Origin: an uncultured bacterium
GTDB lineage: Bacteria; Patescibacteriota; JAHJAL01
NCBI GenBank assembly: GCA_938004065.1
Contig: CALKWM010000039.1
Coordinates: 65,313 to 129,312 of the forward strand
Direction: 5' to 3'
DNA length: 64,000 bases
Both the position numbers and the translations under genes were made by a program. The notes beneath the pieces were generated by a model that worked only from the letters and a program-made list of their open reading frames with translations, did not search any database and was not told the origin of the DNA. Positions within the stretch are counted from its first letter, which is position 1, and every line of letters starts with the position of its first letter. This document shows positions 1 to 64,000 of the stretch, one piece after another.

Positions 1-1145
1 AACAGTTGATTCCTCTGCTAAATTCCGGCGATATCATCGTTGATGGCGGAAATTCTTTTTTTCAAGACACCATCAGAAGAGAAAAATATCTGCAAGAGAA
101 AGGTATAAATTTTGTCGGGATGGGTGTTTCCGGTGGTGAAGAAGGTGCTAGAAAAGGCCCCGCCATCATGCCCGGTGGCAGTCAAACAGCTTGGGAAAAA
201 CTAAGTCCGATCTTGCAAAAAATCGCCGCCAAAGATTTTACCGGCAACCCATGCGTGGCGCATATCGGCCCCAACGGGGCCGGCCATTACGTCAAGATGG
301 TTCACAATGGGATCGAATACATCGATATGCAACTTATTGCCGAAACCTACTGGTATATGAAAAAAGCAATGGGGTTGGACAACGAACAGATGGCGGCCCA
401 ATTCGAAATTTGGAACCAAGGCCGACTCAATTCTTTTTTGATCGAAATTACCGCCAAGATCTTGCGCCAAAAAGACGCCTCGGGCAACTATGTGCTTGAT
501 ACAATTTTGGATAGTGCCGGCAACAAAGGTACGGGCAAATGGACTTCGATCGAGTCATTGCATCTGGGCGCCCCTTCTTTTGGTTTTGTTGGTGCCGTTT
601 TGGCGAGATATGTCTCAGCACAAAAAGAACACCGCTTAGCTATCTCGTCACTATACCACAATCAGGAAAATAGCATAACTGATCAAATCAGCTTTGACCA
701 ATTGGAAAGTGCGCTGTATGTTTCCAAGATTTTGGCTTACGCCCAGGGTTACGAACTGCTATCTTTTGCCGGTAAAGAATACAACTGGAATTTGGATTTT
801 TCTCAAATATCCAATTTGTGGCAAGGAGGTTGCATTATTCGAGCTAAGTTTTTGCAAAAAATCGCTCAAGTTTTCGTGGAAAATAAAGCTACAAAAAATC
901 TTATCGAAACTGATTATTTTCGCGATATTTTGATTGAAGAAATGGATAATTTACGCAAAGTTATCATTGCCTCGGTCAAATCACACCTTCCGGTTACGGC
1001 TATGATGTCCGGATTGACTTATTTTGACAGCATGACCAGTGATCGGCTTCCCGCCAATTTGCTGCAAGCCCAACGGGATTTTTTCGGGGCCCATACCTAT
1101 CAAACCGAGATTAATGGCGAGTTTTACCACCACCAATGGGAATAA
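1..1145 (+). CDS. gnd: 6-phosphogluconate dehydrogenase (decarboxylating), 5'-truncated by the window edge
   Basis: Translation IVDGGNSFFQDTIRR...GVSGGEEGARKGPAIMPGG...HNGIEYIDMQLIAE matches the 6PGDH catalytic and C-terminal domains. The N-terminal NAD-binding part lies upstream of the window. Stop TAA at 1143-1145. Confidence 0.9.
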   Translation, partial: QLIPLLNSGDIIVDGGNSFFQDTIRREKYLQEKGINFVGMGVSGGEEGARKGPAIMPGGSQTAWEKLSPILQKIAAKDFTGNPCVAHIGPNGAGHYVKMVHNGIEYIDMQLIAETYWYMKKAMGLDNEQMAAQFEIWNQGRLNSFLIEITAKILRQKDASGNYVLDTILDSAGNKGTGKWTSIESLHLGAPSFGFVGAVLARYVSAQKEHRLAISSLYHNQENSITDQISFDQLESALYVSKILAYAQGYELLSFAGKEYNWNLDFSQISNLWQGGCIIRAKFLQKIAQVFVENKATKNLIETDYFRDILIEEMDNLRKVIIASVKSHLPVTAMMSGLTYFDSMTSDRLPANLLQAQRDFFGAHTYQTEINGEFYHHQWE

Positions 1146-1867
1146 CGCACAAAAGCAATATCAAATGGCATTACGTAAGAGATAATACGGAAGCGGCCAG
1201 GATCGTCGGCCAAAAAATTTCCGCCGATCTTACCAATTGGAACAATGAACCGGTGTTGCTTCTGCTCTCCGGCGGATCATCCCTGCGGATATTGGACTAT
1301 ATCGAAATCCAAAATTGGACAAATATTACCCTATTTTTTTTGGATGAAAGATTTAGTGTCAACAATACGGATAGTAATTTCGCCGAACTGACGCGAACAA
1401 ACTGGTTTACCGAAATTTCCCAAGCCAACGCCAACTTTATCGATAGCCGCGTACTCCCCGGCGAAAATCAAAATTCCTTTAGCAAGCGGTTAACCGAAAA
1501 TTTGAATAGTTGGCTTAAAAAAAATCCCACCGGCAAAAAAATAGCCATCATGGGAATGGGGCCGGACGGACATATCGGCGGTATCTTTCCCTACCCGGAA
1601 AATCCCGATTTATTTGCCGAGCTATTTACCGGTCGAGAACTGATTGTTTTACACGATGTTACCGGAAAAAACAAATTTCCCCACCGAGTTACCACCACTT
1701 ATAGTTTTTTTCATCTCATCGACAAAAGTTACGCCTATATTTGCGGGGAAGAAAAAAGAAAAGCTTTGTCCGAATTGCAAAAAAATAAATTGCCCCATTA
1801 TCAATTGCCGGCCAAAATCTTGTATAATTTAAAAGACGTATTTTTAGTAACCGATATCAATATTTAA
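1136..1867 (+). CDS. pgl: 6-phosphogluconolactonase (Pgl/NagB fold)
   Basis: LLLSGGSS and FFLDERF motifs typical of 6-phosphogluconolactonase/glucosamine-6-P deaminase. The ATG overlaps the gnd stop (ATGGGAATAA). It sits between gnd and zwf. Confidence 0.75.
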   Translation: MGITHKSNIKWHYVRDNTEAARIVGQKISADLTNWNNEPVLLLLSGGSSLRILDYIEIQNWTNITLFFLDERFSVNNTDSNFAELTRTNWFTEISQANANFIDSRVLPGENQNSFSKRLTENLNSWLKKNPTGKKIAIMGMGPDGHIGGIFPYPENPDLFAELFTGRELIVLHDVTGKNKFPHRVTTTYSFFHLIDKSYAYICGEEKRKALSELQKNKLPHYQLPAKILYNLKDVFLVTDINI

Positions 1868-1884
1868 TCAGTAACGCAAATTAA

Positions 1885-1980
1885 TTTTCTTATCTCTCAT
1901 CCTTGGAATTGACATCCGCCTAGGGTGGGTCTCGATATCTTTGGATGCATACCATGTTATTTAGCACTACGTATTATTAA
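1885..1980. repeat. Degenerate copy of a MITE-like intergenic element (family also at 3381-3635 and 23066-23205)
   Basis: Shares the T-run + atctCtcatccTTGgaat start, a ccgccTAgggtgg GC hairpin, a ggatGcataccat block and the terminal tttagcactacGtatTAt with the other copies. Ends about 12 bp before the zwf ATG. Confidence 0.55.
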
Positions 1981-1992
1981 ATAAATTTAGAT

Positions 1993-3375
1993 ATGTCCTC
2001 TCAAAAAAATCCGGTTGAATTTGTACTTTTTGGTGCCAGTGGTGATCTGTCACGGGAAAAAATATATCCCGCTTTATTCAACATTTTTGATCCCCAAAAT
2101 CCCTTTTCCTACGTCGGTTATTCTCGCACCCAATTTTCCGCCGATGAATTTGAAAAATTGGTCCGGGAAGCGGTCATCAAAAAATACCCGCATGCCAACA
2201 GGCAGAAATTAACACAATTTGCTCAACGTTTTCGATACATTAGCGGTTCCTATGACACTGATGGTATCGCCCGGTTAAAGTCCCATCAAAAAAATCTCTT
2301 CCGCTACTATTATTTGGCCATCCCATCTGATTTTGCTTTGATTAAAAATGTCGTTGATGGTCTGAAAAAAAATCAGTTAACTCAAAAAAGTATAATTGTT
2401 CTCGAAAAGCCGTTTGGTACTGATTACAATTCCGCCAAACAGTTAAATAACTTTTTGCTAAAGTATTTTCCGGAAGAAATGATCTATCGCATTGATCACT
2501 ACCTGGCCAAAGATCTGGTACAGGATATGCTGGCGTTGCGCTTTGCCAATCCGATTTTTGTTCCCATTTGGAACAACCGCTACATCCAAGACATCACCAT
2601 CAATATCATGGAAAAAGACGGCATCAGAAATCGCGGCCAATACTATGAAAATTCCGGCGCCATCAAAGATATGATTCAAAATCATGCCCTGCAACTATTG
2701 GCCTTGACCTTGATGGATATGCCCAAGAGTCTGTCCGCTCTCGATATTGATCTGGCCAAAACCAATATTTTAAAAAAACTAAAATTATATAAACATGACC
2801 AACTGGCTCCGGTAACCATCGGACAGTATGAGGGATATCGCCGGGAAAAATTTGTTGCTCCCCAATCTATGGTTGAAACTTTTGTCTCGATGATTGTGGC
2901 AGTCGATAGCGAAAAATGGCGCGGTGTCCCGATCCGCATTGTCTCCGGCAAAAAAATGCCACAAAAAACCACCGACATCATCGTCAATTTTAAAAATATC
3001 GATCATTGTTTGTGGAATAAAGGTCAATGCAAAATTTTAAATAACCAAATCCGGATAAATATTCAACCGGATAATGATATTCATCTGCGGCTCAATTCCG
3101 AATTTGATCCCATCTCCAAATGTGCCAATCCCACCGTATTACGTTTTGGTTACCAGGACAACAAATATATTTTGAAAGACTCATACGAAAATGCTTTGCA
3201 AGATTTATTTCACCAAGATCGATTTACTTGTACCAATTCCAGTGAAATATTGTTATCTTGGAAATTTATCGATGAACTAATGCAAAATCTAGCCAACGAT
3301 AGAAAAAATAATTTGCTTATTTATAATGCAAAAAACATCGACCGGATAATCAAAAAGCAGATTATTCACCAATAG
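1993..3375 (+). CDS. zwf: Glucose-6-phosphate 1-dehydrogenase
   Basis: FGASGDLSREKIYPALF (NADP-binding), EKPFGTDYNSAKQLN, RIDHYLAKDLVQDMLALRFANPIF and EKDGIRNRGQYYENSGAIKDMIQNH are canonical G6PD motifs. Confidence 0.92.
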   Translation: MSSQKNPVEFVLFGASGDLSREKIYPALFNIFDPQNPFSYVGYSRTQFSADEFEKLVREAVIKKYPHANRQKLTQFAQRFRYISGSYDTDGIARLKSHQKNLFRYYYLAIPSDFALIKNVVDGLKKNQLTQKSIIVLEKPFGTDYNSAKQLNNFLLKYFPEEMIYRIDHYLAKDLVQDMLALRFANPIFVPIWNNRYIQDITINIMEKDGIRNRGQYYENSGAIKDMIQNHALQLLALTLMDMPKSLSALDIDLAKTNILKKLKLYKHDQLAPVTIGQYEGYRREKFVAPQSMVETFVSMIVAVDSEKWRGVPIRIVSGKKMPQKTTDIIVNFKNIDHCLWNKGQCKILNNQIRINIQPDNDIHLRLNSEFDPISKCANPTVLRFGYQDNKYILKDSYENALQDLFHQDRFTCTNSSEILLSWKFIDELMQNLANDRKNNLLIYNAKNIDRIIKKQIIHQ

Positions 3376-3380
3376 TTTAA

Positions 3381-3635
3381 ATTTATGAGTAGTGCTAATT
3401 ATTTTTTTTATCTGTCATCCTCGAATCGATCCGCCTTGCCTGCCCGCCTTGGGTGGGGGCGGACGATAACTTGTCCGCCTCGGGCGGATCGGGGATCCAT
3501 ACCATATTTCTTAATTTATGAGTAGTGCAAAATAATTTTTTCCTGTCATCCTCGAATCTAAAGCGAGTCATCGAGCGCTTAGATATCGGGGATCCATACC
3601 ATATTTCTTATTTTTATTTAGCACTACTCATAAAT
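3381..3635. repeat. Two tandem MITE-like elements (units about 3381-3513 and 3514-3635) with terminal inverted repeats atttatgagtagtgc / gcactactcataaat
   Basis: Each unit is atttatgagtagtgc + T-run + (a)tc(c)tgtcatcctcgaatc + a variable GC-rich hairpin core + cggggatccataccatatttctta. The array ends with the inverted terminus tttagcactactcataaat 3 bp before the ATG at 3638. Cores contain ccgccttgggtggg and ccgcctcgggcgg hairpins. Confidence 0.7.
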
Positions 3636-3637
3636 TT

Positions 3638-5101
3638 ATGAAGACGAAAAAATTTACCATTCTCCATTCCAATGATATGCACGGTGACTTTCTGGCGGAG
3701 GCGGCGGCCGGCCAAGGTGAAATGATCGGCGGACTGGCTTTGTTGTCCGGATATATCAACCAAGTCCGCCGGGAAGAAGAAAATGTCTTGTATGTAATTT
3801 CCGGGGACATGGTCCAAGGATCTTTGATTGATTCCGAATACAAAGGCATTTCGACAATGGAAATCATGAATTATCTCTCTCCCGATGTGGTATCTTTGGG
3901 CAATCATGAATTTGATTATGGCTTGCCCCATCTATTATTTCTGGAAAAGATGGCCAATTTTCCGATAGTAAATGCCAATCTCTATATCAAAAAATACCAC
4001 AAACGTTTGATGCAACCTTATTTGATTATAAAAAAAGACGGTTTTGATATTCTCTTTACCGGCATTATTACTGAAAAAGTGATGGACTCGATCAGCCAGG
4101 ACAAATTGATCGGCAGTTTTGTAACCCTCGAAGAAGCCAGCGCCGAAGTTGGTAAGATTACCAACGCTTACAAAAAAGACGATATCGATTTAACTATTTT
4201 ACTGACTCATATTGGCTTTGAATCAGACTTGGAATTGGCCGGCATGCTCAAACCGGAATGGGGAGTAGACATGATTATCGGTGGACATTCGCATACGATT
4301 TTGGAAAAACCGGCCACAGTAAACAATATTTTAATTGCTCAAGCGGGGGTGGGCACCAATCAGATCGGTCGCTTCGATATCGTTGTCGATGATGACACCA
4401 ATAGTATTGTTGACTGGAAATGGCAACTGATCCCGATCAATGAAAAAATAGCCGAACCCGATCAGGAATTATTGGTTTATATTGACTCATACAAAAAAGA
4501 AGTAGATCGCAAATTCAATACTCTGATTGCCAAACTCGCCGGTAAATTGACTCACCCGGCTCGAGAAATTGAGACCAGTTTAGGCAATTTTGTCGCCGAT
4601 GCTTTTGCCGAAACGGCCGAATGCGATGTTATGTTCGTTGGTTCCGGCTCCATCCGTACCAAGGAACTTGGTCCCAAAGTAACGTTGGGTGATTTGAATG
4701 AATGTTTTCCTTACGACGATAGCTTAACCAGATTTACGATCGATGGTACTACCCTCAAACAAATATTTGCGTATATCATGCGACCGGAAAATCGTGATGG
4801 TGAAGGTGAATGTTATCAAGTAAGCTCCGGTATTGCCGCGGTATATGATGATAAAACCAAATCCCTGTCATCTTTGTCATACAAAAATAAACCGGTCAAA
4901 GACTCCGGTTGTTATCGAATTTGTCTGCAAGGTTATCATGTTAGCCAGGCGGCAAATTATCTGGGAGTTAGTGAAGAAATATTGCGAGAATCGGGGCAGG
5001 CCAAAGTCATCGCTACCTCCGCCAAAACCGTTTTGGAAGAATATGTAAGAAATCATCAAAACCAAAATTCCCAAATTGAAGGGCGCTTGGTCTATCGATA
5101 A
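3638..5101 (+). CDS. Bifunctional metallophosphatase/5'-nucleotidase (UshA family)
   Basis: N-terminal calcineurin-like phosphoesterase motifs (HSNDMHGD, GDMVQGS, GNHEFDYG, GGHSHT) followed by a 5'-nucleotidase C-terminal domain. Confidence 0.8.
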   Translation: MKTKKFTILHSNDMHGDFLAEAAAGQGEMIGGLALLSGYINQVRREEENVLYVISGDMVQGSLIDSEYKGISTMEIMNYLSPDVVSLGNHEFDYGLPHLLFLEKMANFPIVNANLYIKKYHKRLMQPYLIIKKDGFDILFTGIITEKVMDSISQDKLIGSFVTLEEASAEVGKITNAYKKDDIDLTILLTHIGFESDLELAGMLKPEWGVDMIIGGHSHTILEKPATVNNILIAQAGVGTNQIGRFDIVVDDDTNSIVDWKWQLIPINEKIAEPDQELLVYIDSYKKEVDRKFNTLIAKLAGKLTHPAREIETSLGNFVADAFAETAECDVMFVGSGSIRTKELGPKVTLGDLNECFPYDDSLTRFTIDGTTLKQIFAYIMRPENRDGEGECYQVSSGIAAVYDDKTKSLSSLSYKNKPVKDSGCYRICLQGYHVSQAANYLGVSEEILRESGQAKVIATSAKTVLEEYVRNHQNQNSQIEGRLVYR

Positions 5102-5106
5102 AATTT

Positions 5107-6921
5107 TTAACTTTTTCTCTGCTCGTGTATCAACATATCAACCGCCTGCTCCATCGATCCGGCCTCGACAATCCGGCCATTGTTGACAAAAAATATCACG
5201 TCCGCCTTGGCGATAGTATTTAGCCGGTGAGCGATAATCACCCGTATCGTTTTTTTAGGTAATTTGTCCAATATCTCTTGTAATAATTGTTCGGTCATCG
5301 TATCGATATTGGCGGTGGCTTCATCCAAAATCAACAAATCAGGTTGACGCAAAACCACTTGGATAAAAGCTATTAACTGTTTCTGACCGTGGCTGACACT
5401 GTCATCCCCCGGTTTTATTTGCGTTTCCAATCCATCGTTGAACCGATCCAATAATTTTTTTAGTCCCGCTTGTCGCAATATCTCCATCAGTTTTTCCGGG
5501 GTGGTATCCTGGCACAAATTATTACCATAAACGATGTTCTCGCGTAAAGAGCCGGTAAATAAAAATGGTTCTTGTAAAATATATCCGATTTTCTGCGTCC
5601 GCTCCTCTGGTTTGTAGGATCGAATATCCCGACCGCCAAAATATATCGTTCCGTTCGTTGGATCATAAAGTCGGGCCATCAGAGAAGCGGTAGTTGTCTT
5701 CCCGCCACCGGTCGGACCGACAAAAGCGTACGTTTTACCTGCTTCTAAATTGAAATTGATATTGCTTAAAACTTCTTTGCCATCAGGATAAGCAAAACTG
5801 ACATTTTTGAAAGTAATCAAATTTTCGGTCGAAACACTTTTTACCCCGATGTTTTTTTCAATCAGTAAATTATTTTTTAGTTCCAAGATATTTACTATCC
5901 GATCCCAACCGGCCAAGGCCACTTGAAAACCGGCCCACAATGAAGCCATCTGCCTCAATGGTGTATAAAAAATATTTACGTAAGCCAAATAACTCACCAA
6001 CCAACCGATAGTAAATTGGCCATTTCCAATAAGATATAAACCCAACATCAAGACGCCAAATTGTCCCAAATGAGCCAACAATCCGTATGTCGGGATAAAA
6101 ATATTGTTGGCCATTCCGGCCAAGATGGCCGATTGATAGTTTTGTTTGTTGACGAGGTCAAACTGTTTTTGAAAATAATCCCGCCGATTATAGGCCGCAA
6201 TCACCTTGAAATTGTCCAAGCTTTCTTGAATCTCAGCACTCATTCCGCCCGTATTTTGTAAACTTAAAGCATTGCGATTTTTAACCCAAGGCGACACCAA
6301 TCTGGTAAAAATCAGTAAAAACAAAGTTGGTATAAGTGCTACCAAACCCATCAGTGGATTGATCACTAACAGCAGTATCGCCGCACCGATCATGATGAAA
6401 ATATTGCCGACAAACTGCATCAGGGTTTGGGAAAAAAATTGGTTCAATTTATCACTATCGTTGTTTATCCTGGATATCAAATCTCCGGCTTTATTTTGGT
6501 TAAAAAAAGCTATCGGCAAATCCTGCAATTTGGTGAAAATGGCGTTTCTAAGTTCATATAACGCTTTTTGTCCGACAGTTCCCATCTTGATAGTCTGCAG
6601 ATAATTGGCCAAAAAAGCCAAGATAAAAAGAACCAACAATATTGCCGAATAAACCAACACACCATCAAAAAGTTTTTGTGATATGAAGCGATCAACCGCT
6701 TGCCCGATCAACACCGGCGCCATCAAATTGAGAACCGAATTCAAAATTATCGCTACTCCCGCCCAGATCAAATCTCGTTGGCTGGATTTCAAAAAAAGCC
6801 ACATGCTTTTCCAGGATCCGTATATTGAGGATTTAGAAACCTTATTTTCCTGATTGTTTTTTTGATTAAGATCGTAATTCATAACTACTGGTACTTTGTT
6901 GTGATTGATATATTTGAGCAT
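5107..6921 (-). CDS. ABC transporter, fused permease/ATP-binding subunit (MsbA/multidrug-exporter type)
   Basis: Six-TM N-terminal domain, Walker A GPTGGGKTT, ABC signature VSHGQKQ, Walker B LLILDEATANID. Confidence 0.85.
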   Translation of the reverse strand: MLKYINHNKVPVVMNYDLNQKNNQENKVSKSSIYGSWKSMWLFLKSSQRDLIWAGVAIILNSVLNLMAPVLIGQAVDRFISQKLFDGVLVYSAILLVLFILAFLANYLQTIKMGTVGQKALYELRNAIFTKLQDLPIAFFNQNKAGDLISRINNDSDKLNQFFSQTLMQFVGNIFIMIGAAILLLVINPLMGLVALIPTLFLLIFTRLVSPWVKNRNALSLQNTGGMSAEIQESLDNFKVIAAYNRRDYFQKQFDLVNKQNYQSAILAGMANNIFIPTYGLLAHLGQFGVLMLGLYLIGNGQFTIGWLVSYLAYVNIFYTPLRQMASLWAGFQVALAGWDRIVNILELKNNLLIEKNIGVKSVSTENLITFKNVSFAYPDGKEVLSNINFNLEAGKTYAFVGPTGGGKTTTASLMARLYDPTNGTIYFGGRDIRSYKPEERTQKIGYILQEPFLFTGSLRENIVYGNNLCQDTTPEKLMEILRQAGLKKLLDRFNDGLETQIKPGDDSVSHGQKQLIAFIQVVLRQPDLLILDEATANIDTMTEQLLQEILDKLPKKTIRVIIAHRLNTIAKADVIFFVNNGRIVEAGSMEQAVDMLIHEQRKS

Positions 6922-8620
6922 ATTCCGGACAGGTGGACAGCAATTGTTCGTGCCGACCGCTGGCGATCATTTCCCCCTCCATTAACAAGACAATTTGCTC
7001 ATAATGCTCGATGGTGGATATCTTTTGCGTCACCGAAATCAAGGTGATATGCGGATAATTTTTTTGAATATTTTGGAGAATTTTTTGTTCGGTTTGGTTG
7101 TCCACTCGAGCAGTAAAATCGTCCAGCAACAATATTTTTGGATTGAGAGCCAATGCTCTAGCCAGCATGATGCGCTGTTTTTGGCCACCAGATAAACTGG
7201 TTCCTCTCTCAGAGATGATCGTTTCCATTTTATCCGGCAGAGAATCGATGAACTCATCCAATTCGGCGGTTTGAATAGCTTTAATCATTGCATCATCGTC
7301 GATTGTATCGCCAAATGAAATATTTTCGCGCAAACTTAAATTGAACAATACGCTATCCTGAAAAACCAGACCGATTTGACGGTGCAAGCTATTCTGTTCA
7401 TGTTCCGATACATCAATACCATCGAAAAGTATTTTACCAAAATCAGGTTTGATTAATCCAATCAAAAGATACACGAGTTGCGTTTTACCGGCCGCGGTCG
7501 GTCCGATAATAGCCGTTTTGCTACCGGCCGGGAAATCTATCGTTACTTTTTTTAGTACCGTTTTTGAACCATAAATTTTGCTCACCTGTTCCAATCTTAA
7601 ATCGCCCCGTAATCTGTTTTTATTGTTTCCGTTTTCGCAGGGTACAGGTTGGTTCAATATCTCATCGATGCGTTCATAAGAGGCGGTTGCCTGGGCGATC
7701 AAGTTGCTCATAAAACCAATAATAATTATCGGAAAAATTAATATTGATACATAGTTCATAAAAGCAGTAAAATCACCTAGAGACAATTGATCGGAAATAA
7801 CCAGCTTTCCACCCAGAGCCAGGATAATTAATATAGTCAAATTGGCCACCAGAGAAATAATCGGAATCATCGTGGCAAATAATTTCAGAATTTCCATCCC
7901 CAGATTTTTAGCTTCCAAATTGGCCGACAAAAATTTATAGTACTCCGTTTGCTGGGAATTAAGCACTCTGATCAAACTTGCTCCCAAAATGCTTTCGTTA
8001 ATAGTCTGATTGAGACGATCGAGGATCTCCCTGGCTTTGGTAAACAATGTTTTGATCCGGCCAAAAATGACCGCAAAAGTCAGTCCGATAATCGGCACGA
8101 CTGCCAACACCGCCAAAGCCAACCGCCAATTCATGTAAATCAAGATAGTACTAACACCCAATATCACAAACAAGGAAGAGACAATCGATACTATTGCTTG
8201 GCCAACGAACATTTTAATCGAATCGATGTCAGCCGTCAGATTGGTCAGCAATCTGGCAGTTGTTTTCTCTTGGATAAAGGCGAAATTTTGATACGAAATT
8301 CGTTCGATTAATTTTTGCCTCAAATCTCTGGCCACTCTCTCTGACGCGATAGTCTGGACTATACTTTGCAGATAAAACAGGACAAAAACTCCGATCGCTG
8401 TTATACCAAAATACCAGCCGGTTTGTCGCATATCAAATACGCCCGCGGTAAAATCATCAATTGCCACGGCGATTATTTTTGGCACTATCAGATTGAGCGC
8501 ATTACTCAACAACGCCAGTACAATTAACAAAACTATCCACCAGGCATACGGTTTAAGTAAATCAATCATTTTACTCCAGGAATTATTCCTGTTATTGGTT
8601 TTGATAGCTGTTTTTTTCAC
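6866..8620 (-). CDS. ABC transporter, fused permease/ATP-binding subunit (partner of 5107-6921)
   Basis: TM domain + Walker A GPTAAGKTQ + signature LSGGQKQRIMLARAL. It overlaps the downstream paralog by 56 bp, the typical heterodimeric exporter arrangement. Confidence 0.85.
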   Translation of the reverse strand: MKKTAIKTNNRNNSWSKMIDLLKPYAWWIVLLIVLALLSNALNLIVPKIIAVAIDDFTAGVFDMRQTGWYFGITAIGVFVLFYLQSIVQTIASERVARDLRQKLIERISYQNFAFIQEKTTARLLTNLTADIDSIKMFVGQAIVSIVSSLFVILGVSTILIYMNWRLALAVLAVVPIIGLTFAVIFGRIKTLFTKAREILDRLNQTINESILGASLIRVLNSQQTEYYKFLSANLEAKNLGMEILKLFATMIPIISLVANLTILIILALGGKLVISDQLSLGDFTAFMNYVSILIFPIIIIGFMSNLIAQATASYERIDEILNQPVPCENGNNKNRLRGDLRLEQVSKIYGSKTVLKKVTIDFPAGSKTAIIGPTAAGKTQLVYLLIGLIKPDFGKILFDGIDVSEHEQNSLHRQIGLVFQDSVLFNLSLRENISFGDTIDDDAMIKAIQTAELDEFIDSLPDKMETIISERGTSLSGGQKQRIMLARALALNPKILLLDDFTARVDNQTEQKILQNIQKNYPHITLISVTQKISTIEHYEQIVLLMEGEMIASGRHEQLLSTCPEYAQIYQSQQSTSSYELRS

Positions 8621-8899
8621 GATATTAACATTATAACCCCGTTTGGTCGCTAATGAATAATGAATAATTAAGAATTAATTGAGAAACAAAAATTAGGTAT
8701 AATTAAACCGTTAAACATTAATTAACAACAAAAACATCAAATATTAAAAATATTTTTTTAAAATAAATTTCATGCAAATAATATTTGATGCGATTTTCGG
8801 TATGAAATTATTTATTTATATTATTTTTTAAATTATTTATTATTGCATAGTGCCAATTATTTTCCTCATTTGTTATCCTTATTAATTACCAATTTTAAA

Positions 8900-9652
8900 A
8901 TGTCTCAATACTATCAAGCCAACCGAGCCAGAAATATTTATAACCCCAAAGATAAAACACCGTTCAAATTATCCCGCTCTAAAATCGACTTATTTGTCGA
9001 ATGCCCCCGCTGTTTTTACCTCGATCGTCGCCTGGGAGTGGGTCGCCCGCCGGGATTTCCTTTTAGCTTGAATTCCGCGGTGGACAAATTGCTCAAGCAG
9101 GAATTTGATATTCATCGCCGTCATCAAACTACTCATCCTTTGATCGAAAAATACGGTATTGATGCTCATCCGGTAGCACATGAACAACTGGAACAATGGC
9201 GGGAAAATTTTGTCGGGATTCAATACTTGCACCAGCCAACAAATCTGACAATAACCGGCGCAATCGATGATCTTTGGATCAATTCGGCAAATGAATACAT
9301 CGTAGTGGACTACAAATCAACCGCCAAACAAGAACAAATTACCGCTCTCAATCAAGACTGGCACACCGGCTATAAACGGCAGATGGAAATATATCAATGG
9401 CTGCTTCGTCAAAATGGTCTCAAAGTATCCGACATCGGCTATTTTGTCTATTGCAATGGTCGTACCGATCGGGAAGCTTTCGATGGCAAACTGGAGTTTG
9501 ACATTACCTTGATCGCTTATGAAGGCCACGATGCTTGGATAGAACAAGTGCTTAATGATATTTATGCCTGTCTGCAATCATCCGATATCCCGCCTGCCCA
9601 TCCGGATTGCGACTATTGTGCGTATGTTACCGCCAGGCAAAGTTATAAATGA
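8900..9652 (+). CDS. PD-(D/E)XK family nuclease with Cas4/RecB-like Cys cluster
   Basis: N-terminal CPRCFY and C-terminal HPDCDYCAY (CxxC...CxxC) flank a core with a VVDYKST motif (D...E/D-x-K). The start is probably ATG 8900 (MSQYYQ) rather than the track start at 8843. Confidence 0.55.
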   Translation: MSQYYQANRARNIYNPKDKTPFKLSRSKIDLFVECPRCFYLDRRLGVGRPPGFPFSLNSAVDKLLKQEFDIHRRHQTTHPLIEKYGIDAHPVAHEQLEQWRENFVGIQYLHQPTNLTITGAIDDLWINSANEYIVVDYKSTAKQEQITALNQDWHTGYKRQMEIYQWLLRQNGLKVSDIGYFVYCNGRTDREAFDGKLEFDITLIAYEGHDAWIEQVLNDIYACLQSSDIPPAHPDCDYCAYVTARQSYK

Positions 9653-9705
9653 TAAAATATCTGGTAGTTATTATTTTTATAACGGTTTAGCAAAATATCA
9701 CATCA

Positions 9706-10245
9706 ATGAGTAAATGGTATAACTATATTTTTTTGTTTTTTGGCTTGTTTGGTTTTGTAGTGTCGCTTACAATACTTTTTTTCGCCATGCGCGCCGTTAT
9801 GGATGTCGGTGGATATTGCGCTGAGGGTGGGGCATATCAGATTTCCGTTCACTGTCCGGAGGGTGTCGCGTATCTAACGCCACTTTCGATTTTTGGTCTA
9901 TTGATCTTTGGTGGCATGTATTTTTTCAACGTCGTCCCCGCCGCTTTCAATTTTGGTTACCTATTCTGGACTGCGTTATTTGGGTCGCTGGGATGGAATT
10001 TTCTCGATTACGCGGTTTTTCAATCCGATAATATCGAAATTGCTTGGCTAATCTGTGCCATTTTGTTTTTACTGATGGCTTTTGGTCCTTTTATCCTGCT
10101 GGTTTTGGTCGCTGACGATATGAAAAATTACCGGGTTGGTTTTGGCAAAAATTTATTTAGAAAAATTATCCTTTTTCTCTATCAAATCATGGCCATTGCT
10201 CTGGGTATCTGGGTCGGGGCATACGTTTTTACCCACCTTTCTTGA
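9706..10245 (+). CDS. Hypothetical polytopic membrane protein
   Basis: 179-aa ORF with 4-5 hydrophobic helices and coding-like composition. No recognisable motif. Confidence 0.4.
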   Translation: MSKWYNYIFLFFGLFGFVVSLTILFFAMRAVMDVGGYCAEGGAYQISVHCPEGVAYLTPLSIFGLLIFGGMYFFNVVPAAFNFGYLFWTALFGSLGWNFLDYAVFQSDNIEIAWLICAILFLLMAFGPFILLVLVADDMKNYRVGFGKNLFRKIILFLYQIMAIALGIWVGAYVFTHLS

Positions 10246-10312
10246 ATATTTGATTTTCTTTTTTTGTCGTCAATTCTCCAAATATTTTTTTAGAGATTTT
10301 TTTGCATAAAAA

Positions 10313-10352
10313 ATAGGTAATCTTGAAAAAATAATTACCTACTTTATTTTTT
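10313..10352 (+). terminator. Rho-independent terminator downstream of 9706-10245
   Basis: Stem ataggtaat/attacctac followed by ctttatttttt. Confidence 0.5.
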
Positions 10353-10354
10353 AT

Positions 10355-12889
10355 CTATATTAATTTTTTTATTAATTCCTTGAACCTTGCCGGCTGAAAT
10401 GGTTTGGTGATAATATCATCCATTCCGGCCTGATAACACTCATCCATTTCTTTCTGAAAAGAATGAGCGGTCTGGGCAACAATAATGTTTCTTTTCGATC
10501 CGGTTGTTTTTTCATATTCCCGAATTTTTTTGGTCGCCTCACAACCATCCATCTGTGGCATCTGGTAATCCATTAAAATTATGTCGTATGGATTTTTCAT
10601 AGCCAGATCCACTGCCTCTTGTCCATTCACCGCCAGATCAATCTGACTTAAACCCATCTTTTCCAGGACTTTTTTAACCAACTTTTGGTTTATCAAATTG
10701 TCTTCCGCCAACAAAATTCTCAAATTCATATCAGCAAATACCGCCTTCTCTTTACTGATTTTTTTGGGGGTTTCTTGTGATTTTTTACCAAATATTTCCC
10801 CCAGAACTTTTTTTAGTTGAATATAACTTATCGGTTTTGAGATAACGGAACAAAAAATATTTTTGTCACCATATTTTTTGCCGTCGGAAGAAAGCAGAAC
10901 TAGCGGTAAATCAGGTTCTATTTTTTTGATTTCTCTCGCCAGCTCCAATCCATCCATTTTTGGCATATGCATATCCAAAATAGCTAGATCCACATCATTG
11001 TACTTGTCTCTTTTGATACCATTAAGGTAATTCAAGGCCTCTGCGCCTGAAGCGGCGGCAAACGGTTTTACCTTTCTGGCCATCAGGTAGTTTGTCAAAC
11101 ATATCCGATTGGTCTCGACGTCGTCCACAATGAGGATTTTCTTTCCCTCCAATTGTGGTAAAACAGCCGACTCATAATTTGCTGATTTGTCTGATCTTGT
11201 GATCTTAATCGTAAAACTAAATGTAGAGCCATTGTTTTCTTCCGTCTCAACCCAGATTCTGCCACCCATTATTTCGACCAATCTTTTTGTGATAGATAGT
11301 CCCAGACCGGTGCCACCGTATTTTCGAGTCGTGGAACTATCGGCTTGCATAAATGGTTTAAACAATAAAAACAGCTTGTCTTCCGCGATGCCGATACCGG
11401 TATCTTTGACGGAAAAAAGCAAATCATCATCATTCTTTGTAACGCTTAAAATAATTTCCCCTCCACTTTTGGTAAATTTGGTTGCGTTTGACAACAAGTT
11501 CGTCAAAACTTGTCTCAATCTCAATCCATCAGCCCAAATAATTTTAGGGACATTTTCGTCAATGAAATAATTCAGTTCCAAAGTATTTTCATAAACCTTG
11601 GGAGAAACAATGTCAATCGCGCACTCCACGCACTCCCGAATATTTATTTTGGATTCATCGAGCTGGATATTGCCCGATTCTATTTTGGATAAATCCAAAA
11701 TATCATTGATTATTGCCAATAGCACATCGGCTGAACTGCTGATAGTATTGAGATATTCTCTTTGTTCGCTGTCTAAATTTGTGTCCGACAGCAAATCCGC
11801 CATTCCGATTATTCCATTCATTGGCGTCCTGATCTCGTGGCTCATATTGGCCAGAAAACTAGTTTTGGCTCGATTGGCGCATTCTGCTTTATCTTTGGCC
11901 TCGAGCAAGTCGCATTGATAAGCTTCAATCGATTTTATCATAAAATCGATATTTTCCGTCAGTCGTGATATTTCATCCCTGCTCTGCCCGATAGGCCTGG
12001 TATCCATTTTTTTTCGATGTGGCACTTGTGATATTTTTGTGTCCAGTTCTATCAAACGGGAAATAATTCTTGTGTTAATGAATTTTATCAACAAAAAACA
12101 AAATACTGACCCAAAGCATAGAAACATGAGGAAATTATACCTTATGCTATTTTTGCCTTGTTTGTAGATGTCTCGTGGCAAGACAACTTTTGTTGTAAAA
12201 ATTGCTTTCCCTTGCGGATCATAAATATTTTTATAACCGGCGATAGTATTGTCAGAAAGTTTGATAGCGTCATCACGAAGTGGCGCAACTATCGTAAGTG
12301 GCAATTCCATTTTTTCGGACAAGTCATTGATAAAATATTTATCAACGTACCTGCCAAATATCAATTTACCTTGCGGTGTGCCGGTTCTGTCTGATTTTAC
12401 AATTGGTTTTGTGCTTACCAAAATAATTCGTCCGTTCAAATCTATAAAACCGCCAAAAAATGACTCATGCGGATGATCTTTTTCGACAAATTTTATCAAT
12501 TCTTCCACCGACCCGTTGAACCTTTTTTCCTGAAAATCATATGAATTGGAATACACAACTCGGTGATCTTTATCCATAAAAACCATCACATTGACTTTAG
12601 TGTTGATATAATCGCTCTCATTGAGATAATTTGTCGAAAAATCTTCAAAATCTCCCCGAACAAACTTGCAACTATCATCCCAACAAGCCCAATCCTCTGT
12701 CGTTCGTTCCAGATCGTCAATTTCTTTATCAAAAAAACTTTTTATTCTACCCAAGTTTTTTTGCATCCTCGACTCTTCTATTTCCGCAAAACTGTTCAAA
12801 AAAATTACATTGGATATTAGATACAAAATCACTACCAAGACTATAAACAAAAACATAATTACAACAGTAGTCTTTGCTTGTAAATTCAC
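10355..12889 (-). CDS. Hybrid sensor histidine kinase with two receiver domains
   Basis: N-terminal TM + roughly 230-aa extracytoplasmic sensor + second TM. HisKA H-box [15 protein letters not shown]. HATPase [12 protein letters not shown]1 ([10 protein letters not shown]...DMHMPKMDG). REC2 ([13 protein letters not shown]...[10 protein letters not shown]). Confidence 0.88.
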
Positions 12890-13127
12890 CTTAACTCATC
12901 CTTTCTAATCGCTTAAAATCTATTTTTAAAGAACCAAAATATCGACAGTATGCATTATAACACCTATTTTCATTATTACTTAATCTTAAATTAATCTTAA
13001 ATTAAGCTAGAAAATTGAGGCATTTTTTTTGCATACTAGAAACTGCCGGCACAACACCGGCAGTTTCATTCGAACAAACAATAATAAATTAAATCACTAA
13101 ACTAATTGTTCATTGCATATTTGCGCC

Positions 13128-13160
13128 CGAGGCGCACCCGCCTTGGGCGGGGAACCTTGA
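13128..13160. repeat. GC-rich double-hairpin REP-like element (gcgccCGAggcgc + cccgccTTGggcggg)
   Basis: Two adjacent perfect 5/6-bp GC palindromes directly 3' of the stop of 13163-15445. Near-identical to the element at 22304-22333 in opposite orientation. Confidence 0.6.
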
Positions 13161-13162
13161 TA

Positions 13163-15445
13163 TTATTTTATTCCCAAAAACTTCAATATCTTGTCTATAA
13201 TATCCTGTAAATCGGTTATTAGTTGCTGAAATGTAGATAATTGAGTTTGAATAGCCGCATCTTCCAAATCCGATTCTTTGTCCCACCAGAACTTGGCGGT
13301 GGCTTTATCCGCTTTGTCAAAGTAACGAACTGTCACAGTTTTCCAGCCTGATTTGATCCGGTAAACATCTGAGTTATGCGCATTTCTTGGTTGCGGGTAC
13401 CATTTGTATAAAATATCTCCCAGTCCTTCCACATTGACCTTCATTCCATCATCAGTGACAGAATGGAAAGTATAATATCCATCTTCAAAGTAAAATCTTC
13501 CTCGCCAGATGGCCGATACATTGTCGCTATGTTTCTCACCATTCATATCCGTAATCAATGAGTCATATCCCCATTCATGATTGACCACATCGCCATCGAT
13601 ATATTCACCTCCAATTACGTTTTCCATCGGAGGATAGTAAACCAAATCTTCAATAATACCATTGTAATAACAACCATGAAATTTATTTTCCGGTGTTTCG
13701 TCACAGTTAACTGGCGATTTTTCCGGAATTACTAAATAATTGGTAGTATTGATTTTGGCTTCTTTTTCTTTTTCTTCATCGGTTTGGACTTTGGTGTCCG
13801 ATGTCACCAACACTTTAACCGAATCAGATAGATAATTTTTTGATACCGGATCATGACAAACAACGAAATACGTGCGGTCATAATCATGTTCGATTACCAC
13901 ACTTTGCTCGCCGGTTTTGCCGGATAAGTTTTCCGACCAATCATTGAAACAATTTACCGGCTCAATTCCTTCAATTGACCAGGTAAATTTTACAGTGTCA
14001 CCTTTTTTCACATTCAAACTTTCTTTGCTGTTACCAAATACCGAAACAGAGGCGGTTGAAGTCGTCGTGGCATAGTCAGACGTGTCATCATCTGTAGATT
14101 TGGTTGCGTCACTGGAAGTAGAAGTAGAGGAAGAAGTTGAAGAAGAAGTGGTTGAAGTGCTTGAGCTCGCGCAAAAGAATGATACCGAATTGGAAAATTG
14201 TTTTTCTGTGCCATCGCTGGCTATTGCATAACCGGAAATTAAGTGCATGCCCGGATATGCTTTTTCATCAAATTTGTATTGATAATTTCGTCCGCCGTAA
14301 GCTCCAACGCCACCGCGGTCAGTCATGCCGGCATCTGTTAGTGACCCCTCAAAGAATTTTTTACCGGTGCTTTTGTCCCCATCCAAATACATAGCGACTT
14401 TACTCGCCTGTTGAACATAAAATTCAGTCGTGCCGCAAACGGTTAAGGCCTGGGTAAAAGAACCGGAAACCTGTGGTGCGGTCTTGGGAGGATCAGGAAC
14501 AACCGGAGAAACATAGATATCGGTGCTTGTGCTTGGGGTGGTAGTTGTGGTCGGTGCCGGATTGGTGGTAGGTGCGGGTGTGGTTGGAGTTGTTGTTATG
14601 GGTGCAGGGGTAGTAGTTGGAGTAGTTGTAGTCGGTGTGGAAGCTGGTGTTGCTTTGCTACTGTCATACGGCATTGTAACCATATCATTGGAATGGTCTT
14701 TGTATGCTACTATTACTTGATATACTCCATATGGATCAATTCCGAAGTTGGAACTAATGTCCTGAATTGTTCCATACATATTTTGTGGAGAAGAACCACC
14801 AACCGGAAAAAAACGATCGCCTTTCAATTTTTGCAAAGTATAATTTCCGATTTTGTCTTTGTCATTATTCAATTGTGCCGGTAAATTAACAGACACTTCG
14901 TATCTGGTACCGATTGAATTGGCTTTTACTCCCGTAATAGTAAAATCACCGGATGGAGCGGTTGTGTAATTGGCCGGACAACTCATCGGAAATGTCTGCT
15001 GACCATTAGAATTATTGTAAACAACATCATAATTTCCATCGGGTTTTATATAATAGGGAAAAACCAGATGTGGGCCACCCCATTTAGTGGTATCAAAACC
15101 AATGCTAAAATTACCTTCCCCATCACTGGTAGTAGAAGCTACTTTGATCCCATCCGAACAAAGTGTACTTTTATCGCATTGCCAGGGGTTTTCTAGTGAG
15201 GCATCGATAACTATATCCAATTTGGTATTGGGAACAATTTTCCCCGAAACTTGTCCGCAACCAACATTGATATTACATGGCACATTATTACCATTGTAAT
15301 TGGCACATGAAGCGTTAGAACTTTCTTGCGCTTGTGAATTTCCAACATTTTTAACCTGAGAAACTATTGAACCGGATCCAATCCCAAACAATAACAACAA
15401 TAGTATCGGTATCAGGTTCTTGATGTTTTTCTTTAAAGTTTTCAT
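13163..15445 (-). CDS. Secreted surface protein with Thr/Pro- and Ser-rich linkers and C-terminal PA14 domain
   Basis: Signal peptide MKTLKKNIKNLIPILLLLLFGIG. Linker TPASTPTTTTPTTTPAPITTTPTTPAPTT. C-terminal ...EKFHGCYYNG...SAIWRGRFYFEDGYYTFHSVTDDGMKVNVEG...KWYPQP is a PA14-type signature. Ends with an amphipathic tail QQLITDLQDIIDKILKFLGIK. Confidence 0.7.
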   Translation of the reverse strand: MKTLKKNIKNLIPILLLLLFGIGSGSIVSQVKNVGNSQAQESSNASCANYNGNNVPCNINVGCGQVSGKIVPNTKLDIVIDASLENPWQCDKSTLCSDGIKVASTTSDGEGNFSIGFDTTKWGGPHLVFPYYIKPDGNYDVVYNNSNGQQTFPMSCPANYTTAPSGDFTITGVKANSIGTRYEVSVNLPAQLNNDKDKIGNYTLQKLKGDRFFPVGGSSPQNMYGTIQDISSNFGIDPYGVYQVIVAYKDHSNDMVTMPYDSSKATPASTPTTTTPTTTPAPITTTPTTPAPTTNPAPTTTTTPSTSTDIYVSPVVPDPPKTAPQVSGSFTQALTVCGTTEFYVQQASKVAMYLDGDKSTGKKFFEGSLTDAGMTDRGGVGAYGGRNYQYKFDEKAYPGMHLISGYAIASDGTEKQFSNSVSFFCASSSTSTTSSSTSSSTSTSSDATKSTDDDTSDYATTTSTASVSVFGNSKESLNVKKGDTVKFTWSIEGIEPVNCFNDWSENLSGKTGEQSVVIEHDYDRTYFVVCHDPVSKNYLSDSVKVLVTSDTKVQTDEEKEKEAKINTTNYLVIPEKSPVNCDETPENKFHGCYYNGIIEDLVYYPPMENVIGGEYIDGDVVNHEWGYDSLITDMNGEKHSDNVSAIWRGRFYFEDGYYTFHSVTDDGMKVNVEGLGDILYKWYPQPRNAHNSDVYRIKSGWKTVTVRYFDKADKATAKFWWDKESDLEDAAIQTQLSTFQQLITDLQDIIDKILKFLGIK

Positions 15446-15489
15446 TATTTTTTGTTTTTATTCTTATTTATATTGATATTTAAATAAAA

Positions 15490-17493
15490 TTATTCAATTC
15501 CGAAAAAATTCAAAACCTTTTGCACCAGATCTTTTAATTGATCAATTAACTGTTCAAAAATTGACAATTGTCTTGACAGTTCCTCAGCTTCAATCGCCGG
15601 TTTCTGATGTTCCCACCAGACTTTAACCGCCGCTTTGTGGCCCTCTTCATAATATCGGACAGTAACAGTATGGTATCCGGCCGATAAGTGTGTTAAGTCG
15701 GATATATGAGTATTTCTAGGTTGTGGATACCATTTATAAATTAGGTTATCGGTATCATCCAATATCACTTTCACTCCATCATCAGCGGTTGCTTTAAACA
15801 GATAGTCGCCCTCACCGAAGTAAAATTCACCTCTCCAGATGGCAGATACATTGTCAGTATATGTAACTCCATCCAGACCGGTGATAATTTTCTCTGTTCC
15901 CCAGTCATGATCTATCCGATTTCCTAAAACCATCTCTCCTCCCAATACAGTTGATTGATCAGGAAAATCAACTTTGTCATCAATTTTACCTTTGTAGTAG
16001 CAACCATGAAATTTTTCTTCCGGTACTTCGGTACATTTTGGAGTGCCACTGTCAGCTGTAACTTTTGGCATCTCGAGCATGGAGGAGTAATCGATCCATT
16101 CACCATTTGTTATTTCATCATCTTTGTCTTTCAAAGATGACTCATCGTCACTCTCGTCCTCTTTGTCTGCTATTTCCTCTTTTTTTTCATCTTCATCAAC
16201 TACTATTTGTTTTCCATCTTCGTCACTGATAATAGTCAAACCATTTGTTTCGCTGGTGGAAATATAGACTCGAGCCATTTTACTTTCTCCGGTGTATAAA
16301 GAAGATTTGTCGCCACTGGTACATGTAATCTGGTATAAATTCGTACCGGCGCCAATTTTAATATCTTTTTTACCGGACGATGACAAATCGCCCAATGGCC
16401 AATTATTCATTTCTTGACCATCACTTTGGCAATATTTAAAAATAGATGAATCGGCTTCCCATTCCAAGGTAGCGGTTTTTCCCTTGGTGAAAACTTCCAT
16501 TGTACCCATATTGTCCTTGGTCATCACTTGATTGGCAGTGTCATAAGTATAATCAAAACCTTTTCCGCTCACTTTGTATGTTTTGTCTCCCACTTTCATA
16601 GTTAATTTCAAAGGATCACTGGATTTTGATAAATCAGTGGAAGGAGTTTCACTTGGTGCATCACTACCGCCTTCAATATTGTAAAACAAAATCTGCATAT
16701 TAGCAGTTTTTTGTTTATACACTGCCACATTATTATTATCCCAACAAGCTAATACTATATTTTTATCTTTAGAAAGATCAAAAGATGCTTGTCCCTCTGG
16801 TTTCATTCTTTTTGATTTTACACTATAATCAGGATAACCAGGAATCAAATTATTTTTTGTTACTTCTTCATAAACGTTTTCTCGTACATAGTTGCCTAAC
16901 TCAGTAGCCCCAAACCAACAATCACTTATGTTATCAGTATTATATTTCCATGATATTGTTCCAGTTGTCACCGGTGTATCGATATATGTATATTTATATG
17001 ACTGATTACCTATCGCTCCTTGTCTACCAACTTTATAACTCTTATTATTCATTGTTATTTCCAAAGTTACATCATCGTCAGTTTTACTGGAATCGAAAGA
17101 TGGCGTTTCGCTCAAAACAACCGGCTCGCTGGTATCGATTTGAATTTCGATCATATTGCTGGCATGGGCGGTAGCAATAGTGTTAACAGCGGTTTCCGTA
17201 ATCATACTGCAACCAATTTGAAATCTATTTTGATGTCTTATGTGCTCGATAGTTTTTGATCCTGTCGCTTCTGTAATCAATTCACCATCCCAGTCATAAC
17301 ATTTCATGCCACCACTCAACAAATTGGCATCCATTGTCCAGCTCAATGTTAACGGATCATTAAATTTTACTTTGGTAGCCGACGCTTCCAGTTTGATCAA
17401 TTCACCAACTGAGGCGTGACTGACTGCCGAAATAAACACAATTGCCGCAACGGGCAATATCAAATACAACCATTTCACAATTTTTGTTTTCAT
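15490..17493 (-). CDS. Secreted PA14-domain surface protein, paralog of 13163-15445
   Basis: Signal peptide. Acidic linker. C-terminal EEKFHGCYYKG...SAIWRGEFYFGEGDYLFKATADDGVKVILDDTDNLIYKWYPQP (PA14-like). Same C-terminal tail FEQLIDQLKDLVQKVLNFFGIE as its neighbour. Confidence 0.7.
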   Translation of the reverse strand: MKTKIVKWLYLILPVAAIVFISAVSHASVGELIKLEASATKVKFNDPLTLSWTMDANLLSGGMKCYDWDGELITEATGSKTIEHIRHQNRFQIGCSMITETAVNTIATAHASNMIEIQIDTSEPVVLSETPSFDSSKTDDDVTLEITMNNKSYKVGRQGAIGNQSYKYTYIDTPVTTGTISWKYNTDNISDCWFGATELGNYVRENVYEEVTKNNLIPGYPDYSVKSKRMKPEGQASFDLSKDKNIVLACWDNNNVAVYKQKTANMQILFYNIEGGSDAPSETPSTDLSKSSDPLKLTMKVGDKTYKVSGKGFDYTYDTANQVMTKDNMGTMEVFTKGKTATLEWEADSSIFKYCQSDGQEMNNWPLGDLSSSGKKDIKIGAGTNLYQITCTSGDKSSLYTGESKMARVYISTSETNGLTIISDEDGKQIVVDEDEKKEEIADKEDESDDESSLKDKDDEITNGEWIDYSSMLEMPKVTADSGTPKCTEVPEEKFHGCYYKGKIDDKVDFPDQSTVLGGEMVLGNRIDHDWGTEKIITGLDGVTYTDNVSAIWRGEFYFGEGDYLFKATADDGVKVILDDTDNLIYKWYPQPRNTHISDLTHLSAGYHTVTVRYYEEGHKAAVKVWWEHQKPAIEAEELSRQLSIFEQLIDQLKDLVQKVLNFFGIE

Positions 17494-17803
17494 CTAATTT
17501 TTTATTTTTATATAATTATTACAAATCCATTGATTATACTATATTGTGTAAAAAAATGCAAGCTCTATGTCAAAAATCAAATTACGATCGGTAAAAACAA
17601 ATAAAATATATGATAGAAATATCTGGATAAATCCTAAATAAACTTAAACAATACATATTTTTTTTAATAAAAAAAATTTACAATCAATAATTCTTTTCTC
17701 ATTACATTTTTAAAAATGAAATATATATTTCACATAGTATTGTAATGTTTGCGCTATTTGTGCGTTATAATAAAATCACCAATACTTATTTTTCAATTTA
17801 TTA

Positions 17804-18517
17804 ATGCAAAACACATCCAAAAGAAATTTGCTAATCTGGCTTGGCGTAGGATTAATCGGGCTACTCGTTTTTTTGGCACCGATAATATTTCCGATTGATA
17901 TGATGAATGGCGGTGGGGCCATGATCATGGTCGGAATTTTGTTTGCCATCACCGGTCCGATTGTGGCCATGCTTTACTATCATCGCGCTCGCGTTTTCGA
18001 TCAGTTGATGGACGAAAACAAATTGCTGGCACATTTCAAATATCACCAAATCGAATGGCAGCGTTTTGCCGAAGATGAAAAAAAATTCCGTAGCGGTGAG
18101 CAACGCGGTATGCAATTTATTGTCTTGTTTTTTTCAGTAATATTTGGCGGACTTTTCTGGTATTTCGACCCGGAATCGGGATGGGTGGTGGCATTGGTAT
18201 TGTTTTTTGTTAACTTATTGATCATGGGAGTGGTATTTCTAAACAATCGCAGTTATGAACGCTTGGCCAATGAGCCAGATGTCGAATGTCGAGTTGGTGC
18301 CAATGGTTGTTTATTGAACAATCAACTTCACGTCTGGGTCGGGTGGGGAGCCCGATTTGAAGGCGCTCGCACCAATATGGGCAATATCAATATTCTGGAA
18401 ATTGTTTACTCCACACCCAACCGTTACTCAAGACAGTATTATACAATCAGAATCCCCATTCCCACCGGTCTGGAAAAAACAGCCGATGAAGTTGTCAAAA
18501 AATTATCATCACAATAA
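17804..18517 (+). CDS. Hypothetical membrane protein
   Basis: 237-aa ORF with 4 hydrophobic helices. No motif recognised. Confidence 0.4.
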   Translation: MQNTSKRNLLIWLGVGLIGLLVFLAPIIFPIDMMNGGGAMIMVGILFAITGPIVAMLYYHRARVFDQLMDENKLLAHFKYHQIEWQRFAEDEKKFRSGEQRGMQFIVLFFSVIFGGLFWYFDPESGWVVALVLFFVNLLIMGVVFLNNRSYERLANEPDVECRVGANGCLLNNQLHVWVGWGARFEGARTNMGNINILEIVYSTPNRYSRQYYTIRIPIPTGLEKTADEVVKKLSSQ

Positions 18518-18657
18518 ATTTCAATCGGTTGTTTCAATTTTTTTCAATCACAAATAAAAATTTCATAATATTCAAACTAATCCCTTTTAAAAAACCCGGA
18601 CCTGTTCAGTCCGAGTTAAATATTTGATGCCCTGATTGATTTTATTTTAAAAAAAAT

Positions 18658-18987
18658 TCACCCGCTCATTCGCATAAATTCAGCTAACAATTCAGAAAAG
18701 GTGATATTCTTAGCTTTTTTTCTTTCTATCATATAGTTTGCCTCATTTTCATCATATCCGCAAAGTAAATACATCTCCACTATTTCCTCGCTGGTCAGAT
18801 CAAGAACGGCAACTATTGACCACAACAGATATTTTGAAGGTCGATTTTTTCCTTTTTCCAGATTTCCGATATGTGTATCCGAAACACCTGTCTTGATTGA
18901 CAATTGTCTTCTGCTCTTGATTCCTGATCTAAGGCGCATATTAGTGAGCATTTTCCCGAAGGCCTTCAGATCTTTCTTGTCTTTCAT
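18658..18987 (-). CDS. XRE-family helix-turn-helix transcriptional regulator
   Basis: LTNMRLRSGIKSRRQLSIKTGVSDTHIGNLEKGKNRPS is a Cro/C1-type HTH. Confidence 0.6.
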   Translation of the reverse strand: MKDKKDLKAFGKMLTNMRLRSGIKSRRQLSIKTGVSDTHIGNLEKGKNRPSKYLLWSIVAVLDLTSEEIVEMYLLCGYDENEANYMIERKKAKNITFSELLAEFMRMSG

Positions 18988-19127
18988 GCCAATCCCTCCA
19001 AATTGTTAATGTTATAAAAATCATATACATATCAGTCAGTCCCAGTCAACCAATTGCCTATTTTAGAAACATTCAGACATCAAAAAAAATAACCCCAAAA
19101 TAATCGGAGTTATGTAAAAATTTGTCA

Positions 19128-20156
19128 TTAAAATGTTATTTTAAACATCGCCAACCCCACCCTTCTTTCACCCACCAGTAAATATTTCCCACAAGGTGAA
19201 AAGGCCAGCGACGTTATATTGTCGATCGATAAATTTTGTAGTATCGTCTCTTTTTTCCAATCGACAAGATTTAGATTGCATTCGACACCATTTGCTTTTT
19301 GAGAATACCCGCTGTAGACAATGTATTTCCCGGTATTATCAAATACGATATTAACTGGGTTATCTTCGCGGTTGAAAATTAATTTTTTTGTTAGAACACT
19401 ATTTTCAAACTGTATTGATTTGTGGCCGGCCCAGTTTTTTTTCAATATCTTCAGCTCGTCCGGACAAACACAGGCCAGATACCTATTGTTTGGTGAAAAA
19501 GACATCCGACAACAACTGGCCAAGATTTTCAAAATCCGGTCTTTCTTGTAATCCCACATCCATGTGCCATTTGAGTAATGTTCACTCTTGTTTGGTCCAA
19601 ATGACACCAACAGTATTTGATTGGAAGAAAAAATCATATCAATGATTTTCATACTGTAGGCGCCATAGTTCCATGAATTATATGGGCGATACCCATGTCC
19701 TTTTGTAATATAAAATATATCAGTAGCGCTTTTATCATCTGAATATTCTCCAAAATGATTCAACGCCAGATATGTTTTATAATTGTCCTGTGACTGGCGG
19801 TAACTGACCATACTCGTTGACAAAAAAGTATCTGCAATACCACCCAGATCAATCTCCCCCATTTTCCAGACCCGTTCTCCAAACTCATACAACTCGTACA
19901 ATTTGGAATTGGAAGTGGTAAAAAATATTCTACCGTTTTGATTGATCGTCAAATTCTTAAAAAATTGACCTTTCCCTTCCTCACTGCACATACTAAAAGT
20001 ATGTACACGATCCATTGCCGGCCATGTCCAGACATTGATTTCGGTTATGCAGGCACTAATCATGTATTTCCGATCCTTGGTCCACGCCATACTATGGACA
20101 CCCCAGCCATTTTTGTGACATTCCACAAATTCGTCAAATAACAGTCGCATCCGCAT
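19128..20156 (-). CDS. Hypothetical beta-propeller (WD40-like) repeat protein
   Basis: Repeated segments of the SxxxDxxYLxxG/W type (e.g. LAFSPCGKYLLVGERR, YMISACITEINVWTW). 342 aa, no enzymatic motif. Confidence 0.4.
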   Translation of the reverse strand: MRMRLLFDEFVECHKNGWGVHSMAWTKDRKYMISACITEINVWTWPAMDRVHTFSMCSEEGKGQFFKNLTINQNGRIFFTTSNSKLYELYEFGERVWKMGEIDLGGIADTFLSTSMVSYRQSQDNYKTYLALNHFGEYSDDKSATDIFYITKGHGYRPYNSWNYGAYSMKIIDMIFSSNQILLVSFGPNKSEHYSNGTWMWDYKKDRILKILASCCRMSFSPNNRYLACVCPDELKILKKNWAGHKSIQFENSVLTKKLIFNREDNPVNIVFDNTGKYIVYSGYSQKANGVECNLNLVDWKKETILQNLSIDNITSLAFSPCGKYLLVGERRVGLAMFKITF

Positions 20157-20316
20157 TCCTCCTTCGTATTGTTAAAGATACCTAAAATATAATTCCAGAT
20201 AGAATTATTGTCAATAATAAACAATATTTTATCCTCATATTTTGATATGCTATAAATGCCCCTTTTAAATTGTTCCAATTCATTTTTTTCACTTTTCTTA
20301 TCACTTACTTTTAACC

Positions 20317-21537
20317 ATGACCACCATCAAATGCGTTCAATGCGGACACGAAATTGAAATCACTGAAGCGCTCAAAAAAGACATCGAACAGCAAATTGCT
20401 GCCGATTTGAACAAAAAATACCAAACCGAAATCGAAAAAATCAAACAAACCAATGCCGATTTGATCGAAAAAACCAAATCCGAGATCAGGCAAAAAGCAA
20501 TTTCCGAAGCGCAGAAAGCATATGAAGCCAAAATCAAACAAACCAAAGAACTGGCCGCCGAACAGGAGAAACAAAATCTGTCTTTGCAAAAAGAGCTTTC
20601 CGAAACCTTAAAATCACTCCGTTTGGCCCGCGACGCCGAAGGGAAACTGAAAATCGAATTTGAGAAAAAACTACTCTTTGAACAGGAAAAAATCAAACAA
20701 ACCGCCAAGCAGGAATTTGAGAGCGAACAAAACATGAAAATGGCGGAAAAAGACAAAAAAATTCAAGACATGGAAAAACAGGTGATGGAAATGAAACGCA
20801 AGCTGGAACAAGGATCCCAACAAACCCAAGGTGAAGTTTTGGAACTTAAATTGGAAGAAGCTTTAAAAAATGAATTCCCGTTTGATGAAATCAGTGAAGT
20901 ACCCAAAGGTATCCGTGGCGCTGATATCATTCAGACAGTTAGAACTCGTGGCGGATTGATTTGTGGTACTATCGTTTGGGAATTAAAAAACACCAAAAAT
21001 TGGTCGCCTTCCTGGGTGCAAAAACTGGTGGAAGATCAGCGTGCTCTGAAAGCGGAATTGGCAATTTTGATTTCCAACGCTTTGCCGGAAGGAGTAAACA
21101 ATTTTGGCCAAATGGACAAAATTTGGGTTAGCAATCTCACCTCTTCAATACCACTTTGCCACGCTCTCCGGCAACAACTGATGGGAATTAAAAACTCGCA
21201 ACTGGCCAATGAAGGCAAAGCCACCAAAGCCGAATCGGTTTACAACTATCTGATTGGCAATGATTTCAAACAACGCATCGAAGTTTGGGTGGAATATTTT
21301 CGTACTCGCAAAGAAGAAATCGATAAAGAACGCATCTATTACAACAAACGATGGGAAAAAGAGGAAAAAAATATCATCAAAGTGATGGAAAATACCGCCG
21401 GCATTTATGGCGATCTGCAAGGTGTGATCGGTAACGCTCTACCAAAAATCGACTATCTCGAACTACCCGGGGAGGTGGAAGAAGGAGATTCGGGAGAAGG
21501 CGACGGGGTAAAAAAAGACGAGCGGTTGTTTTTCTAA
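20317..21537 (+). CDS. DUF2130-family protein: N-terminal zinc ribbon, long coiled coil, conserved C-terminal domain
   Basis: CVQCGHEIEI ribbon. Roughly 170 aa of K/E/Q-rich heptads. C-terminal GADIIQTVRTRGGLICGTIVWELKNTKNWSPSWVQKLVEDQ resembles the DUF2130 core as recalled from memory. Confidence 0.5.
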   Translation: MTTIKCVQCGHEIEITEALKKDIEQQIAADLNKKYQTEIEKIKQTNADLIEKTKSEIRQKAISEAQKAYEAKIKQTKELAAEQEKQNLSLQKELSETLKSLRLARDAEGKLKIEFEKKLLFEQEKIKQTAKQEFESEQNMKMAEKDKKIQDMEKQVMEMKRKLEQGSQQTQGEVLELKLEEALKNEFPFDEISEVPKGIRGADIIQTVRTRGGLICGTIVWELKNTKNWSPSWVQKLVEDQRALKAELAILISNALPEGVNNFGQMDKIWVSNLTSSIPLCHALRQQLMGIKNSQLANEGKATKAESVYNYLIGNDFKQRIEVWVEYFRTRKEEIDKERIYYNKRWEKEEKNIIKVMENTAGIYGDLQGVIGNALPKIDYLELPGEVEEGDSGEGDGVKKDERLFF

Positions 21538-21659
21538 CCATTTAACAATTTAGCATTTCCTTTAGATATTCCAATATAGCAATTGCATTCATAATTTTTA
21601 ATTTTGAATTATTCTATAGTATATTTAAATCAGACGAAACATATTTAAACAAAATCACT

Positions 21660-22238
21660 ATGAAGCATATCAAGACACTACATTTTTCCCTTGTTGTGTT
21701 TTTTGTGTTTTCGTTCGCCGGCTGTGTCCCTTCAAAAGTCCAAAAACCGGATGGTTCAATCCTCGACCAGTCCGTTATTTCGCAAATCAATCAAGACAAT
21801 TACTGGCAATATCTGACCAACGCCGATGATGGCAAATTTCAGGAAATCGAACTGGAAGCTTCTGATTACAATTGGGATAATTATTTACGATTGTGTGGCG
21901 GACTTTGGCCCCGTGGCTATGTTTTGATTGATGAATACGATCAGACGATATCCCAACAGACCGAGCTTCCCAGTTATCTAAACAATATTAAATCCCCGGA
22001 AGAAGCCATAGCTTACATTTACGCCACCAACTGTTATCTTTCTCCAGAGTTTGGTCAATACCGGCAATTTGTCAACAAACTTGATGACGGTTATCTGGTA
22101 TCGGTTATCGCTTACAATTTTATCGGTTGCGGCAATCATGCCCACCGGCAATTAAATTTTTCACTCAAACCCACCGGTGAGTGGCATTTGTTGAGTGATA
22201 TCAAGCTGGAAAAAGGAGAAGAATTTTGTGGAGACTAA
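21660..22238 (+). CDS. Hypothetical lipoprotein
   Basis: Signal peptide with lipobox FSFAGC. 192 aa. Confidence 0.45.
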   Translation: MKHIKTLHFSLVVFFVFSFAGCVPSKVQKPDGSILDQSVISQINQDNYWQYLTNADDGKFQEIELEASDYNWDNYLRLCGGLWPRGYVLIDEYDQTISQQTELPSYLNNIKSPEEAIAYIYATNCYLSPEFGQYRQFVNKLDDGYLVSVIAYNFIGCGNHAHRQLNFSLKPTGEWHLLSDIKLEKGEEFCGD

Positions 22239-22303
22239 ATTAATTACCAATTATCAATATCCAATTAAATCGCAAACAAAAAAATTTGATACGTTTGATA
22301 ATT

Positions 22304-22333
22304 TCCGCCCAAGGCGGATGCGCCTAGGGCGCA
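22304..22333. repeat. GC-rich double-hairpin REP-like element (ccgccCAAggcgg + gcgccTAGggcgc)
   Basis: Opposite-orientation copy of 13128-13160. Flanked by an 8-bp direct repeat (tttgataa at 22291-22298 and 22338-22345) resembling a target-site duplication. Confidence 0.6.
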
Positions 22334-22445
22334 GATAGGTTTGATAAGTTTAATTTATTTATTTATCAATATTCCCATATTTTCTCGCAATGTTTAGAAA
22401 GGCATGTAATAGTTTATACCAATTTTATTCTTAAAAAAATATTCA

Positions 22446-23051
22446 ATGAAAAAAATCCTGACCCTTATTTTATTTGCCTTAACCGGCTGTCAAATTGTTC
22501 CCACTTCTCCCGATTACGCCCAAAATCAACTAGGCGACTTATTTGATAACAGTGGTAGTGATTATGTTTCCGAATTAACCACCGACCCGGATGGTTTTGT
22601 CCGTTTTCCCGGTGAACCGACTCGGGAATCGAAAGATTACTATATAATTGAAGATATTTGTGGCCAATTTACCGCCGAATTTATCGAGGGAATTACCGGT
22701 CGTGAAGTGGTAAACGCTGAAAATCCTTTGTCCGATACCAACATTTACACCTGTCATTATACATTTGCCGGTGAAGACAGTGCCGGTTTATTGTTAGTTT
22801 TGGATTATTTGTCGATTGAAAATCAAAAAAAAGGTCAGGAAATGATGGATCGCACTACTAAAGAAGAACCATCAATCCCCATGCGGAACATGGTTGCATA
22901 CCAGGAAGATGGCAACATCAACACCATATATTTGATTTTGGATGACAATAAATTTATCACCGTTCATCGCGGTTCCGGTTCCAAACTGAGCAATGAAGAT
23001 GTTTTAGGATACGCTGTTAAAATTGCTCAAAAAATCAAGAATTATAAATAA
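22446..23051 (+). CDS. Hypothetical lipoprotein
   Basis: Signal peptide + lipobox LTGC. 201 aa. Confidence 0.45.
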   Translation: MKKILTLILFALTGCQIVPTSPDYAQNQLGDLFDNSGSDYVSELTTDPDGFVRFPGEPTRESKDYYIIEDICGQFTAEFIEGITGREVVNAENPLSDTNIYTCHYTFAGEDSAGLLLVLDYLSIENQKKGQEMMDRTTKEEPSIPMRNMVAYQEDGNINTIYLILDDNKFITVHRGSGSKLSNEDVLGYAVKIAQKIKNYK

Positions 23052-23065
23052 ACCAATTGTTCTAG

Positions 23066-23205
23066 TTTTTTTATCTGTCATCCTCGAATCGATCCGCCCT
23101 GGATGGACGATAACTTGTCCAGTGAATCTGTCCGGCGAATGCTTGTGATGCAGGATCGGGGATCCACATCAAATTATTTATCTTTATTTAGCACTACTCA
23201 TAAAT
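23066..23205. repeat. MITE-like intergenic element (same family as 3381-3635)
   Basis: tttttttatctgtcatcctcgaatcgatccgcc...ggacgataacttgtcc...ggatcggggatcc...tttagcactactcataaat. Ends 20 bp before the ATG at 23226. Confidence 0.7.
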
Positions 23206-23225
23206 AATTATTTTAATATATCTTT

Positions 23226-26039
23226 ATGAATATTTTTTCTAAATTTACTGCCACCTTTTTATTTGCCTCCATGATATTGAGCGTGGCCGGTTGTGACAAT
23301 GTCAGTAATCAGAATCAAATAATCTCCGGAAATAATCCCACTTCAGCAGGTGAATGGACTCCGATAGACAAGTCAGACGATCAAGCAATCACCAATGGTA
23401 ATTTGGCTCCCATCCCCGCTCCTATCGCTCCCCCGCCATTTTTTAACGCTGACTATGTGAGTTACGAAAGCAATGGCGATAGTATTGCCGGTTGGGATTG
23501 GCTACGAGACCGGGGGTTAAATCATTACGCCCAGTGGACCATCACCAATCTACCTACCAATTTACAGGAATTGGAACTGGATATGGAAGTACTAGCTACC
23601 AATAAAGTTAGTGGTGATCGTGGTTATGACGCTTACTTTGAACTTGATTATTGCCGTAACGATTCGGAAATTTCGGAAGATAATGGTGATATTTTTCGAG
23701 GAGAGACAAATCAACGCGGAGGAGATGCGGAAGAAAATGGCAATAAAACACCTTTGCCGGCCGGTATGTGTCATCAGACGGTTCATCTGGTAAATGTTTC
23801 GACATCAACCGATCCGGTCGGCTATACCTGTCGGGGCCAAGTTTTTATTCCCGCTAGCGCCATTGATAGCAATGGTACTTTAATCATCAGGGCTTATCGA
23901 GCCAATTCGGAAGACAATCATGTCGCTTTCAAAAAAGAATCAATTTCCAATTATTTCCCGGCCGGCAATGAAGGCACGCATTCCGGGGATCTGGACGAAA
24001 ACGGAAATTTAATTGAAGGATCCGACAATTCAACCGCCAACGAAACCGAACTTACAATTGCTGAACTTGATAGTGATGGTGACGGCGTCATCAATACTAA
24101 CGAGGAGTTATTTGGTCTAAATCCTAACAATCCCGACACCGATGGTGATGGTGTAACTGACAACAAAGACATTTCCGGTGCTATCGATCCTAGCGAACCA
24201 ACCGGTTGGCAGGATAAACAGAAAAAAGGCATGGTTCGCAATGAAATCGATATGTTGGCTTGGGGCATGGATGGTTGGGTGGAAAGATACGTCAAGCAAT
24301 ACTCAATTATTCCTCCCCGCTCCTGGTTAAACTACCTGGGTACCGAAGAAAATGAAGGTAGCAAAAAAAGTACCATGACCGAAGAATACTACAAAAAAGC
24401 AATTGATCTGGCTTTTAGTGCCGATAAAATGATTGCCTATGATTTTCAGGATATTAGCCCATCGGATATCGGTGTTGATGATACTGAAAAAACAAATGAT
24501 TATGAACACGAACACGACTACATATACAGTGCCAGTTTGCTTCACCCCAACGAATATCGTTTTTACTATGATGACATCACTGATTATACTCACGTTTCAA
24601 TCAAAAATAGTGAGGAAATAAAATATCCAAGTGAAGACCAATATTTCCGTTATCTGTTGCAACCGATTAAAATATATTCCCATAAAGAAAACAATTTCAC
24701 TCTGCAATTCAAAGACGCGCAACTTTACAATGATATGTATTTGCTAAACGAAAATAATTATCAACAACCTGGATTCATATATTCATTCTATGATAATGAT
24801 AATTTTGACGATGACAACAATACTCCGCTTGACGAAAATCTAGCCATTGCTTGGGTCATCGACAATGGCGTTTTTGAAACAACCATCACTTTACCCGCTG
24901 ACAAAGCAACTATCGGTGGCGGATTCTTGAAAATTACTCCGGTTTGGATCAAAAAACAAAATAACAAAGTTGAATATCTTCCCGCTTCAGTTAACTGGGA
25001 CTTAACCGGTATTTCCCGCAGCGTAACCTTTTTTAACAACGATCAGGGAAATATGAAAACTATGACCCAGGAGTTGGACAATATGGACAAATTGAATACC
25101 GACTGGCCGGCGGAAAATTTTGTTTCCGGGCAAACTACCAATCCCAATTATCATTTCTCATCCGAATGGTACGCCAATATCACCAAAGACCCGCAAGCTA
25201 CTCATCCTTATAGCGGATACGAAGCAACCAGAACTGTCATGAATTTTATCAATCTCGGTCTCAATGTTGACAACAGTGTAATTTCGATGAGTGAATCAAT
25301 CGAACTAAGCCGTTTTAACGGTATCGATGACATCGACCAATTGCCGGACAATCATTGGGCGCGCCAACCCAAATACAGCCAAGCTGTGGGTGCTTTTGCT
25401 CTTGTTGCCGGAGTTGCGTCAATTTCCAGTGATTCCTATGATGCTTACATTGCCGTAAAAAATGGTGAAGCGGTCGATGTGGCCTATTATTCGGCCCGCG
25501 CCACCGTTACCGGCATTAGTACCGCTTCCACTATGATTGGTATTGCCAACAGGACAGTCGGTTACACCGGCAAAGCCACTAAATTTGCCAAGCTGGCCGG
25601 CACCAAAGCCGCTGTTGGTTTGGCTGTTGCCGCCGGCGCCGTCGAGGTGGTTTATGATTCTTATCAACTTTCCAATGCCAACGATCCGATTGAACAAAAA
25701 ATCTATAAAGAAAAAATTGCTGCCGATGTTTTAAATACCGGTTTATCGGTTGGAGCGATTTTAGCACCGCATGCTTTGGCATTCCAAATTACTTGGACGG
25801 TCGAAGCCGAGATCTATGCTGCGATATTTGGCGAAGATTTTGCCTATCAAGTCGCCTCCTCTCCGGGAAGTGCCGCCGTATTTCTAACACAATATTTTAT
25901 TACCGGAGGTATTCCGAGTCAAATGGCAACCGCCGCCTATGAAGATGCTCGCAACGATATTTTTTACCAAATTGAAACCCATATGACTGGCGTGGGATTA
26001 CCGTTTATGACCATCTTTATCGATCCTGATTTGTCATAA
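23226..26039 (+). CDS. Large lipoprotein with thrombospondin type-3-like calcium-binding repeats and a C-terminal Ala/Gly-rich hydrophobic region
   Basis: Lipobox SVAGC. DSDGDGVINTNEELFGLNPNNPDTDGDGVTDNKD (TSP3/calcium-binding D-x-D-x-D-G). C-terminal roughly 250 aa rich in small-residue amphipathic/hydrophobic helices (AVGAFALVAGVASISS...AAVGLAVAAGAVEVV). Confidence 0.55.
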   Translation: MNIFSKFTATFLFASMILSVAGCDNVSNQNQIISGNNPTSAGEWTPIDKSDDQAITNGNLAPIPAPIAPPPFFNADYVSYESNGDSIAGWDWLRDRGLNHYAQWTITNLPTNLQELELDMEVLATNKVSGDRGYDAYFELDYCRNDSEISEDNGDIFRGETNQRGGDAEENGNKTPLPAGMCHQTVHLVNVSTSTDPVGYTCRGQVFIPASAIDSNGTLIIRAYRANSEDNHVAFKKESISNYFPAGNEGTHSGDLDENGNLIEGSDNSTANETELTIAELDSDGDGVINTNEELFGLNPNNPDTDGDGVTDNKDISGAIDPSEPTGWQDKQKKGMVRNEIDMLAWGMDGWVERYVKQYSIIPPRSWLNYLGTEENEGSKKSTMTEEYYKKAIDLAFSADKMIAYDFQDISPSDIGVDDTEKTNDYEHEHDYIYSASLLHPNEYRFYYDDITDYTHVSIKNSEEIKYPSEDQYFRYLLQPIKIYSHKENNFTLQFKDAQLYNDMYLLNENNYQQPGFIYSFYDNDNFDDDNNTPLDENLAIAWVIDNGVFETTITLPADKATIGGGFLKITPVWIKKQNNKVEYLPASVNWDLTGISRSVTFFNNDQGNMKTMTQELDNMDKLNTDWPAENFVSGQTTNPNYHFSSEWYANITKDPQATHPYSGYEATRTVMNFINLGLNVDNSVISMSESIELSRFNGIDDIDQLPDNHWARQPKYSQAVGAFALVAGVASISSDSYDAYIAVKNGEAVDVAYYSARATVTGISTASTMIGIANRTVGYTGKATKFAKLAGTKAAVGLAVAAGAVEVVYDSYQLSNANDPIEQKIYKEKIAADVLNTGLSVGAILAPHALAFQITWTVEAEIYAAIFGEDFAYQVASSPGSAAVFLTQYFITGGIPSQMATAAYEDARNDIFYQIETHMTGVGLPFMTIFIDPDLS

Positions 26040-26068
26040 ATATCCATTGAAAATGTATTTTACGATTT

Positions 26069-26097
26069 GGGCGAACTTTTTTTAAAAAAGTTCGCCC
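26069..26097. terminator. Bidirectional rho-independent terminator
   Basis: Perfect 14-bp palindrome gggcgaactttttt/aaaaaagttcgccc with T/A runs on both sides. Confidence 0.7.
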
Positions 26098-26191
26098 AGA
26101 TTTAAAAATTTCCCCAAATATCATCTATTCTTATTCATGAATAATTGTCCAAAAAAATGATACAATAAAAAATGTTAGCATACCAATACGC

Positions 26192-27985
26192 ATGAAGAAA
26201 AAAACTTCAATCATTTACAAAAAATGGCCTTGGATAGGTCAATTATTTCTTGCGTCCCATAGAACTTTTTTGTTTTTCATGGTTTTTTTTGTATTTTCAA
26301 ACTCATTTTCAAATCCTGCTCTTGCTACCGGTGGTATGGTTTTTACACCAACCCAAAAAACATTTTCTCCGGCTGAAAAAGAACACCCGGAGGTTGAAAC
26401 TCTCGGCTCAAAAATCTATTACGTCTGGCAAGAATATAACGGCAGTTTCAACCAGATCTGGACGGCCGAAATGAACACCGACGGCACCGGTTGGACTGCC
26501 ACCAAACAGACAACTACCGGCTACAATAAACAATATCCTCATATGTCCATCTCCGGCTCAAAAATCTATTATGTTTGGCAGGAATACGACGGCAGTTTCA
26601 ACCAGATCTGGACCGCCGAAATGAACTCCGATGGCACCAGTTGGTTAGCTACGAAACGTACTACCTCTTTATTCAACAAAACCAATCCCAAATTATATGT
26701 TTTGGGATCTAAAATATATTACACTTGGGACGAAAAAGACGCGGGCGGATTATCCCAAATCTGGACGGCTGAGATGAATACCAATGGCACCGGCTTTACC
26801 GCCACTCCTCGCACTTCAACTTTTTTCAATTCTTCACCTGACTTTAAAATTTACAACAATCAACTCTTTATTGTCTGGTCCAGATATGACAGCGCCACAC
26901 CCGGTTGGCACAAATTGATGTTATCGCAGATGAATACGGATGGCACGGGTTGGATGGAAAATGAACTTGATTCATCCAACTTTTGTGAATTTGTCGATCA
27001 AATGCCCAAAATCGAAGTCGACAATGGTAATGTAGTTGTTTCTTATTTGAAATGTGAATACTATAAACCCTTGTCCGGCTATTATCTCAACCAAAGACTG
27101 GGGGTGGTAAATGCCACATCAAACGGTTGGAAACATGAAAGACTAATTGAACCCACTTTCTCGACTATCGCCGATATTCAGATTTATCTGAGCAATGTCT
27201 ATGTCAGTTGGGGCTCGGCTTCGGACAATCAAATATGGACAGGGGTCTTGGATCTGGATGATTTTGAATGGCGTCCAACCATTCGTACCAATTCCGGCAC
27301 CATTAAAACCAATCCATCAATAGCAATTAACGATCCCTCAGTTTACTATACATGGTCGCAACAAGATGGCGTTGGAGACAATCAAATCTGGACTGCTGTT
27401 GAGACCAATCAAGATTCCATTGCCTCCAATACCAACGTTACCGCCACCGTGCCCAGCTATATGGTTTTCACTGTATATGGTATCAATAGTGGCACTGTCA
27501 ATGGCACCCCGGTCAATATTGTTTCTGCTCCCACCGACGTTAATTTTGGAATTATTAACGGCGCGAACAATCGTGTTGCCGCCCAGGAATTGGAAGTCAG
27601 AACCAATGCTTCCGGGGGTTACACCGTTACTATCCAATACACCGCCAACCTTTCCTCCGGTATCGACACTATCAACAACTTTACCGGTACTAACACCGCC
27701 CCCGCTCCTTGGAATACTCCACCCGGCTCCGGCACCGAAGGGTATTTTGGTTACACTACGGAAGATTTCACTTTGGGTACCGGCATTCCTGATCGATTCT
27801 CCACCAACCTCTGGTCCGGGTTTACGTCCGCTCCTCTCGAAGTCATGTACCACAACACACCGGTAGATGGTACTATCGCCGGTATTGGTGTTACCCGTAT
27901 CGGTTACCAACTGGAGATCACCAATTTCCAACCTAGCGGCACATACACCTCCGATGTTACTTATATTTGCACCCCGGTATATTAG
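26192..27985 (+). CDS. Secreted tandem-repeat protein (Asp-box/BNR-like beta-propeller candidate)
   Basis: Signal peptide. At least 5 copies of a roughly 45-aa repeat GSKIYYVWQEYxGSFNQIWTAEMNxDGTGWxATK with a DGTxW motif reminiscent of Asp-boxes. A Thr/Gly-rich C-terminal domain follows. Confidence 0.55.
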   Translation: MKKKTSIIYKKWPWIGQLFLASHRTFLFFMVFFVFSNSFSNPALATGGMVFTPTQKTFSPAEKEHPEVETLGSKIYYVWQEYNGSFNQIWTAEMNTDGTGWTATKQTTTGYNKQYPHMSISGSKIYYVWQEYDGSFNQIWTAEMNSDGTSWLATKRTTSLFNKTNPKLYVLGSKIYYTWDEKDAGGLSQIWTAEMNTNGTGFTATPRTSTFFNSSPDFKIYNNQLFIVWSRYDSATPGWHKLMLSQMNTDGTGWMENELDSSNFCEFVDQMPKIEVDNGNVVVSYLKCEYYKPLSGYYLNQRLGVVNATSNGWKHERLIEPTFSTIADIQIYLSNVYVSWGSASDNQIWTGVLDLDDFEWRPTIRTNSGTIKTNPSIAINDPSVYYTWSQQDGVGDNQIWTAVETNQDSIASNTNVTATVPSYMVFTVYGINSGTVNGTPVNIVSAPTDVNFGIINGANNRVAAQELEVRTNASGGYTVTIQYTANLSSGIDTINNFTGTNTAPAPWNTPPGSGTEGYFGYTTEDFTLGTGIPDRFSTNLWSGFTSAPLEVMYHNTPVDGTIAGIGVTRIGYQLEITNFQPSGTYTSDVTYICTPVY

Positions 27986-27998
27986 ATAACTTTCAAAA

Positions 27999-29075
27999 AT
28001 GTTTGCCTTTACCGTCAAAACTGATTCAACGACCGGAAAAAAAATTTTAAACCTGAGCTTTATCTCCATCAACCACGCTCTGGTTGACATGGTGTGTGCT
28101 TATTTGCTTTTTAGTGTAATAACCCAAAACCTCGTTGTAGACGATCAATTTGTCTATTTAATCATCTGGTACGGATTGTTGGCTTTTGGTCTGCAACCTC
28201 TGTGTGGATTGATTATAGATTACTATCAAATCCCGTATCAGGCCCTTGCACTTTCGTTGGGAGTGTTGCTCACCTCGATTTTGGCCTATTTTATTTCTCC
28301 ATGGCTATCAATCACACTCTGCGCCTTGGCCAATGCAATTTTTCATGTCTCGGCCGGCACCATCAGTTTCAATATCACTCCTCAAAAAGCATCCGCTCCC
28401 GGGATCTATGTCGGTCCGGGCGCTTTGGGACTATTCCTGGGAACATGGCTCGGACGTCATCATCCGGAAAAATTTTGTCTTATTTTGATTGCCATTTTAG
28501 TTTTATCAATTTTCGTTCTCTATCTGATACCTCCCATCAAGATAGATTACCAAATTAAAAAAATATCCCGAAATAATACCTTCTGGTTAGTGTTGTTGGG
28601 ATTGTTATTGGTGGTTGGTTTTAGATCAATTGTAGGCATGTCTTTGGTTTTTGCCTGGAAATCGGAGTTTATTCTAGCGGTATTGCTCGTAATTTTTGTA
28701 GTCATCGGCAAAATGCTTGCCGGTCTTGTCGCCGATCGTTTTGGCTGGCTAAAAACTTGTTTTATCGGATTGATTTTGTCGATACCCTTATTATATTTGG
28801 GCGCCGATATTCCATATCTGGCTTTCTTTGGTGCATTGTCGTATCAAGTCACTATGCCGGTAACACTCACCGCCGTCGCTTTGTTGTGGCCCGGTCGTCC
28901 CGGCTGGGCCTTTGGTTTACCTTGCGGTGCTCTAATTTTGGGTGCGCTGATAACTTTTTTCGACGTGGACAAAACACTGACCACCTACATTCCCCTCGTT
29001 ATTATCATCCAAATTGTCATAATCATATTTTCATTAAATTATTTTTATAAATTAACAAAAAACAATCATGGCTAA
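27999..29075 (+). CDS. Polytopic membrane protein (MFS-like transporter candidate)
   Basis: 358 aa with about 10 hydrophobic helices. No catalytic motif. Confidence 0.45.
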   Translation: MFAFTVKTDSTTGKKILNLSFISINHALVDMVCAYLLFSVITQNLVVDDQFVYLIIWYGLLAFGLQPLCGLIIDYYQIPYQALALSLGVLLTSILAYFISPWLSITLCALANAIFHVSAGTISFNITPQKASAPGIYVGPGALGLFLGTWLGRHHPEKFCLILIAILVLSIFVLYLIPPIKIDYQIKKISRNNTFWLVLLGLLLVVGFRSIVGMSLVFAWKSEFILAVLLVIFVVIGKMLAGLVADRFGWLKTCFIGLILSIPLLYLGADIPYLAFFGALSYQVTMPVTLTAVALLWPGRPGWAFGLPCGALILGALITFFDVDKTLTTYIPLVIIIQIVIIIFSLNYFYKLTKNNHG

Positions 29076-29250
29076 TTTTTTCACACTTTTGGCCGACATC
29101 CCCGCTCCCACCGGCACCGAAATGGTTATTTCATTGGGAGTCATCCTTTTTATAGCTATCGTAGTATTGGCTATTATGTTCTTTACGATTTACGGTTTTG
29201 TCTGTTTTCTCAATCGGCTCCCAAATAAAAAAACCCAAAATCGAAAATAA
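29068..29250 (+). CDS. Small single-TM membrane protein (hypothetical)
   Basis: 60-aa ORF with one strong hydrophobic helix, overlapping the preceding stop by 8 bp. Weak. Confidence 0.25.
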   Translation: MANFFTLLADIPAPTGTEMVISLGVILFIAIVVLAIMFFTIYGFVCFLNRLPNKKTQNRK

Positions 29251-29309
29251 TTCCTCGAGTATCCTTGATATATAGTATAATAATGCCACAATATTATAAT
29301 ATTTCGTTT

Positions 29310-30539
29310 ATGAAACTCTCAAAATCTTTTATCAAAACCAAGAAAAACGCCTCGAAGGAAGCGGACTGCAAAAACGCCCGGTATTTTGAACGAACCGGTA
29401 TGGTGCAAAAACAGATGGCCGGAGTATATGCCTTGCTACCTTTGGGCAAAATAGTTATGGAAAAAATTGAAGCCGTCGTTCGAGATGAGATGAACCTGGC
29501 CGACGGTCAAGAAATCAAAATGAACGTACTGCAACCAAAAACCCTCTGGGATGAGACCGGTCGCTTCGAGGAAATGAAAGATATCTTTTACAAAACTTTC
29601 GGTCGCAATCAAGAGGAATTGGGTTTGGGCCCCAGTCATGAGGAACAGGTGGTTGATATTTTTCGCAAAAATGCCGACTCGTATCGAGATTTACCGGTCA
29701 GTTTGTATCAAATCAATACCAAGTTTCGCAACGAAGCCCGCGCCAAATCAGGTCTGTTGCGTGGCCGGGAATTTACCATGAAAGATATGTACAGTTTTCA
29801 CATCGACGAAAAAGATTTTGAACGATACTATCAAATGATGAAACAAACATATTTAAATGTTTTCCGACGCTGTGGGTTGGAGGCGCAAATCGTACAAGCT
29901 TCCGGGGGCGCATTTACGGAAAAATTTTCCCATGAATTTCAAGTTTTGACCGATATCGGCGAGGACAAGGTCTATTGCTGTAATTGCCCGGAATTCAAAA
30001 ACAAAGAGATTTTATCGGATCAAGCATTGGATAAATGCCCCGACTGCGGTGCCAAAATTGAAATAAAAAATGGCATCGAAGTCGGCAATATTTTCCCGCT
30101 GGAATACAAATACACCAGTGCCATGAAAGTAACGGTAAAAGATCAAAAAGGGGCGGATCTGATGCCGATGATGGGCTGTTATGGTATCGGGATGGAGAGA
30201 TTGATGGCCACAGTTGTGGAGATATATTTTGACGAAGCCAACAATCTCATGCTATGGCCGACAGAGTTATCACCTTTTCAATTTCATCTGATTTCCCTCG
30301 GGCAAGATCAAGAAGCGGAAGAAATATATCATACGCTGAGAGAAAAAAATATCGATGTTTTATATGACGACCGCGAGGTGTCGGCCGGCGAAAAATTTGC
30401 CGATGCTGATCTGATCGGTTGTGGCAAGAGAATTGTCGTTTCCAAAAAATCATTGGCCACCGGTGGAGTGGAATTGATCGACAATTACGATCAAACAACA
30501 AAGATCGTCAAGCCGGAAGAGATAAAAAATAATGGCTAG
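29310..30539 (+). CDS. proS: Prolyl-tRNA synthetase (compact class II, no editing insertion)
   Basis: Class II motif 2 RGREFTMKDMYSFH. Anticodon-binding C-terminal domain. Internal Cys4 cluster CCNCPEF...CPDCGA. Start taken at ATG 29310 (MKLSKSF), consistent with the usual ProRS N-terminus. Confidence 0.85.
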   Translation: MKLSKSFIKTKKNASKEADCKNARYFERTGMVQKQMAGVYALLPLGKIVMEKIEAVVRDEMNLADGQEIKMNVLQPKTLWDETGRFEEMKDIFYKTFGRNQEELGLGPSHEEQVVDIFRKNADSYRDLPVSLYQINTKFRNEARAKSGLLRGREFTMKDMYSFHIDEKDFERYYQMMKQTYLNVFRRCGLEAQIVQASGGAFTEKFSHEFQVLTDIGEDKVYCCNCPEFKNKEILSDQALDKCPDCGAKIEIKNGIEVGNIFPLEYKYTSAMKVTVKDQKGADLMPMMGCYGIGMERLMATVVEIYFDEANNLMLWPTELSPFQFHLISLGQDQEAEEIYHTLREKNIDVLYDDREVSAGEKFADADLIGCGKRIVVSKKSLATGGVELIDNYDQTTKIVKPEEIKNNG

Positions 30540-30555
30540 AATTTAATATCGATTC

Positions 30556-30747
30556 CTAATTTAAATCAAATAAATCTTCGATAGTAGTCCCCAAGGTTTT
30601 GGCGACACGATACGCCAGCAAAAGCGAGGGGTTGTATTTACCTTGTTCCAAAAAAACAATTGTTTCCCGTCGGACTCCGACTTTTTTGGCTAACTCTTCC
30701 TGTGTCATTTGTTGGTCGGTGCGAATTTCTTTAATTCTGTTTTTCAT
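30556..30747 (-). CDS. YozG-like XRE-family HTH regulator
   Basis: [60 protein letters not shown] is closely YozG-like. Confidence 0.7.
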
Positions 30748-30750
30748 ATA

Positions 30751-31299
30751 TTATTTACATTCTTGAGTTGGAGCCGGCCAGGATGGGTGACCATGCTCGA
30801 TCCATTGACCATTTTGACAGATCCAGTCGTCTTCACCACTTAGCAAACGCAAGCCTCCAATAATCATAATACCAATTATCACAATACCAGCAAAAACCCA
30901 GATTTCTTTGTTTTTGAACCACTGCAATTGATGATAAAATCGAAAAAACAAGGTATAGATTATCATCAAAAGACAAACGGAATAGGAAAGGGTAATGGAA
31001 ATTGCTTCATAGGACGGGTTGATGCCTTTTTGGGAGTTAAAAAGCAAAATAAAAACAACAGCGATAATGGCAAAAATATTTATCGCCCAGCGGGCCGACT
31101 CGCCGCTTACCTGGTAGTCGCGTTCGTCAGCCAGAATTTCGGTTGTTTTACTGCGTAAATAAAACAGGACGATCCAGGCAATGATTATTGAAACTAATGC
31201 CAAAAATAAATTATCAAAAATTACCGCTTGGGAAATGATGATACCTAGTACGATGGTGACGACAATTCGAGTCCATTTGTAAAATTTTGGAGTAAGCAT
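30751..31299 (-). CDS. DUF2975-like membrane protein (partner of the YozG-like regulator)
   Basis: 4-TM 182-aa protein immediately upstream of the XRE regulator with a 3-bp gap, the conserved DUF2975 + YozG arrangement. Confidence 0.5.
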   Translation of the reverse strand: MLTPKFYKWTRIVVTIVLGIIISQAVIFDNLFLALVSIIIAWIVLFYLRSKTTEILADERDYQVSGESARWAINIFAIIAVVFILLFNSQKGINPSYEAISITLSYSVCLLMIIYTLFFRFYHQLQWFKNKEIWVFAGIVIIGIMIIGGLRLLSGEDDWICQNGQWIEHGHPSWPAPTQECK

Positions 31300-31408
31300 A
31301 GCAATATTTGTTAGAAATAATTAACATCAATTTAATGTTATATATTTCTAACTTTGGTGTCAAGAATTTTAAATATTATATAGTTATTTTAAAATTAGCA
31401 AATATCAT

Positions 31409-32402
31409 GTGTTTATGAATAATCGTATTTTTTTAGATTTGAATACATCCAATATCGCCCCGGGTGGAGGATTTGTTGTATATAAAGAAAATCGTATAAC
31501 GGTAGATGAATGCTGGGGAAATTTTTCAAATTCACAATCTGCCAGTATAGATCAAAATACTATTTTTGATCTGGCGTCGATTACCAAACTTTACACTACC
31601 GCGATTGTTATGCGAATGCATCAAAAATCTATGCTGGATATTGATGATTTGATGTCTAAATATCTCTATATTTATCATCATTCCAATCTAAAAATAATTG
31701 ATTTGCTGACGCATCGGGCGAATTTTGGCATCAGGTTGGGTCAATATCGGGAAAAATTTGGCACAAATTTCAGAGATAAAGTTTTTGACATCAAACCCCC
31801 CCGGCGAATATTGGCAATGGTATTTTTTATGAAAATATCCGCTTCATTCACTTAGGGCGGTTAATAGAGATAGTAAGCGACAAGAGTTTGTCAGAAAATT
31901 TTTATCAATTATTTACCGATTTGGATTTGAACAATACCCATCTTGGTTTCGTCGGGCAAAAAGATTTTATCTCACCACCGACTGAAAAAAAAGGTCAAGA
32001 TATTATCCAGAATGTTACCCACGATGAATCAGCTCGCCTACTCGGTGGTTTGGCCGGCAACGCCGGGGTTTTTGCCAGCATCCTGGATTTGGTCAAGTTT
32101 GGTCAAGCGTGGATTGATGGTAAAATTGTTGATCAAAGATTTTGGACGAATATGTTTATAAAAATTACGATCAAACAAACAAAAGTCCGCAAGCTTTGGG
32201 CTGGTGGATGAGGTTGCCGAGAATTAAATTGACGCTGGATGATTTTTATTCTCACACCGGCTTTACGGGAGGACTGCTTTTTATCCGGCCAAAAAAGAAG
32301 ATAGTAGGAGCTTTTTTGTGTAACAGAACATATTTTGGGAGGAACAATTTTGAGCACATAAAGATTTGGCAAGAAATGGTGAATCTGAGCGAAAATATGT
32401 GA
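31409..32402 (+). pseudogene. Beta-lactamase-family serine hydrolase, disrupted by two frameshifts
   Basis: SxxK active-site motif ASITKLY in frame 2 (31409-31855). The continuation ...GNGIFYENIRFIHLGRLIEIVSDKSL...GGLAGNAGVFASILDL is in frame 1. H-T-G box HTGFTGGLLF is in frame 0 (32142-32402). The first shift coincides with a C7 tract at 31796-31802. Confidence 0.65.
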
Positions 32403-32470
32403 ACACAAATGAAACAGACTACCCGATAAATACGAATGGTTTATTTTTTCTCGATGGAAAAAGCCAACCA

Positions 32471-33190
32471 TTAGTACGGATATTTTCGAATAATTCGAAT
32501 GCTGTCTTCGATAAAACTCTCAAAATCCTGCTTTTTGAGATAAATGTTTTTGATCTTTTTTTGCCAATTAATAAGTTGCGGATAGTTGTGATTCAGAGGA
32601 TATTTTTCATGTACCATTATCCAAGGCCATAACTTGATCATATCCGCTTCCAGGCCGGTCAAACACCAAGAAAATATCTCAGCCAATGACCATTTTTCCC
32701 GATCGGATATTTTGAAATATATGTAGTGGGAATTGAAAATGGTAAAAAAATGGGAAATAAGTAATTCATGAGCGGTAATCTTTCTCATGGTAAAAGGATT
32801 TTCTTTCCATATCCGGGCGATTTTGGGACCGCCCCAATTACTGATACCGACATGATAAAGACTGACCACGCACTCATACTTCGGGTGTTTCCAGGAAAAT
32901 CCGGTAATTTTCTCGGTTGTACAAAAAAATGTATTATTAATCTCGTCCCAATGAGACTGATATGATTTCTGGGTGGAAACCAAGTATTTTTTCAGAATCA
33001 GGAAATCACCGGCGATTAATTCGTCGAGAATCTTTTCCAGACGAGAAGTTTTGATTACTTTGATATTTGGCAAAATTCCTCGAGCCAGCCAGTCGTCGAT
33101 CAATGGCTTCATTCTGGGCTGATCATTCCTCAGAAAATGAAGCAACATGACTTTTTCGTAATCCAAATCAATAATAAATTTTAGTTTCAT
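32471..33190 (-). CDS. Hypothetical protein
   Basis: 239-aa ORF, coding-like. No motif recognised. Confidence 0.4.
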   Translation of the reverse strand: MKLKFIIDLDYEKVMLLHFLRNDQPRMKPLIDDWLARGILPNIKVIKTSRLEKILDELIAGDFLILKKYLVSTQKSYQSHWDEINNTFFCTTEKITGFSWKHPKYECVVSLYHVGISNWGGPKIARIWKENPFTMRKITAHELLISHFFTIFNSHYIYFKISDREKWSLAEIFSWCLTGLEADMIKLWPWIMVHEKYPLNHNYPQLINWQKKIKNIYLKKQDFESFIEDSIRIIRKYPY

Positions 33191-33276
33191 ATTGAGTAAT
33201 TGTTAATGAAATAGATACTATCTTCAGATAAATTTTTACTTTGAAAGCATGTCGCAAGTAAAAAATATAGCTATCT

Positions 33277-33885
33277 TTAAGAATCAGAAACCCTACATTG
33301 ATCGATGATAGAGTGGCGCATAAATCTGTTTTTCGCGATCAGATTTTCAATTTTTCCGTTGGTATATTTTTCTTTGACCAACAAGATCTTGTCAGAGTCT
33401 ACCCAGAGCTTATCAAAAGACACACTATCTTTGGAAAAATATTTTGCTTCAGCCGTGGTTCTGTCAGGATCATGGTCGGGCGATACCATTCCTTTGACAA
33501 TCGAACCACGAAAAGTGACGGCAATAAATGGGCGATCTTTTGAAAGCTCGGCCACAAGTAGGCGCTGAACAGAACATAATAATCCTGTTTCTTCTTTACA
33601 TTCTCTGATTGCGGTTTGATCCAATCGTTCGTTGTCTTTTTGACTTCCTCCCGGAGTCCACCAGAAATTTTCTATCCCTGGAAATTTCCCATCCGGCTGG
33701 CGACGGATCAGCACTACTTCGTCTTTGTAAGTGGCCAAGACAAAAGCGCCAAATTGGTAATCAATATTGTTATCCAGATCTGACATTATGAAATTGGCCA
33801 AGTTTGGATATCCAAACTCATCATATAGCGATAGTAGAAATTTAATTGGTTTCATTGGTACAATATCAAAATATTGATAATACAA
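33277..33885 (-). CDS. NUDIX hydrolase
   Basis: Nudix box GGSQKDNERLDQTAIRECKEETGL (Gx5Ex7REUxEExGU). Confidence 0.75.
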   Translation of the reverse strand: MYYQYFDIVPMKPIKFLLSLYDEFGYPNLANFIMSDLDNNIDYQFGAFVLATYKDEVVLIRRQPDGKFPGIENFWWTPGGSQKDNERLDQTAIRECKEETGLLCSVQRLLVAELSKDRPFIAVTFRGSIVKGMVSPDHDPDRTTAEAKYFSKDSVSFDKLWVDSDKILLVKEKYTNGKIENLIAKNRFMRHSIIDQCRVSDS

Positions 33886-34020
33886 TTATAACTTAATTTT
33901 CGGTCATAAATTTTATAGCGATTATCGATAAATTATCATAATTATTTTTATTTCATTTATTATATCTATTGGACAAGCCTGGGATTTTAATAAATATTAT
34001 TATGCAATATCATGTTTTTG

Positions 34021-34060
34021 GCATTTAAAAAGATCTTTCAAAAATTGAAAGATCTTTTTT
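34021..34060 (-). terminator. Rho-independent terminator of the rSAM-peptide operon
   Basis: On the minus strand a perfect 12-13-bp hairpin (aaagatctttcaa/ttgaaagatcttt) is followed by TTTTT, 15 bp after the peptide stop. Confidence 0.75.
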
Positions 34061-34075
34061 GTTTTTTTGTCTTTA

Positions 34076-34213
34076 TTAGCAACTGCAAACACAAACACAT
34101 GACAAGCAAGTACATTCGGCCGAACCTTGCGCGTCAAGAGTTTGCAGTTTTCCCAATACCACGGATAAATCTTCTGATTTTGGAACTATCAGTCCACTGA
34201 TCGGTTGATCCAT
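34076..34213 (-). CDS. 45-aa six-cysteine RiPP precursor candidate (SCIFF/ranthipeptide-like): MDQPISGLIVPKSEDLSVVLGKLQTLDAQGSAECTCLSCVCVCSC
   Basis: Not in the ORF track because it is under 60 aa. Perfect RBS GGAGGTG 7 nt upstream of the ATG, embedded in the last codons of the rSAM gene (stop TAA TAA then ATG). Leader-like N-terminus and a C-x-C-x2-C-x-C-x-C-x-C core. Terminator immediately after. Confidence 0.6.
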   Translation of the reverse strand: MDQPISGLIVPKSEDLSVVLGKLQTLDAQGSAECTCLSCVCVCSC

Positions 34214-34216
34214 TTA

Positions 34217-35689
34217 TTACACCTCCATACTGTTTTTTTGTTGGATTTCATACAAATCCCACACCAACCATTCACAAATGGTTTTTGTATGAATGCAGAA
34301 GTTTTCATCGGGGATATGCATGTCTCCCTGTCTGATTTCTGAATTGTAAGCACATCCTCCTCCGCACATTCCGATAGCAAAACAATCGTGACACCTGTTC
34401 ATATTGAATGGCGATCGCTGGCTCCATTTTAGAAAAACAGGATCATTTTGAAAGTCAAAATTCTTGTTGAAAACAGTAGTCGGAAAGTTTTTTTTAGTAG
34501 TCACATAAGCTTGGCATGAACCAATTCTACCAATCGGATCCACCACAAATTGGTTTCCATAGCCCGCACAATCGACGAGATGCAGAGTCTTGTTGACAAA
34601 GGCTTTTGCTTTTCTCATTATTCTATCTTCGTAAATACCCAAAATCCGGCAACGTTTGAAACATTTGATCATCATTTCAGTTGCTCGATAACTGTAGTCT
34701 TTACCTAGTTGTAGTTTATCCGGTGTGTCAATTAGCAGATTGAATCCAAATCCTTTGATTTTGAGATCAGATATCATCCAATCAACAACCGATTCCAATA
34801 TGGGTAAGTTTTTTTCATTGATAGTACAAGAGATACCGACATTGACTTGATGCATTTTCAAAGTGTGATAGTTTTTGATTATTTCGTCAAAACTGCCCGA
34901 ACCATTGTGATATATTCTATTAAAATCGTGAACATCTTTTGGCCCGTCTATTGAAAATGAGACATTTATCAAATCCTTATTCATGACAATGCAGTCAATT
35001 ATCTCTTCGGGAAGATATGTACCATTGGTAATAAGTCTGATTTTTGTATCAGCGGACAGTACGCCACCAGTTTTCATCCGTTTTACTTCATTCACTATAC
35101 TGACAACCCCCCGGGTATTCAGTAGAGGCTCCCCTCCATAAAGAATAATCTCGGGATTTGATGTCGATCTATTGGTCGAATTGAGCTGGTCGGCAAATTT
35201 TCGCAGGGCCAGTTTTATGATCTCTTCAGTCATAAAAGTAAATTTATGACTGTTTGATAAACAATTTTCAATGTAGCAATATTTGCACGCCAGATTGCAT
35301 TTATCGGTCAGGAGAAGATTTACTATATTGATTACCGGTCGTTGAAGAAATTTATCGGCAATGGTATTTATTATCCGATTTTCCTCATAAGCATCAGACA
35401 CGATAAAGCCACTGTCGATTAGCAATGAAATATCGTTGCCGATTGTATTTTCAACTGAAATTAACCTGATTGATGAATCTGACAGAGTGTTGTAATATTT
35501 TTTTTCTAGGTAATATGTTTGATGGGTCAAACTATGATACAAACAAACAATATCGTTTTTAAAAAAAGCATGTACAAATTTGGAAAATCTTAGCGATTTT
35601 CCATACGTATTCATTGCTGACAATGACTGATCTTTGGTCGAAATTTTTATACCTTTTGACTTTTCCGTTATAAATGTGCTGTCTGACAT
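34217..35689 (-). CDS. Radical SAM / SPASM-domain peptide maturase
   Basis: CNLACKYCY (Cx3Cx2C) at about residue 120, preceded by a roughly 115-aa N-terminal domain (RRE-like position). C-terminal SPASM Cys clusters (CQAYVTT...CHDCFAIGMCGGGCAYNSE). Confidence 0.85.
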   Translation of the reverse strand: MSDSTFITEKSKGIKISTKDQSLSAMNTYGKSLRFSKFVHAFFKNDIVCLYHSLTHQTYYLEKKYYNTLSDSSIRLISVENTIGNDISLLIDSGFIVSDAYEENRIINTIADKFLQRPVINIVNLLLTDKCNLACKYCYIENCLSNSHKFTFMTEEIIKLALRKFADQLNSTNRSTSNPEIILYGGEPLLNTRGVVSIVNEVKRMKTGGVLSADTKIRLITNGTYLPEEIIDCIVMNKDLINVSFSIDGPKDVHDFNRIYHNGSGSFDEIIKNYHTLKMHQVNVGISCTINEKNLPILESVVDWMISDLKIKGFGFNLLIDTPDKLQLGKDYSYRATEMMIKCFKRCRILGIYEDRIMRKAKAFVNKTLHLVDCAGYGNQFVVDPIGRIGSCQAYVTTKKNFPTTVFNKNFDFQNDPVFLKWSQRSPFNMNRCHDCFAIGMCGGGCAYNSEIRQGDMHIPDENFCIHTKTICEWLVWDLYEIQQKNSMEV

Positions 35690-36070
35690 TTATTACTCCA
35701 CCCCCTTTAAAGTAATTTGACCAGTTTTATTATATTATATTGCAGACAAATTGTTTAGAATTTTGTTGTATAGGAAAAGCGCTCCCGTTCAATATAAACG
35801 AGGCGCTTTGTGAGCAAAAAGCTCGGCAAGTGGAGATGGCCGAGCCTATTTCGAACATATTGAATTATTAGTTAACAGACATTTACCGGCGTTCCAAAAA
35901 TGGGGCGAGTTTATCTTATTGATAAAAAAAGAATGGGAGAATAAGGTATTATCACAAGATTGGCAGGCAAATTTGTCATTCAAATATTAGCGATAAATAA
36001 ATAAGAAGGCCGTGTTTCGAACATTGCATTTGAGATATAATATAAATGTATTATGTTATAACTTTAGTAA

Positions 36071-36394
36071 ATGATTGAATTATTTAATACAGCCGTAAGA
36101 TCACCAGTAATAATAACGTTAACTGTCTTATATTTTCTGACTTCGTCTATTACTACGTTTGATATCAGAATGACTCAAGGGAAATGTGATGGGACCATTC
36201 CCTCCAATGAACAAATGCCACCAAGATGGGTTGCTTTAATTTACTGGATTGATTGGCTGCTTATCATTGCTATATTTTTGCTTAACTGGAAATATGCAGT
36301 ATTAGTTTTTATCGTCAAGTTTATTCTTCAGGTTTTACCAGTTTTGGAGATAGCGGGAAATATTTTAATGTCTCCTTTTAAACGAAAAGGTTAA
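36071..36394 (+). CDS. Island-encoded small membrane protein (hypothetical)
   Basis: 107 aa, 3 hydrophobic helices. Confidence 0.35.
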   Translation: MIELFNTAVRSPVIITLTVLYFLTSSITTFDIRMTQGKCDGTIPSNEQMPPRWVALIYWIDWLLIIAIFLLNWKYAVLVFIVKFILQVLPVLEIAGNILMSPFKRKG

Positions 36395-36400
36395 CGACTT

Positions 36401-36874
36401 ATGACCGAATTAACAAAATTACAGAAATTAATTATTCTACTGTATGCAGGTAATGCATATAGTGCTTATCGAGATAATAGTTTAACTGAATTATTTTCAA
36501 AATCGAAAGCATATTTAGACAAGTATTCCAATCAACCTATGAAACAATATGGCGGCGGTTGTGCGCTTTATATAATGAAACAAGTATTAGCAGGGGAAAT
36601 AAAATATAACGAAAAAGAAATCAGCGATGAACTTAAAAAGGTTTGGTTGTCTATAGCCATAGGATTTGAACTTACAAGCACATCACTTGAATTACCAAAA
36701 TATTTGCTGCCAATCGTAAGACTATTTGCCGCACCACATATTAAAGATAAGGGTTTTTCAGAATGGGTAGCAAAATACAACCAAGAATTATCTGTTTATA
36801 TCAGTTTGATAAATGGCCTTGAAAATATCCAAAAAAATTGCGATGTCCATCAAACTGTTTTTGATAGAAATTAA
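36401..36874 (+). CDS. Island-encoded hypothetical protein
   Basis: 157-aa ORF 6 bp after the previous gene. No motif. Confidence 0.35.
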   Translation: MTELTKLQKLIILLYAGNAYSAYRDNSLTELFSKSKAYLDKYSNQPMKQYGGGCALYIMKQVLAGEIKYNEKEISDELKKVWLSIAIGFELTSTSLELPKYLLPIVRLFAAPHIKDKGFSEWVAKYNQELSVYISLINGLENIQKNCDVHQTVFDRN

Positions 36875-36892
36875 TATATTAATAATAAGTCT

Positions 36893-37385
36893 ATGAGTGA
36901 AGATAACGAACAAAAGGAAAATGACGATTTGCTTGAGTTGGTTAAAACAGCCAAAGATATCGATATTAAAGAAAAGTCTGACAAAAATGATAAGGGATTT
37001 GAAGATAATAAAGGAAATTGGGTCAAATTCAATGAGAAAGAAAAAAGCAGAACTTTCACGGAAAATTAAACCTATAGGCCGGCAGGCGTTATATTCATTG
37101 ATAAGCTGTGATGCAAAAAGCGTGATTGAGAGGCTGAAAGAATTAAGTCAAAGCAAGAATGAAAATGTTGCTTTGGGTGCTTGTAAGGTACTAATTAACA
37201 AGATTTTACCCGATATTAGCAGTATTGGCTTGCTTGATTTACAGTTGGTTGAGCATCAAAAAGGGAATGAAATAATTGATATAGCGGTTGATAGACTAAA
37301 AAAGACGAGTGATGCTTATATTATTGATGAAAATGGCTATTTTAAAAACGAAAAAGATGCTGTCGCTTTTTTAGAAAATAATTAA
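36893..37385 (+). CDS. Island-encoded hypothetical protein, possibly frameshifted at an A-run
   Basis: ATG 36893 opens a 59-aa frame (MSEDNEQKEND...) that ends at 37069. A second frame (MRKKKAELSRK... to 37385) overlaps from about 37036. The junction is at gaaaaaag (about 37040). Confidence 0.3.
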
Positions 37386-37395
37386 GATATATTTT

Positions 37396-37740
37396 ATGGA
37401 ATTAGAAAAAGCTGAAAATATTGTTCGCATTTGGGGTATTTTTCTCGAACATTCTTTTGGCAAATTAAATTTGCTTTTTATGGCTAAAATACCAGACTTC
37501 TTTTTGCCTTTTCCAAAAGAAACAATTGAAGTAGCTGTTAATACTATTGCCGAAATGCATCATAATGCTGGCAATACTGAGGCGGTAAATTCTCTACAGA
37601 GTACTTTGCCATATCTTATTGGTTTTATTGATAATGAACAAGCTATTATAAATGCAGCGAAATTGTTTAAAGACGACAAATATCGGGATAAAATTTTGCC
37701 GGCTTTGAAAAGAAATCAGGATAATTGGATAAATATATAG
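37396..37740 (+). CDS. Island-encoded hypothetical protein
   Basis: 114-aa ORF. Confidence 0.35.
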   Translation: MELEKAENIVRIWGIFLEHSFGKLNLLFMAKIPDFFLPFPKETIEVAVNTIAEMHHNAGNTEAVNSLQSTLPYLIGFIDNEQAIINAAKLFKDDKYRDKILPALKRNQDNWINI

Positions 37741-37776
37741 AAATAATAAAACCAATTTTGCATAATAAGTGTAATT

Positions 37777-38172
37777 ATGAACACTACAAAATATGAAAAT
37801 CTTAAAATGAAGGAAAGATATTTGCCAATATCAGTTAGTGAAATAATGCTGATTGTAGCCGGCGCAATTGTCTTTCTATTACATAATTTAAGTGAATACA
37901 GACTAATATTCATTATTGCAGTTATAGGATTGTATTGGCTTAAAATTAGACTGATTGAAACTAAAATTCAAAATAAAAAACAAGAGATTTATAATGTCTT
38001 CTATGATAAATGTAAACCTGTTGCAATGAAGGTTATAGAGGGCAAAACAAGAATTGCCAGAAAGCCACTCGAGTATGAAATGGACCAATTAGAATTTGAC
38101 AGAAAATGCTTAGTGGATAAGTTTGTAGTTATAAATCTTATTCTAATGATTTTAATTCAATTATTTTTTTAA
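37777..38172 (+). CDS. Island-encoded membrane protein (hypothetical)
   Basis: 131 aa with two TM helices. Confidence 0.35.
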   Translation: MNTTKYENLKMKERYLPISVSEIMLIVAGAIVFLLHNLSEYRLIFIIAVIGLYWLKIRLIETKIQNKKQEIYNVFYDKCKPVAMKVIEGKTRIARKPLEYEMDQLEFDRKCLVDKFVVINLILMILIQLFF

Positions 38173-38250
38173 TTTAATTTGTCAACACCACACTTAACAG
38201 ATATGAACGACGGGGAGTATAAATAAATTATTGTTATTAAGAGGTAAGCA

Positions 38251-38844
38251 ATGGAAAGAATTATACTAATTTGTTTTATTAGTTTACTACTCTTTACTAG
38301 TTTGGGATGTCAAAATCAAACCGCAAATGATAATGATGCAATAAATTCATCTGAAACCGTTTTACAAAAACAAGAAGAGAAAAGCATCTCACAAGAAGAG
38401 CCAATTATTACAACAGAAGAAAAAGAAAATTTATCTGATAGTGAAATAATAACTTCAATAGTAAAAAAAATTGATGATTTTGATATTATGATTGTTGACA
38501 CAAATGGTGAATTTTACATTGACTCACCTGTTCCACCCTATGAAATAATTATTAATTCAACTCCAGAACAGATAATAGATTGTTTTGATGCAAAAAATAA
38601 GTTGGTTGAATTAATGAAAGGACTTTATAAAAATGATAAAGTTGGTAATAAAATTTCCAGAGTAAAATTTTCTGCGTGGGGTCAATTAAGAGCCAGTCTA
38701 GGAAGTGATGACAGTAATGCACTTGATAGCGATCCTGGACCGTCTGTGTATTGGGAGAATACTTTGAAATTTAAACCATATGAAGACGAGGATGGACCAT
38801 TGGAACAGCGGACTTGGGGCGTAAGTATTAATGGGTGTAAATAA
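38251..38844 (+). CDS. Island-encoded lipoprotein (hypothetical)
   Basis: Signal peptide + lipobox SLGC. 197 aa. Confidence 0.4.
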   Translation: MERIILICFISLLLFTSLGCQNQTANDNDAINSSETVLQKQEEKSISQEEPIITTEEKENLSDSEIITSIVKKIDDFDIMIVDTNGEFYIDSPVPPYEIIINSTPEQIIDCFDAKNKLVELMKGLYKNDKVGNKISRVKFSAWGQLRASLGSDDSNALDSDPGPSVYWENTLKFKPYEDEDGPLEQRTWGVSINGCK

Positions 38845-38877
38845 TATTATTTATCATTTTTTTACTAAATTATAATT

Positions 38878-39576
38878 ATGAAACAAGCGAAATTATTGCT
38901 ATTCTCCTTTCTGATGATTGTTTTGGTTGGGACGGGTATCACCTATGCGGTAACATCAAATCTACCACAGGAGGAGGCATCAGAGACTGATTATGTGTAT
39001 CGTTTTTGGTCCGATGTATTTCACGGCCATTTCTTTACCATAGACTATGACGAAGCCACAAAGGTTAAAAACACTGACTCTAATTGGAATTATGAAAAAG
39101 TGGCGTTTAGTGCTTATAAAACACAGCAAAGCGATACTATACCTCTATATAGGTTTTGGTCTGATGTGTTCAAGGGTCATTTTTATACTGCTGATGAGAG
39201 CGAGTATTTGAAAGTTAAAAATACTGATAGTAATTGGAAATATGAATGGATTGCTTATTATGTTTACCCACTAACTTACAGCGGTCCGGTAGAGACTGAA
39301 ACTGTATTTCGTTTTTGGAGTCCGGTATTTTTGCATCACTTCTATACTTCAGATGAAAATGAAATGAACAAAGTTAAAAACACTGATAGTAACTGGACTT
39401 ATGAAGGACCGGCATTTAAGGTGCCTAAACAAGAATTTACTAGTATTAGTTGCGATAAACGATGCGATGAGATGATTAGTTGTCAGGAAGCATATTGGTA
39501 TCTTAATGATGTGGGTTGTGGCGACAAAGACCAAGATAACGATGGCATACCTTGCGAAGAGATTTGTGGAGGATAG
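38878..39576 (+). CDS. Secreted protein with three roughly 45-aa repeats and a C-terminal Excalibur calcium-binding domain
   Basis: Signal peptide. Three copies of YRFWSDVFxGHFYTxDxxExxKVKNTDSNWxYE. C-terminal CDKRCDEMISCQEAYWYLNDVGCGDKDQDNDGIPCEEIC (Excalibur Cys pattern with DxDxDG loop). Confidence 0.55.
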   Translation: MKQAKLLLFSFLMIVLVGTGITYAVTSNLPQEEASETDYVYRFWSDVFHGHFFTIDYDEATKVKNTDSNWNYEKVAFSAYKTQQSDTIPLYRFWSDVFKGHFYTADESEYLKVKNTDSNWKYEWIAYYVYPLTYSGPVETETVFRFWSPVFLHHFYTSDENEMNKVKNTDSNWTYEGPAFKVPKQEFTSISCDKRCDEMISCQEAYWYLNDVGCGDKDQDNDGIPCEEICGG

Positions 39577-39657
39577 ATATTTATAAATACAGTAAAAGAA
39601 TATTTAACCATCTCAAATGCGAGGTGGTTAAATTATAATTGATACATACATTATTAT

Positions 39658-41253
39658 TTGGCTTTAATTTCAATGAAAAACACAAAATATATCATCTATG
39701 CCCGCCGGTCCTCTGATGAAAAATCAGGCAATCAGGCGAAGTCTATTCCTGACCAGATTGATGCTTGCCTTGATTTAGCATATAGATTGGGAATAAAAAT
39801 CAATAAAGATAAGGATATTTATTCGGAAAGTAAATCAGCAAAGACCTATGACAACCGGCCAATATTCAACAAAATTATTCATATGATTGAGAAGGGAGTT
39901 GTTGAGGGCATAATATCTTGGCATCCGGATAGGTTGTCGAGAAATATGTTTGAAGCTGGGAAAATAATAGATTTATTGGATGTTGGGAAAATAAAAGATT
40001 TAAAATTTTGTACTCACCATTTCGAAAATACTGCATCCGGAAAGATGATGTTGGGTATTATGTTTGCTATTTCCAAAGAGTATAGCGATAAATTGAGTGA
40101 GAATATCAGCAGGGGCTATCGGACTAATTTTGAGCAGGGTATATCCGGCGGTAAGCCAAAATGGGGCTATAAAATTGACGAGAGTGGCTATTATGTACCG
40201 GACGAGCCGAACTATAGCATTATTAAAAAAGCTTGGGAAATGAGGCTTGAGGGGGTTACAGTAAATAAAATATTTGAATGGCTGAAGACTATGGATTGCC
40301 ATCGGTATTTTAAGAACAATAGAGATAACAAAAAATATATCACCAAAACAGCACTTGGATATATTTTCAAAGACGCTTTGTATTATGGGATTTTGCGACG
40401 GAAGGATAAATTTGTGGAATTGAAAAAAATATACGATTTTCAGCCAATGATAAACCAAGCAGAATTTAATATGGTCCAGAAAATCAATCCACGAGCACCA
40501 AAGGTATATACCAAATTAGAACTACCATTTCGGGATAACATCGTAAAATGCGAATGCGGAAAGTATTGCTTTCCAACTATTGAGACCGGCCGGAAAGATA
40601 GGTATTTATCTTTATACTGTAGGGATAGAATGAAATGCAAATCAGGAAAGTATCGAACAAGGGCAAAGAAGATTGTGGATGCAATATCTGATGATTTGGA
40701 GAACAAATTTGGTCCGAAGAAAAAGAACTTTGAAATAGTAAAGGAGAGGTTATTAAAAGCTATTGAGGCAAAACAAAATGATGACACAAAAAAAATAGCT
40801 TATTTGAATAGAAAAATAAGCGTTAAAAAGAAAGAATACGATAGCTTGGTACTTAATTGTTTGAAAAAGGAAAAGGACTTGAGCAAGGAAGAAAGAAAGG
40901 TTTACGAGAGGGAAAAGATGAAACTAACAAATGAGATTGCCGGTTACGAAGAAGAACGAGACACTATCAAGAAAAATGATGTACTGAAAGACTTTGACTA
41001 TGAATTTTTTTCGAACTTTTTGAAGAACATAAGCCAGTACTGGAAAAAGGCGAATTATAAACAAAAACACATAATTGCAAAAATTATGTTTTCGAACATA
41101 GTGGTTAGTGGCGGAAAAGTCTTTTATTTACAATACAATCCGTTTATAGCGGACCTTTTTGCTCTGGGAAGTGGAGATGGCCGGAGTCGAACCGGCGTCC
41201 AAAATTGTTTAACATCAATTTCTACATGTTTAGTTAAGTTTAAAATTTTTTAG
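39658..41253 (+). CDS. Large serine recombinase (site-specific integrase)
   Basis: N-terminal resolvase catalytic domain (YARRSSDEK...S...Q). Recombinase domain. Zinc-ribbon CECGKYCFP...CRDRMKC. C-terminal coiled coil. The 3' end runs through the right direct repeat. Confidence 0.85.
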   Translation: MALISMKNTKYIIYARRSSDEKSGNQAKSIPDQIDACLDLAYRLGIKINKDKDIYSESKSAKTYDNRPIFNKIIHMIEKGVVEGIISWHPDRLSRNMFEAGKIIDLLDVGKIKDLKFCTHHFENTASGKMMLGIMFAISKEYSDKLSENISRGYRTNFEQGISGGKPKWGYKIDESGYYVPDEPNYSIIKKAWEMRLEGVTVNKIFEWLKTMDCHRYFKNNRDNKKYITKTALGYIFKDALYYGILRRKDKFVELKKIYDFQPMINQAEFNMVQKINPRAPKVYTKLELPFRDNIVKCECGKYCFPTIETGRKDRYLSLYCRDRMKCKSGKYRTRAKKIVDAISDDLENKFGPKKKNFEIVKERLLKAIEAKQNDDTKKIAYLNRKISVKKKEYDSLVLNCLKKEKDLSKEERKVYEREKMKLTNEIAGYEEERDTIKKNDVLKDFDYEFFSNFLKNISQYWKKANYKQKHIIAKIMFSNIVVSGGKVFYLQYNPFIADLFALGSGDGRSRTGVQNCLTSISTCLVKFKIF

Positions 41254-41740
41254 TTTAAATTGATTTAATAACCAACAAAAGACCAATTTAAACGACATAT
41301 GTTACTTGGATTTAGTCAGATATGTAAGCCAACTAAATTGCGTCATAGTAAGTTTTGGCACCCAAGATCTGGTCGCTATGCCGATCAGGTTGGATGGCTG
41401 CCTAATTATTTAGGCAACGGCAGTAGCCATAGAAAATTGAGGAGTAAAAAGACTCTTCAATTTAGCTACAAAAGTGTTTGCATTTACATGCATGTAATTT
41501 GTAAATTTAAGTGGAGCAAATTACAACCCACCACATGCTTATGATATTAAAGATCAATTCTGTCGAAACCAAATCATCCCCTAAATTTGCGCGAGCAAAT
41601 TTCTTTGCATAACTCACGAAAACTTAGCGAGTGACTTAGAAAATCAAAATGCAAAACTCAAAGATCAAAATTACAACTAATAAATAAAAATTAATATAAA
41701 TTTAAAGAATAATTAATATGATTAATTCTATACTTTTAAT

Positions 41741-42094
41741 ATGGATAAAAATGAGTTAAAAATTCGAAGTTACATGTATTCAATCAGAATAATTAAATTT
41801 GTTTCGAAATTACCAAATAGTAGAGTATTTTGGATAGTTTCAGATCAATTATTGCGTTCTGCTACTTCAATCGGAGCCAACATATTCGAAGCGAAATCAT
41901 CTAGTTCAAAAAGAGACTTTATCAAATTCTTTGAGATCTCACTCAAATCTGCAAATGAAACCAAATATTGGTTAGGACTCCTAAGGGATAGTACAAATAT
42001 CAACAAAACAGAAATAAAAATATTACTTGGAGAGGTCAACGAAATTTCAAATATGCTTGGTGCAAGTTTACTTACTCTGAAAAATAAAAAATAA
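41741..42094 (+). CDS. Four-helix-bundle protein (TIGR02436; so-called 23S rRNA intervening-sequence protein family)
   Basis: SIGANIFEAKSSSSKRDFIKFFEISLKSANETKYWL matches the family signature SIGANIAEG...S..DF..FL.IA.GS..E. Confidence 0.6.
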   Translation: MDKNELKIRSYMYSIRIIKFVSKLPNSRVFWIVSDQLLRSATSIGANIFEAKSSSSKRDFIKFFEISLKSANETKYWLGLLRDSTNINKTEIKILLGEVNEISNMLGASLLTLKNKK

Positions 42095-42150
42095 ATTATA
42101 CGATTTGATTCTTAAGTTGTGGATTTGAGTTTTTAGTTTTGCACTTTGCG

Positions 42151-42624
42151 TTAACTTCTCCCAAACTTCCTCCTCACTTCCCGATCAATCTGCCGTTTCT
42201 TGATCGTCTCGCGTTTATCAAACTTCTTTTTCCCCCGACCGATCCCGATTTCCACCTTGACCAATTTTTTGTTCTTAATGTAAAGAGATAGGGGAACCAG
42301 CGTCAAACCTTTTTCTTTCACCTTTCCGGTAAGTTTATTTAATTCCGATTTTTTAACCAATAACTTTCGCGATCTGGTTGGGTCATAATCTTTGCCGGTG
42401 TAGTTTTTAAATCTGTTGATATTGGCTCCCACCAACCACAATTCACCACTGATTATTTTGGCGTAAGCTTCTTTGATGCTAACTTTGCCTTCACGGATAC
42501 TTTTAACTTCGTATCCCTTCAATGCAATGCCTGCCTCCAGTGAGTCGAGGATTTCATAGTCAAATCTGGCTTTTTTGTTTTTTGCGATTACTTTACCCAC
42601 AACAAAATAGTATAATAAAATCAA
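42151..42624 (-). CDS. smpB: SsrA-binding protein
   Basis: IAKNKKARFDYEILDSLEAGIALKGYEVKSIR...TGKDYDPTRSRKLL is canonical SmpB. Confidence 0.9.
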   Translation of the reverse strand: MILLYYFVVGKVIAKNKKARFDYEILDSLEAGIALKGYEVKSIREGKVSIKEAYAKIISGELWLVGANINRFKNYTGKDYDPTRSRKLLVKKSELNKLTGKVKEKGLTLVPLSLYIKNKKLVKVEIGIGRGKKKFDKRETIKKRQIDREVRRKFGRS

Positions 42625-42768
42625 ACATTTGTCAAGTTTGGTATTTTCAAACCTTCATATTAATATCTCATACCCAATCACAACTTGTCAAATATCACAT
42701 TCATAAAATGTCAGAAACCCCAAACCATCAATATTTGAGGGATGATTTTTTTTAAAATTTATCATTTT

Positions 42769-43692
42769 TTACAAATCAAGCTCGATCGACACCAGATCCT
42801 GCTTTGAGCCGTCCTTGGCCGATAGGGTATAAACCTCCAATACACCCGACTTGGCTTCGCTTTCATACGCCACCGGAGTGGTAAATTCGCCAAATTCCCC
42901 GACATCGGGCGCGCCGGTGGTGATATATCCGCTCACCAGTTCGTTCCCGGCATCGTCATACAGTGTGTAATTTATCGTCGATTCAAACGCAATTGCCTCT
43001 CCCCGCAAGATAAATGGTGAAATTATCTGATCACCATCAAGTGGAGCATAGACCTTTATATTACCACTATCCGAAACTTCCTCGGATTTGGGATTGTCAC
43101 TCATTTCCTTTGGTTCCCCCTGTAAATCAAACTTCAAACTGCGTACGATATCATCCAATGCCTCGGCATAGAAATTACTATTGGTTTGCAGAGTCAGATA
43201 ATCGTTATCACCCAATTCAAAATAGTAAGCAACGTTTCTGGTTCCGGGCGCATACATTGACTCGCCGTCTTCTTTGACCACTCCATCAATCTTGGTTCCT
43301 TCTACGCCATCCACTATCACTTTTTCCTCAGTATAATCCAATGATTTTTTATCCGTCGTCAGTATTTCGTCAAAATTTGTTATCTCGCCTCGATTTATAC
43401 GGATGCTGTCCGGATCCGCCAGTTTTTTGGAAAACGGTTCATTTTTGATAATCAGCGAGTCTTCATCCTCTTCATCACTGACAAACCACCCATTCGGATA
43501 ATTTAGCGACCACTGTCCGCTGGGAGCTTCATAGATATTTTCAACTGTATTAACCCGCTTTGGTTTCTCAAACCCGCCTTTTTCGATTTTCTGCTTGGCA
43601 AAGTATATCGATACCATGGAAGTGGCCAATCCCAGGAAAATCACCAGCACAATTCCGATAATCACGATCCAAATGATGGAATTATTTCTCAT
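42769..43692 (-). CDS. Membrane-anchored secreted protein (hypothetical; C-terminal Ig-like/GerMN-like fold candidate)
   Basis: N-terminal TM anchor followed by an acidic 280-aa ectodomain. Confidence 0.4.
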   Translation of the reverse strand: MRNNSIIWIVIIGIVLVIFLGLATSMVSIYFAKQKIEKGGFEKPKRVNTVENIYEAPSGQWSLNYPNGWFVSDEEDEDSLIIKNEPFSKKLADPDSIRINRGEITNFDEILTTDKKSLDYTEEKVIVDGVEGTKIDGVVKEDGESMYAPGTRNVAYYFELGDNDYLTLQTNSNFYAEALDDIVRSLKFDLQGEPKEMSDNPKSEEVSDSGNIKVYAPLDGDQIISPFILRGEAIAFESTINYTLYDDAGNELVSGYITTGAPDVGEFGEFTTPVAYESEAKSGVLEVYTLSAKDGSKQDLVSIELDL

Positions 43693-43832
43693 ATTGTTTT
43701 TTAGTTAATGCTAATTACAAATACATTGTAGAAGTATTATTTGTAAATCTCAAATCATATACGAAATAATACTAAATTGCTAAATGGCTAAATTGTTATG
43801 AGCGTAATTTTTCAACCATTTAACACAAATAC

Positions 43833-43870
43833 AAAAAAGACGTGTGTTTTTCAAAACATACGTCTTTTAA
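43833..43870 (-). terminator. Rho-independent terminator
   Basis: On the minus strand aaaagacgtatgtttt/aaaacacacgtctttt (1 mismatch) is followed by a T run, 20 bp after the stop of 43891-44499. Confidence 0.6.
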
Positions 43871-43890
43871 AAAATTTTTAAATATTTATT

Positions 43891-44499
43891 TTACGGGGCA
43901 TTAAATATGCCATTGGCAATATTTATCTGCCCCACAAAAAACTCCTGGTTTCTTTTTATATCTGTAAACCCGGACTTATGGAACTCAATCCAATAAGTAC
44001 CGGGTTCCATGTTTTCAACATGGAAATCGCCGTTGGATCCCGTAGTACCGGAGTACTTCAGGGTTCCGCCCTCACGGTCATAGACCTTGAGGTCCACTCC
44101 CGTGAGCAGAACAAGGGATCCTGAAGAGGCAAGATCTTTTGCCGAAGCATCGATCTCATATGCCACGAAATTTCCGTGGCATTTTCCCGATGCGATCGGC
44201 CCGAATTCATTCGGGTCGGTTACATAGGGAGGCGTAGGTGTTGGATCCGTAGTCGGCGGCGTCGGGATCGCCGTTGGATCGACAACCGGAGGTGTGGTCG
44301 GTGTCGCCGTCGGATTTACGACCGGCACCGTAGCCGTCGGGGCTGGGAGGTCTGGGACCACTCCACCGCCTCCTCCACCACCGCAACCGGCGGTCAAAAA
44401 TACTCCCAGGATTAGGATCCCGAGGAGGTTAATACAAAAAAGGCAATTAAGATGTTTTTTCATCTTCATTACCTCCTTTCTTTGTTTTTTAGGGTACAC
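43891..44499 (-). CDS. Lipoprotein with Pro/Thr-rich linker and carboxypeptidase-regulatory-like beta-sandwich domain
   Basis: Lipobox LTAGCGGGGGGG. PTATVPVVNPTATPTTPP linker. C-terminal YDREGGTLKYSGTTGSNGDFHVENMEPGTYWIEFHKSGF. Confidence 0.45.
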   Translation of the reverse strand: MYPKKQRKEVMKMKKHLNCLFCINLLGILILGVFLTAGCGGGGGGGVVPDLPAPTATVPVVNPTATPTTPPVVDPTAIPTPPTTDPTPTPPYVTDPNEFGPIASGKCHGNFVAYEIDASAKDLASSGSLVLLTGVDLKVYDREGGTLKYSGTTGSNGDFHVENMEPGTYWIEFHKSGFTDIKRNQEFFVGQINIANGIFNAP

Positions 44500-44710
44500 C
44501 CCTTTCGATTTATCCAGAGTGTAGTATAGAAATATATATTTGTCAAGGGTAATATCTATGAAAATAAAAATTATTAAGCACTGCTTGAGGGATCAAAATA
44601 TTATGGGTATTAACCTACATAATTTAAAATCCCCGGAATGCTCCAGGGATTTTTTTAGCTAAATAATATTTGGAGAGTTTAATTGACAAACTCACCATTT
44701 TTTTTGTGAC

Positions 44711-44992
44711 TCAAACTTTTTTCAACCTGCAATCAATATACTTTCGTAAATCATCATTTTTAACAATTTTCATTCCCTGATACTTGGAGTACTTTCTTTT
44801 AACCCTGGCTCGATGGTTAGCTTTAGTCGGATCATATTCACCCTTGACGCTGTTGCGTCTAATTTCTCGGCTTAGTGAAGAGTGACTTTTCCTAATTTCT
44901 CTGGCAATTGCCCGCAAGGAAAAACCCTTTTTCAGTAAGATCGAGATAGCAAGTCTATCCGTCTTAGTAAAGTGCCCGTATTTTTTACCCAT
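44711..44992 (-). pseudogene. IS30-family transposase N-terminal HTH fragment (remnant)
   Basis: LAISILLKKGFSLRAIAREIRKSHSSLSREIRRNS is the IS30 N-terminal HTH. Only 93 aa are present and the catalytic DDE domain is absent. Confidence 0.55.
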
Positions 44993-45078
44993 AATGTTAG
45001 AAAATTAACTATTAATCTAATGTTACGGGTGGTGCACTTCAAAGTACAATTTATAACTAAATCAATAAAACAAAAATC

Positions 45079-45981
45079 ATGAATCTAAACATGCCAAAAA
45101 GTTTCTCCTTTAAGGGACCAAATGAAGAATACCTGAAAAAAGTAAATAAGCAACTTGGCCGGAAAGCATTGACAAAAGCTATCGACGAAGCGAAAGAGGA
45201 AAAACAAGAAGTCGAAGAAATAAAATCCGAGACAGAACAATATGTAGATGAAAAAATTCGAGATTTGATTACCGACATCCAAACTTCCAAAATCAAATCG
45301 CAACAAAACTACAATATGCAAGTTGCTTATCCCGATAATTTACAATATATCTTGAGTGATATCAAACCTCAGTTAACATCTGGAGGCATATCCGAACCGG
45401 CAATCAATTTGGCTATGAAATCAATATCTGCAGACGAACTGAAAAATTGCAAAACATACAAACAACATGTTGAATTAATCACCTCGAAACTTAAGCCGGT
45501 TCTGATTACTACATATAGAAAAAATAAGGTATTAGAACAAATTAAGGCAGAAATAGAATTAATGGATGAATATGATAGTTATCAAAAAAATGAAATAATC
45601 GAACAAGCAGATGAGCTTTTGGATAAAATGCTAACTAGAGGAGATATTGAATACAAAGATATTCCGAAGAAAATTATTCAAAAAATTCTGGGAAAAATTA
45701 ACCAAATCCCCAAAAAAGATATTACAACAGAATTTAAGTCAGGGGAAGTTCCAATTATAAGACAACAGATGGACCCAAAAAAAGTAGTCGAGTATTTGCA
45801 GATGAAATACTTTGAGGATTACTATGGGAAACTAAATCATTTCAACGATTTAGCAGGGAAATTGTCTCGTGGAGAAATTGGTATCAAGGAATTAACCGAT
45901 TATCTGCAAGAATTTGAAGATATTACCGATGAGGACAAACGAGTAGTTTACAAACACAATAATATCGAATACTTACTCTAG
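45079..45981 (+). CDS. Hypothetical Lys/Glu-rich protein
   Basis: 300-aa ORF with coding-like codon usage. No motif. Confidence 0.35.
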   Translation: MNLNMPKSFSFKGPNEEYLKKVNKQLGRKALTKAIDEAKEEKQEVEEIKSETEQYVDEKIRDLITDIQTSKIKSQQNYNMQVAYPDNLQYILSDIKPQLTSGGISEPAINLAMKSISADELKNCKTYKQHVELITSKLKPVLITTYRKNKVLEQIKAEIELMDEYDSYQKNEIIEQADELLDKMLTRGDIEYKDIPKKIIQKILGKINQIPKKDITTEFKSGEVPIIRQQMDPKKVVEYLQMKYFEDYYGKLNHFNDLAGKLSRGEIGIKELTDYLQEFEDITDEDKRVVYKHNNIEYLL

Positions 45982-46050
45982 AAAAATTTATAAACATTAA
46001 GAAACACAACCTTGCGGTTGTGTTTTTAAAATATCTCGTTATTATTGAGT

Positions 46051-47817
46051 TTATTTTTCCTCTTTTTTCACAATCTTTAACCCCAATTCCGCCAATTGAT
46101 CCTCGCTCACCTCGCTCGGCGCATTCATCATCAGATCCTCCGCCCGGCTATTTTTGGGGAACGCCACCACCTCACGGATATTGTCTTCACCCAGTAACAC
46201 CATACACATCCGCTCGATGCCGGGCGCGAAACCGCAAGTTGGTGGTGCGCCGTATTGGAAAGCGGCGATCATTCCGCCAAATTTTTCTTCCACATATTTC
46301 TGGTCATATCCCACTATCTCAAATGCTTTGAGCATGGTTTTTTTATCATAATTACGAACCGCCCCACTGGAAAGTTCAAATCCATTGGCGATGATATCGT
46401 ATTGATCGGCTTTGATATCCAGCGGATCCATCGTGTTCAACGCTTCCAACCCGCCTTGTGGCAAACTAAAAGGGTTGTGCGCGAAATCGATCTTGCCCGT
46501 ATCCGGATCTTGCTCAAACATCGGAAAGTCCACGATCCACGCCCAAGCAATCACGTTTTCATCGATCAAATCCAATTTTTTACCCAAAATCTGTCGCACT
46601 CTTCCCAACGCTTCACAGGAAACTTTCCAGTTATCAGCGACAAACAATAGCAAACAATCTTTCTCGATATCTAAATCCGATTTTAGTTGCGCCAACTCTT
46701 CCGCCGTAAAAAATTTGGCAATTCCGCCATCAAATTTTCCATCCTGATACTTCATCCAGGCCAAACCCTTGGCTCCCAGTTTTTTGGCGTAACCTTCCAA
46801 CTCATCAATTTCTTTGCGAGAATATTGCACCGCTTCATCCACTTTCAAAACTCTGGTGTGCATAGCGGTTGCAAAAACCTTGAACTCGGTCTTTTTCGCC
46901 CAGTCGCTAACATCATTTAAAAACAAATCAAACCGCAAATCCGGGCGATCACTGCCGTATTTTTCCATCGCTTCTTTAAACGGGATACGAGGCAACACCT
47001 TGTCTTTGACTTTTTTACCGGCCAATTTTTCGGTTAGCTCGATAAACAATGGCTCCATTTCCGCGAAAAATTCCCCACTCGTTTTGAAACTGGTTTCGAT
47101 ATCCAGTTGATAAAACTCACCCGGCGAACGATCGGCTCTGGGGTCTTCATCACGCATACACACCGCAATCTGATAGTATTTATCAAATCCGGCGACCATC
47201 AACAACTGTTTGTATTGTTGTGGTGCTTGTGGCAGAGCGTAAAATTTTCCCGGATGCAAACGACTGGGAACCAGGAAATCGCGGGCTCCCTCGGGACTGG
47301 ATGAGGTTAAAATCGGGGTATCGATATGTAGAAAGTCCCGCTCCTGCATATATCGATGGATATACTGCACCATATCGTTACGAAATTTGATGTTGTCCTG
47401 CAGTTTTTTCCGTCGCAAATCCAGAAAACGGTATTTCAATCGTAAATCTTCTCTCGCTTCCTCTTTGTTCGTTTCAAAAATCTCAAACGGTTGCGGGTCG
47501 GCCGTGCTTAAAATCTGCAAATCATTGGCCAGTAATTCAATTTCACCGGTTACGATATCTCTATTTACATTCTTTTCATCTCTAATCTTGACCTTGCCGG
47601 TTACTTTGATCACATATTCATTTCCCAGCGTTTCAGCCACTTTCAATAAATTTACCTCGTCGGGACCGAAAGTAACTTGCGTTATCCCGTAGCGATCACG
47701 TAAATCGATAAACACCAACCCACCCAAATCACGTTTTTTATTAACCCAGCCGGACAAAGTTACTTCATTTCCTTCATTTTCTTTGGTTAATTCCCCACAG
47801 TTATGTGTACGATACAT
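46051..47817 (-). CDS. aspS: Aspartyl-tRNA synthetase
   Basis: MYRTHNCGEL N-terminus, OB anticodon-binding domain, class II motifs and GAD insertion. Start moved to ATG 47817 because the track's 36-aa N-extension has no homology. Confidence 0.9.
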   Translation of the reverse strand: MYRTHNCGELTKENEGNEVTLSGWVNKKRDLGGLVFIDLRDRYGITQVTFGPDEVNLLKVAETLGNEYVIKVTGKVKIRDEKNVNRDIVTGEIELLANDLQILSTADPQPFEIFETNKEEAREDLRLKYRFLDLRRKKLQDNIKFRNDMVQYIHRYMQERDFLHIDTPILTSSSPEGARDFLVPSRLHPGKFYALPQAPQQYKQLLMVAGFDKYYQIAVCMRDEDPRADRSPGEFYQLDIETSFKTSGEFFAEMEPLFIELTEKLAGKKVKDKVLPRIPFKEAMEKYGSDRPDLRFDLFLNDVSDWAKKTEFKVFATAMHTRVLKVDEAVQYSRKEIDELEGYAKKLGAKGLAWMKYQDGKFDGGIAKFFTAEELAQLKSDLDIEKDCLLLFVADNWKVSCEALGRVRQILGKKLDLIDENVIAWAWIVDFPMFEQDPDTGKIDFAHNPFSLPQGGLEALNTMDPLDIKADQYDIIANGFELSSGAVRNYDKKTMLKAFEIVGYDQKYVEEKFGGMIAAFQYGAPPTCGFAPGIERMCMVLLGEDNIREVVAFPKNSRAEDLMMNAPSEVSEDQLAELGLKIVKKEEK

Positions 47818-48007
47818 TTTTTTATGTAAAAAGTAATAAGTAAGAACATAATATTCAATATGCAATAAGCAATATGCAAAAAAGTACCAATAACCAATTT
47901 TCAATATCCAATTAAACCCAACCAATACAACAATTTAACCATTCAACCTCTTATTCTTTAGTTCTTATATTGTTTGATAGGTTTGTTAATTGATATATTT
48001 GATAAGT

Positions 48008-49063
48008 TTATTTAAGATTCTCCCATTCCTTTATCACTACGCTAATCGCTGCCGCCGCCGGCACAGCCACCATCATTCCCAATACTCCCGCCAGCGTACC
48101 GCCAACGAGAAGCGAAGTGATTACCGTAACCGGACTCAAACCGACAATTTTGCCCATGATCTTTGGGGTAATAAATTGGCCCTCGATCTGCTGAATCAAA
48201 ACCGTTATCAGTATTACCGCCAATGCCAACCAGATTGATTGCGTCAACGCTACTAACACCGCCGGTATGATCGCGATAATCGGACCAACCATCGGTATGA
48301 TACTCAAAATTCCGGCAATTATCGCCAATACCAGCGGAAATTTTACACCCAGAATCAACATTCCGATATATGTCATAAGACCGATTGTAGTACTGACGAT
48401 TAATTGTCCTCGTAACCACAAACCGGTTTTTTTATTGGTTATTTGCAATACCTTTAAAACCGATACCTGTTTCTGATTGGGCAATACTCCCATCAGAAAA
48501 TTATGTAAGCCATCCTCTTCCAACAAGAGATAAAAGGTTAAAGCGAAAATTGTTATTAACGCCAGTAAAGCATTGATCACTCCAAAAGTTTGATTTACCA
48601 CCAATTCGGAAACGTTACTAACTTGTGAATACAATACTTGTAAAGTTTGTCCCAGATTGTCGATCAAACCGGCATCGGATAACCAATCCTTGAGGGAAAT
48701 TATCTTTATCTGAGTATCGCTATTGTGAATAAACTCATCCAATTTTTGTGGAAATTCGGTCACAAACTGTTGCAGTTGCCCGAGCAGTGGCGGAAATACT
48801 ATAAAAGCCATCGAGGCGATAAATACTAGCAACAAAGTAAACATTATCACTACCGCCAGCAGTCGTGGTAACCGTCTTTTTTGCATCCATTCCACCGAAG
48901 GATTCATGGCCGCCACTAGAACCGTTACAATAAACAGCATCAATATCACATTGCGGATATAATAAACAACCACCGTCAACAAAATAAACAATATCACTTT
49001 GACGATAGTCCAGCTGGAAATATCTACCAGCAAATAACTATTATCCCCTCTTTTTATTTTCAT
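48008..49063 (-). CDS. AI-2E family transporter (PerM/UPF0118 permease)
   Basis: 8-TM topology and sequence typical of AI-2E family permeases. Confidence 0.7.
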   Translation of the reverse strand: MKIKRGDNSYLLVDISSWTIVKVILFILLTVVVYYIRNVILMLFIVTVLVAAMNPSVEWMQKRRLPRLLAVVIMFTLLLVFIASMAFIVFPPLLGQLQQFVTEFPQKLDEFIHNSDTQIKIISLKDWLSDAGLIDNLGQTLQVLYSQVSNVSELVVNQTFGVINALLALITIFALTFYLLLEEDGLHNFLMGVLPNQKQVSVLKVLQITNKKTGLWLRGQLIVSTTIGLMTYIGMLILGVKFPLVLAIIAGILSIIPMVGPIIAIIPAVLVALTQSIWLALAVILITVLIQQIEGQFITPKIMGKIVGLSPVTVITSLLVGGTLAGVLGMMVAVPAAAAISVVIKEWENLK

Positions 49064-49200
49064 GGCGGATTTAAAAAAAATTAATAATGACTGACCCTGT
49101 GCTAATTATAACTTATATTTGCCATATAAAACAAAAACCACGGTAATCATATACCGTAGTCTTCGCTTTATAAATTTGCACTTACAATGTAAAGTGTAAA

Positions 49201-49479
49201 TTACTTTTTGACCGCTAATTTCAGAGTTTTTCCGGCGCGGAATTTTGGTACAACGGCGGCAGGGATTTTCAGTTTTACTGATGGATTTTGTGGGTTTACG
49301 CCCATTCTGGCAGCTCTTTTGTTGGTCATAAAAGTACCGAAGCCGGCCAACACAACTTTCTTTCCTTTTTTCAATTGATCGGTAACTTCTCCGATCATTT
49401 CGTTGACAACTAGGCCAACATTTCTCTTGGAAAGTCCTGTTTCCTTGGCGATTACTTCGATGAGTTCTTGCTTGTTCAC
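49201..49479 (-). CDS. hup: DNA-binding protein HU
   Basis: NKQELIEVIAKETGLSKRNVGLVVNEMIGEV...GFGTF...RAARMGVNPQN is canonical HU. GTG start at 49479 is preceded by the RBS AGGAGGTGAG. The track ORF carries a spurious N-extension. Confidence 0.85.
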   Translation of the reverse strand: MNKQELIEVIAKETGLSKRNVGLVVNEMIGEVTDQLKKGKKVVLAGFGTFMTNKRAARMGVNPQNPSVKLKIPAAVVPKFRAGKTLKLAVKK

Positions 49480-49566
49480 ACTCACCTCCTTGCAAAAAAA
49501 TAAATAAATAAAATCTAAATCAATCCAATAATAACTTCGAGTTTGGTTGATTGTCAAACACTAGAC

Positions 49567-50382
49567 TTAATTATCAAGATTTAATAAAACTCGCTTAATT
49601 GAGATAGCTTTTTGAGAGCCATTTTTCGTTTTTATTACCACGCCGGACAAAAAAGTCGGACCGGAAGTTTTCCACACAAATTTTTGTGGAAGTTGTGTCA
49701 AATATTGCTTTATAACTATATTTTTCTTGACTCCTAACACACTATCGCCGGCTCCGGTCATGCCCACATCACTAATAATAGCTGTTCCCAAAGGCATGAT
49801 TTTTTCATCCGCAGTCTGGACATGAGTATGTGTACCCAAAACTGCGGACACTCGGCCATCAAGATAGTGCATCATAGACATTTTTTCGCTGGTTGCCTCC
49901 GCATGAAAATCAACTAAAATCGCATCGACGTTTGAAATATCGATTCCTTCGGCTCGTATTTCTTTATCCAATATCTGATCTACCGCTCGAAAAGGACAAT
50001 CAAAGTCCTCCCGAAAATACATTCGTCCGATGATATTGATTACAATCAACTTTTGTCCCAGTGCGTTTTCAAACAAACGCCAACCTCTTCCCACGGTCCC
50101 GGGTGGATAGTTTGCCGGTCGCAAAATCGGGCTGTCATTTCTTTTCAGCATTTCAAACGCTTCTTCCTTACGGAAAACGTGATTACCACTGGTTACCACA
50201 TCCACACCGGCATCCATGATTTGTTTGACCGTTTTGCGGTCCAGGCCAACCCCGCCGGCCAGGTTTTCCCCATTGGCAATTACCCAGTCAACATCCTCCT
50301 CCTTGCGTAATTTCGGCAGTAATTGTTCGACAATGGTCCTACCCGGCCTCCCCACAATATCACCGATCATTAGTATCTTCAT
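49567..50382 (-). CDS. ymdB: YmdB-like 2',3'-cyclic-nucleotide phosphodiesterase (TIGR00282 metallophosphoesterase)
   Basis: MKILMIGDIVGRPGR...GENLAGGVG...GNHVF...DFHAEATSEK...GTHTHVQTAD. Located immediately downstream of rny, the conserved Firmicutes-type arrangement. Start at ATG 50382. Confidence 0.75.
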   Translation of the reverse strand: MKILMIGDIVGRPGRTIVEQLLPKLRKEEDVDWVIANGENLAGGVGLDRKTVKQIMDAGVDVVTSGNHVFRKEEAFEMLKRNDSPILRPANYPPGTVGRGWRLFENALGQKLIVINIIGRMYFREDFDCPFRAVDQILDKEIRAEGIDISNVDAILVDFHAEATSEKMSMMHYLDGRVSAVLGTHTHVQTADEKIMPLGTAIISDVGMTGAGDSVLGVKKNIVIKQYLTQLPQKFVWKTSGPTFLSGVVIKTKNGSQKAISIKRVLLNLDN

Positions 50383-50407
50383 AACAATTGTTTTTACTTC
50401 AGACAAA

Positions 50408-51931
50408 TTACTTGGCGTAATCAACCGATCGAATTTCTCGGATGACATGCACTTTAATCTGCCCCGGGTAAGTCATTTCCTGCTCAATCTTGCGGGCTAT
50501 TTCGTGCGTCATCTTCTCCGCCTGCAGATCGGACACTTCTTCCGGTTTAACAATCACTCTTACCTCACGACCGGCTTGGATGGCAAATGATTTTTCCACT
50601 CCGGCAAAGTTGTTGGTAAGATTCTCCAACTCTTTCAGCCGTTGTATATACTGCTCGGTTGATTCTCGACGGGCACCCGGCCGGGCTCCGGAAATAGCGT
50701 CGGCGGTTTTAACAATCACCGCTTCCAAAGTCTTGGCTTCGATATCATCATGGTGCGCCGCCGCCGCATGGGCCACGGTTTCCGGTAAACCGAATTTCTT
50801 GATCAAATCATAACTCAAGTGATGGTGTGGCTGATCAATCTCGTGATCGAGCGCTTTACCCAAGTCATGCAGTAAACCGGCTTTACGGCAAATTTCCACA
50901 TCCGCCCCGATCTCCGCCGCCAATAAAGTTGCAATTTTGGACACTTCGATTGCATGTCTGAGTTGATTTTGTCCGTAACTGGTTCGAAATTTTAAACGTC
51001 CCAAGATTTTGATTATTTCTGTTGGCAGTCCGGCTACACCCGCCTCATAAGCCGCATCCTCACCGGCTTCTTTGATTTGGTTTTTCACGTCTTCAGCTAC
51101 GGATTTAACCACCTTTTCAATTTGTGCCGGATGGATCCGACCGTCAGCAATCAATTTTTCCAACGACAACATTGCCACATGGCGTCTAACCGGATCAAAA
51201 CAAGAAACTGTAACCGATTCCGGTGTATCATCAACGATCACATCCACGCCGGTGATTCTCTCAAATGCTTGGATATTTCGTCCCTCACGACCGATAATTC
51301 TACCCTTTACTTCATCGGAAGGTATCGCAATTGACTTGATTGTGGTTTCCGCTGTTTGTTCACTAGCCATCCTCTGTGTAACTGTCGCGATGATGTTTCT
51401 CGCCTCTTTGTCGCCTTCTTCTTTGGCGATTTTCTTCATTTCTTTGATCTTGCGCAAGATCTCGTTTTCATATTCTTTCTCGGTTTCTTTGAGTAATTGA
51501 CTTTGTGCTTCCTCAACGGTCATCTTGGCAATTCTCTCCAGCTCGGCTTGCATTTTTTCCTTGGCCTGATCCAGTTCGGCCTGCATCAAGTCCTGCTCCT
51601 CATTTCTCTTCAATATTTTTTCTTTTCTTTTTTCCAGCTCATCCAATTTTTTCTCAAAATTTTCTTCTCTGGTCGCCAATCGACTCTCCAGTTTGGATAT
51701 TTTATCCATCCGGCGATGTTCTTCTTTCTTTGCCTCTTCTCTGATCATCAACGCTTCATCTTTACTGGAAATCAAAATTTCCTTACTCTTAGTTTTGGCG
51801 CCATCGATAATCTTGTTTCCCTCTTCCTCCGCTTCTTTGAGTTTTTTCTCCAAATTTACTTTTTTTATGGTATAACCAATACCACCACCCATCAGGAGGC
51901 CTACCACCAGTCCGATAACAATGTTTAACAT
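50408..51931 (-). CDS. rny: Ribonuclease Y
   Basis: N-terminal TM helix, coiled coil, KH domain, HD domain (LLHDLGKALDHE). C-terminal region typical of RNase Y. Confidence 0.88.
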   Translation of the reverse strand: MLNIVIGLVVGLLMGGGIGYTIKKVNLEKKLKEAEEEGNKIIDGAKTKSKEILISSKDEALMIREEAKKEEHRRMDKISKLESRLATREENFEKKLDELEKRKEKILKRNEEQDLMQAELDQAKEKMQAELERIAKMTVEEAQSQLLKETEKEYENEILRKIKEMKKIAKEEGDKEARNIIATVTQRMASEQTAETTIKSIAIPSDEVKGRIIGREGRNIQAFERITGVDVIVDDTPESVTVSCFDPVRRHVAMLSLEKLIADGRIHPAQIEKVVKSVAEDVKNQIKEAGEDAAYEAGVAGLPTEIIKILGRLKFRTSYGQNQLRHAIEVSKIATLLAAEIGADVEICRKAGLLHDLGKALDHEIDQPHHHLSYDLIKKFGLPETVAHAAAAHHDDIEAKTLEAVIVKTADAISGARPGARRESTEQYIQRLKELENLTNNFAGVEKSFAIQAGREVRVIVKPEEVSDLQAEKMTHEIARKIEQEMTYPGQIKVHVIREIRSVDYAK

Positions 51932-52418
51932 AATTTAACCTTTCTGCCCCAGTCCTATCCTTTCTAGATTCAAAAATTTTCTTTTTCTTACCGGAAAATT
52001 ATCTATAAACCAAAATACATTTTTAAGCAAAAACTTGGACTATGTATCAATTTTCAAAGGTTAGAAAAAATATCTCGCAACATTTATCAAATTCAACAAA
52101 AACATCTTTTAACCATAAATTGAAAACTTCAACGTCATTTTTTCATATGGAACACAATCAAGTTTAATTAATTTTTCTTAACCTAAATCATATTTTGTGA
52201 AATGATAACAATATACCAATGAAATTTCCGCTTAAATTTTATAAATCCAAAGAAACTATCCTGGAAATAGACTGAGTCATTAATTTAAATATTATTTTCC
52301 CTCTAGCTTGATAAATATTTCTTTACTTGATATATAATAATGGAAATCATCATTTTTTACAACTTTTCATAAAGCAAACCAGCAAAGTATTTAGATGAAT
52401 TTGTAATCTATAAAAAAA

Positions 52419-53348
52419 TTGACAAAAAATTCCCATATAAAACAAGCCATACTTGCCACTCTAAATTTTTATGACCTGTTTGATTTTCCCCTGACAAATT
52501 TTGAAATATTTGATAATTTATGGAGATGCCGGGCCGAAAACTCGGACGTATTTGCCTGTCTGGACGAATTGAAATTACACAAATCAATCAATTTTTCCGA
52601 GGGATTTTATTTTCTACCCGGACGCGAGCAAATTGTCTCTATTCGTCAAAAACGCTATCTGGATTCCTTCCACAAAAAACAACAACTCATTCGCGAAAAA
52701 TGGTTATTTTCTCTCGCCCCATTTGTTGACAACGTTGCCATCGCCAATACTCTGGCGTATTCCAACGCCAAACAGCAGGGCGATATTGATATTCTGGTAG
52801 TAACACGTCCGGGACGGATTTTCACCGCTCGCATTTTTTTAACTTTCTGGCTCCTCATGTTTAACCGTTGGCGACATGGCCAGTCCGTTAAAAACAAATA
52901 TTGCTTAAGTTTTTTTCTCTCGTCAGACAATCTGGATTTATCCCGACTAAAGTTTCCGGATACCGACGATATCTATTTGTCTTATTGGACCAAATGGCTA
53001 ACGCCGTACTATTGCACGGACAAAAAAGCCGAAGAAACGTATTTTCAAAACAATAGTTGGATTAAAACCAACTTACCCAATACCAATTTTTTTAATACCA
53101 ATCTATACCAAGACCAAAAATCATATTTTGCTCGCTTTTTTGAATTACTGCTTCATGGCGGTTTGGGAGATGTGTTGGAAAAAATATTACATCAAATGAT
53201 GCTTTACAAGATAAAAAACAAAACCAAAGAATTCCATATTGACGGCACGATTGCTTCCGATCAAATATTGAAATTTCACCCCAACGGTAAACGTCGGGAA
53301 TACGAACAAAAATGGCTAAAACAAATTAAAAACCCCGGCAATTTATAA
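52419..53348 (+). CDS. Hypothetical protein (weak nucleotidyltransferase-fold hint)
   Basis: 309 aa. AYSNAKQQGDIDILVVT loosely resembles the GS...DhDhhV NTase motif. Not conclusive. Confidence 0.35.
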   Translation: MTKNSHIKQAILATLNFYDLFDFPLTNFEIFDNLWRCRAENSDVFACLDELKLHKSINFSEGFYFLPGREQIVSIRQKRYLDSFHKKQQLIREKWLFSLAPFVDNVAIANTLAYSNAKQQGDIDILVVTRPGRIFTARIFLTFWLLMFNRWRHGQSVKNKYCLSFFLSSDNLDLSRLKFPDTDDIYLSYWTKWLTPYYCTDKKAEETYFQNNSWIKTNLPNTNFFNTNLYQDQKSYFARFFELLLHGGLGDVLEKILHQMMLYKIKNKTKEFHIDGTIASDQILKFHPNGKRREYEQKWLKQIKNPGNL

Positions 53349-53370
53349 AAAATATTACCGGGGATTTTTT
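53333..53370. terminator. Bidirectional terminator between convergent genes
   Basis: ccccggcaat/attaccgggg stem flanked by A and T runs, between 52419-53348 (+) and 53369-54151 (-). Confidence 0.55.
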
Positions 53371-54151
53371 AAAATTGGATTGACTCTGCTGGTCGATCCA
53401 ACACCTTTTGATTTTGTTTTTGTATTGTTATGTATTCTTGGCTTGGTGGCGTTGTTATATAAAAATACAATTTTGCCACCTTACCTTGAAAAAACTCTAT
53501 TTCTTGTTGACTTGCTACCGCCAAACAGATTTTATCATCGGCATATACATAATTTTTGCCTTCCGCGATAAAATCTTTTTGAGTGTCCGCCGCTATTTTA
53601 CCCCAAGCGGTGTAAACCACTTCGGCGGTTTTTTTGTCACTTATCTCGATATACACAACCGCTCCCCGATAAATCAGGGGAAAGGTATTTTTTTTAAGCA
53701 GTTTTGCCACCGTTCGGTTTAGATAGTCGATATTGACGGCAATCGAAAAATAAGCCCGATAAAAATCTTTCTGAGAAAATTCAAAATTCGGTACATAATT
53801 AACATACTCCGGATATATCGAACGGGCCGTAACCGAGAGATTATCAACTGAATAATCCGGCTTAAAATTTCTTCCGCTTCTCGATGACAAACTGTAATGA
53901 TAGTTATCCGGGTTTGCCAATTTTTCTGGAAACAATGGTTTCCATGAGTTCTCTTTATCCATAACTTCACCCATTTTTCGGAAATTTTCTTTGGTTTCTT
54001 TCATTACTTTTGCCTGCTGATCAGAAGTGAGGGTAGGCAATGGCGGGGGAACAGGTGGGGTATTATCAGCATGCCCCATCTGTGTCAATATGATTGTTAA
54101 CAATACAAAGGCAATCAAAAAGGCGTGATAATTAATTTTTATCACTAACAA
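53369..54151 (-). CDS. Secreted hypothetical protein
   Basis: Signal peptide. 260 aa. Confidence 0.35.
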   Translation of the reverse strand: MLVIKINYHAFLIAFVLLTIILTQMGHADNTPPVPPPLPTLTSDQQAKVMKETKENFRKMGEVMDKENSWKPLFPEKLANPDNYHYSLSSRSGRNFKPDYSVDNLSVTARSIYPEYVNYVPNFEFSQKDFYRAYFSIAVNIDYLNRTVAKLLKKNTFPLIYRGAVVYIEISDKKTAEVVYTAWGKIAADTQKDFIAEGKNYVYADDKICLAVASQQEIEFFQGKVAKLYFYITTPPSQEYITIQKQNQKVLDRPAESIQF

Positions 54152-54361
54152 ATCCTCCTTAAAAATTTTTTAACGGCCTTCAAAATAATTATACGTTTTA
54201 AAAAAAGTATTGGCTATATAATTTTTTTTTAAAAATAGCATTTTTTCGCCCACCAAGACCGCAAACAATTTAACCATTTAACAATTTGCCAATAGTAAGT
54301 ATTATTTAAAACATTTTTAAAAAAACATTTGACACAACTAAAAATTATCCATAAAATATAA

Positions 54362-54388
54362 TTAGCAGTTAAAACAATCATCTGCTAA
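54362..54388 (+). promoter_or_regulatory. CIRCE-like (HrcA operator-like) inverted repeat upstream of groES
   Basis: TTAGCAGTT-aaaacaatc-ATCTGCTAA has 9-bp arms around a 9-bp spacer, like the CIRCE consensus TTAGCACTC-N9-GAGTGCTAA, with substitutions. It lies 55 bp upstream of the groES ATG. Confidence 0.5.
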
Positions 54389-54442
54389 TACTGCTTTCTT
54401 TATACGCTATTATTATATGTTTTAAATAAAGTGGAGACATTT

Positions 54443-54727
54443 ATGAAACTAGTACCATTAGGAGACAAGATAATTGTCGAACCAATCGAAGAAGTTTCCA
54501 AGTCCGGTTTCGTCGTCCCAGAAACGATGGACAAAGAAAAACCCCAAAAAGGAAAAGTGGTCGCCGCCGGCCCGGGAAAAATTAACGACAAGGGTGAAAC
54601 ATTGCCCATGCACGTCAAAGTGGGAGATGTGGTATTTTTTAGAAAGTATTCTCCCGATGAATTTGAGCACGAAGGCAAAAAAATCCTCGTTTTATCCGAA
54701 TCAGATGTCATCGCGTTAGTGCAATAA
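54443..54727 (+). CDS. groES: Co-chaperonin GroES
   Basis: MKLVPLGDKIIVEPIEE...GKVVAAGPG...VGDVVFFRKY is canonical. ATG 54443 is preceded by GTGGAG. Confidence 0.92.
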   Translation: MKLVPLGDKIIVEPIEEVSKSGFVVPETMDKEKPQKGKVVAAGPGKINDKGETLPMHVKVGDVVFFRKYSPDEFEHEGKKILVLSESDVIALVQ

Positions 54728-54815
54728 TCAAATATATTAATTGGAAAGTTTTTGACGTATGGCTATATGGCTAAATGTCATCACGAACAAATTATCCAAT
54801 AACTCTAACATTTAA

Positions 54816-56516
<1,701 letters not shown>

Positions 56517-56529
56517 AATATTTGTTTTA

Positions 56530-56612
56530 AATTCGTTTTTTAAGTAGGGACAGCACACCGTGCTGTCCTTCTTGTATCCATATTTCGGACAGCATGATAT
56601 GCTGTCCCTACG
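56530..56612. repeat. REP doublet: two perfect palindromes gggacagcacACCgtgctgtcc (56547-56568) and ggacagcatGATatgctgtcc (56587-56607)
   Basis: Read directly. The unit aattcgttttttaagtaggga...gctgtccctacg lies between the groEL stop and the RAYT stop. Confidence 0.8.
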
Positions 56613-56617
56613 AAAAA

Positions 56618-57169
56618 TTAATACCACAATTTTCCGGGATTATCCCGATCCCATTGCCATTTTTTGGGATTGTTCAAGATATAATCCCGGATATTTTCAT
56701 ATTCATTTTTTTCAAAATCAATTATATGATCATAAAATGACCGTTGCCAACGGAAATAAATATTTGTATTATTGATTTGTTTTTTAGTTACAACTTTGAA
56801 CGATTTAATAATTTTAGACAATAAACCATACCGCGTAAGGACAGCACACCGTGCTGTCCTTCTTGTATCCATATTTCGGACAGCATGATATGCTGTCCCT
56901 ACGTCATGCGAATCAATGATTATTATTGCATGTAAATGGTTTGGCATAATAATCCAATCATCCAATTCGACATTACTATAAAATTTGGGAATATTCTTTA
57001 AACATTCCTCCACCACCCACCCCGCCTCATTCAAAACCATTTTCCCATTTTTGACTTCACCCAATACGCACTCCATGTCCTGCACACAAACCGTCACAAA
57101 ATACCATCCAGGAGAGGAATAATCATAACTGGACAAACGATTATTTTTTCTTTTATGAAATTTTCTCAT
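56618..57169 (-). CDS. REP-associated tyrosine transposase (RAYT, IS200/IS605-like Y1 HuH transposase) carrying an in-frame REP insertion
   Basis: PGWYFVTV (cf. E. coli TnpA-REP GGTWFFTV). HuH motif MPNHLHAII. WQRSFYDHIIDF...NPKKWQW (cf. WQPRFWEHAIRN...NPVKHGW). The ORF reads through a REP doublet at 56836-56905 encoding about 24 extra residues between the HuH and Tyr motifs. Confidence 0.75.
   Translation of the reverse strand: MRKFHKRKNNRLSSYDYSSPGWYFVTVCVQDMECVLGEVKNGKMVLNEAGWVVEECLKNIPKFYSNVELDDWIIMPNHLHAIIIIDSHDVGTAYHAVRNMDTRRTARCAVLTRYGLLSKIIKSFKVVTKKQINNTNIYFRWQRSFYDHIIDFEKNEYENIRDYILNNPKKWQWDRDNPGKLWY
56836..56905. repeat. REP doublet copy located inside the RAYT coding sequence
   Basis: aaggacagcacaccgtgctgtccttcttgtatccatatttcggacagcatgatatgctgtccctacg is identical to the 56545-56612 copy. 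It translates in-frame as ...VGTAYHAVRNMDTRRTARCAVLTR.... Confidence 0.8.
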
Positions 57170-57215
57170 GTTTTAAAAATATTCCATCTGTCATTAACAA
57201 AACCTTAACGAAAAA

Positions 57216-57342
57216 TTAAATTCGTTTTTTAAGTAGGGACTTACACATTGTGCTGTCCTTTCTATATGCATGTTTCGGGACTTACACACCGTGCTGTCCT
57301 TCTTGTATCCATATTTCGGACAGCATGATATGTTGTCCCTAC
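57216..57342. repeat. REP cluster of three palindrome units, two degenerate, upstream of RAYT
   Basis: aattcgttttttaagtagggacttacacattgtgctgtcc...gggacttacacaccgtgctgtcc...ggacagcatgatatgttgtccctac. Confidence 0.75.
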
Positions 57343-57388
57343 TGTAATCACATAATCAAAAAAAATTGAGGAATTTTATTCCTCAAAA

Positions 57389-57592
57389 TTAAACACTTTT
57401 TATTTTCACAACTTCCCCCTCCATTATGATCGAGATTTTGTCCTTCGTCCAGTGGAAAGAAACGTGATTAGTGTCAAATATCAGATCCGGTAAATCTTTA
57501 TGTCTGACGATAGTCTGCCCTTCCTCAAACAAAACTTCACACTCACCACTTTTTTCTTCGCTCTCGAAAAAACGATTGATGTTTATTTGCAC
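57389..57592 (-). CDS. Small hypothetical protein
   Basis: 67-aa ORF. Weak. Confidence 0.25.
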   Translation of the reverse strand: MQININRFFESEEKSGECEVLFEEGQTIVRHKDLPDLIFDTNHVSFHWTKDKISIIMEGEVVKIKSV

Positions 57593-57619
57593 TTCATTTT
57601 CCCCCTTTATTTTTTATAA

Positions 57620-58204
57620 CTACCAAGCTAACGCAATCAAAAATATCAGTATCATTAAACCGGCCATTGCAAGTTTGATAACCCCCCCAAATATACTGCC
57701 CAATATCACCGCCCCTCCAGCCTTGAGAGACTTTAGCATATTGCGATGATAAATGTATTCTCCGACCAACGCTCCCAAAACCATACCGATTAACATTCCC
57801 CAAAAATTAAAAATTATTAGTCCCAAAATTGTGCCAAAAATTGACAAACCCAATCCCCACCACGAAACCCCGATTTTTTTGGCGGTGAACCATGTGGCAA
57901 TCATGTCCACTCCGCATGCCATCAACCAGATTATTATCATTAGCACGATTGCCAGCCAACCGACTCGCTCAAACCCATCTACGATTGCATAAATCAGTGC
58001 CGCTACCCATATTAAAATCATCCCCGGCACCGCCGGCAATATTTCTCCCATCAACCCGACAACCATTACTATCAATACCACACCCACGAGTAAAACCTGT
58101 CCCAATATGTGTAATACTATGTTTTCCATATTACCTAAATTATAGCAAGCGGAAAGCTGTAAGCAATATGCAATATTCAATATTAAAAAACCCCAGATAG
58201 ACAA
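57620..58204 (-). CDS. Small polytopic membrane protein (DUF456-like)
   Basis: 4-5 TM helices with a Gly-zipper-rich sequence. Alternative start at 58129 (MENIVL). Confidence 0.4.
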   Translation of the reverse strand: MSIWGFLILNIAYCLQLSACYNLGNMENIVLHILGQVLLVGVVLIVMVVGLMGEILPAVPGMILIWVAALIYAIVDGFERVGWLAIVLMIIIWLMACGVDMIATWFTAKKIGVSWWGLGLSIFGTILGLIIFNFWGMLIGMVLGALVGEYIYHRNMLKSLKAGGAVILGSIFGGVIKLAMAGLMILIFLIALAW

Positions 58205-58248
58205 ATCTGAGGTTTAAAAAGAAATATTTTTTAGTTGGTGGGAAACAA

Positions 58249-58929
58249 TTACACCCCCAACTCCTTCTTGATGGTATTTTCCAAATCTGTCGTTTCTTCC
58301 CATGGTAGTTGTCTGCCATTCATAAAAATAGTAGGCGTACCAGCCACACCCGATGAATTGCCGGAAGCGATGTCGGCCTCTATCGCCGCATCATAATCAC
58401 CATTGGCAATTTCAGACTTCATTCGTTCTGTATCCAATCCTAACGCGAGTGCATGTTCATAGGCACTTTCCAAACTAAAACTTGGATTATCAAAATAGAA
58501 CTGTATCATCTCATAAAATTTACCTTGTTTGCCGGCCGCATCGGCAATTTTTGCCGCATCTTTGGCCAGACTATGATAACTTAGCGGAAAATGACGGTAA
58601 ACGAATTGCACTTTTCCGGGAAATTTATCAACCATACTTTTGAAAACCGGACTCAATTGTAAACAAGCCGGACATTGGAAATCCGCGTATTCTACCAGCA
58701 CAACCGCCGCGTCGTCCGGTCCGATTTTATAGTCCTCAGCGCTCACTGGTGTTGATAAAGGTGTTAAATTCTGATTAGCAACAGTAGTATCACTATCAGT
58801 CGTAGTGGCGTTACTGCTCGCCGATGATGTATTGTAAACTGCATTTTGACTACTGTAAATCCAATAAACCCCGCCACCCATTAGTAGCACGATTATTATC
58901 GCCAGCAACCAGTTAGTTATATTGTTCAT
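58249..58929 (-). CDS. DsbA-family thiol:disulfide oxidoreductase (membrane-anchored/secreted)
   Basis: N-terminal TM/signal, thioredoxin fold with active site FQCPAC, DsbA-like helical insertion. Confidence 0.7.
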   Translation of the reverse strand: MNNITNWLLAIIIVLLMGGGVYWIYSSQNAVYNTSSASSNATTTDSDTTVANQNLTPLSTPVSAEDYKIGPDDAAVVLVEYADFQCPACLQLSPVFKSMVDKFPGKVQFVYRHFPLSYHSLAKDAAKIADAAGKQGKFYEMIQFYFDNPSFSLESAYEHALALGLDTERMKSEIANGDYDAAIEADIASGNSSGVAGTPTIFMNGRQLPWEETTDLENTIKKELGV

Positions 58930-58958
58930 ATTTACTCCCTGCAAACAAATAAATATAC

Positions 58959-59216
58959 CTAAATACCCAATAAATTACTAATTTTCTCAGTATCAAAACC
59001 TAAAACCAATTGCCCATCATCTTCATCCCCATCTGAAATGATAGTAACCGGCACACCCATCTGACCTGATTTTCGTATGATAAAATCTCTTGCCTCATCG
59101 TCTATTTGGACATTAAACTCCTGATACTCGATATTTCTCTCTCTGAACCAGTCTTTTAATTGCACACAATAACCGCAAGTGGGGGTGGAGTACAATTTTA
59201 CTTTTTTCATAGCCAA
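58959..59216 (-). CDS. Glutaredoxin-like protein (NrdH/Grx family)
   Basis: 85 aa. YSTPTCGYCVQLK active site (CxxC). Confidence 0.6.
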   Translation of the reverse strand: MAMKKVKLYSTPTCGYCVQLKDWFRERNIEYQEFNVQIDDEARDFIIRKSGQMGVPVTIISDGDEDDGQLVLGFDTEKISNLLGI

Positions 59217-59263
59217 CCCTTAAATATTTATTACTAATTATATTATAATACTTTATCAAACAA

Positions 59264-59950
59264 TTAGTTAAAGTTTGCCAATGCATTGTGAGCCGCTTCC
59301 TGTTCCGCTAACTGTTTGCTCGATCCGCTACCTTGACCAAATTCGCGATCGCCAACAAAAACCGCCATCAGAAATTGTTTAGCATGATCCGGTCCGCTTT
59401 CTGAAACCAATTTGTAAACCGGAGTAATCCCAAATTTCTCCTGAGCCATTTCTTGCAGTCTGCTTTTTGCGTCCAGATAAGACTGTGTTTCCAAGATATT
59501 TGGTAACTTGGATACGATTTCGTCCATAATAAAATCTTTTGCGCTATTGTACCCTTGATCTTCATAAATCGCTCCGATCAAAGCTTCCACCGAATTTGCC
59601 AAAATCAATTCTCTCTCTCGTCCGCCACTTAGTTCCTCTCCTTTGGACAGATAAAGATATTCTCCCAGTTTTAACTTATCCGCCACCTCCTTCAGAGTGG
59701 TGCCACGTACCAGCGCAGCTCGCCAATTGGTTAGTTCACCTTCCGGATTTTTAAAATTATGGAACAAATAATCCGTTACCACCAATTCCAAGACCGCATC
59801 TCCCAAAAATTCCAACCTTTCATTGTGATCGGTTTCCCAAGCGGGATGTTCATTGATATATGACCGATGAACCATTGCCTCCTGTAAAATTTCCGGTTTC
59901 TTGAACTTTATTCCGATATGTTTTTCTAATTCTTTCGTATCTTTCTGCAT
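59264..59950 (-). CDS. rnc: Ribonuclease III
   Basis: RNase III signature ERLEFLGDAVLELVVTDYLF, catalytic E/D residues, C-terminal dsRBD. Confidence 0.9.
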   Translation of the reverse strand: MQKDTKELEKHIGIKFKKPEILQEAMVHRSYINEHPAWETDHNERLEFLGDAVLELVVTDYLFHNFKNPEGELTNWRAALVRGTTLKEVADKLKLGEYLYLSKGEELSGGRERELILANSVEALIGAIYEDQGYNSAKDFIMDEIVSKLPNILETQSYLDAKSRLQEMAQEKFGITPVYKLVSESGPDHAKQFLMAVFVGDREFGQGSGSSKQLAEQEAAHNALANFN

Positions 59951-60106
59951 TGTACAAATATATAATACTTTTTTTTAAAACTTATTTACATCTTAGCAGT
60001 ATTTAGGTGTAAAAAACCATCCTTTTTGTAGTCATCCGTTTTGGCATACACAAATGACAAACCGCCCTTAAAAATCAAGGGCGGTTATTTTCATCATTTA
60101 AGCAGA

Positions 60107-61894
60107 TTAGTAATACCAGCTCTCATCATAATATCCGGGATCATAGTAATAACTATCGTCCCAGTATTCGACATCACCGTTGGGATGGTCCCAAGAATAA
60201 TCTTCATAATAATAATCATCGTAGTAATAATCATCCCAACCATAGAACACTCCGCTTGGGTCATAATATCCGCTACCGTCATACAAGACATAATTCCCGT
60301 AACTATCATAGTATCCGTCCGAATCGCTATAATAATCATCATAAGTGTATTCTTCCCAGGAATGAAATTGACCATTTATATCATAATAACCGCTACCGTC
60401 ATAGAGTACATAATTACCGTCATAATCGTAATACCCATCATAATCATAATAATAATCGTCATAGATAAAATCATCCCAACTCCAAAAACTACCATATATA
60501 TCATAATATCCGCTACCGTCATTCAAAATATAGTTACCATAATCATCGTAGTACCCATCCGCACCGTCAATCGGAGCGTATTGCTCTGTTGGCCACCAGT
60601 ATCCCCATGGATCATAATACCCGCTACCATCTGCTAGATAATAATTTCCATAATCGTCATACCACCCCTCTCCGTATAACTCATCCCAGTACCAGAAATA
60701 TCCCCATGGATCATAATATCCACTTCCATCATCCAAGATATAATTACCAAATTCATCATAATATCCGGCTTCCGGATAATCATATTGATCATATGAACCC
60801 CAGTCGGTACCGAAATTCCAGAAATTTCCATACACATCATAATACCCGCTACCATCATAAAGAATATAGTTTCCAGTGCCGTCATAATATCCGGATTGTG
60901 GAAATTTGTAAGATGGTTTGAATGTCTGTTTGTAAACACCAAATGGAATCGTGGTGAAATAATTGCCGTTATAGTAAATTTCTACCCAATAACTTCCATT
61001 GTACCAACTCTTGCCTTCGCTGTTTTTTAATGTGAAATTCACATACCCTGATTGATCGGACGAAATGTTTACCGCCGCGTCCCCCAGATATTCACCTTTA
61101 CCGTTAAATCCTTCCCAGTACCAGACACCCCACAAATAATCACCTGCTTTCAAATTATTCCAATTGGTATTGGCAAAAAATTTCTGAGCGTTATCATAGT
61201 AAAAGTCAGTCACTCCCCGGCATGAACCATCATCATTTAACCCATCACACATAAACGCATTGATAAAATAACTACCTTTGGCTTTGTCAGGAGTTACGAT
61301 GGCTGATTGGCTTTCCGCGATCATCGCCGGATTGGATTTGGGTGAAACGAATTGGGATTTATCATTTGTCTTTGTCTTGTCATATTGCAAATTGCCCGAG
61401 ACCTCAGTCTTGGTGCCCTTTACGCTTTTGTCAGGATTATTTTTTTCGTCGTTTGTATTGTATAACTTCGTTTTTTTATCATCTGTATTGATACTAAAAT
61501 CCTTGGCGGTTATTTGCGTATCAGCGGAAAATACATTCATCACATAATTACCCCCATCCCATCCAATGGTTGGTTTGAATAACTCAAATTTAAACTCACC
61601 GGTGCTATCTGACGTTTTGGTTTCAGTTTTGATCACTTTTTGCGGACTTTTCTTTTCCCACTTTACCGTCAATTCTCCCTTACCATTTTTTAACACACCG
61701 GCAAAGATGATTTTTTCCGTATCGCCACCAAAACCATCGCTGGCATCAGCCAGTTTTACTATCTCATCCCCGGTTTGAGCCGCCAACATCGCTTTTTCGA
61801 TTTCCGCAACCTTTTTTGTTGTTGGCAGACAACCGGACGAAACCAACACAAAAAAAGCGGTCGAAAGCGCAATTAGTGTCTTTTTCATAATCAA
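60107..61894 (-). CDS. Lipoprotein with extensive Tyr/Asp/Gly-rich tandem repeats
   Basis: Lipobox VSSGC. N-terminal roughly 330-aa globular region. C-terminal roughly 260 aa made of repeats GYYDxxGNYxLxDGSGYYDxxGxFWxW with very high Y/D/G/W content. Confidence 0.5.
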   Translation of the reverse strand: MIMKKTLIALSTAFFVLVSSGCLPTTKKVAEIEKAMLAAQTGDEIVKLADASDGFGGDTEKIIFAGVLKNGKGELTVKWEKKSPQKVIKTETKTSDSTGEFKFELFKPTIGWDGGNYVMNVFSADTQITAKDFSINTDDKKTKLYNTNDEKNNPDKSVKGTKTEVSGNLQYDKTKTNDKSQFVSPKSNPAMIAESQSAIVTPDKAKGSYFINAFMCDGLNDDGSCRGVTDFYYDNAQKFFANTNWNNLKAGDYLWGVWYWEGFNGKGEYLGDAAVNISSDQSGYVNFTLKNSEGKSWYNGSYWVEIYYNGNYFTTIPFGVYKQTFKPSYKFPQSGYYDGTGNYILYDGSGYYDVYGNFWNFGTDWGSYDQYDYPEAGYYDEFGNYILDDGSGYYDPWGYFWYWDELYGEGWYDDYGNYYLADGSGYYDPWGYWWPTEQYAPIDGADGYYDDYGNYILNDGSGYYDIYGSFWSWDDFIYDDYYYDYDGYYDYDGNYVLYDGSGYYDINGQFHSWEEYTYDDYYSDSDGYYDSYGNYVLYDGSGYYDPSGVFYGWDDYYYDDYYYEDYSWDHPNGDVEYWDDSYYYDPGYYDESWYY

Positions 61895-61956
61895 AAATAT
61901 TTAAAAAATATATAAAACTCTTCTATTTTAAAAAAGAAAATACTTTTTTAAATTTT

Positions 61957-62454
61957 TTACAAAGTAATTTCTTCCTCGTTCTCTAAATCTTTTTCTTTGG
62001 TATTTTTTTTCTTGATCGCCTGTGGAGATAATTTTTTATGATCCATATCGTAATCAGTATAAATACTGCCCAGCACTCCATTTACAAACTTTGACGAATT
62101 ATCCCCACCATACGCTTTTCCCAATTCAACGGCCTCATTTATCGCTACCTTGGGCGGGATATCCTCATCGTGCAACAATTCAAATATACTCATCCACAAC
62201 AAAACTTTGTCCACCACCGGTATCTGATCCAATGGAAACTCCGGTGCGTATTTTTCGATTAATTTAGAAACTTCTTCTTTGTGTTCTTGGATGCCGGCCA
62301 CCAATTTATCTAAAAAAGTCAGATCCTCTACATCGGGTATTAATTTGTCCACATTTCTCTTTACAATCTCTTCCACTGTCAAATCATCACGAAATTCACT
62401 TTCGTAAAAAGACTGCATGGCGATGATACGAAACAAATGTCTGGAAGAACCCAT
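61957..62454 (-). CDS. nusB: Transcription antitermination factor NusB
   Basis: SRHLFRIIAMQSFYESEF (R-x2-AR-x-hALQ-xLY-type N-terminus) and an all-helical 140-aa core. Acidic C-terminal tail. Confidence 0.75.
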   Translation of the reverse strand: MGSSRHLFRIIAMQSFYESEFRDDLTVEEIVKRNVDKLIPDVEDLTFLDKLVAGIQEHKEEVSKLIEKYAPEFPLDQIPVVDKVLLWMSIFELLHDEDIPPKVAINEAVELGKAYGGDNSSKFVNGVLGSIYTDYDMDHKKLSPQAIKKKNTKEKDLENEEEITL

Positions 62455-62456
62455 AT

Positions 62457-62654
62457 TTAACCTTTGATAGTTTTTTTACCGCTTCCTTTGACAACCTGTC
62501 TTTTGTTGTAAGTTCCGCAAACACTACACACCTGGTGCGGTTTTTTTGGCGACTTACACATTGAACAAACGGTTATTGCAGGACTGGATAAATTTTTACT
62601 GCCACGTCTTTGGTTACGGGCGGACTTGGTATGTCTTTTCTTTGGAACGGCCAT
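62457..62654 (-). CDS. rpmF: 50S ribosomal protein L32
   Basis: MAVPKKRHTKSARNQRRGS...C..C.......C..CG (Cys4 zinc ribbon). Start at ATG 62654. The track ORF has a 12-aa N-extension. Confidence 0.8.
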   Translation of the reverse strand: MAVPKKRHTKSARNQRRGSKNLSSPAITVCSMCKSPKKPHQVCSVCGTYNKRQVVKGSGKKTIKG

Positions 62655-62772
62655 AATAATGATAGATAATAAATAAATATATTTATACAAACAGATAAGT
62701 ATTTACACTTATGATAACAGCAATCTAATATTTATAATAGTAGTTTTGTGATATAAAAACAAGAAAAAATAT

Positions 62773-63987
62773 CTAAAATTCAGTGATAAAATCTCTGGCC
62801 TCCTCGCTTTCGGCCACCGCCCGTTCAGCCGCCATTGATAATTTTACCAGTTTATCCTCGAGAAAACAGTAATTTCGCTTCAAATTCATACTCTTCAATA
62901 CGTCCAGAGCTTTGGTAGCCATATTTTTAATTTGTTTCGATATTTTTTTAATCGAAATTGTCCATAAAACCATTTGTAATTTATCCAAATCTGGTCTGGA
63001 AGAAATGTCAAATCTATCATATTTTTTGAAATAATCCCGCAAGGTTATCTGTCCGGCGTAGCTTAAGTGCCCTTTTTGTAAATCATCAATGATATCATGC
63101 GCATCGTCATTGAGTTGTCTGGCCACCAAATAGTTTGTTAAAACATGTTCCAATTTTTTTAATCTCCTGGCACGGTGTGAATATCTCATTTCCATTATCA
63201 TTGGTCCCAAGATGTGAGGCAAAGATTTTTGGGCTATCTGCACAATATTTGGCATTTTCCCCAAATCACGCCGAGAAATCTTTTCACCTACATCAAATCG
63301 ACTACTCGCAAGCTCTTGAAAATTCGCTCTCTCCATCCGGTACATTGTTGATATAAACAATTTTGATACTCCGGCAATATGATAATTCTTTTCCAAATTT
63401 TTAAAAATATTTATGGTTTGCAATAAACATAAATTGGCAATCGGCAACAACAGCGCTTGTCCCTCACCATCCATCAAATCATCATAAATAGTATAAGCGA
63501 TCCAGCCATACAAATTGGCCAAAGCCAGCTCTTGAGATAGTTTGGCATCTATCTTGTCGGATACTGATTTTTGATATTCATGCGCTATCAGCAGGATTTC
63601 ATTGTCAACGTCTCGTTTGATGATTTTTTGGAGAAATTTTTGCAGTATTTTTTCAATTCTCCGATCTTGGAATTTCTTATTATTTTCTAAAAATCTTTGG
63701 TGTACTTTTATAATAAATTTTTCTTGTTCACTGGAATTTTTTGTCTTTTCGCCACAATTAAATCGCATTGCCTTACCCTGACAAAGAGTTTTTTTAAACT
63801 TATTGACCGCTTCCACTACAAAAGCCAATGTTAACGCCAGGGAAGCGGAATATCGAATTTGCTTATCTATCATCGGATCCAAACAAAATGGTTCTCTGCC
63901 GGAGCTTTCCCCGGTTATAGTCATCAAGTATTCAACATCTTTATTCAATAAATCAACCCCTTTTTTTACCTGGCCGAAATTGATCAT
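62773..63987 (-). CDS. Hypothetical protein (possible isoprenoid-synthase-fold; two Asp-rich motifs)
   Basis: 404 aa. DDLMD at about residue 168 and NDDAHDIIDD at about 293, about 125 aa apart, resemble the DDxxD pairs of terpenoid/polyprenyl synthases. Otherwise no strong match. Confidence 0.3.
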   Translation of the reverse strand: MINFGQVKKGVDLLNKDVEYLMTITGESSGREPFCLDPMIDKQIRYSASLALTLAFVVEAVNKFKKTLCQGKAMRFNCGEKTKNSSEQEKFIIKVHQRFLENNKKFQDRRIEKILQKFLQKIIKRDVDNEILLIAHEYQKSVSDKIDAKLSQELALANLYGWIAYTIYDDLMDGEGQALLLPIANLCLLQTINIFKNLEKNYHIAGVSKLFISTMYRMERANFQELASSRFDVGEKISRRDLGKMPNIVQIAQKSLPHILGPMIMEMRYSHRARRLKKLEHVLTNYLVARQLNDDAHDIIDDLQKGHLSYAGQITLRDYFKKYDRFDISSRPDLDKLQMVLWTISIKKISKQIKNMATKALDVLKSMNLKRNYCFLEDKLVKLSMAAERAVAESEEARDFITEF

Positions 63988-64000
63988 GGCTGAAATGGTC

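Follow-up and report, generated by a model that had tools for sequence, protein, structure and literature searches.

An inverted-repeat shell around a CGTC/TGTC-tagged DNA hairpin in a Patescibacteria genome, probably paired with the bacterium's own predicted Ssn nuclease

Introduction

What kind of element occupies the short spacers ahead of zwf, a 5'-nucleotidase gene and a 937-aa open reading frame (ORF) in this Patescibacteria genome, and does it serve the genes that follow it? For the window, by which we mean the whole 64,000-nt stretch of DNA analysed here, the original prediction described a MITE-like family that is always inserted immediately 5' of a start codon, where it would replace the Shine-Dalgarno (SD) motif, may carry a promoter and ends in a sequence resembling a CIRCE half-site.

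Two published repeat descriptions bear on this question. CGTC REPs carry the tag CGTC or TGTC, a stem starting with AT and the tail CCA, and dRS3 of Neisseria has been equated with CGTC-1 (PMC3733652, Di Nocera et al. 2013). They adjoin the 3' ends of ORFs, intragenic copies are on record, and the sequences of the present element are absent from the supplementary files of that paper (PMC3733652). The oriented CGTC/TGTC-type hairpin is also the NTS/SRM site of the Ssn GIY-YIG single-strand DNA endonucleases (PMC11893778, Nat Commun 2025). The NTS (CGTCATTCCCGCGMAVGCGGGAATCYRG) is cleaved as single-stranded DNA only and on one strand only; critical are the C that follows the palindrome and the three nucleotides that precede it, extended loops are tolerated, and the Ssn locus has the architecture NTS-ssnA-NTS (PMC11893778).

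Copies of the repeat in the window

The shared blocks are present where the original prediction had placed them and lie far above chance in three clear copies, A (3381-3513), B (3514-3635) and C (23066-23205), with a fourth, D (1885-1980), as a decayed relative. Exact counts in the window are three for CTGTCATCCTCGAATC (3412, 3543, 23075), three for ATCGGGGATCCA (3488, 3585, 23155) and four for GCACTACTCATAAAT (inverted at 3381 and 3514, direct at 3621 and 23191), and the combined pattern GTCATCCTCGAATC..TCGGGGATCC gives three matches against 0.00 expected from shuffles. The features are as follows.

1881-1980, plus strand: copy D, decayed; T-rich run and TCTC tag (1895-1898), occupying the pgl-zwf spacer 1868-1992
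1899-1902 and 1943-1946, plus strand: stem remnants of copy D, ATCC and GGAT, with two stem mismatches, an inner CCGCCTAGGGTGG hairpin and the tail GCA
1960-1978, plus strand: degenerate right terminus of copy D, TTTAGCACTACGTATTATT
3381-3395, minus strand: left inverted terminus of copy A, reading ATTTATGAGTAGTGC on the plus strand and starting 5 nt past the zwf stop
3413-3499, plus strand: hairpin of copy A, preceded by an 8-T run; TGTC tag, stem ATCCTCGA / TCGGGGAT with T.G wobble, CCA tail
within 3413-3499, plus strand: branched 60-nt top of the copy A hairpin, including CCGCCTTGGGTGG, GGACGATAACTTGTCC and CCGCCTCGGGCGG
3514-3528, minus strand: left inverted terminus of copy B, directly after the tail spacer of copy A (head-to-tail tandem)
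3544-3596, plus strand: hairpin of copy B, TGTC, ATCCTCGA ATC TAAAGCG..CGCTTA GAT A TCGGGGAT, CCA, laid out as in the metagenome copies
3617-3635, plus strand: right inverted terminus of copy B, TTTAGCACTACTCATAAAT; the 5'-nucleotidase ATG (3638) follows after 2 nt
23063-23075, plus strand: T-rich run of copy C, starting 12 nt past the stop of the upstream 201-aa ORF; no left terminus
23076-23166, plus strand: hairpin of copy C, with TGTC tag, basal stem ATCCTCGA / TCGGGGAT and CCA tail
within 23076-23166, plus strand: 64-nt interior of the copy C hairpin, mostly unpaired, with GATAACYTGTCCAGYGAAYCTGTCCGGCGAATGCT common to copies H and I
23187-23205, plus strand: right inverted terminus of copy C; the ATG that opens the 937-aa ORF follows after 20 nt

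The MITE-like description holds in that the family is dispersed, has a hairpin core and bears terminal inverted repeats of 15-24 nt that are 96% complementary, as expected of a MITE; it does not hold for every copy, the left terminus being missing from C and D, and A lacking a right one of its own. Partner termini lie 78-213 nt apart, and the tandem pair A+B as a whole is enclosed by an outer inverted repeat of 24 nt with 96% complementarity (3378-3401 / 3615-3638). The flanks of A, B, C, F and H (the last two from outside the window) are AT-rich and hold no consistently readable target-site duplication. At least one copy is an insertion, since the pgl-zwf spacer measures 125 nt here and 3-6 nt in relatives with 71-75% identical zwf, a comparison of orthologous spacers that bears out the original prediction. 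When copy D was set against the region upstream of zwf in a 76% relative (L129), only a terminus-like 19-mer was found, with no clear orthologous copy. Read directly against the SsnA determinants (PMC11893778), copy D is mutated at both, the GTC before the palindrome and the C after it, and has also lost part of the stem. Rfam at gathering and permissive thresholds returned nothing in or near the copies, the sole match in the window being tmRNA.

Anatomy and folding of the hairpin

The two conserved boxes pair as the arms of one oriented hairpin, TGTC / ATCCTCGA...TCGGGGAT / CCA, whose 8-bp basal stem is topped by 26-64 nt in the copies of the window. Among 23 distinct hairpins the tag is TGTC in all except one, which has CGTC, the stems open with A-T and then T-A, and the tag strand folds better than its complement in 21. 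The flanks TGTCAT ... ATCCAT / ATCCAC / ATCCAG are shared by copies A, B, C, F, H and I and all metagenome copies.

Folding with DNA parameters agrees with this tag-strand anatomy in A, B, C and D. The original prediction had named folding and covariation across copies as a check: the inner helix keeps its pairing across G-C/T-A/C-G and A-T/G-C changes, and copies A (RNA fold -50.1 kcal/mol, z -3.6; DNA fold -24.3, z -3.7; complement -20.4) and B (with termini, RNA fold -41.1 kcal/mol, z -7.3) beat their shuffles, but the whole folds of C (z 0.3 for RNA and -0.3 for DNA, although its basal stem does form) and D (DNA fold -5.0 kcal/mol, z 0.1) do not. Copy H carries matching changes in its two termini (GAGTTGTGC / GCACAACTT). 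The excess of G.T pairs on the tag strand is weak, as about 17 of the raw 33 (versus 11) are forced by the search pattern, which leaves about 16 versus 11.

Copies beyond the window and their gene context

A further six copies were found in about 30 kb more of the same genome: two in spacers between convergent genes, two inside a glycosyltransferase gene, one hairpin-less and one truncated at the sequence end. Copies F (L127:1040-1187) and H (L130:3421-3590) lie between convergent genes, at most 30 nt from both stop codons, and copies I and J lie in frame within the glycosyltransferase ORF; A, C, D and E occupy co-directional spacers (10 copies in all, a small sample). The claim that the element always stands 5' of a start codon thus describes the window, where right ends fall 2, 12 and 20 nt before ATG codons, but not the convergent and intragenic copies. 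Left ends in the window are equally near the preceding stop codons (5-14 nt), and at all four co-directional sites (A/B, C, D and E) the element is sense-oriented and comes right after a stop codon. Divergent spacers make up 8 of 57; none of six sites is divergent (p ~0.4), and an avoidance of such spacers is therefore unsupported.

The copies are clustered, with seven of them within about 32 kb. Nine metagenome contigs with a GC content of 0.30-0.47 have the same basal stem with other tops and no inverted termini, and these basal-stem copies often adjoin canonical GTCATTCCCGCGAAAGCGGGAATCC hairpins. Scanning a collection of genome contigs with the bare 16-mer gave about 109 matches, nearly all judged to be chance, with both hairpin arms in L057 alone; viral contigs gave 0 matches for the hairpin and 0 for the terminus pair. 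No autonomous insertion sequence (IS) with the termini of the element was found in about 94 kb of the strain, nor any transposase in the window besides a RAYT gene; a record look-up for the last ORF of the window returned nothing. The insertion into a 3-nt operon junction, the in-frame glycosyltransferase insertions, the hairpin-less and terminus-less derivatives and the assembly breaks at copies are all compatible with recent mobility in this small genome.

Relation to published repeat classes

The hairpin resembles NTS/SRM sites in its orientation, in (C/T)GTCAT before the palindrome and ATC-C-A/G after it, and in a freely varying loop region, and its flanks fit the conserved 5' HGTCWY and 3' RNCYNB. 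It differs in its basal stem, ATCCTCGA/TCGGGGAT with a T.G wobble that is fixed, against ATTCCCGCG/CGCGGGAAT in NTS, in carrying 26-64 nt of extra stem or branched insert against an NTS loop of at most 5 nt, and in that about half of the copies lie inside an inverted-repeat shell. The full SRM pattern, HGTCWYN(0-2)YYVSBRHN(0-5)WNVSBRGN(0-2)RNCYNB, matched no window-type hairpin in the window, L127, L130 or L134, and the identical regular expression retrieved canonical copies in L133 (11), L136, L113 and L114. The published pattern misses the wobbled, long-topped and often shelled form, so surveys of Ssn/SRM would undercount it. Patescibacteria are unmentioned in the main text of the NTS/Ssn paper (PMC11893778).

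The CGTC REP superfamily (dRS3/NIME, Rickettsia RPE-4/RPE-6) is matched by the CGTC/TGTC tag, the A-T then T-A stem start and the CCA tail, as well as by the position near ORF 3' ends in co-directional and convergent spacers, the in-frame intragenic copies and the lack of an adjacent transposase. A further likeness is that CGTC REPs now and then sit within larger palindromes, as in H. neapolitanus, or within mosaic arrays, as in NIME. Unlike CGTC REPs, which have 8-9 bp stems and 4-5 nt loops, the 8-bp stem here is merely the base of a much longer structure; head-to-tail dimers, negligible among CGTC REPs (PMC3733652), are present here as A+B, and the five phyla listed for CGTC REPs do not include Patescibacteria (PMC3733652).

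Likeness to GTAG REP/REPIN-RAYT systems lies in short oriented hairpins, an unpaired tetranucleotide tag, presumed action as single-stranded DNA and a repeat-flanked gene for a small cognate nuclease, but those systems have a GTAG tag and an HUH tyrosine transposase, and the tag here is TGTC with an unrelated stem sequence; this genome has a separate GTAG REP/RAYT system at 56544-57343. Bacterial MITEs and Correia elements are likewise 120-140 nt long, intergenic, AT-rich at the flanks, bounded by terminal inverted repeats and recognisable as insertions when compared with relatives. They differ from the present element, in which conservation is highest in an internal hairpin that is also met terminus-free, here and in unrelated organisms, and which has no promoter consensus; no target-site duplication is readable, and about 94 kb of the strain showed no parent IS with these termini. 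The original prediction had overlooked the pairing of the conserved boxes and their CGTC/dRS3/NTS membership.

A candidate cognate ssn gene

DNA 99.97-100% identical to the window is contained in a Candidatus Moranbacteria metagenome-assembled genome (MAG), GCA_036848155.1, and in sample SRR6007447. The MAG encodes a 100-aa protein of the Pfam GIY-YIG family (P0123, at L134:10001-10303), which is also found in SRR6007447 (L135). A GIY-YIG regular-expression search missed this type of protein, which was found by listing small ORFs beside hairpins. The P0123 gene stands between two TGTCATCCTCGA...TCGGGGATCCAG hairpins (9733-9786 and 10319-10372) that share the basal stem of the window copies, and a further hairpin, ATTCTCGA...TCGGGAAT, lies about 50 nt upstream (L134:9890-9948); no counterpart of the inverted-repeat shell was found at this locus. 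The linkage between window and ssn gene rests on binning and on co-occurrence in one sample, as the gene stands on a different contig of the MAG.

Relatives of the protein occur in the same kind of setting. A 99-aa GIY-YIG protein (Pfam E 1e-14) that is 72% identical to P0123 is encoded between two inverted hairpins of TGTC type (L115), and the Patescibacteria proteins P0136 and P0196, 60-65% identical to P0123, both have genes flanked by canonical NTS. Residues Y9, Y20 and E67 of P0123 are invariant in the alignment, and their Tyr-11-Tyr-47-Glu spacing equals that of Y6/Y17/E64 in SsnA, as compared by residue numbers; NCBIfam gave weak GIY-YIG-type matches only. The likeness to NTS/SRM-Ssn systems thus extends to a small single-domain GIY-YIG gene of the same genome that is bracketed by the motif, to the conserved Tyr/Tyr/Glu spacing in the predicted nuclease and to canonical NTS-ssn-NTS units in other Patescibacteria (L136, L133).

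Discussion

We contend, at a probability of roughly three in four, that the core of the element is a DNA hairpin of the NTS/dRS3 CGTC-tagged class, paired with the predicted Ssn nuclease of the same bacterium, and that the element is a two-module mosaic. Each copy would be a mosaic of two separable modules. Module 1 would run from the T/pyrimidine run through TGTC-ATCCTCGA, a variable top of 26-64 nt and TCGGGGAT to CCA, as a member of the CGTC/TGTC-tagged REP superfamily that in its oriented form would be the NTS/SRM site for Ssn, the single-domain GIY-YIG endonucleases of about 94-100 aa. By analogy with SsnA of N. meningitidis, the hairpin would form only when the tag strand becomes single-stranded during replication, repair or DNA uptake; Ssn would use the stem sequence and the C that follows the palindrome for binding, would need the GTC before it, and would cut a few nucleotides upstream, here within the T-rich run. 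The hairpin top would be dispensable on the same analogy, which would explain why basal stem, tag and tail are conserved and the interior varies freely, and we infer that P0123 would cleave the long-topped hairpins as well.

Module 2 would be a lineage-specific, AT-rich shell between inverted termini of 15-24 nt (ATTTATGAGTAGTGC ... GCACTACTCATAAAT), which together with the hairpin would make a MITE-like or NIME-like unit of 120-140 nt. Such units would have reached spacers just past stop codons, an operon junction and, without breaking the frame, a coding gene, and would stand close to start codons because spacers between co-directional genes are short. The shell is not explained by Ssn. It is unlikely that hairpin and shell form a non-autonomous transposon mobilised via single-stranded DNA by the genome's own Ssn.

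Other readings of the same repeat have to be weighed against the Ssn-site mosaic. The most probable among them, though still rather improbable, is an RNA element under host selection: as has been suggested of classical REPs, a hairpin in a 3'-UTR or between cistrons would stabilise the mRNA of the gene before it or attenuate read-through. All four co-directional sites fit it, each with the element in sense just past a stop codon, as do the G.U pairs that let the sense-strand RNA of A, B and D fold better, and many REPs have been argued to act as RNA (PMC3733652). However, four of four in one orientation gives a p of only ~0.06, a hairpin of single-stranded DNA would accommodate the wobble pairs just as readily, the stem is not directly followed by a T-tract and a terminator scan found no site inside any copy. 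In-frame intragenic and antisense copies exist as well, and a related locus (L114) has an antisense copy between co-directional genes. The orientation might still signal a role at the RNA level, which might coexist with the Ssn-hairpin explanation as a side effect; SsnA itself does not bind RNA. A Correia-like MITE directed to sites just ahead of start codons, where it would provide the 5' leader and perhaps a promoter or operator, is very improbable. The three right ends 2-20 nt before ATG in the window speak for it, as does a hairpin at L134:12534-12583 lying 12 nt from the start of a minus-strand gene, but that hairpin lacks the shell and runs antisense to the gene, left ends are equally close to stop codons, and F and H in convergent spacers and I and J inside an ORF do not fit. 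SD-like motifs occur in only 6 of the 48 window genes, so their absence at the element is uninformative and the proposed replacement of the SD is unsupported; the gene that follows the partial copy G carries a TGGTATAAT box and an SD motif of its own past the element. A sigma-70 scan gave no above-threshold promoter-like site inside any copy (the proposed TTAGCA-N16-TATTTT agrees by hexamer count at 8 of 12 positions), and copy D lies inside a gnd-pgl-zwf operon that relatives transcribe without the element. The supposed CIRCE half-site has no N9-spaced partner, a search for TTAGCACTC-N9-GAGTGCTAA gave no match at up to three mismatches, and none of the genes that follow encodes a chaperone; a repeat that does look like CIRCE, with the correct 9-nt spacer, lies at 54362-54388, upstream of groES.

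Mobilisation as a REP/REPIN by the RAYT tyrosine transposase encoded at 56618-57169 is hardly more plausible than the start-codon reading. The gene is RAYT-like: without a 23-aa insert it matches NCBIfam REP_Tyr_transpos (E 2e-16) and Pfam Y1_Tnp (26.8 bits, cut-off 23). All five occurrences of CCATATTTC in the window fall within the two repeat families, the spacer of the RAYT-linked REP doublet (TTGTATCCATATTTC) resembles the hairpin-less unit (TGTCATCC..ATATTTC), and GGACGATAACTTGTCC in the cores of A and C is reminiscent, over a short stretch, of the GTAG REP stem. This motif resemblance was, however, noticed post hoc; the RAYT gene is flanked by GTAG-tagged GGACAGCA..TGCTGTCC doublets rather than TGTC hairpins, a homologue search over all loci found none near TGTC hairpins, and CGTC REPs reportedly never border tyrosine transposase genes. 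Least probable of all is that the hairpins are passive target or recombination sites, kept for phage or IS110-type integration (cf. dRS3, Nf prophages) with the AT-rich segments as NIME-like spacers. That dRS3 is a known integration target, that A and B stand head to tail in an array spaced by AT-rich DNA and that seven copies cluster within about 32 kb would suit it, but no IS110-type or phage integrase adjoins any copy, no hairpin is interrupted by mobile DNA, and the window encodes only one other recombinase, of the serine type, next to the tmRNA.

Implications

The Ssn-site mosaic ties a Candidate Phyla Radiation genome to two independent descriptions of one repeat class, the CGTC REPs/dRS3 (2013) and the NTS/SRM of Ssn (2025), and what is new against the published descriptions is the inverted-repeat shell of 15-24 nt together with the long variable hairpin tops. 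For annotation, the units explain long spacers, spurious small ORFs and odd inserts in real proteins in the MAG, as well as its contig breaks, with L001 ending in copies at both ends. Should the unit prove to be a transposon mobilised by Ssn, SRM-ssn-SRM would be a real insertion-sequence-like system, a possibility that the Ssn authors only raise, and the spread of CGTC-type repeats, for which no transposase has been found, would be explained. Patescibacteria have small genomes and take up foreign DNA. If such uptake applies here, the acceptance of incoming DNA could be influenced by a nuclease for single-stranded DNA that has dozens of sites in the genome.

Architecture of the repeat unit

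Four repeat units of a MITE-like family had been proposed in the window, and their shared block architecture is borne out, the sequence matching the original description:

3381-3513: copy A, left terminus only, followed directly by copy B
3514-3635: copy B, both termini
23066-23205: copy C, right terminus only
1885-1980: copy D, a decayed relative of the other copies, right terminus only

Exact searches of the window located CTGTCATCCTCGAATC exactly three times (3412, 3543 and 23075), ATCGGGGATCCA exactly three times (3488, 3585 and 23155) and GCACTACTCATAAAT exactly four times, twice inverted (3381 and 3514) and twice direct (3621 and 23191). The combined pattern GTCATCCTCGAATC..TCGGGGATCC gave three matches vs 0.00 expected from shuffles, and no Rfam match was obtained for the repeat-unit stretches.

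The conserved boxes are each other's stem arms: 5'-ATCCTCGA pairs with TCGGGGAT-3' over eight pairs, one of them a T.G wobble, and the order around the stem is a T-rich run, an unpaired TGTC (the tag), the stem and CCA (the tail). The interiors between the arms (60 nt in A, 26 nt in B and 64 nt in C) are unrelated in sequence; those of A and B extend the helix or branch, and that of C is largely unpaired. Under DNA folding parameters, A, B, C and D all fold better as the tag strand than as the complement, and the same is true of 21 of the 23 distinct hairpins of this kind that we collected. Around the hairpin lies an AT-rich shell with inverted termini, ATTTATGAGTAGTGC at the left end and GCACTACTCATAAAT at the right; the tandem pair A+B is bounded by an outer inverted repeat of 24 nt with 96% complementarity.

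Further copies in the same strain and evidence of insertion

Three loci of the same strain, L001 (a Logan contig) and L127, both 100% identical to the window, and L130 (99.97%), add about 8.9 kb upstream and about 8.4 kb downstream, and six more copies are located there:

L001:7343-7417: copy E, upstream of gnd; both termini and TGTCATCC, without the hairpin
L127:1040-1187, minus strand: copy F, complete; between converging lipoprotein-like and PPDK-like genes, its left end 3 nt past the PPDK stop codon
L127:1-34: copy G, 3' arm without right terminus, truncated at the locus end
L130:3421-3590: copy H, complete; also between convergent genes
L130:2850-2950, antisense: copy I, intact; within an 846-aa glycosyltransferase ORF
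L130:2653-2745, sense: copy J, decayed; within the same 846-aa ORF

The two termini of copy H carry matching substitutions (GAGTTGTGC / GCACAACTT), as would be expected whether one protein contacts the two ends or the ends have to pair with each other. Copies I and J are in frame with the ORF and interrupt its Pfam Glycos_transf_1 match. Their stretch (L130:2653-2950) lies 4.9-5.8 kb past the window end, and both units are translated in a two-module glycosyltransferase, resembling in this the Rickettsia palindromic elements found in proteins.

In the gnd-pgl-zwf arrangement of relatives whose zwf is 71-75% identical (L120-L126), the pgl-zwf spacer measures 3-6 nt (taa aat atg); in the window it measures 125 nt and is filled by copy D. 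A 76% relative (L129) carries a terminus-like TTAACACTACTCGTTAAAT 14 nt ahead of zwf. The Logan contig L001 starts within copy F and stops within copy A, and contig ends inside copies are the usual assembly mark of a dispersed repeat.

Position of the copies and proposed regulatory roles

The original prediction is partly supported overall: the observation of the family stands, its start-codon rule fails, and its Shine-Dalgarno replacement, promoter and CIRCE readings are not supported. Insertion always immediately 5' of a start codon is true of the four window copies only, as F and H lie between convergent genes and I and J are intragenic; the window copies sit near start codons because short co-directional spacers put any insert near a stop and a start. 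The element had also been thought to replace the Shine-Dalgarno sequence. Among ORFs of at least 120 aa, a motif of this kind (GGAG, GAGG or AGGA, at most 20 nt from the start codon) precedes just 6 of 48 window genes, and its absence before zwf, the 5'-nucleotidase gene and the 937-aa ORF is therefore the norm. Most window leaders, that of groEL included, are plain AT-rich sequence. Scans detected neither a promoter-like nor a terminator-like site within any copy. As to the likeness of the terminus to a CIRCE half-site, a search for the CIRCE partner found it absent. A CIRCE-like repeat with the proper 9-nt spacer, TTAGCAGTT-N9-ATCTGCTAA, lies at 54362-54388, about 55 nt upstream of groES; it was missed by a 3-mismatch search because it fits the consensus at only 13 of 18 positions.

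Relation to CGTC-tagged repeats and Ssn nuclease sites

Prokaryotic REPs form two superfamilies, GTAG-tagged and CGTC-tagged (Di Nocera et al., 2013, PMC3733652). In the latter, TGTC is frequent as tag, the stem almost always opens with A-T and then T-A, and the tail is CCA; these repeats lie near ORF 3' ends, in co-directional and convergent spacers and at times inside ORFs, have no associated transposase, include Neisseria dRS3 and Rickettsia RPE-4 and RPE-6, and have known precedents for embedding in larger palindromes and mosaic arrays (PMC3733652). The window hairpin agrees with this superfamily in tag, stem opening and tail, but departs from its 8-9 bp stem and 4-5 nt loop.

The oriented form of dRS3 is the NTS (CGTCATTCCCGCGMAVGCGGGAATCYRG), a site at which SsnA, a GIY-YIG protein of 94 aa and a single domain, binds and cuts (2025, PMC11893778). 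SsnA cuts ssDNA only, on one strand only and a few nt upstream of the motif; binding depends critically on the C after the palindrome and cutting on the three nt before it, and the loop is dispensable and extendable (PMC11893778). Across phyla, ssn genes typically lie between such motifs, which were named SRM (PMC11893778). What is conserved in the window hairpin (the tag, the stem base and the C that follows the stem) is exactly what matters to SsnA, and the hairpin interior varies freely. In the decayed copy D both critical determinants are lost, GTC being changed to CTC and the C after the palindrome to G.

A single metagenome search for both arms, with interiors of 6-66 nt allowed, returned nine contigs with GC contents of 0.30-0.47, all of which carry TGTC, the same basal stem, a bulged A, an ATC/GAT step and CCAG. 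Interiors of these copies vary yet still pair (e.g., G-C/T-A/C-G at the fourth inner pair), and the copies are often convergent pairs adjoining canonical GTCATTCCCGCGAAAGCGGGAATCC hairpins; window-type termini were found on none of the nine contigs. Short versions of the hairpin occur in an alphaproteobacterial MAG (L057).

A candidate cognate ssn gene

In locus L115, a 99-aa ORF with a GIY-YIG domain (Pfam E 1e-14) lies between two inverted window-type hairpins. A database search with its product identified P0123, a protein of 100 aa and 72% identity, whose gene is on contig DAIUKQ010000003.1 of GCA_036848155.1 and also in sample SRR6007447; the DNA of the window occurs in this same assembly and sample. 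Its locus, L134, shows this close Ssn-family homologue of the same strain bracketed by the hairpin:

L134:9733-9786 and 10319-10372: hairpins flanking the P0123 gene, TGTCATCCTCGACAAGAAAG..CTTCTTGATCGGGGATCCAG
L134, about 50 nt before the start codon: hairpin upstream of the P0123 gene, TGTCATTCTCGA..TCGGGAATCCAG
L134:12534-12583: extra copy, ATCCTCGAATC-type

The Patescibacteria proteins P0136 and P0196 share 60-65% identity with P0123, and the Tyr-11-Tyr-47-Glu spacing of SsnA is kept in all three and in the L115 protein. A canonical NTS lies upstream of the P0136 gene, and an inverted near-canonical copy, with CCAA at its end, lies downstream; the P0196 gene has flanking arrays of NTS-type TGTC/CGTC hairpins. 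The published SRM search pattern matches the canonical copies of these two loci and matched no window-type copy. The two-protein clade of P0121 and P0123 pairs with ATCCTCGA-type stems, and two more distant proteins pair with canonical NTS.

At L133:8926-10612 (Candidatus Moraniibacteriota, GCA_002747515.1), a 94-aa GIY-YIG gene stands amid dense arrays of canonical TGTCATTCCCGCGMAGGCGGGAATCCAG hairpins, interleaved with half-sites (TGTCATTCCC without partner arm); this array is NIME-like, in a CPR genome.

Other repeats and features of the window

A second repeat system occupies 56544-57343, where a RAYT-like (REP-associated) tyrosine transposase gene lies between GTAG-tagged REP doublets:

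56618-57169, minus strand: RAYT-like gene
56544-56612 and 57236-57343: flanking GTAG doublets
56835-56903: third GTAG doublet, in frame inside the RAYT gene, adding 23 aa

Removal of these 23 aa raises both the REP_Tyr_transpos and the Y1_Tnp scores. The spacer of the GTAG doublets, TTGTATCCATATTTC, looks like a hairpin-less TGTC unit. The sequence CCATATTTC occurs five times in 64 kb vs 1.4 expected (3502, 3599, 56578, 56869 and 57309), each time within one of the two repeat families, just past the A and B hairpins or in the RAYT-linked doublet spacer.

A 33-nt double GC hairpin (GCGCC..GGCGC + CCGCC..GGCGG) is present at 13118-13150 and, inverted with 91% identity, at 22305-22337. In both places it comes directly after a gene and is oriented the same way with respect to that gene. 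By coordinate arithmetic, contig 4 of GCA_036848155.1 ends near the former. Similar CCGCC-NNN-GGCGG hairpins occur inside the tops of A, D, F and I.

The stretch 28000-44000 is low in GC (0.34), with its GC skew reversed and a series of small ORFs without Pfam match. At its end lies a large serine recombinase gene, the 3' end of which overlaps the opposite-strand tmRNA gene (39658-41253 and 41169-41581); the stretch is probably an element integrated at ssrA. Next, at 41741-42094, comes a gene for a 23S rRNA intervening-sequence protein. Coding tandem repeats are seen at 26404-26805 (150-nt units, 597-aa ORF at 26192-27985) and at 60224-60902 (units of about 120 nt, 595-aa ORF at 60107-61894).

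Composite nature and possible function of the element

Ssn does not account for the shell. Shell and hairpin each occur alone: copy E has only the shell, I, J and the copies of L134 have only the hairpin, and copies in other organisms lack the shell. A divergent, long-topped hairpin of the CGTC/dRS3/NTS-SRM class forms the basis of the element, a lineage-specific composite, and, judged from sequence, a putative Ssn-type nuclease for these hairpins is present in the same genome. Where the tag strand becomes single-stranded, P0123 would bind the hairpin and nick the T-rich run just upstream, and such predicted nicking may restrict incoming DNA, as it does in Neisseria, or help the repeats to spread.

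Follow-up and report, generated by a model that had tools for sequence, protein, structure and literature searches.

Tandem genes for predicted secreted PA14 proteins that share a rare C-terminal amphipathic helix

In a 64,000-nucleotide stretch of DNA (hereafter, the window) from an uncultured, deep-branching bacterium, whose GroEL matches those of many phyla at 60-68%, two neighbouring genes, here called A and B, encode modular, predicted secreted proteins whose C-terminal part is a PA14 domain and, after it, an amphipathic helix of 28 residues and four heptads (table 1). The presence of a helix after a terminal PA14 domain is unusual. Overall, A and B can be tentatively viewed as Sec-secreted, disulfide-bonded, Ca2+-dependent glycan binders whose multivalency would come from a coiled coil at the C-terminus, a reading that we place somewhat short of an even chance. 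What is new is modest: a very common domain is extended by a rare short helix, which probably holds the proteins in a bundle, and this does not amount to a new kind of system.

Table 1. Features of the B-A gene pair and its 3' flank, with positions in the window (a slash marks the predicted cleavage point).
Feature	Residues	Positions	Strand	Description and basis
Gene B		15490..17493	-	667 aa; upstream member of the pair; ORF call; predicted secreted modular protein with B-type PA14+helix cassette
B signal peptide	1-27	17413..17493	-	predicted Sec, MKTKIVKWLYLILPVAAIVFISAVSHA/SVGE
B N-terminal head	28-418	16240..17412	-	three all-beta domains, one Cys pair apiece
B acidic linker	419-480	16054..16239	-	Asp/Glu/Lys-rich low complexity (421-460 by composition)
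B PA14	481-631	15601..16053	-	complete beta-sandwich; Pfam, PDB profile, AF2, Foldseek
B-type tail	632-667	15493..15600	-	amphipathic helix at about 636-663, ending FFGIE
Gene A		13163..15445	-	760 aa; downstream member of the pair; ORF call; predicted secreted modular protein with A-type PA14+helix cassette
A leader	1-39	15329..15445	-	long, MKTLKKNIKNLIPILLLLLFGIGSGSIVSQVKNVGNSQA/QE
A N-terminal region	40-574	13724..15328	-	composition and Cys positions
A Cys-rich N-terminal domains	40-260
A Thr/Pro linker	261-312			261-310 by composition
A beta domain	313-425
A Ser/Thr linker	426-465			421-470 by composition
A Cys-pair beta domain	466-552
A Glu/Lys linker	553-574
A PA14	575-725	13271..13723	-	beta-sandwich; Pfam; 48% identical to the B module
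A-type tail	726-760	13166..13270	-	amphipathic helix ending KFLGIK
Three stable hairpins		13040..13152	-	directly 3' of the A stop codon; RNA fold and sequence

The two adjacent, co-oriented genes described in the initial annotation of this DNA are confirmed by the ORFs. No terminator was found in the 44-bp gap that separates them, and the region following A folds with -51.3 kcal/mol (z = -5.0; none of the shuffles was equally stable), the last of its three hairpins being a 12-bp stem followed by UUUCU; these hairpins likely mark the end of the B-A transcription unit. Given the short gap devoid of a terminator, the strong hairpins after A and the repetition of the B-like then A-like gene order in L002, the one relative that keeps the tandem, the two genes form a single unit. 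The exact B protein recurs on ENA, NCBI and Logan contigs. As for the neighbourhood, a CHASE4 hybrid histidine kinase is encoded 273 bp downstream of A on the same strand, and two ABC exporter genes, with ABC_membrane and ABC_tran domains only, are found 5-8 kb from the pair.

Each protein contains one N-terminal hydrophobic segment and no other, followed by a signal-peptidase-like site, in keeping with the signal peptides originally assigned. In B, residues 1-27 are the sole strongly hydrophobic segment (KD19 up to 2.19) and lead to a putative SHA/S site with small residues at -3/-1; a lipobox Cys is absent from this leader. The hydrophobic segment of the A leader (KD19 2.24) precedes a putative small-residue site (SQA/Q), also read from the sequence, and by-eye comparison reveals a pattern, LFGIG...IV.Q.K.V..S.A(Q/K), common to A, P0003, P0006 and the second gene of L002. 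An extracytoplasmic location is, at the sequence level, supported by this lone leader, by the occurrence of one Cys pair per domain and by a membrane-anchored DsbA-like protein encoded in the window; both A and B would be secreted, freed of their leaders and disulfide-bonded. The Cys pairs of the B head are 65/95, 192/250 and 355/391, and a ~80-aa Cys-pair domain occurs twice in this head, as domains 1 and 3 (hhalign of Bd3 with Bd1, E 1.9e-4), with Bd3 also matching a P0003 domain (hhalign, 90% probability); the beta secondary structure of the head is taken from a low-confidence AF2 model (pLDDT 42). No Pfam family was found for B residues 28-418, and none above cut-off for A residues 40-574. 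The low-complexity linkers are real by composition (table 1), and that of B, lacking secondary structure (pLDDT 25-32), is its fastest-evolving region, with 47% identity to P0002.

The C-terminal 181 aa of A and B are 48% identical (69% positives, one gap; BLASTP E 2e-59) and include all the motifs by which the common module had been recognized (KFHGCYY, SAIWRG, DDG.KV, KWYPQPRN.H.SD and LS.F.QLI..L.D), which are confined to A and B in a six-frame translation of the window. The N-terminal two-thirds are without significant mutual similarity, the best profile-profile match between A and B domains reaching E~0.01 for one A domain only. To this extent the earlier statement that these regions have diverged completely stands, but not as the divergence of one architecture. 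The tail-bearing relatives, all metagenomic, split into A-type and B-type ortholog groups, with P0002 (73% identity) and P0006 as B orthologs, and P0001, P0056, L088 and L089 as A orthologs or fragments. In L003 and L004, a 664-nt segment corresponding to the C-terminal cassette is 98.8% identical and adjoins unrelated 5' halves; likewise, A residues ~313-760 are collinear with L088 and residues 1-~300 are not. Family members differ by the swapping of whole N-terminal heads, the C-terminal cassette remaining constant. A and B therefore differ in domain composition, instead of being one architecture that has diverged in two copies. Since dN/dS of orthologous N-terminal domains is below 0.3 (0.07-0.29, with dS saturated), the diversifying selection formerly proposed is unsupported; for the A-type tail, comparison with L088 gives 0.03.

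The C-terminal module of A and B is a PA14 domain, as assigned at first, by three independent tests, namely Pfam, PDB profile and fold search. The Pfam profile (PF07691, cut-off 24) scores 25.7 bits with A and 28.5 bits with B, values that barely exceed the cut-off, which is also passed by P0002, P0003, P0004 and P0006; L088 does not reach the E 0.01 level. Sequence-profile matches in the PDB include the RsgI3 PA14 dyad (E 5e-15), 6qdi (E 5e-6) and PA14 lectins of RTX adhesins. The AF2 model of the module, a beta-sandwich of moderate quality (pLDDT 69.6, pTM 0.59), has only PA14 lectins as top Foldseek matches (Epa1A, MpPA14, Flo, RsgI). Near its N-terminus a Cys pair is found (Cys487-Cys498 in B, Cys581-Cys592 in A), and its DD pair (571-572 in B, within VTDDG in A) corresponds in the alignment to DcisD in RsgI3 and MpPA14, as do Tyr614 and Glu616 of B (RYFD in A) to the Tyr and the CBL2 Gln/Asn of the same proteins; the roles of these residues in the Ca2+-sugar site are known from earlier work (PMC6852018, PMC8092209). 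The Asp-Asp/Tyr/acidic residues are kept in every family member. However, the DD/Y/E signature, which about 95% of 703 related PA14 domains carry, shows a non-degenerate site only, not sugar binding. Ca2+-dependent glycan binding by A and B is the best reading of these alignments. That the two proteins would serve, by analogy with RsgI, as extracellular polysaccharide sensors for the adjacent CHASE4 kinase is suggested by its closeness on the same strand and by the RsgI3 sensor dyad being the closest solved relative, but strong hairpins lie between A and the kinase, the latter is not found beside family members in L005 or L006, and A and B have neither an anti-sigma nor a transmembrane signalling part, which leaves this option very improbable.

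The tail is modelled as a helix at module residues 156-183 (AF2, pLDDT 91-93), in agreement with the amphipathic helix of about 30 aa initially proposed, with a hydrophobic moment of about 1.45 (helical, KD scale) and a mean KD of 0.12-0.15. Its heptad a/d occupancy is 0.89-0.90, equalled in 28-66 of 10,000 shuffles (p~0.003-0.007), and an extra hydrophobic stripe runs at g, plus e near the end. Hydrophobic columns are invariant and polar ones variable, a Lys and a Gly three residues from the end being also invariant. The polar face is rich in Gln, Asp and Glu, aromatic residues are present near the end (FFG/FLG), and the net charge is -1 to -3, acidic in all nine sequences (-3 in B). Orthologs from other samples have retained the tail, the B-type being present in P0002, P0003, P0004 and P0006; a third copy was not found in the window by the tail HMM, even at E<=100. 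In a search of 1.84 billion representative proteins it accompanied only 6 of 4317 PA14 relatives; it is also encoded on two more metagenome contigs. The last PA14-like domain lies within 60 aa of the C-terminus in 67 of the 150 best PA14 relatives and the tail is limited to six family members, which bears out the original impression of rarity.

As to what the helix does, anchoring, sorting and oligomerisation had been suggested, and oligomerisation appears the most plausible of the three. A transmembrane segment is rejected on the basis of the mean hydrophobicity near 0. A sorting or secretion signal of known class (sortase LPXTG, exosortase PEP-CTERM, T9SS CTD or T1SS), possibly removed by a dedicated machine, might be evoked by the extreme C-terminal position, the conservation, the invariant Gly and the ABC exporter genes nearby, but it is largely refuted by sequence and has little to commend it: the acidic tail has neither a transmembrane segment, a basic end, nor an LPXTG or PEP-CTERM-like motif; at 36 aa and helical, it differs from the ~80-aa beta-sandwich of T9SS; A and B bear predicted N-terminal Sec leaders, which T1SS substrates lack, and no RTX repeats, and the ABC proteins come without a C39 or HlyD-type partner. 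Indeed, a scan of the window's ORFs of 150 aa or more found neither a sortase, an exosortase nor a T1SS partner, and just two proteins in 64 kb bear the tail. An in-plane membrane anchor, as in PBP5, the E. coli periplasmic carboxypeptidase held at the outer face of the cytoplasmic membrane by a C-terminal amphipathic helix (PMC2909392), would fit a secreted protein with a terminal helix of this moment and aromatics near its end; it is nevertheless improbable, since the net acidic charge and the Gln/Asp/Glu-rich face are unfavourable on an anionic bacterial membrane and the hydrophobic residues keep strictly to a 3-4 heptad spacing through four heptads, as is typical of coiled coils. Somewhat less unlikely is a docking element that packs on a hydrophobic groove of a membrane- or wall-anchored partner, or caps its own PA14 domain, in which case the cassette would attach the proteins non-covalently to the surface and the functional ends would be the variable heads. 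The wide hydrophobic face, the invariant residues, the swapping of heads on a constant cassette, as seen in anchoring modules, and the lack of any other retention device once the signal peptide is cleaved speak for docking; against it, no candidate partner is conserved beside the genes, whose neighbours differ in L004, L005 and L006, and neither a complementary helix nor a tail-like sequence is found elsewhere in the window. Without obvious retention after signal cleavage, the status of A and B as surface proteins, as they were first called, is not established, and they may be released from the cell. All in all, the initial observation is confirmed and its interpretation partly supported.

With oligomerisation as the preferred role, A and B would join a variable head at the N-terminus, through flexible linkers of low complexity, to a constant cassette of Cys-clamped PA14 and acidic helix. 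The PA14 domain would bind carbohydrate via Ca2+ on a substrate, a partner cell or the producer's own envelope, and the terminal helices would come together in a short coiled-coil bundle, as homo-oligomers or as A-B hetero-oligomers. Such a bundle would bring several PA14 sites close to one another, which gives avidity, and would link the variable heads.

Among known systems, the closest solved sequence relatives are RsgI3 of C. thermocellum (6qe7) and RsgI4 of C. clariflavum (6qdi), whose PA14 dyads bind polysaccharide through Ca2+ (PMC6852018) and share with the module the beta-sandwich, the DD pair on beta5, the Tyr and a polar/acidic CBL2 residue. RsgI proteins are, however, membrane-spanning anti-sigma-I factors with two tandem C-terminal PA14 domains and no terminal helix, whereas A and B have one PA14 domain, a predicted cleavable leader, unrelated N-terminal beta domains and the C-terminal helix, and no sigI gene was found near the pair. 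RTX adhesins (MpIBP/MpPA14, 5j6y; Lap-type, 6m8m) are also bacterial, extracellular and modular, match the module in fold and sequence, and use PA14 as a Ca2+-dependent sugar-binding module (PMC8092209), but they are T1SS substrates that lack a Sec leader and contain RTX repeats and a module for outer-membrane retention, neither of which A and B have, and their PA14 domain lies inside the ligand-binding region and is not terminal. PBP5 is, like A and B, exported and ends in an amphipathic helix with no transmembrane segment (PMC2909392); the tail of A and B is longer, acidic, heptad-periodic and not homologous to it. The fungal Flo/Epa/Cea adhesins, the best Foldseek matches (TM-scores about 0.4-0.45, 12-21% identity), combine a PA14 lectin having conserved DcisD-type residues with a Ser/Thr-rich stalk, as A and B do, but in reverse order, with PA14 at the N-terminus and a GPI-anchored C-terminus in place of the amphipathic helix. 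In collectins, such as mannose-binding protein and SP-D, a short amphipathic helix oligomerises the adjoining Ca2+-dependent lectin domain, leading to avidity, and the proposed bundle can be likened to this coiled-coil neck. The analogy is functional only, the C-type lectin fold being unrelated: collectins have their neck ahead of the lectin domain and are demonstrated trimers, whereas in A and B the helix follows PA14 and the oligomer is a proposal.

Two neighbouring minus-strand genes, termed A and B (table), are separated by 44 bp, and each encodes a protein whose only strongly hydrophobic segment is N-terminal and which contains low-complexity linkers of Thr/Pro, Ser/Thr and acidic composition. 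Their C-terminal 181 residues align with 48% identity, 69% positives and one gap (BLASTP, E 2e-59), and no significant similarity is detected by BLASTP outside this region. The tandem pair with leaders, linkers and a shared C-terminal module described in the initial annotation is confirmed by ORF, BLASTP, hydropathy and composition analyses, and all the C-terminal motifs quoted there are found, in A and B only, in the six-frame translation of the window. A search for further copies of the tail (i.e. the last ~36 residues, which follow the PA14 domain) with a 36-residue HMM at E<=100 also returned A and B and no third copy in the window.

Features of the window discussed in the text, in order of position
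Feature	Coordinates	Strand	Remarks
Cas4-like PD-(D/E)XK nuclease	8843..9652	+	stand-alone; no CRISPR array noticed nearby
CHASE4 hybrid histidine kinase	10355..12889		beyond the hairpins 3' of A
Hairpins 3' of A	13030..13162	-	three, stable
A	13163..15445	-	ORF, 760 aa
Leader of A	15329..15445	-	residues 1-39
B	15490..17493	-	ORF, 667 aa
Perfect TATAAT	17533-17538	-	40 nt upstream of B ATG
WD40-repeat protein	19128..20156	-	adjoins HTH regulator
Three consecutive ORFs	23226..29075	+	937, 597 and 358 aa; no Pfam family
Low-GC segment	35825..41583		segment of ~5.3 kb, GC 0.31-0.33, between 18-bp direct repeats; interval includes the tmRNA gene
Copies of 18-bp repeat	35825-35842 and 41166-41183		tmRNA 3' end
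Large serine recombinase	39658..41253	+	in low-GC segment; abuts tmRNA gene
tmRNA gene	41169..41581	-	
DsbA/thioredoxin-like protein	58249..58944	-	membrane-anchored

The shared module is a complete PA14 domain, because Pfam, profile searches of PDB sequences and structure prediction agree. Pfam PF07691 (PA14) scores 25.7 bits in A and 28.5 bits in B, i.e. above the gathering cut-off of 24 in both, albeit by small margins, so that the initial assignment to PA14 stands; among the relatives retrieved by HMMER, P0002, P0003, P0004 and P0006 score 24.4-30.4 bits, the A-type ortholog on contig L088 matches no Pfam family at E <= 0.01, and NCBIfam and PADLOC give no match for A or B. Against PDB sequences, the module profile finds the RsgI3 tandem PA14 sensor from C. 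thermocellum (6qe7, E 5e-15), its homolog in C. clariflavum (6qdi) and PA14 lectins belonging to RTX adhesins. The PA14 fold is a ten-stranded beta-sandwich. Structure prediction for the C-terminal module, which had been suggested as a check, yielded for B residues 481-667 an AF2 model (mean pLDDT 69.6, pTM 0.59) with 11 strands in an all-beta PA14 sandwich, followed by a single terminal helix. When the model is compared with the PDB by Foldseek, every top match is a PA14 domain (Epa1A, MpPA14, Cea1A, Flo and RsgI; E 4e-5 to 1e-3, probability 1.00), but the TM scores are just 0.41-0.45, owing to the moderate quality of the model and to the helix that it contains. The KFHGCYY motif forms the first PA14 strand; before it comes a conserved pair of cysteines (C487/C498 in B, C581/C592 in A).

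In lectin-type PA14 domains, Ca2+ contacts the sugar hydroxyls and is held by consecutive Asp residues in cis (DcisD; beta5) and by a polar residue of CBL2, with a Tyr stabilizing the cis peptide (PMC6852018; PMC8092209). In HMMER alignments the ADDG/TDDG of the family (i.e. of the A-type and B-type proteins with PA14 and tail) matches the TDDG of RsgI3 PA14-A and the ADDG of MpPA14, and RY[YF][ED] matches EYYQ; the sugar-site residues are identical in A and B and kept in all other family members. The Ca2+-sugar site is intact, but generic and without distinctiveness, because about 95% of the 703 PA14 domains of the 150 best relatives carry this signature too. Carbohydrate binding by the PA14 domains of A and B may be expected from these residues.

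When 1.84 billion representative proteins were searched exhaustively by HMMER with a two-sequence profile, 4317 matches were obtained, nearly all covering the PA14 core alone (profile positions about 45-150) and many of them multi-repeat giants; only P0001, P0002, P0003, P0004, P0006 and P0056 reach profile position 188. The last PA14-like domain lies within 60 aa of the C-terminus in 67 of the 150 best matches, and the tail is found in those six proteins alone. A metagenome scan added two tail-bearing contigs, L088 and L089, and in all these orthologs the tail is conserved, as the initial annotation would have it. Recovery of the family needed the exhaustive search, because a word-indexed homolog search with the C-terminal 182 aa of B found nothing and, with a 7-sequence profile, P0001 and P0056 alone. 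Scanning GTDB species representative genome contigs with the module gave no relative, the family being either absent from them or missed by the search patterns; viral contigs gave none, and therefore the family is not phage-borne. It is very small: nine sequences were found, all metagenomic. The closest PA14 cores outside it (P0005, P0007-P0011 and P0014) belong to giant proteins of 1344-3567 aa with 7-15 PA14-like repeats.

Family members are A-type (A, P0001, P0056, L088, L089; ending in KFLG[IV]K) or B-type (B, P0002, P0003, P0004, P0006; ending in FFG[IV]E), a grouping across sequences that places the A/B duplication before the divergence of the organisms carrying the family. Contig L002 conserves the tandem order: 31 bp beyond its B-type gene lies one that has the A-type leader and a Thr/Pro linker.

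In the AF2 prediction for the B module, the tail forms one helix (module residues 156-183, pLDDT 91-93). With a mean KD of 0.12-0.15 and a helical moment of about 1.45 over the last 28 residues, it is amphipathic and without membrane-spanning character. In nine sequences, hydrophobic residues occupy positions 8, 12, 15, 19, 22, 26, 29 and 33 of the 36-residue tail, i.e. with a strict 4-3 spacing across four heptads; a/d occupancy is 0.89-0.90, a value reached by 28-66 of 10,000 shuffles, and a second hydrophobic stripe runs along g (tail positions 18, 25 and 32). The tail thus shows the heptad repeat of a coiled coil, for which hydrophobic a and d positions are required across at least 3-4 heptads. 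The hydrophobic columns, like Lys28 and Gly34, admit conservative substitutions at most, the polar columns are variable, and the net charge is -1 to -3 (acidic in 9/9 sequences); A-type and B-type tails differ in columns 20, 21, 23, 27, 31 and 36, where charge complementarity was inspected by eye. Such a profile fits helix-helix or helix-protein packing (that the tail docks to a partner, or caps the PA14 domain of its own chain, we regard as unlikely) and, less well, an anchor of the PBP5 type. An in-plane membrane anchor would benefit from the amphipathic character and from the moment of the helix; however, the cationic/interfacial helix of PBP5-like anchors suits anionic membranes, whereas that of A and B is amphipathic yet net acidic in all nine sequences, which makes this alternative quite improbable (PBP5 precedent PMC2909392).

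The helix following the terminal PA14 domain is a lineage-restricted addition described by no library used here. LPXTG, PEP-CTERM and GlyGly-CTERM signals consist of a short motif, a hydrophobic TM helix and a basic tail, and have a cognate sorting enzyme. An LPXTG or PEP-CTERM-type signal was considered and rejected: the tail alignment contains no such motif, the sole TM-like segment is N-terminal and the charge is -1 to -3. The scanned window ORFs contain neither a sortase nor an exosortase domain, and the earlier suggestion of an anchoring or sorting signal fails for the known classes; that the tail is a known sorting or secretion signal is, on these grounds, very improbable.

The variable N-terminal parts (the heads) of A, B and relatives match no Pfam family, and a second PA14-like segment suspected in the N-terminus of L088 had no Pfam support. 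The AF2 model of full-length B is unreliable (pLDDT 42.3) and too poor for a fold search; it shows no more than the terminal helix, beta secondary structure and disorder in the acidic linker. Cysteines are paired in A and B, one pair per putative domain, and extracytoplasmic disulfides would be consistent with this pairing and with the DsbA/thioredoxin-like protein of the window. The latter indicates extracytoplasmic disulfide formation in the organism, in keeping with the cysteine pairs. In B, domains 1 and 3 repeat a ~80-aa Cys-pair domain (hhalign E 1.9e-4), which is carried also by P0003 (90% probability) and weakly matched by the pre-PA14 domain of A (E about 0.01).

The heads and the C-terminal cassette (linker, PA14 and tail) are combined in different ways. 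The last 664 nt of the genes for P0003 (L003 1515..2178) and P0002 (L004 3982..4645), from different JGI metagenomes, are 98.8% identical and encode the acidic/Thr linker, PA14 and tail, whereas the 5' 1.4 kb are unrelated, which indicates a recent recombination that joined the cassette to another head. Collinearity of L088 with A starts at about residue 313, the N-terminus of L088 being different, and P0006 joins an A-like leader to a B-type cassette. Between orthologs, the three N-terminal domains of B give dN/dS of 0.07-0.13, and more distant pairs 0.20-0.29; PA14 has a ratio of 0.05 and the A-type tail one of 0.03. All these values are rough, due to saturated dS. With no ratio between orthologs above 0.29, the diversifying selection formerly proposed for the N-terminal two-thirds is not sustained; because members are mosaic and dN/dS is low, the variation comes rather from cassette/head swapping under purifying selection. 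A leader of the form ...LFGIG...IV.Q.K.VQ.S.A(Q/K) is common to A, P0003, P0006 and L002 (2367..2490), proteins that differ in their mature N-termini; the leaders of B and P0002 are ordinary and short. The long shared leader might define a signal-peptide class specific to the lineage, or might act as a recognition motif.

The gap between B and A contains no terminator-like site, and the hairpins 3' of A (-51.3 kcal/mol, z = -5.0, no shuffle as stable) include one, the last, with the look of a classical intrinsic terminator. The TATAAT upstream of B was read from the sequence; the promoter scan itself performed no better than chance (22 found vs 20.3 expected from shuffles). The CHASE4 hybrid histidine kinase is a neighbour that might take A and B as its sensor input; it lies beyond the hairpins, and we consider such coupling hardly credible. 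In L004, L005 and L006, family members have different neighbours, the B-A pairing alone being conserved. Upstream of the pair are a divergent membrane protein without known family and then HTH, WD40 and DUF2130 proteins; further downstream are two ABC exporter genes, a PD-(D/E)XK nuclease and pentose-phosphate genes. Neither an HlyD-type adaptor nor sigI was found in the scanned window ORFs. The sorting-signal, T1SS and kinase-coupled sensor readings were all weighed as rivals and rejected.

Elsewhere, the window encodes RNase Y-YmdB, Gmad2, many lipobox proteins and a GroEL that is 60-68% identical alike to those of Bacillota, Gracilibacteria, Peregrinibacteria, other Patescibacteria, Chloroflexota and Actinomycetota. 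The three consecutive ORFs, the first of which (937 aa) has a lipobox-like LSVAGC leader, are present also on the ENA contig L001. The low-GC segment looks like a mobile element, putatively integrated at ssrA, and the tmRNA encodes an unusually long tag peptide (ANTFVAKLKSLFTPQFSMATAVA).

The best-supported reading, which we hold tentatively, is that A and B are a secreted glycan-binding pair made multivalent by a C-terminal coiled coil. They would be Sec-secreted, disulfide-bonded, modular proteins, in which the constant cassette provides a Ca2+-type PA14 lectin and a short coiled-coil-forming helix; the helix would render the lectin multivalent, as homo-oligomers or A-B hetero-oligomers, and the helix bundle would tie the variable heads together. 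The PA14 and secretion parts of this reading are well supported, while the role of the helix is suggested by periodicity, charge, conservation and the absence of alternatives. A bolder and rather doubtful extension makes the linker-PA14-helix cassette a self-contained, sortase-independent display module, in which PA14 would bind the cell's own envelope glycan and a defined hetero-oligomeric bundle of the A-type and B-type helices, which the conserved tandem genes encode, would show recombination-swapped heads in fixed stoichiometry; if true, it would be a previously undescribed means of anchoring and diversifying cell-surface proteins.

PA14 is among the most widespread carbohydrate-binding modules, being found in adhesins, sensors and glycosidases, and the avidity of its single low-affinity sites is usually attributed to within-chain repeats. 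A terminal coiled coil that oligomerizes single-PA14 proteins would be a different solution, and comparison of the giant relatives with the single-PA14-plus-helix design suggests that repeats and coiled coil are alternative routes to multivalency. The coiled-coil reading, if true, would also offer a compact lectin-plus-oligomerization tag for engineering, and the pattern of one cassette on variable heads hints at secreted or surface repertoire variation in an uncultured lineage. The immediate impact is limited by the size of the family and its purely metagenomic origin.

T1SS RTX adhesins have no N-terminal Sec leader, carry RTX nonapeptide repeats and are encoded next to an ABC transporter with an HlyD-type adaptor; A and B, in contrast, have N-terminal hydrophobic leaders and no RTX Pfam match, and the nearby ABC genes are without adaptor or C39 domain. 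RsgI sensors combine an N-terminal anti-sigma domain, one TM helix and a C-terminal PA14 dyad with an adjacent sigI, whereas A and B have a single PA14 domain, no anti-sigma or TM signalling parts and no sigma-factor gene nearby. Because the defining architecture of each known group was tested and differs from theirs, A and B are members of the PA14 superfamily that stand outside the RsgI, RTX-adhesin and fungal Flo/Epa families.

Follow-up and report, generated by a model that had tools for sequence, protein, structure and literature searches.

Which gene was entered by the serine-recombinase island bounded by a 15-bp direct repeat, and why does the reading frame of its recombinase run out of the island through the repeat? 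The window analysed is a stretch of 64,000 nucleotides from an uncultured bacterium of the Patescibacteriota (contig CALKWM010000039.1, assembly GCA_938004065.1). The repeat AAGTGGAGATGGCCG occurs exactly twice in this window, at 35828-35842 and 41169-41183, on the same strand. No further copy was detected even when two mismatches were allowed, the expected count is 0.06 and none of 100 shuffled sequences contained two copies. The large serine recombinase (LSR) is encoded by an ORF located at 39658-41253 from a TTG codon, or at 39673-41253 (526 aa) from the ATG codon chosen by gene callers. This ORF runs through the right repeat and ends 70 nt beyond it, at 41253. The observation made in the preliminary description, a repeat-bounded island with a terminal LSR reading through its right end, is thus confirmed.

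The preliminary description considered that the right repeat was embedded in a tRNA T-arm-like remnant and that no intact tRNA was present. The repeat is indeed the T-arm/acceptor 3' strand of a tRNA-like gene, but the right copy is the 3' terminus of a full-length tmRNA gene (ssrA) on the minus strand, located next to smpB. This gene was detected by ARAGORN (41171-41581) and by the Rfam model RF00023 (142.4 bits, E-value 9e-56, model positions 1-374 of 374). In addition, gene callers identified eight small ORFs on the same strand as the recombinase, instead of the seven reported. The features of the locus are the following:

35771-35810, minus strand: displaced intrinsic terminator of ssrA (hairpin plus U-run), now separated from ssrA by the island; chromosomal (B) arm of attL.
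35828-35842: left copy of the repeat (attL core), a displaced copy of the last 15 nt of ssrA (3 nt of T-stem, the 7-nt acceptor strand, the discriminator and CTT).
35843-35990, plus strand: detached 3' segment of the recombinase gene, 48 codons plus stop, AYFEHIELLVNRHLPAFQKWGEFILLIKKEWENKVLSQDWQANLSFKY, in frame with the LSR only when the island ends are joined (circle or tandem copy).
35851-35856: T-loop-like motif TCGAAC in the left (P') arm of the island, starting at nt 24 from the repeat start; putative binding motif of the zinc-ribbon domain.
36008-36024: second copy of the motif, GGCCGTGTTTCGAACAT, just after the stop of the detached segment and upstream of the first cargo ORF; possibly an accessory or operator site.
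36071-36394, plus strand: cargo ORF of 107 aa, resembling a membrane protein by eye, without Pfam, PHROG or PADLOC hit.
36401-36874, plus strand: cargo ORF of 157 aa, no recognisable domain.
36893-37069, plus strand: small acidic protein of 58 aa without family hit; speculatively, a candidate accessory or directionality factor.
37032-37385, plus strand: cargo ORF of 117 aa as called in the identical contig, without family hit; a mechanically defined ORF of 162 aa (36897-37385) overlaps it.
37396-37740, plus strand: cargo ORF of 114 aa, no recognisable domain.
37777-38172, plus strand: cargo ORF of 131 aa, resembling a membrane protein by eye.
38251-38844, plus strand: cargo ORF of 197 aa with a lipoprotein-like N-terminus (LFTSLGC) and only weak PHROG matches of unknown function.
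38878-39576, plus strand: secreted repeat protein with DUF5648 repeats (PF18885, 8e-29) and a C-terminal Excalibur domain (PF05901, 3e-5).
39673-41253, plus strand: LSR, integrated form (526 aa from ATG, 531 aa from TTG at 39658), whose last 22 codons after the repeat are the complement of ssrA.
41169-41183: right copy of the repeat (attR core), the functional 3' end of ssrA.
41187-41192: TCGAAC, complement of the tmRNA T-loop, starting at nt 19 from the repeat start (attB-type arm).
41169-41581, minus strand: intact ssrA, the integration target, with the predicted tag peptide ANTFVAKLKSLFTPQFSMATAVA; CCA is not encoded.
42151-42624, minus strand: smpB (Pfam annotation in the identical contig), the usual upstream neighbour of ssrA, marking the chromosomal side.

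The terminator was recognized by folding. The minus-strand RNA of 35765-35830 folds at -24 kcal/mol (z = -5.4, none of 200 shuffled sequences folding as well) and the stem is followed by UUUU. The LSR contains the Resolvase and Recombinase domains and matches the integrase family phrog_95 (6e-55). The catalytic residues R/S/D/Q and the Cys columns are invariant or nearly invariant in the alignment of the family. The AF2 model (pLDDT 83) displays a coiled-coil hairpin, and its top Foldseek hits are the SPbeta, phiC31, Bxb1 and LI integrases, with E-values down to 8e-19. Searches of the cargo gave no defence-system hit and, apart from the integrase, the island has only matches to phage families of unknown function.

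A related island, referred to as L002, encodes an LSR with 73% identity and is also located between ssrA and smpB. The homology between the two islands begins exactly at the repeat (35829, corresponding to position 3479 of L002). It covers the detached segment (49% identity, E-value 5e-14), the second motif (3655-3675 in L002), the 58-aa ORF (49% identity to 3722-3889 in L002), the DUF5648 gene adjacent to the recombinase and the LSR itself. The smpB gene is also conserved. In contrast, the other cargo and the left chromosomal flank are unrelated.

This architecture is shared by a large clade of recombinases. In species-representative genomes 554 relatives were found. Of 81 loci examined, almost all from CPR/Patescibacteria, 68 have an LSR ORF that ends inside (66) or next to (2) a convergent tRNA or tmRNA gene. 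The overlaps are mostly of 12, 21 or 57 nt, which corresponds to one reading frame relative to the RNA 3' end.

When the two ends of the island are joined as in an excised circle, the LSR frame stays open for 49 codons after the repeat. In 25 of 25 junctions, across at least 9 independent lineages, the longest repeat shared by the two ends joins the LSR in frame to an extension of 37-50 codons, although in two of them an out-of-frame k-mer was equally long. The extensions are homologous within subfamilies, that of the window and L002 being only weakly similar to those of the other subfamilies. In the family, substitutions in these segments concentrate at the third codon position (145/80/379), with 296 synonymous against 176 non-synonymous codon differences, which indicates purifying selection; the window-L002 pair on its own does not show this excess. 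At least 10 further attL-type fusions of the same peptide to unrelated flanks exist in the protein database, but no contiguous full-length protein (LSR plus extension) was found there. The extension is predicted to be helical only at low confidence (pLDDT 30-62).

The left arm of the island carries the T-loop motif exactly 5 bp further out than ssrA. Over 22 loci, the identity of tRNA nt 17-26 to the left arm of the island is 0.64 at offset +5 (18 of 22 loci at 60% or more) and 0.17-0.37 at every other offset from -6 to +12. This matches the ZD-motif positions 16-24 (attP) and 11-19 (attB) published for serine integrases by Rutherford et al. 2013 (PMC3783163). However, the Saccharibacteria tRNA-Lys subgroup lacks an obvious shifted motif, and no recognisable mirror motif was observed in the other half-sites (left arms of attB and attP). 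The several degenerate att-like sites of the preliminary description have other identities. One is the attP-type arm of the island. The other, described as a further partial copy at 36008-36024, is the conserved second motif, which in other islands co-varies with the arm motif of the same island.

Positions 35843-41168 plus one copy of the repeat would thus form an integrative element of 5,341 bp, inserted at the 3' end of ssrA by its own LSR, a reading to which we give a probability of about 0.8. The analysis itself establishes that ssrA is intact because the element supplies an identical copy of its last 15 nt, that the old terminator lies on the far left side of the island, that the LSR has the full serine-integrase fold in its predicted structure, and that its gene converges on ssrA and reads into it. 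The remainder is deduced from this anatomy and from about 40 related islands. In this view, the crossover dinucleotide lies within TGGAG, in the acceptor-stem strand, and the zinc-ribbon domain reads the universal T-loop sequence, starting at nt 19 from the RNA 3' end on the chromosomal arm and at nt 24 on the arm of the element. The attP would lie inside the recombinase gene, so that the full-length protein (552 aa, ending in ANLSFKY) could only be made from the excised circle or from a tandem array, and integration would replace its last 48 residues by a tail of 22 residues encoded by the complement of ssrA. Mobility is also inferred. All 6 contigs carrying the identical recombinase and all 6 carrying the flanking rSAM protein contain the island, no empty site or circular junction was found, and a metagenome scan with the 15-mer gave only unrelated hits. 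No recombination directionality factor was identified. The interpretation of the preliminary description is partly supported. The integrated island, its att-type repeats and the flank-derived last codons of the LSR are retained, whereas the absence of an intact target gene is not. The completion of the recombinase frame at the other end of the island and the sharing of this architecture by recombinases targeting many tRNA genes had been missed.

Other readings were considered. As ssrA is a classical prophage site (PMC4383910), the LSR matches a phage integrase family, a few relatives occur in IMG/VR viral contigs and L002 carries an S24 (LexA/CI-like) peptidase gene, the island could be a decayed prophage. 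This is very unlikely, since no cargo ORF matches a phage family of known function, only 11 relatives occur in 2.9 million viral contigs, against 554 in species-representative genomes, and the best identity to any phage LSR of the INPHARED collection is about 26%. Moreover, the family members are uniformly small (2.6-11.3 kb), with intact ends, intact LSRs and extension segments under purifying selection, which is not what decay produces. A relic that can no longer excise because its recombinase gene is truncated is a less improbable alternative, although still doubtful. Every contig of this organism has the island, the integrated recombinase lacks its native C-terminus, and archaeal "suicidal" integrases are thought to need an external intact copy for excision (PMC8371274). 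Nevertheless, the repeats are identical at 15 of 15 positions, the LSR ORF and the detached segment are both intact, the different cargo between the same conserved ends in L002 implies recent turnover at this site, and tandem remnants in other loci show repeated arrivals.

It also seems unlikely that the detached segment is not part of the recombinase, its conservation reflecting DNA-level constraints on the attP arm or a separate small gene, and the recombinase ending wherever a stop occurs in the flank. The first residues of the extension (HF[E/Q/K]H, FEH, LEH) are indeed the translation of the T-loop-like motif and are constrained at the DNA level. The absence of a contiguous protein and the low AF2 confidence point in the same direction, and McMurdie et al. 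judged the ssrA-encoded tails of DsiB non-functional and left the stop codon "unclear" (PMC3146451). However, the conservation extends over 40-50 codons, far beyond a half-site of roughly 25 bp, and ends at a conserved stop after an aromatic residue. Substitutions accumulate at third codon positions, the frame is continuous with the LSR in every junction, and in the window the segment has no start codon of its own, as no in-frame start codon lies upstream in attL.

The closest precedent is represented by the ssrA-specific islands of Dehalococcoides with the serine recombinase DsiB (McMurdie et al. 2011, PMC3146451). They are integrated at the 3' end of the single-copy tmRNA gene with a direct repeat of this end, a recombinase of about 540 aa abuts ssrA and overlaps the att site so that its stop codon lies outside the island, and tandem accretion occurs. 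The present island is much smaller, is found in a CPR bacterium and has no DsiA partner nor RecF, ParB, Mom or polymerase-like module. Its repeat covers the acceptor strand and 3 nt of T-stem, with an inferred crossover in the acceptor stem; the Dehalococcoides repeat is of 20 bp, with the insertion point in the T-loop. Relatives of the present LSR target many tRNA genes, not only ssrA, and have a conserved, selected C-terminal extension; for DsiB only divergent tails were reported. The phage integrases (Listeria A118/LI, phiC31, Bxb1, SPbeta) have the same domain series and predicted fold, a short core identity and, in one arm, the 5-bp outward shift of the zinc-ribbon motif in attP relative to attB. 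They share at most about 26% identity with the LSR of the window, in which attP would lie inside the integrase gene, no phage genome is attached and the target is a tRNA or tmRNA gene, a type of target described as unknown or unproven for serine integrases in reviews and databases (PMC4383910, PMC7192596).

The self-splitting gene parallels the archaeal "suicidal" tyrosine integrases of the SSV1/pTN3/pT26-2 type, where attP lies within the integrase gene, integration into a tRNA gene partitions this gene and the intact gene exists only on the free element. The review states that such integrases are exclusive to archaea (PMC8371274). The present enzyme belongs to another superfamily and another domain of life, and only the last 37-50 residues are detached, the catalytic and DNA-binding domains staying intact and the enzyme gaining a short tRNA-encoded tail. 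The SCCmec cassettes with CcrAB are also inserted by large serine recombinases, as non-phage and non-conjugative cassettes, at the 3' end of a conserved housekeeping gene with direct repeats of roughly 15 bp, a comparison also made in PMC3146451. Here, the match to the CcrB model is weak (35 bits against a cutoff of 900), a single recombinase replaces the CcrA/CcrB pair, this recombinase is terminal and overlaps att, and the target is an RNA gene. Finally, in the tyrosine-integrase islands of tRNA/tmRNA genes (Islander class), a tDNA and a displaced 3' fragment also mark the island ends, the target gene is restored by element sequence and the integrase gene sits at the end next to the tDNA. 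No tyrosine recombinase is present in the island of the window, and the serine recombinase implies a different chemistry and a different att-site logic.

The cargo consists of eight small ORFs, several with membrane-, lipoprotein- or secreted-protein features, without detectable transfer, replication or phage genes. The element therefore resembles a minimal integrative island that depends on DNA uptake or a helper for transfer between cells. We propose, as a hypothesis, that the C-terminal swap works as a built-in switch, in which the full-length enzyme would be integration-competent on an incoming circle and would be altered or disabled once integrated.

The 15-mer AAGTGGAGATGGCCG was found at two positions of the window and nowhere else, even when two mismatches were allowed. 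Dinucleotide shuffles expect 0.06 matches and none of 100 shuffles reached two, so that the repeat reported in the preliminary description is confirmed. The recombinase ORF reads through the right copy of the repeat and stops 70 nt beyond it. ARAGORN detects a tmRNA gene (ssrA) on the minus strand, and the Rfam model RF00023 matches this region over the whole model (positions 1-374) with 142 bits and an E-value of 9e-56. On the minus strand, the 15-mer comprises the last three bases of the T-stem, the seven bases of the acceptor strand, the discriminator A and CTT. The statement of the preliminary description that no intact tRNA is present is therefore wrong, since the island sits at the 3' end of an intact ssrA gene. 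Its interpretation as a serine-recombinase island bounded by a repeat with a tRNA T-arm-like remnant is only partly supported: the integrative island is real but it was misread in this important detail. The features of the region are the following.

34217-35689 (minus strand): radical SAM/SPASM peptide maturase, directly to the left of the island
35828-35842: left copy of the 15-bp repeat
35843-35990: detached 3' segment of the recombinase gene (48 codons and a stop)
36008-36024: second copy of the T-loop-like arm motif
36893-37069: ORF for an acidic protein of 58 aa
38878-39576: ORF with DUF5648 repeats and an Excalibur domain
39658-41253: large serine recombinase from TTG (39673-41253, 526 aa, from the ATG that gene callers use)
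41169-41183: right copy of the 15-bp repeat
41171-41581 with ARAGORN, 41169-41581 with Rfam (minus strand): intact tmRNA gene
41741-42094 (plus strand): gene for a four-helix-bundle protein
42151-42624 (minus strand): smpB, just upstream of ssrA
43891-44499 (minus strand): lipoprotein gene

When read on the minus strand, the left copy of the repeat is followed by a strong hairpin and a U-run (-24 kcal/mol, z = -5.4). This is the original ssrA terminator, now 5.3 kb away from its gene, and the arrangement has the classical signature of site-specific integration into a tDNA with restoration of the target. From this anatomy, the inferred attB site would be GAGCAAAAAGCTCGGC-AAGTGGAGATGGCCG-GAGTCGAACCGGCGTC and the inferred attP site would be GACCTTTTTGCTCTGGG-AAGTGGAGATGGCCG-AGCCTATTTCGAACATATTG. 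The ssrA gene of the window does not encode CCA; the genes of the window and of the related locus L002 (described below) end in CTT/TTT instead. The tmRNAs of the window (41171-41581, minus strand) and of the related CPR loci L002 (11512-11933), L004 (11485-11900) and L016 (8794-9199) have unusually long predicted tag peptides of 23 to 29 residues, for example ANTFVAKLKSLFTPQFSMATAVA in the window, and the Rfam alignment shows an insertion of 42 nt in the tag region.

Between the repeats lie eight small ORFs on the same strand and the recombinase. Only one cargo protein, the product of 38878-39576, has recognizable domains. Another displays a lipoprotein-like N-terminus and two look like membrane proteins. 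Apart from the integrase, the PHROGs search gives only matches to families of unknown function, PADLOC gives no hit for any of the nine proteins, and NCBIfam gives nothing interpretable for the cargo beyond DUF5648 and Excalibur. A consensus scan of the island for promoters and terminators gave counts that did not exceed those of the shuffles and was uninformative. Outside of the island, the radical SAM/SPASM maturase matches best the FibroRumin-system maturase model (268 bits, below the cutoff of 400) and belongs to the chromosomal flank. The four-helix-bundle protein (PF05635 23S_rRNA_IVP / TIGR02436, weakly Avd-like) is encoded between ssrA and smpB on the opposite strand, where the locus L002 has no gene. 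A local GC spike at 43891-44499 (0.54 in a genome of roughly 35% GC) is explained by a Pro/Thr-rich linker in a lipoprotein with a Gly run after the lipobox.

The recombinase contains an N-terminal resolvase-type catalytic domain (PF00239, 1.1e-20, 74.6 bits) followed by a Recombinase domain (PF07508, 26.7 bits, above the cutoff of 21.1), and it matches the PHROG integrase family at 6e-55. The residues Y14, R16, S18, D20, Q26, R92 and R95 are invariant across 26 homologues. A zinc-ribbon domain with an embedded coiled-coil hairpin is supported by invariant (C304, C321) and nearly invariant (C298, C300) cysteine columns, although Pfam PF13408 itself did not score on this protein. The AF2 model (pLDDT 83) displays beta strands at 291-330 and the long helices of the predicted hairpin at 350-398 and 405-434. 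With Foldseek, the model aligns over its full length to the SPbeta, phiC31, Bxb1 and Listeria LI integrases, with E-values of 8e-19 to 4e-13 for SPbeta and phiC31. The sequence is only 20-28% identical to any phage or plasmid recombinase in the collections searched.

The identical protein occurs on six contigs, all with the same neighbourhood. The closest relative (73% identity, P0002, GCA_016294905.1, locus L002) also converges on ssrA next to smpB. The comparison of the two loci shows that homology starts exactly at the repeat (35829 in the window, 3479 in L002) and continues through about 200 bp of the left end, the 58-aa acidic ORF, the DUF5648 gene, the recombinase and smpB. The remaining cargo and the left chromosomal flank are unrelated, with a radical SAM enzyme in the window and an HhH-GPD glycosylase in L002. 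This is what a mobile element with conserved ends and variable cargo looks like, and it answers the objection, formulated beforehand, that related strains might carry the same gene block without flanking repeats or with different boundaries. An empty site for this particular element was not found. The look-up of the exact recombinase and of the exact flanking radical SAM protein gave six contigs in each case, all showing the same occupied site. A metagenome scan with the bare 15-mer, a pattern that was too unspecific, returned at least 120 hits, none of which had flanks matching attB, attP, attL or attR of this element.

Homologues of the recombinase come almost entirely from CPR/Patescibacteria metagenome-assembled genomes, and their C-termini looked like translations of the reverse complement of tRNA 3' ends. 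A scan of species-representative genomes found 554 relatives, of which the best 79 loci were examined together with the loci L001 and L002. In 68 of these 81 loci, the recombinase ORF ends inside (66) or beside (2) a convergent tRNA or tmRNA gene. Overlaps are mostly of 12, 21 or 57 nt, which means a fixed reading frame relative to the RNA 3' end. The targets were tRNA-Lys(ctt) (24 loci), tRNA-Leu with five different anticodons (13 loci), tRNA-Met (8 loci), tRNA-Gly(gcc) (8 loci), tmRNA (5 loci), tRNA-Pro (4 loci), tRNA-Gln (3 loci) and tRNA-Ala, tRNA-Ile and tRNA-His (1 locus each). Many loci show an upstream direct repeat that starts at the RNA 3' terminus, giving islands of 2.6-11.3 kb. The cores can be as short as 5-10 bp, so that several attL sites are missed by an upstream search for exact repeats, which in the loci L014, L042, L045 and L068 picks older outer repeats; these sites were located by peptide-guided mapping.

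Some of these related loci display particular arrangements. In six Saccharibacteria loci at tRNA-Gly(gcc) (L068, L069, L071, L073, L076 and L078), the analysis of the joined ends places attL only about 2.6 kb from the tRNA. These elements would then consist of little more than the recombinase gene plus about 1 kb, making them minimal "integrase-only" elements, and longer outer repeats in L068 and L069 suggest older tandem copies. Two copies of the detached segment or of the repeat occur in tandem in L008 (351-500 and 1279-1422), L040 (2954-3106 and 3870-4003), L020 (507 and 2131) and L014 (5854 and 5930). In L040, one of them is preceded by a remnant of a recombinase 3' end, giving an attP-like junction in the chromosome. 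This indicates successive integrations (accretion) at the same tRNA gene. The complete genome record of the Saccharibacteria (TM7) Ca. Nanosynbacter sp. TM7-008 (NZ_CP157587.1, locus L041, 3992-11548) carries a 7.56-kb island of the same architecture at tRNA-Leu(gag), with an in-frame extension of 47 codons, TKATTFEHICSIAEWLF...DYKY. By eye, the cargo of related islands (L016 1075-6596, L007 4106-5917, L004 5517-8633 and L005 6273-7409) includes HsdM/HsdS-like (type I restriction-modification) genes, a KAP-like P-loop NTPase, a caspase-like protein of 1038 aa and a SEC-C-motif protein.

When the right end, the repeat and the left end of the window's island are joined, as in an excised circle, the recombinase frame stays open for a further 48 residues plus stop (beginning with AYFEHIELL and ending with ANLSFKY; 35843-35990), giving a protein of 552 aa instead of 526 aa. 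The same construction gives 49-50 extra codons in L016 (tmRNA) and L005 (tRNA-Ala), and their extensions are homologous. A tblastn search with these peptides finds the corresponding segment upstream, on the same strand, in 27 loci, including L002, whose segment is 49% identical to that of the window (E 5e-14) and has the same ending ANLSFKY followed by the stop. In 25 of 25 junctions (the window and 24 others), the longest k-mer shared by the two ends is in frame and starts at or within a few nucleotides of the RNA 3' terminus, although in two of them an out-of-frame k-mer was equally long. Ab initio joining reveals further recurrent families of extensions of 37-48 codons for the tRNA-Leu, -Met, -Gly and -Pro targets. 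Substitutions in the extensions are concentrated at the third codon position (145/80/379), with 296 synonymous against 176 non-synonymous codon differences, and a second group gives 78/72/159. The segment of the window has no start codon of its own. A profile search of the protein database for a contiguous recombinase plus extension found only integrated-form C-termini and at least ten more attL-type fusions of this peptide to unrelated upstream sequences, but no contiguous full-length protein. In the AF2 model of the circle-form protein the body is confident whereas the extension has low confidence, which allows no inference on how it packs. The detached segment is thus a genuine, selected coding continuation of the recombinase, which could be translated only from a circle or a tandem array and which integration swaps for a short tail encoded by the complement of the RNA gene.

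On the arm of the RNA gene, the complement of the T-loop (TCGAAC or TTGAAC) starts at nt 19 from the RNA 3' end, whereas on the left arm of the island a copy of the same motif starts at nt 24. Over 22 non-redundant loci, the identity between tRNA nt 17-26 and the island arm is 0.64 at offset +5 (18 of 22 loci at 60% or more) and 0.17-0.37 at every other offset from -6 to +12. Rutherford et al. showed that the zinc-ribbon-domain (ZD) motif of serine integrases occupies positions 16-24 in attP half-sites and 11-19 in attB half-sites, a shift of 5 bp (PMC3783163). With that geometry the central dinucleotide falls within GGAG(A) of the repeat, in agreement with the intersection of the repeats of related ssrA and tRNA islands, which is TGGAG. 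The conserved start of the extension peptide (HFEH, FEH, HFQ and similar) is simply this DNA motif translated. The 5-bp shift is seen for the arm on the RNA-gene side; in the opposite arms no clear mirror motif was recognizable by eye, and the Saccharibacteria tRNA-Lys subgroup lacks an obvious shifted motif. A second copy of each island's T-loop-like arm motif lies 165-215 bp inside the left end, immediately after the stop of the detached segment (window 36008-36024, L002 3655-3675, L016 about 429, L007 about 1640). The idea that the copy at 36008-36024 is a simple decayed att copy was dropped, since it is conserved in position in L002 and since the second motif co-varies with the arm motif in other islands (TTCGAAC, TTCAAAC or TTCCAAC). 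It may be an accessory or operator site.

The anatomy, the target, the class of the enzyme, the targeting across the family, the in-frame split and the 5-bp shift rest directly on these analyses. On the other hand, it is by inference that the recombinase recognizes the acceptor/T-arm of the RNA gene, that it catalyses attP x attB recombination with strand exchange in the acceptor-stem strand, that the full-length enzyme is made only from the free circle and that the element is mobile. That the C-terminal swap changes activity, direction or stability after integration is a hypothesis, and the 58-aa acidic protein conserved with L002 is a possible accessory factor. Transfer between cells is not encoded, and uptake of the circle by natural competence or help from another element is a guess.

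Among the systems with which the island can be compared, a prophage is not supported, since no phage structural, packaging, lysis or replication genes were found with PHROGs in this element of 5.3 kb, and a known anti-phage defence island is not supported either, in the absence of any defence-system protein recognizable with PADLOC. The real precedent is represented by the ssrA islands of Dehalococcoides (PMC3146451), where DsiB, a CcrB-like serine recombinase of 540 aa, always overlaps att at its 3' end and where the authors suggested that it may be complete only on the circle. The window shares the integration at the ssrA 3' end with a direct repeat, and the adjacent serine recombinase gene overlapping att at its 3' end. 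However, no second Resolvase-domain ORF (DsiA) and no RecF/ParB/Mom/polymerase-like module appear among the eight cargo ORFs. The repeat is of 15 bp and stops within the T-stem, short of the T-loop, instead of a 20-bp repeat with the insertion point in the T-loop. The inferred crossover position differs, the intersection of the repeats of related islands (TGGAG) lying in the acceptor strand. The island also lies in a different phylum, its relatives use many tRNA targets and the extension is conserved and selected. NCBIfam gives only weak XisF and CcrB matches for the recombinase of the window.

Integrases that split their own gene are otherwise described as exclusive to archaea and are tyrosine enzymes (PMC8371274). 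The window shares with these "suicidal" integrases a recombination site that, from the in-frame continuation across the joined ends, lies inside the integrase gene, so that integration partitions the gene. It differs from the SSV/pTN3/pT26-2 clade, in which the split separates the catalytic domain, by a serine recombinase in a bacterial (CPR) context from which only the C-terminal 48 residues are detached. Concerning the targets, reference works on genomic islands state that serine integrases are not known to target tRNA or tmRNA genes, or that the few computational cases need proof (PMC4383910; PMC7192596). TIGER (2020) found 14 of 297 serine-integrase elements at t(m)RNA genes and indicated that such use had not been reported and needs proof (PMC7192596). 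Our searches for papers on CPR serine recombinases at tRNA genes found nothing relevant. The island of the window is in itself one more serine recombinase at ssrA, whereas the family that it reveals, with attP inside the recombinase gene and tRNA/tmRNA targeting inferred to act through the T-loop, is largely undescribed.

A further reading, which we consider tentative and somewhat less likely than not, is that a large clade of serine integrases, found mostly in CPR bacteria, has adopted the universal T-loop as its zinc-ribbon-domain recognition motif, which would let it hop between tRNA and tmRNA targets. By keeping attP inside its own gene, the clade would have an enzyme existing in two forms, full-length on the free circle and C-terminally swapped once integrated. 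In this view the swap is a built-in directionality or one-shot integration switch that replaces or supplements a separate directionality factor, and the second cognate motif just inside the left end would act as an accessory or operator site. If so, these would be the first bacterial, and the first serine-type, self-splitting integrases.

The window leads to hundreds of relatives which, in 68 of the 81 loci examined, end at tRNA or tmRNA genes, using at least 10 different tRNA species (15 anticodons) plus tmRNA, with a clear att-site logic. A bacterial serine-type counterpart of the archaeal self-splitting integrases is supported by in-frame continuity and purifying selection, and this turns a 2011 aside about Dehalococcoides dsiB into a testable, general mechanism. 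CPR/Patescibacteria have few known mobile elements and no genetic tools, and a compact recombinase with a predictable tRNA target, one relative of which sits in the complete Nanosynbacter (TM7-008) genome record, could become an integration tool. Because the motif inferred to be recognized is universal, these enzymes are attractive for studying how serine integrases re-target.

Follow-up and report, generated by a model that had tools for sequence, protein, structure and literature searches.

The window analysed here, a stretch of DNA 64,000 nucleotides long, very probably harbours a REPtron, i.e., a single-copy RAYT gene of the subclass 2.4 (group 4) type and its cognate REPs, with one REPIN lying inside the gene itself and homogenised with the other copies. 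TnpA_Y1 subclass 2.4, which is the RAYT group 4 of Bertels et al. 2017, was defined by Quentin, Siguier, Chandler & Fichant 2018 (BMC Genomics 19:475; PMC6006769), where an in-frame REP insertion between HuH and Y is given as its unique feature, so that the in-gene arrangement has been known as a trait of the subclass since 2018. An initial annotation of this DNA had taken the internal copy for the enzyme's own REP element lodged in its gene with the frame kept, which stands, and, implicitly, for a singular, recent accident of this one gene, which does not: the trait is family-wide, and in a relative (L001) the element occupies the same codon.

Table 1. Positions of the REPtron features and of the adjoining groEL gene within the window.
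Feature	Position	Strand	Remarks
groEL, convergent neighbour	54858..56516	(+)	ORF list; GroEL homologs with PF00118
25-nt exact direct repeat TTAAATTCGTTTTTTAAGTAGGGAC, copy 1	56527..56551	(+)	Repeat family D4
Downstream REPIN, between convergent groEL and RAYT	56544..56612		Repeat family D1, reference copy
RAYT / TnpA-REP gene	56618..57169	(-)	183 aa, intact ORF, TnpA_Y1 subclass 2.4 type; ORF list
Tyr motif YILNNP, Y163-P168	56666..56683	(-)	Direct sequence reading
WQ motif, W141-Q142 (RWQRSFYDH)	56744..56749	(-)	Direct sequence reading
Internal REP doublet (REPIN), 69 nt = 23 codons	56835..56903		D1, 99 % to downstream copy
HuH motif PNHLH, residues 76-80	56930..56944	(-)	Direct sequence reading
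25-nt exact direct repeat, copy 2, adjoins upstream REP cluster	57216..57240	(+)	D4
Upstream REP cluster, three units	57236..57343		Repeat families D1 + D2
GTAG-footed REP hairpin unit of the locus			GTAG-GGACAGCA

The identification of the 183-aa minus-strand ORF as a RAYT-type Y1 HuH enzyme, first proposed from hallmarks such as PGWYFVTV, MPNHLHAII and WQRSFYDH, is supported by its subclass 2.4 motifs and its predicted fold. The ORF has every residue invariant in an alignment of 119 family sequences (alignment A2: Y23, C28, G50, H78, H80, K125, Y163 and N167), and its WQ motif is conserved there at more than 90 %. Its best family match was NCBIfam REP_Tyr_transpos (NF047646, an equivalog; E = 5e-13, 49.2 bits), and taking out the 23 insert residues raised the score to 60.1 bits, both values being below the curated cut-off of 80 bits, which applies to the whole-protein score. 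Pfam PF01797 (Y1_Tnp, IS200-like transposase) gave 19.8 bits, under its gathering threshold of 23 bits, and aligned with the C-terminal half alone because the insert splits the domain. Since these curated cut-offs were missed, it is the motifs, the homolog context and the fold that place the protein in the family. The protein has 742 homologs, many of them with PF01797 or the name RayT, and most with a precomputed PF01797 match. The AF2 model has a mean pLDDT of 86, and a Foldseek search of the PDB returned as its top match 4ER8, TnpA-REP with a REP hairpin (E = 8e-7, probability 1.00), followed by the transposases of IS608, ISDra2 and IS200.

One element of the earlier reading had to be replaced: the catalytic Tyr had been placed in WQRSFYDH, whereas the actual Tyr motif of the family is YIxNNP, with Y163 in the window protein. 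Instead of the spacing of about 30 aa derived from that placement, H80 and Y163 are 83 residues apart, or 60 without the insert; the medians of the insert-free subclasses are 58-67 (PMC6006769).

Judged by their letters, the flanking palindromes are GTAG-footed REPs in an inverted doublet, i.e., a REPIN. The element proper runs for 68 nt from GTAG to CTAC, and one extra base common to the internal and downstream copies brings these to 69 nt; the downstream copy has the layout GTAG-GGACAGCAC-ACC-GTGCTGTCC, an 18-nt spacer, and GGACAGCAT-GAT-ATGCTGTCC-CTAC. A repeat search of the window gave three in-register copies of the 69-nt unit. As had been annotated, a doublet follows directly on the RAYT stop (6 nt past it, abutting the 3' end of groEL) and a partly degenerate cluster of three units precedes the start, by 66 nt; the two 21-nt palindromes were exact where they had been reported, and dinucleotide-shuffled versions of the window gave an expectation of 0 matches. 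In the cluster, the D1 copy (57275-57343) is 86 % to the downstream reference and a further degenerate unit occupies 57236-57276; two of the three units have the mutated arm GGGACTTACAC, with loss of pairing, and the hairpin of the third (57318-57338) has one mismatch. The 25-nt direct repeat consists of 17 nt of non-REP flank and the REP foot. Two alternative folds are predicted for the doublets, a pair of hairpins or a single long REPIN hairpin (z about -8 at -21 kcal/mol), the values being -21.2 kcal/mol (z = -8) for the internal doublet as DNA, -21.1 kcal/mol (z = -7.6) for the downstream REPIN as a single long hairpin, and -19 kcal/mol (z = -5.3) for the upstream cluster.

Outside the REPtron, no REP copy was found in the 64-kb window with up to 3 mismatches allowed, and a 30-mer from the core of the doublet had 0 exact matches in a metagenome collection. 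A scan of genome contigs with GTAGGGACAGCAYNNNRTGCTGTCC gave at least 120 matches, those listed being mostly from Opitutales/Verrucomicrobiota and Omnitrophota, with fewer from Falkowbacteria, Zixiibacteriota, KSB1 and others, and none of those listed from the source genome. Promoter and terminator scans of the locus gave nothing specific for the REPs; a canonical minus-strand terminator (57386-57366) is located upstream of the REP cluster. An Rfam scan found no RNA family at the locus, its sole match in the window being a tmRNA elsewhere.

The internal doublet lies between the HuH and Tyr motifs, as first noted, and differs from the downstream copy at only 1/68 positions. It is indeed read in frame, although as residues 90-112 (VGTAYHAVRNMDTRRTARCAVLT), one fewer than the 24 or so originally estimated. 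In the AF2 model, residues 95-100 and 104-113 have pLDDT values under 50 and fall between a predicted strand (78-85) and helix (116-133). As usual in this subclass, the REPIN occupies the permissive loop that joins the HuH strand (beta3) to helix alphaC, and its 23 residues, modelled with low confidence, probably form a disordered loop that leaves HuH, WQ and YIxNNP all intact.

That such an insert is the rule in this family was evident from its homologs. Homologs belonging to many phyla have segments of the VGT...VPT type in this position (alignment A1), and every one of the 69 homolog loci retained by a filter of strict HuH/WQ motif patterns had a hairpin of 8 bp or more between HuH and WQ, i.e., 68 of 80 metagenome loci plus L001, with the window locus, which also passes, counted apart. 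The loci missed by the filter mostly had both motifs in one frame; in several the WQ was not found, and one had an internal stop. In essentially all loci examined the insert was in frame, with the GTAG foot in codon phase 0 at 29 loci, phase 1 at 15 and phase 2 at one. The perfect stem had a median of 11 bp in the 69 loci against 5 bp in an N-terminal coding control, a comparison used because a covariation count would be circular for hairpins that were chosen for being palindromic. Homologs with the extra residues, and no REP-like DNA behind them, had been named at the outset as the observation that would speak against a REP origin; the extra residues proved to be encoded by REP-like palindromes. 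In 24 of the 69 loci, an 11-mer of the locus's own internal hairpin recurred in the flanks (+-1.5 kb), against 2.7 % in a cross-locus control.

The palindrome is perfect and nearly universal although the peptide it encodes is hypervariable, which could also indicate that the in-gene palindrome of subclass 2.4 RAYTs is a selected cis element and not a tolerated insertion, for example an autoregulatory hairpin in ssDNA or mRNA by which the RAYT or its host adjusts expression of the gene, or else a protected master REP; selection would then bear on the structure of the nucleic acid. We regard this as unlikely. Some stem differences between loci appear compensatory (e.g., GTAGGGGCACGGCATGCCGTGCCCCTAC vs GTAGGGGCACAGCATGCTGTGCCCCTAC), the internal copy is homogenised with the others within one genome, and the internal hairpin is more constant than the flanking ones, often occurring at loci with no detectable REP in the flanks: of 36 loci whose flanks reached 1 kb or more on each side, only 18 had a perfect hairpin of at least 9 bp within 1 kb, and only 12 had a flanking hairpin related to the internal one, although these counts cover short flanks only. 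Decay does occur, however, with perfect stems of 7 bp or less in about 10 % of loci, and one locus (L204) retains only the left arm GTAGGGACAGCAC of its internal REP in an otherwise intact gene with full REPs in its flanks. Moreover, frequent conversion from a genomic REP population would keep the palindromy without selection. The same L204 (the P0008 locus) was ruled out as a positional ortholog of the window locus by its different gene neighbourhood.

The history of the insert within the REPtron was clarified by closer relatives. L001 and L002 have a RAYT of 77 % aa identity with the doublet at the same codon as in the window (GAC|GTA GGG), from which it follows that the insertion is older than this organism; their groEL is 80 % identical in nucleotides to that of the window, and both have a frameshift near codon 152 of the RAYT. 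The window groEL itself has as its nearest named match a protein of a 'Patescibacteria group bacterium' (78 % identity). The internal copy of the window differs at 9/68 positions from its positional ortholog in L001, and the internal copy of L001 differs from its own groEL-side copy at 4/68. As far as these sequences tell, then, internal and flanking copies evolve in concert within a genome.

A recent one-off transposition, in which the RAYT moved the flanking REPIN into its own insert-free gene and the frame was kept by luck, would account for the single difference between internal and downstream copies and for the two palindromes being found nowhere else in the window. It is nevertheless most improbable: the doublet of L001 and L002 is at the exact same codon in spite of 9/68 differences, palindromes occupy the same loop in distant homologs of many phyla, the trait is published as family-wide (PMC6006769), and no empty-site allele, i.e., a RAYT without the insert, was found among the relatives examined. 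Given the published subclass trait and the same-codon doublet of L001, the near-identity of the internal and flanking copies is to be attributed to later homogenisation and not to a fresh insertion. Equally improbable is a decaying pseudogene, in which a REPIN landed by chance in frame in a dead transposase remnant, for, in spite of the missed HMM cut-offs and the damaged relatives (L001/L002, and L123, which is without its 3' half), the window ORF is full length with all invariant family residues and a confident predicted fold, and the insert is in frame in essentially all of the homolog loci examined.

For the REPtron, a mechanism can be proposed in which the internal copy is held near-identical to the genome's other copies, among local REPINs, by either gene conversion or RAYT-mediated replacement. 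Homogenisation of this kind would keep the palindrome at the DNA level and leave the encoded peptide free to drift. By analogy, the enzyme may act as E. coli TnpA-REP does, binding REP hairpins in ssDNA and cutting and rejoining beside the GTAG foot; the biochemistry behind this analogy, REP binding and cleavage/rejoining by TnpA-REP, is reportedly the work of Ton-Hoang et al. in 2012. No published activity of any subclass 2.4 enzyme was found in the literature.

The internal and downstream REPINs also form 68-nt direct repeats 291 bp apart, and deletions between these homologous stretches would cost the gene its catalytic half. Just such an allele was seen in L123, a near-identical strain represented by a single 1.2-kb Logan contig (SRR32844786), in which the 291 bp between the two copies are missing, and with them the catalytic half, so that the N-terminal half of the RAYT is followed by one REPIN and then directly by the 3' end of groEL; the deletion, known from that one contig, could be an assembly collapse across the repeat. 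The substitutions of L123 are in REP loops, spacers or the foot, except for 3 near one contig end in a neighbouring 67-aa ORF; the RAYT leader and N-terminal coding part, about 330 nt together, are free of them, as are 532 nt at the groEL end. The same direct repeats may likewise offer homology for the rearrangement of neighbouring genes. The neighbours include a DUF456 gene, and in one relative tyrS stands between two REPINs where the window has a single REPIN.

Taken alone, the locus is of little weight, since it adds a further case, from what is probably a Patescibacteria genome, to a peculiarity already published for a RAYT subfamily. It is, however, a clean natural case for the co-evolution of REPs and REPINs with a domesticated transposase, in which homogenisation of the internal with the flanking copies is plain to see within a genome and nearly all substitutions between near-identical strains sit in the repeats. 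The internal copy also gives the gene a built-in route to deletion, of which L123 would be the one allele seen. Were the in-gene hairpin functional, it would provide a handle on the biological role of RAYTs, and were it a selected element, gene and repeat would co-evolve as a single unit, in which the enzyme has its conserved target within its own coding sequence.

The closest comparison is with subclass 2.4 as a whole, for which the signatures NH[IFV]H, WQ and YIxNNP are given in Table 1 of PMC6006769, together with 8 inserted residues where helix alphaB ends and the lack of a conserved C-terminal tail domain. The window RAYT shares with it the N before the first His of HuH, the WQ and the YIxNNP, a similar length (183 aa; subclass median 194) and HuH-Y distance (83 residues; median 88), and an in-frame REP that sits in the beta3-alphaC loop, past HuH and ahead of Y; it ends 15 residues past the Y motif, so that a tail domain is impossible. 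The subclass is further marked by canonical REPs of the long or double-foot kind, with a 5' GT[AG]G foot, no farther than +-1 kb from the gene, and the window gene has its GTAG-footed REPs 6 nt past the stop and 66 nt ahead of the start. [quoted passage not shown]

With E. coli TnpA-REP (subclass 2.2, 4ER8) the window enzyme shares the HuH/Y1 fold and the WQ-type region of the GTAG-recognition segment, W94/Q95 of the E. coli protein, the equivalents of W141-Q142, being discussed under recognition of the GTAG guide sequence (PMC6006769), and in both REPtrons 5' GTAG-footed REPs flank a single-copy gene. The E. coli enzyme differs in its DH-type HuH (subclass consensus DHLH), WE and YIHYNP, its gene is without an internal REP, and its REPs are long, bulged and present in hundreds of copies, whereas the window has local copies only. 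REPINs (Bertels & Rainey 2011, PMC3116915) are likewise inverted REP pairs with a short spacer that form one long hairpin and are associated with a RAYT, but those make up a replicating genome-wide population, whereas what is seen for the window locus is three clustered copies in 64 kb. Finally, the palindromic elements of Rickettsia and the intragenic GTAG/CGTC REPs (Di Nocera et al. 2013, PMC3733652) offer precedents for in-frame palindromic repeats tolerated as extra surface peptide; what sets the window locus apart from them is that the host gene is the presumed transposase of the repeat itself, and that the position of the insert is constant across the subfamily.

The minus-strand ORF had been read in the initial annotation as the gene of a REP-associated tyrosine transposase (RAYT) into which a REP doublet had inserted, and this reading proved essentially right. 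Its top family match was NCBIfam REP_Tyr_transpos (E = 5e-13, 49 bits), under the 80-bit cut-off of that family, and the score rose to as much as 60 bits once the 23 inserted residues were removed; Pfam Y1_Tnp aligned to the C-terminal half alone (19.8 bits vs a threshold of 23), and phmmer against PDB sequences produced just a weak match, to 4ER8. An AlphaFold2 model based on an MSA of 119 homologs was confident (mean pLDDT 86, pTM 0.79), and a Foldseek search of the PDB with it returned 4ER8, i.e., E. coli TnpA-REP with a REP hairpin bound, in first place, followed by the IS608, ISDra2 and IS200 transposases. The residues invariant in the 119-sequence alignment (Y23, C28, G50, H78, H80, K125, Y163 and N167) are all present in the window protein, so the ORF looks functional. 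The catalytic tyrosine, which had initially been placed in WQRSFYDH, is instead Y163 of YILNNP, 83 residues from H80, or 60 without the insert. The sole internal low-confidence stretch of the model (residues 95-100 and 104-113) falls after the HuH strand (78-85) and before the helix that follows it (116-133), and is the segment encoded by the REP doublet.

A repeat search of the window found three 69-nt copies in register, each with the layout GTAG-GGACAGCAC-ACC-GTGCTGTCC, 18-nt spacer, GGACAGCAT-GAT-ATGCTGTCC-CTAC, i.e., two inverted REP hairpins with a GTAG foot at either outer end, which is the design of a REPIN. The element proper is 68 nt, and the internal and downstream copies have one extra base in common, which brings them to 69 nt. 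An in-frame doublet inside the transposase gene was thereby confirmed, its length being 23 codons rather than the about 24 first counted, and it is read as VGTAYHAVRNMDTRRTARCAVLT (residues 90-112). As single-stranded DNA, the doublet folds equally well into two hairpins or one long one (about -21 kcal/mol, z near -8). The two 21-mer palindromes originally reported are exact at the positions assigned to them, with 0 expected by chance in shuffles, and the other ~63 kb of the window holds no further copies, even at 3 mismatches. The two tandem upstream units (57236-57317) have the same arm mutation, GGGACTTACAC in place of GGGACAGCAC, by which the hairpin is destroyed, so their duplication came after degeneration. 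Since a terminator precedes this cluster, transcription of RAYT probably depends on a separate promoter located in the REP units or after them.

Features of the RAYT locus and of other parts of the window
Feature	Position	Strand	Remarks
RAYT ORF	56618..57169	-	183 aa; PGWYFVTV, MPNHLHAII, RWQRSFYDH, DYILNNP
Downstream REPIN, 69-nt unit	56544-56612		starts 6 nt past the RAYT stop codon; separates RAYT from the convergent groEL; repeat search
Internal REPIN, 69-nt unit	56835-56903		within the RAYT CDS; 99 % identity; repeat search
Upstream 69-nt unit	57275-57343		86 % identity; repeat search
Additional degenerate REP unit	57236-57276		precedes the upstream 57275-57343 unit
25-nt exact direct repeat	56527-56551, 57216-57240		TTAAATTCGTTTTTTAAGTAGGGAC; left side of both flanking clusters
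Canonical intrinsic terminator	57366-57386	-	TTGAGGAATAAAATTCCTCAA then T8; terminates the 67-aa ORF upstream, immediately ahead of the REP cluster
tmRNA gene	41169-41581	-	Rfam RF00023, 142 bits
Internally repeated stretches	60209-60894		several align to one and the same region of L001 (6326-6986), suggesting a gene for a repeat-containing protein

A variable segment occupies the insert position in 22/22 of the closest homologs (e.g., VGTEQCSVPT, VGTGHCPVPT and VGTGLKPVPT), which, if named, are labelled as transposases of Patescibacteria, Roizmanbacteria or Francisella, among others. When these extra residues were checked for REP-like DNA, palindromes were found to encode them, the VGT...VPT segments back-translating to GTAGGGACAG...CTGTCCCTAC. 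Eighty metagenome loci were fetched with the family alignment, and strict HuH/WQ patterns matched in 68 of them (those missed were mostly motif variants in one frame, and one had an internal stop); with L001, a contig from a relative, these made up the 69 loci analysed, and the window locus passes the same filter. Between HuH and WQ, 69/69 loci have a hairpin of 8 bp or more with no more than 1 mismatch, mostly as a 13-16-bp double-foot palindrome, and the median longest perfect stem is 11 bp there vs 5 bp in an equal-length N-terminal coding control. It usually starts 6-14 residues past the HuH motif (median 10), with the GTAG foot in codon phase 0 in 29 loci, phase 1 in 15 and phase 2 once; the presence of two foot phases implies that insertion or replacement took place more than once at the beta3-alphaC loop. 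That the internal element is of the locus's own REP type is indicated by an 11-mer of the hairpin, which recurs within the +-1.5 kb flanks at 24/69 loci vs 2.7 % in cross-locus controls. Where at least 1 kb was available on either side (36 loci), a perfect hairpin of at least 9 bp occurs within 1 kb in 18, and one related to the internal hairpin in only 12, i.e., the internal copy is more constant than the flanking copies. In about a tenth of loci it has decayed to a perfect stem of at most 7 bp; at the P0008 locus (L204), the left arm GTAGGGACAGCAC alone remains in an intact gene, with full hairpins kept in the flanks.

Two Logan contigs from relatives, L001 and L002, with 77 % RAYT protein identity and 80 % groEL DNA identity to the window, are syntenic with it across about 14 kb and have the doublet at exactly the same codon, so the insertion predates the split of the lineages. 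Over 68 nt, the internal copy of the window has 1 mismatch to the downstream copy vs 9 to its positional ortholog in L001, and the L001 internal copy has 4 to the copy on the groEL side and 9 to the L001 downstream copy. By these counts, copies have been homogenised within genomes, which points to concerted evolution via gene conversion or re-insertion. In the window, identity at the two flanking clusters reaches 17 nt beyond the REP (TTAAATTCGTTTTTTAA), as the 25-nt direct repeat attests, and this shared non-REP flank suggests, and indeed favours, a conversion or duplication tract reaching past the REP. An A-run near codon 152 (about 10471-10480) carries a frameshift in the RAYT of L001/L002, and since the two contigs come from different samples and share exactly this shift, the gene is probably a genuine pseudogene. 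L001/L002 also have tyrS between the REPIN on the RAYT side and a second REPIN beside groEL (L001 10576-12022), where the window has one REPIN; tyrS is absent from the entire 64-kb window, and its presence or absence is a REPIN-bounded rearrangement. Upstream of the L001 RAYT (9930-9958) is a different degenerate palindrome, GTAGAGACAGGTTTGAAACCTGTGCCTGC, which resembles the internal REPs of other members (VGTGLKPVPT class), unlike the REP of its own locus.

A near-identical strain is represented by L123, a 1.2-kb Logan contig (SRR32844786), which was compared with window 56012-57538. The RAYT leader plus N-terminal coding sequence (~330 nt) and the groEL end (532 nt) each show 0 substitutions; 3 are found close to one end of the contig, within the adjacent 67-aa ORF, and all others are in REP loops, spacers or foot. 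A single REPIN stands in place of the internal and downstream pair of the window, and the 291 bp between these copies, encoding the WQ and Tyr motifs (the catalytic half of RAYT), are missing, so that the N-terminal half passes through one REPIN directly into the groEL 3' end. Such a structure is the expected product of recombination between direct 68-nt repeats, which is its probable origin, and an assembly collapse is a lesser but real possibility given that the deletion is known from a single short contig. With a recombinational deletion as the probable event, RAYT is intact in the window, 3'-deleted in L123 and frameshifted in L001/L002, i.e., the state of the gene differs across three close lineages, and REPINs are found at the rearrangement junctions.

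The window has a G+C content of 38.5 %, and the nearest named protein to its GroEL is from a 'Patescibacteria group bacterium' (78 % identity). The exact doublet 30-mer had 0 matches in the metagenome collection. The hairpin GTAG-GGACAGCA-N5-TGCTGTCC had at least 120 matches to genome contigs; those listed include many from Opitutales/Verrucomicrobiota and Omnitrophota and a Falkowbacteria MAG, and it also lies inside a Zixiibacteriota RAYT homolog. Its occurrence in multiple phyla marks the stem sequence as a REP type with a wide distribution, which agrees with the patchy, transfer-prone spread reported for subclass 2.4 of the TnpA_Y1 proteins (PMC6006769). Among the matches listed (L003-L122), GTAGGGACAGCA-N5-TGCTGTCC is dispersed over many Opitutales/Verrucomicrobiota contigs, and its Omnitrophota form is a double-foot palindrome. 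The Zixiibacteriota homolog (L078, 195-692 of Candidatus Zixiibacteriota MAG JAAEQD010000381.1) is 39 % identical and has the same hairpin, GGACAGCACAGTGTGCTGTCC, at 460-484, with the peptide RTAQCAVPT.

The locus, then, encodes a protein of RAYT fold whose catalytic motifs are intact and has cognate GTAG REPs arranged as REPINs, one of them in frame in a loop that is predicted with low confidence and is probably disordered; the in-gene arrangement is conserved across the subfamily, with homogenisation within genomes and structural variants bounded by the repeats. By analogy with E. coli TnpA-REP, the RAYT would bind single-stranded REP hairpins and cut them at the GTAG foot. The protein may tolerate the loop because of its distance from the DNA-binding and catalytic surfaces, a conclusion also reached in PMC6006769, and conversion from sister copies, not selection acting on the peptide, would maintain the palindrome. 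That the in-gene hairpin has a function of its own, be it autoregulation or service as a master copy, seems quite unlikely, because decayed internal copies occur in otherwise intact genes.

In their classification of TnpA_Y1 proteins, Quentin, Siguier, Chandler and Fichant (2018; PMC6006769) described subclass 2.4, which is Bertels' RAYT group 4, as having the motifs NH[IFV]H (HuH), WQ and YIxNNP (Y), a median length of 194 aa without a tail domain, long or 'double-foot' REPs (GT[AG]G...C[TC]AC), and a variable insertion between beta3 and alphaC that stems from REP sequence inserted in frame and brings the median distance from HuH to Y to 88 residues (58-67 for most subclasses). Each signature that could be tested is matched by the window protein: NHLH, WQ, YILNNP, 183 aa and 83 residues. 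An in-gene REP is an already published hallmark of subclass 2.4, to which this locus makes a modest addition in the evidence for concerted evolution, a probable deletion allele and a tyrS gene whose presence or absence is bounded by REPINs.
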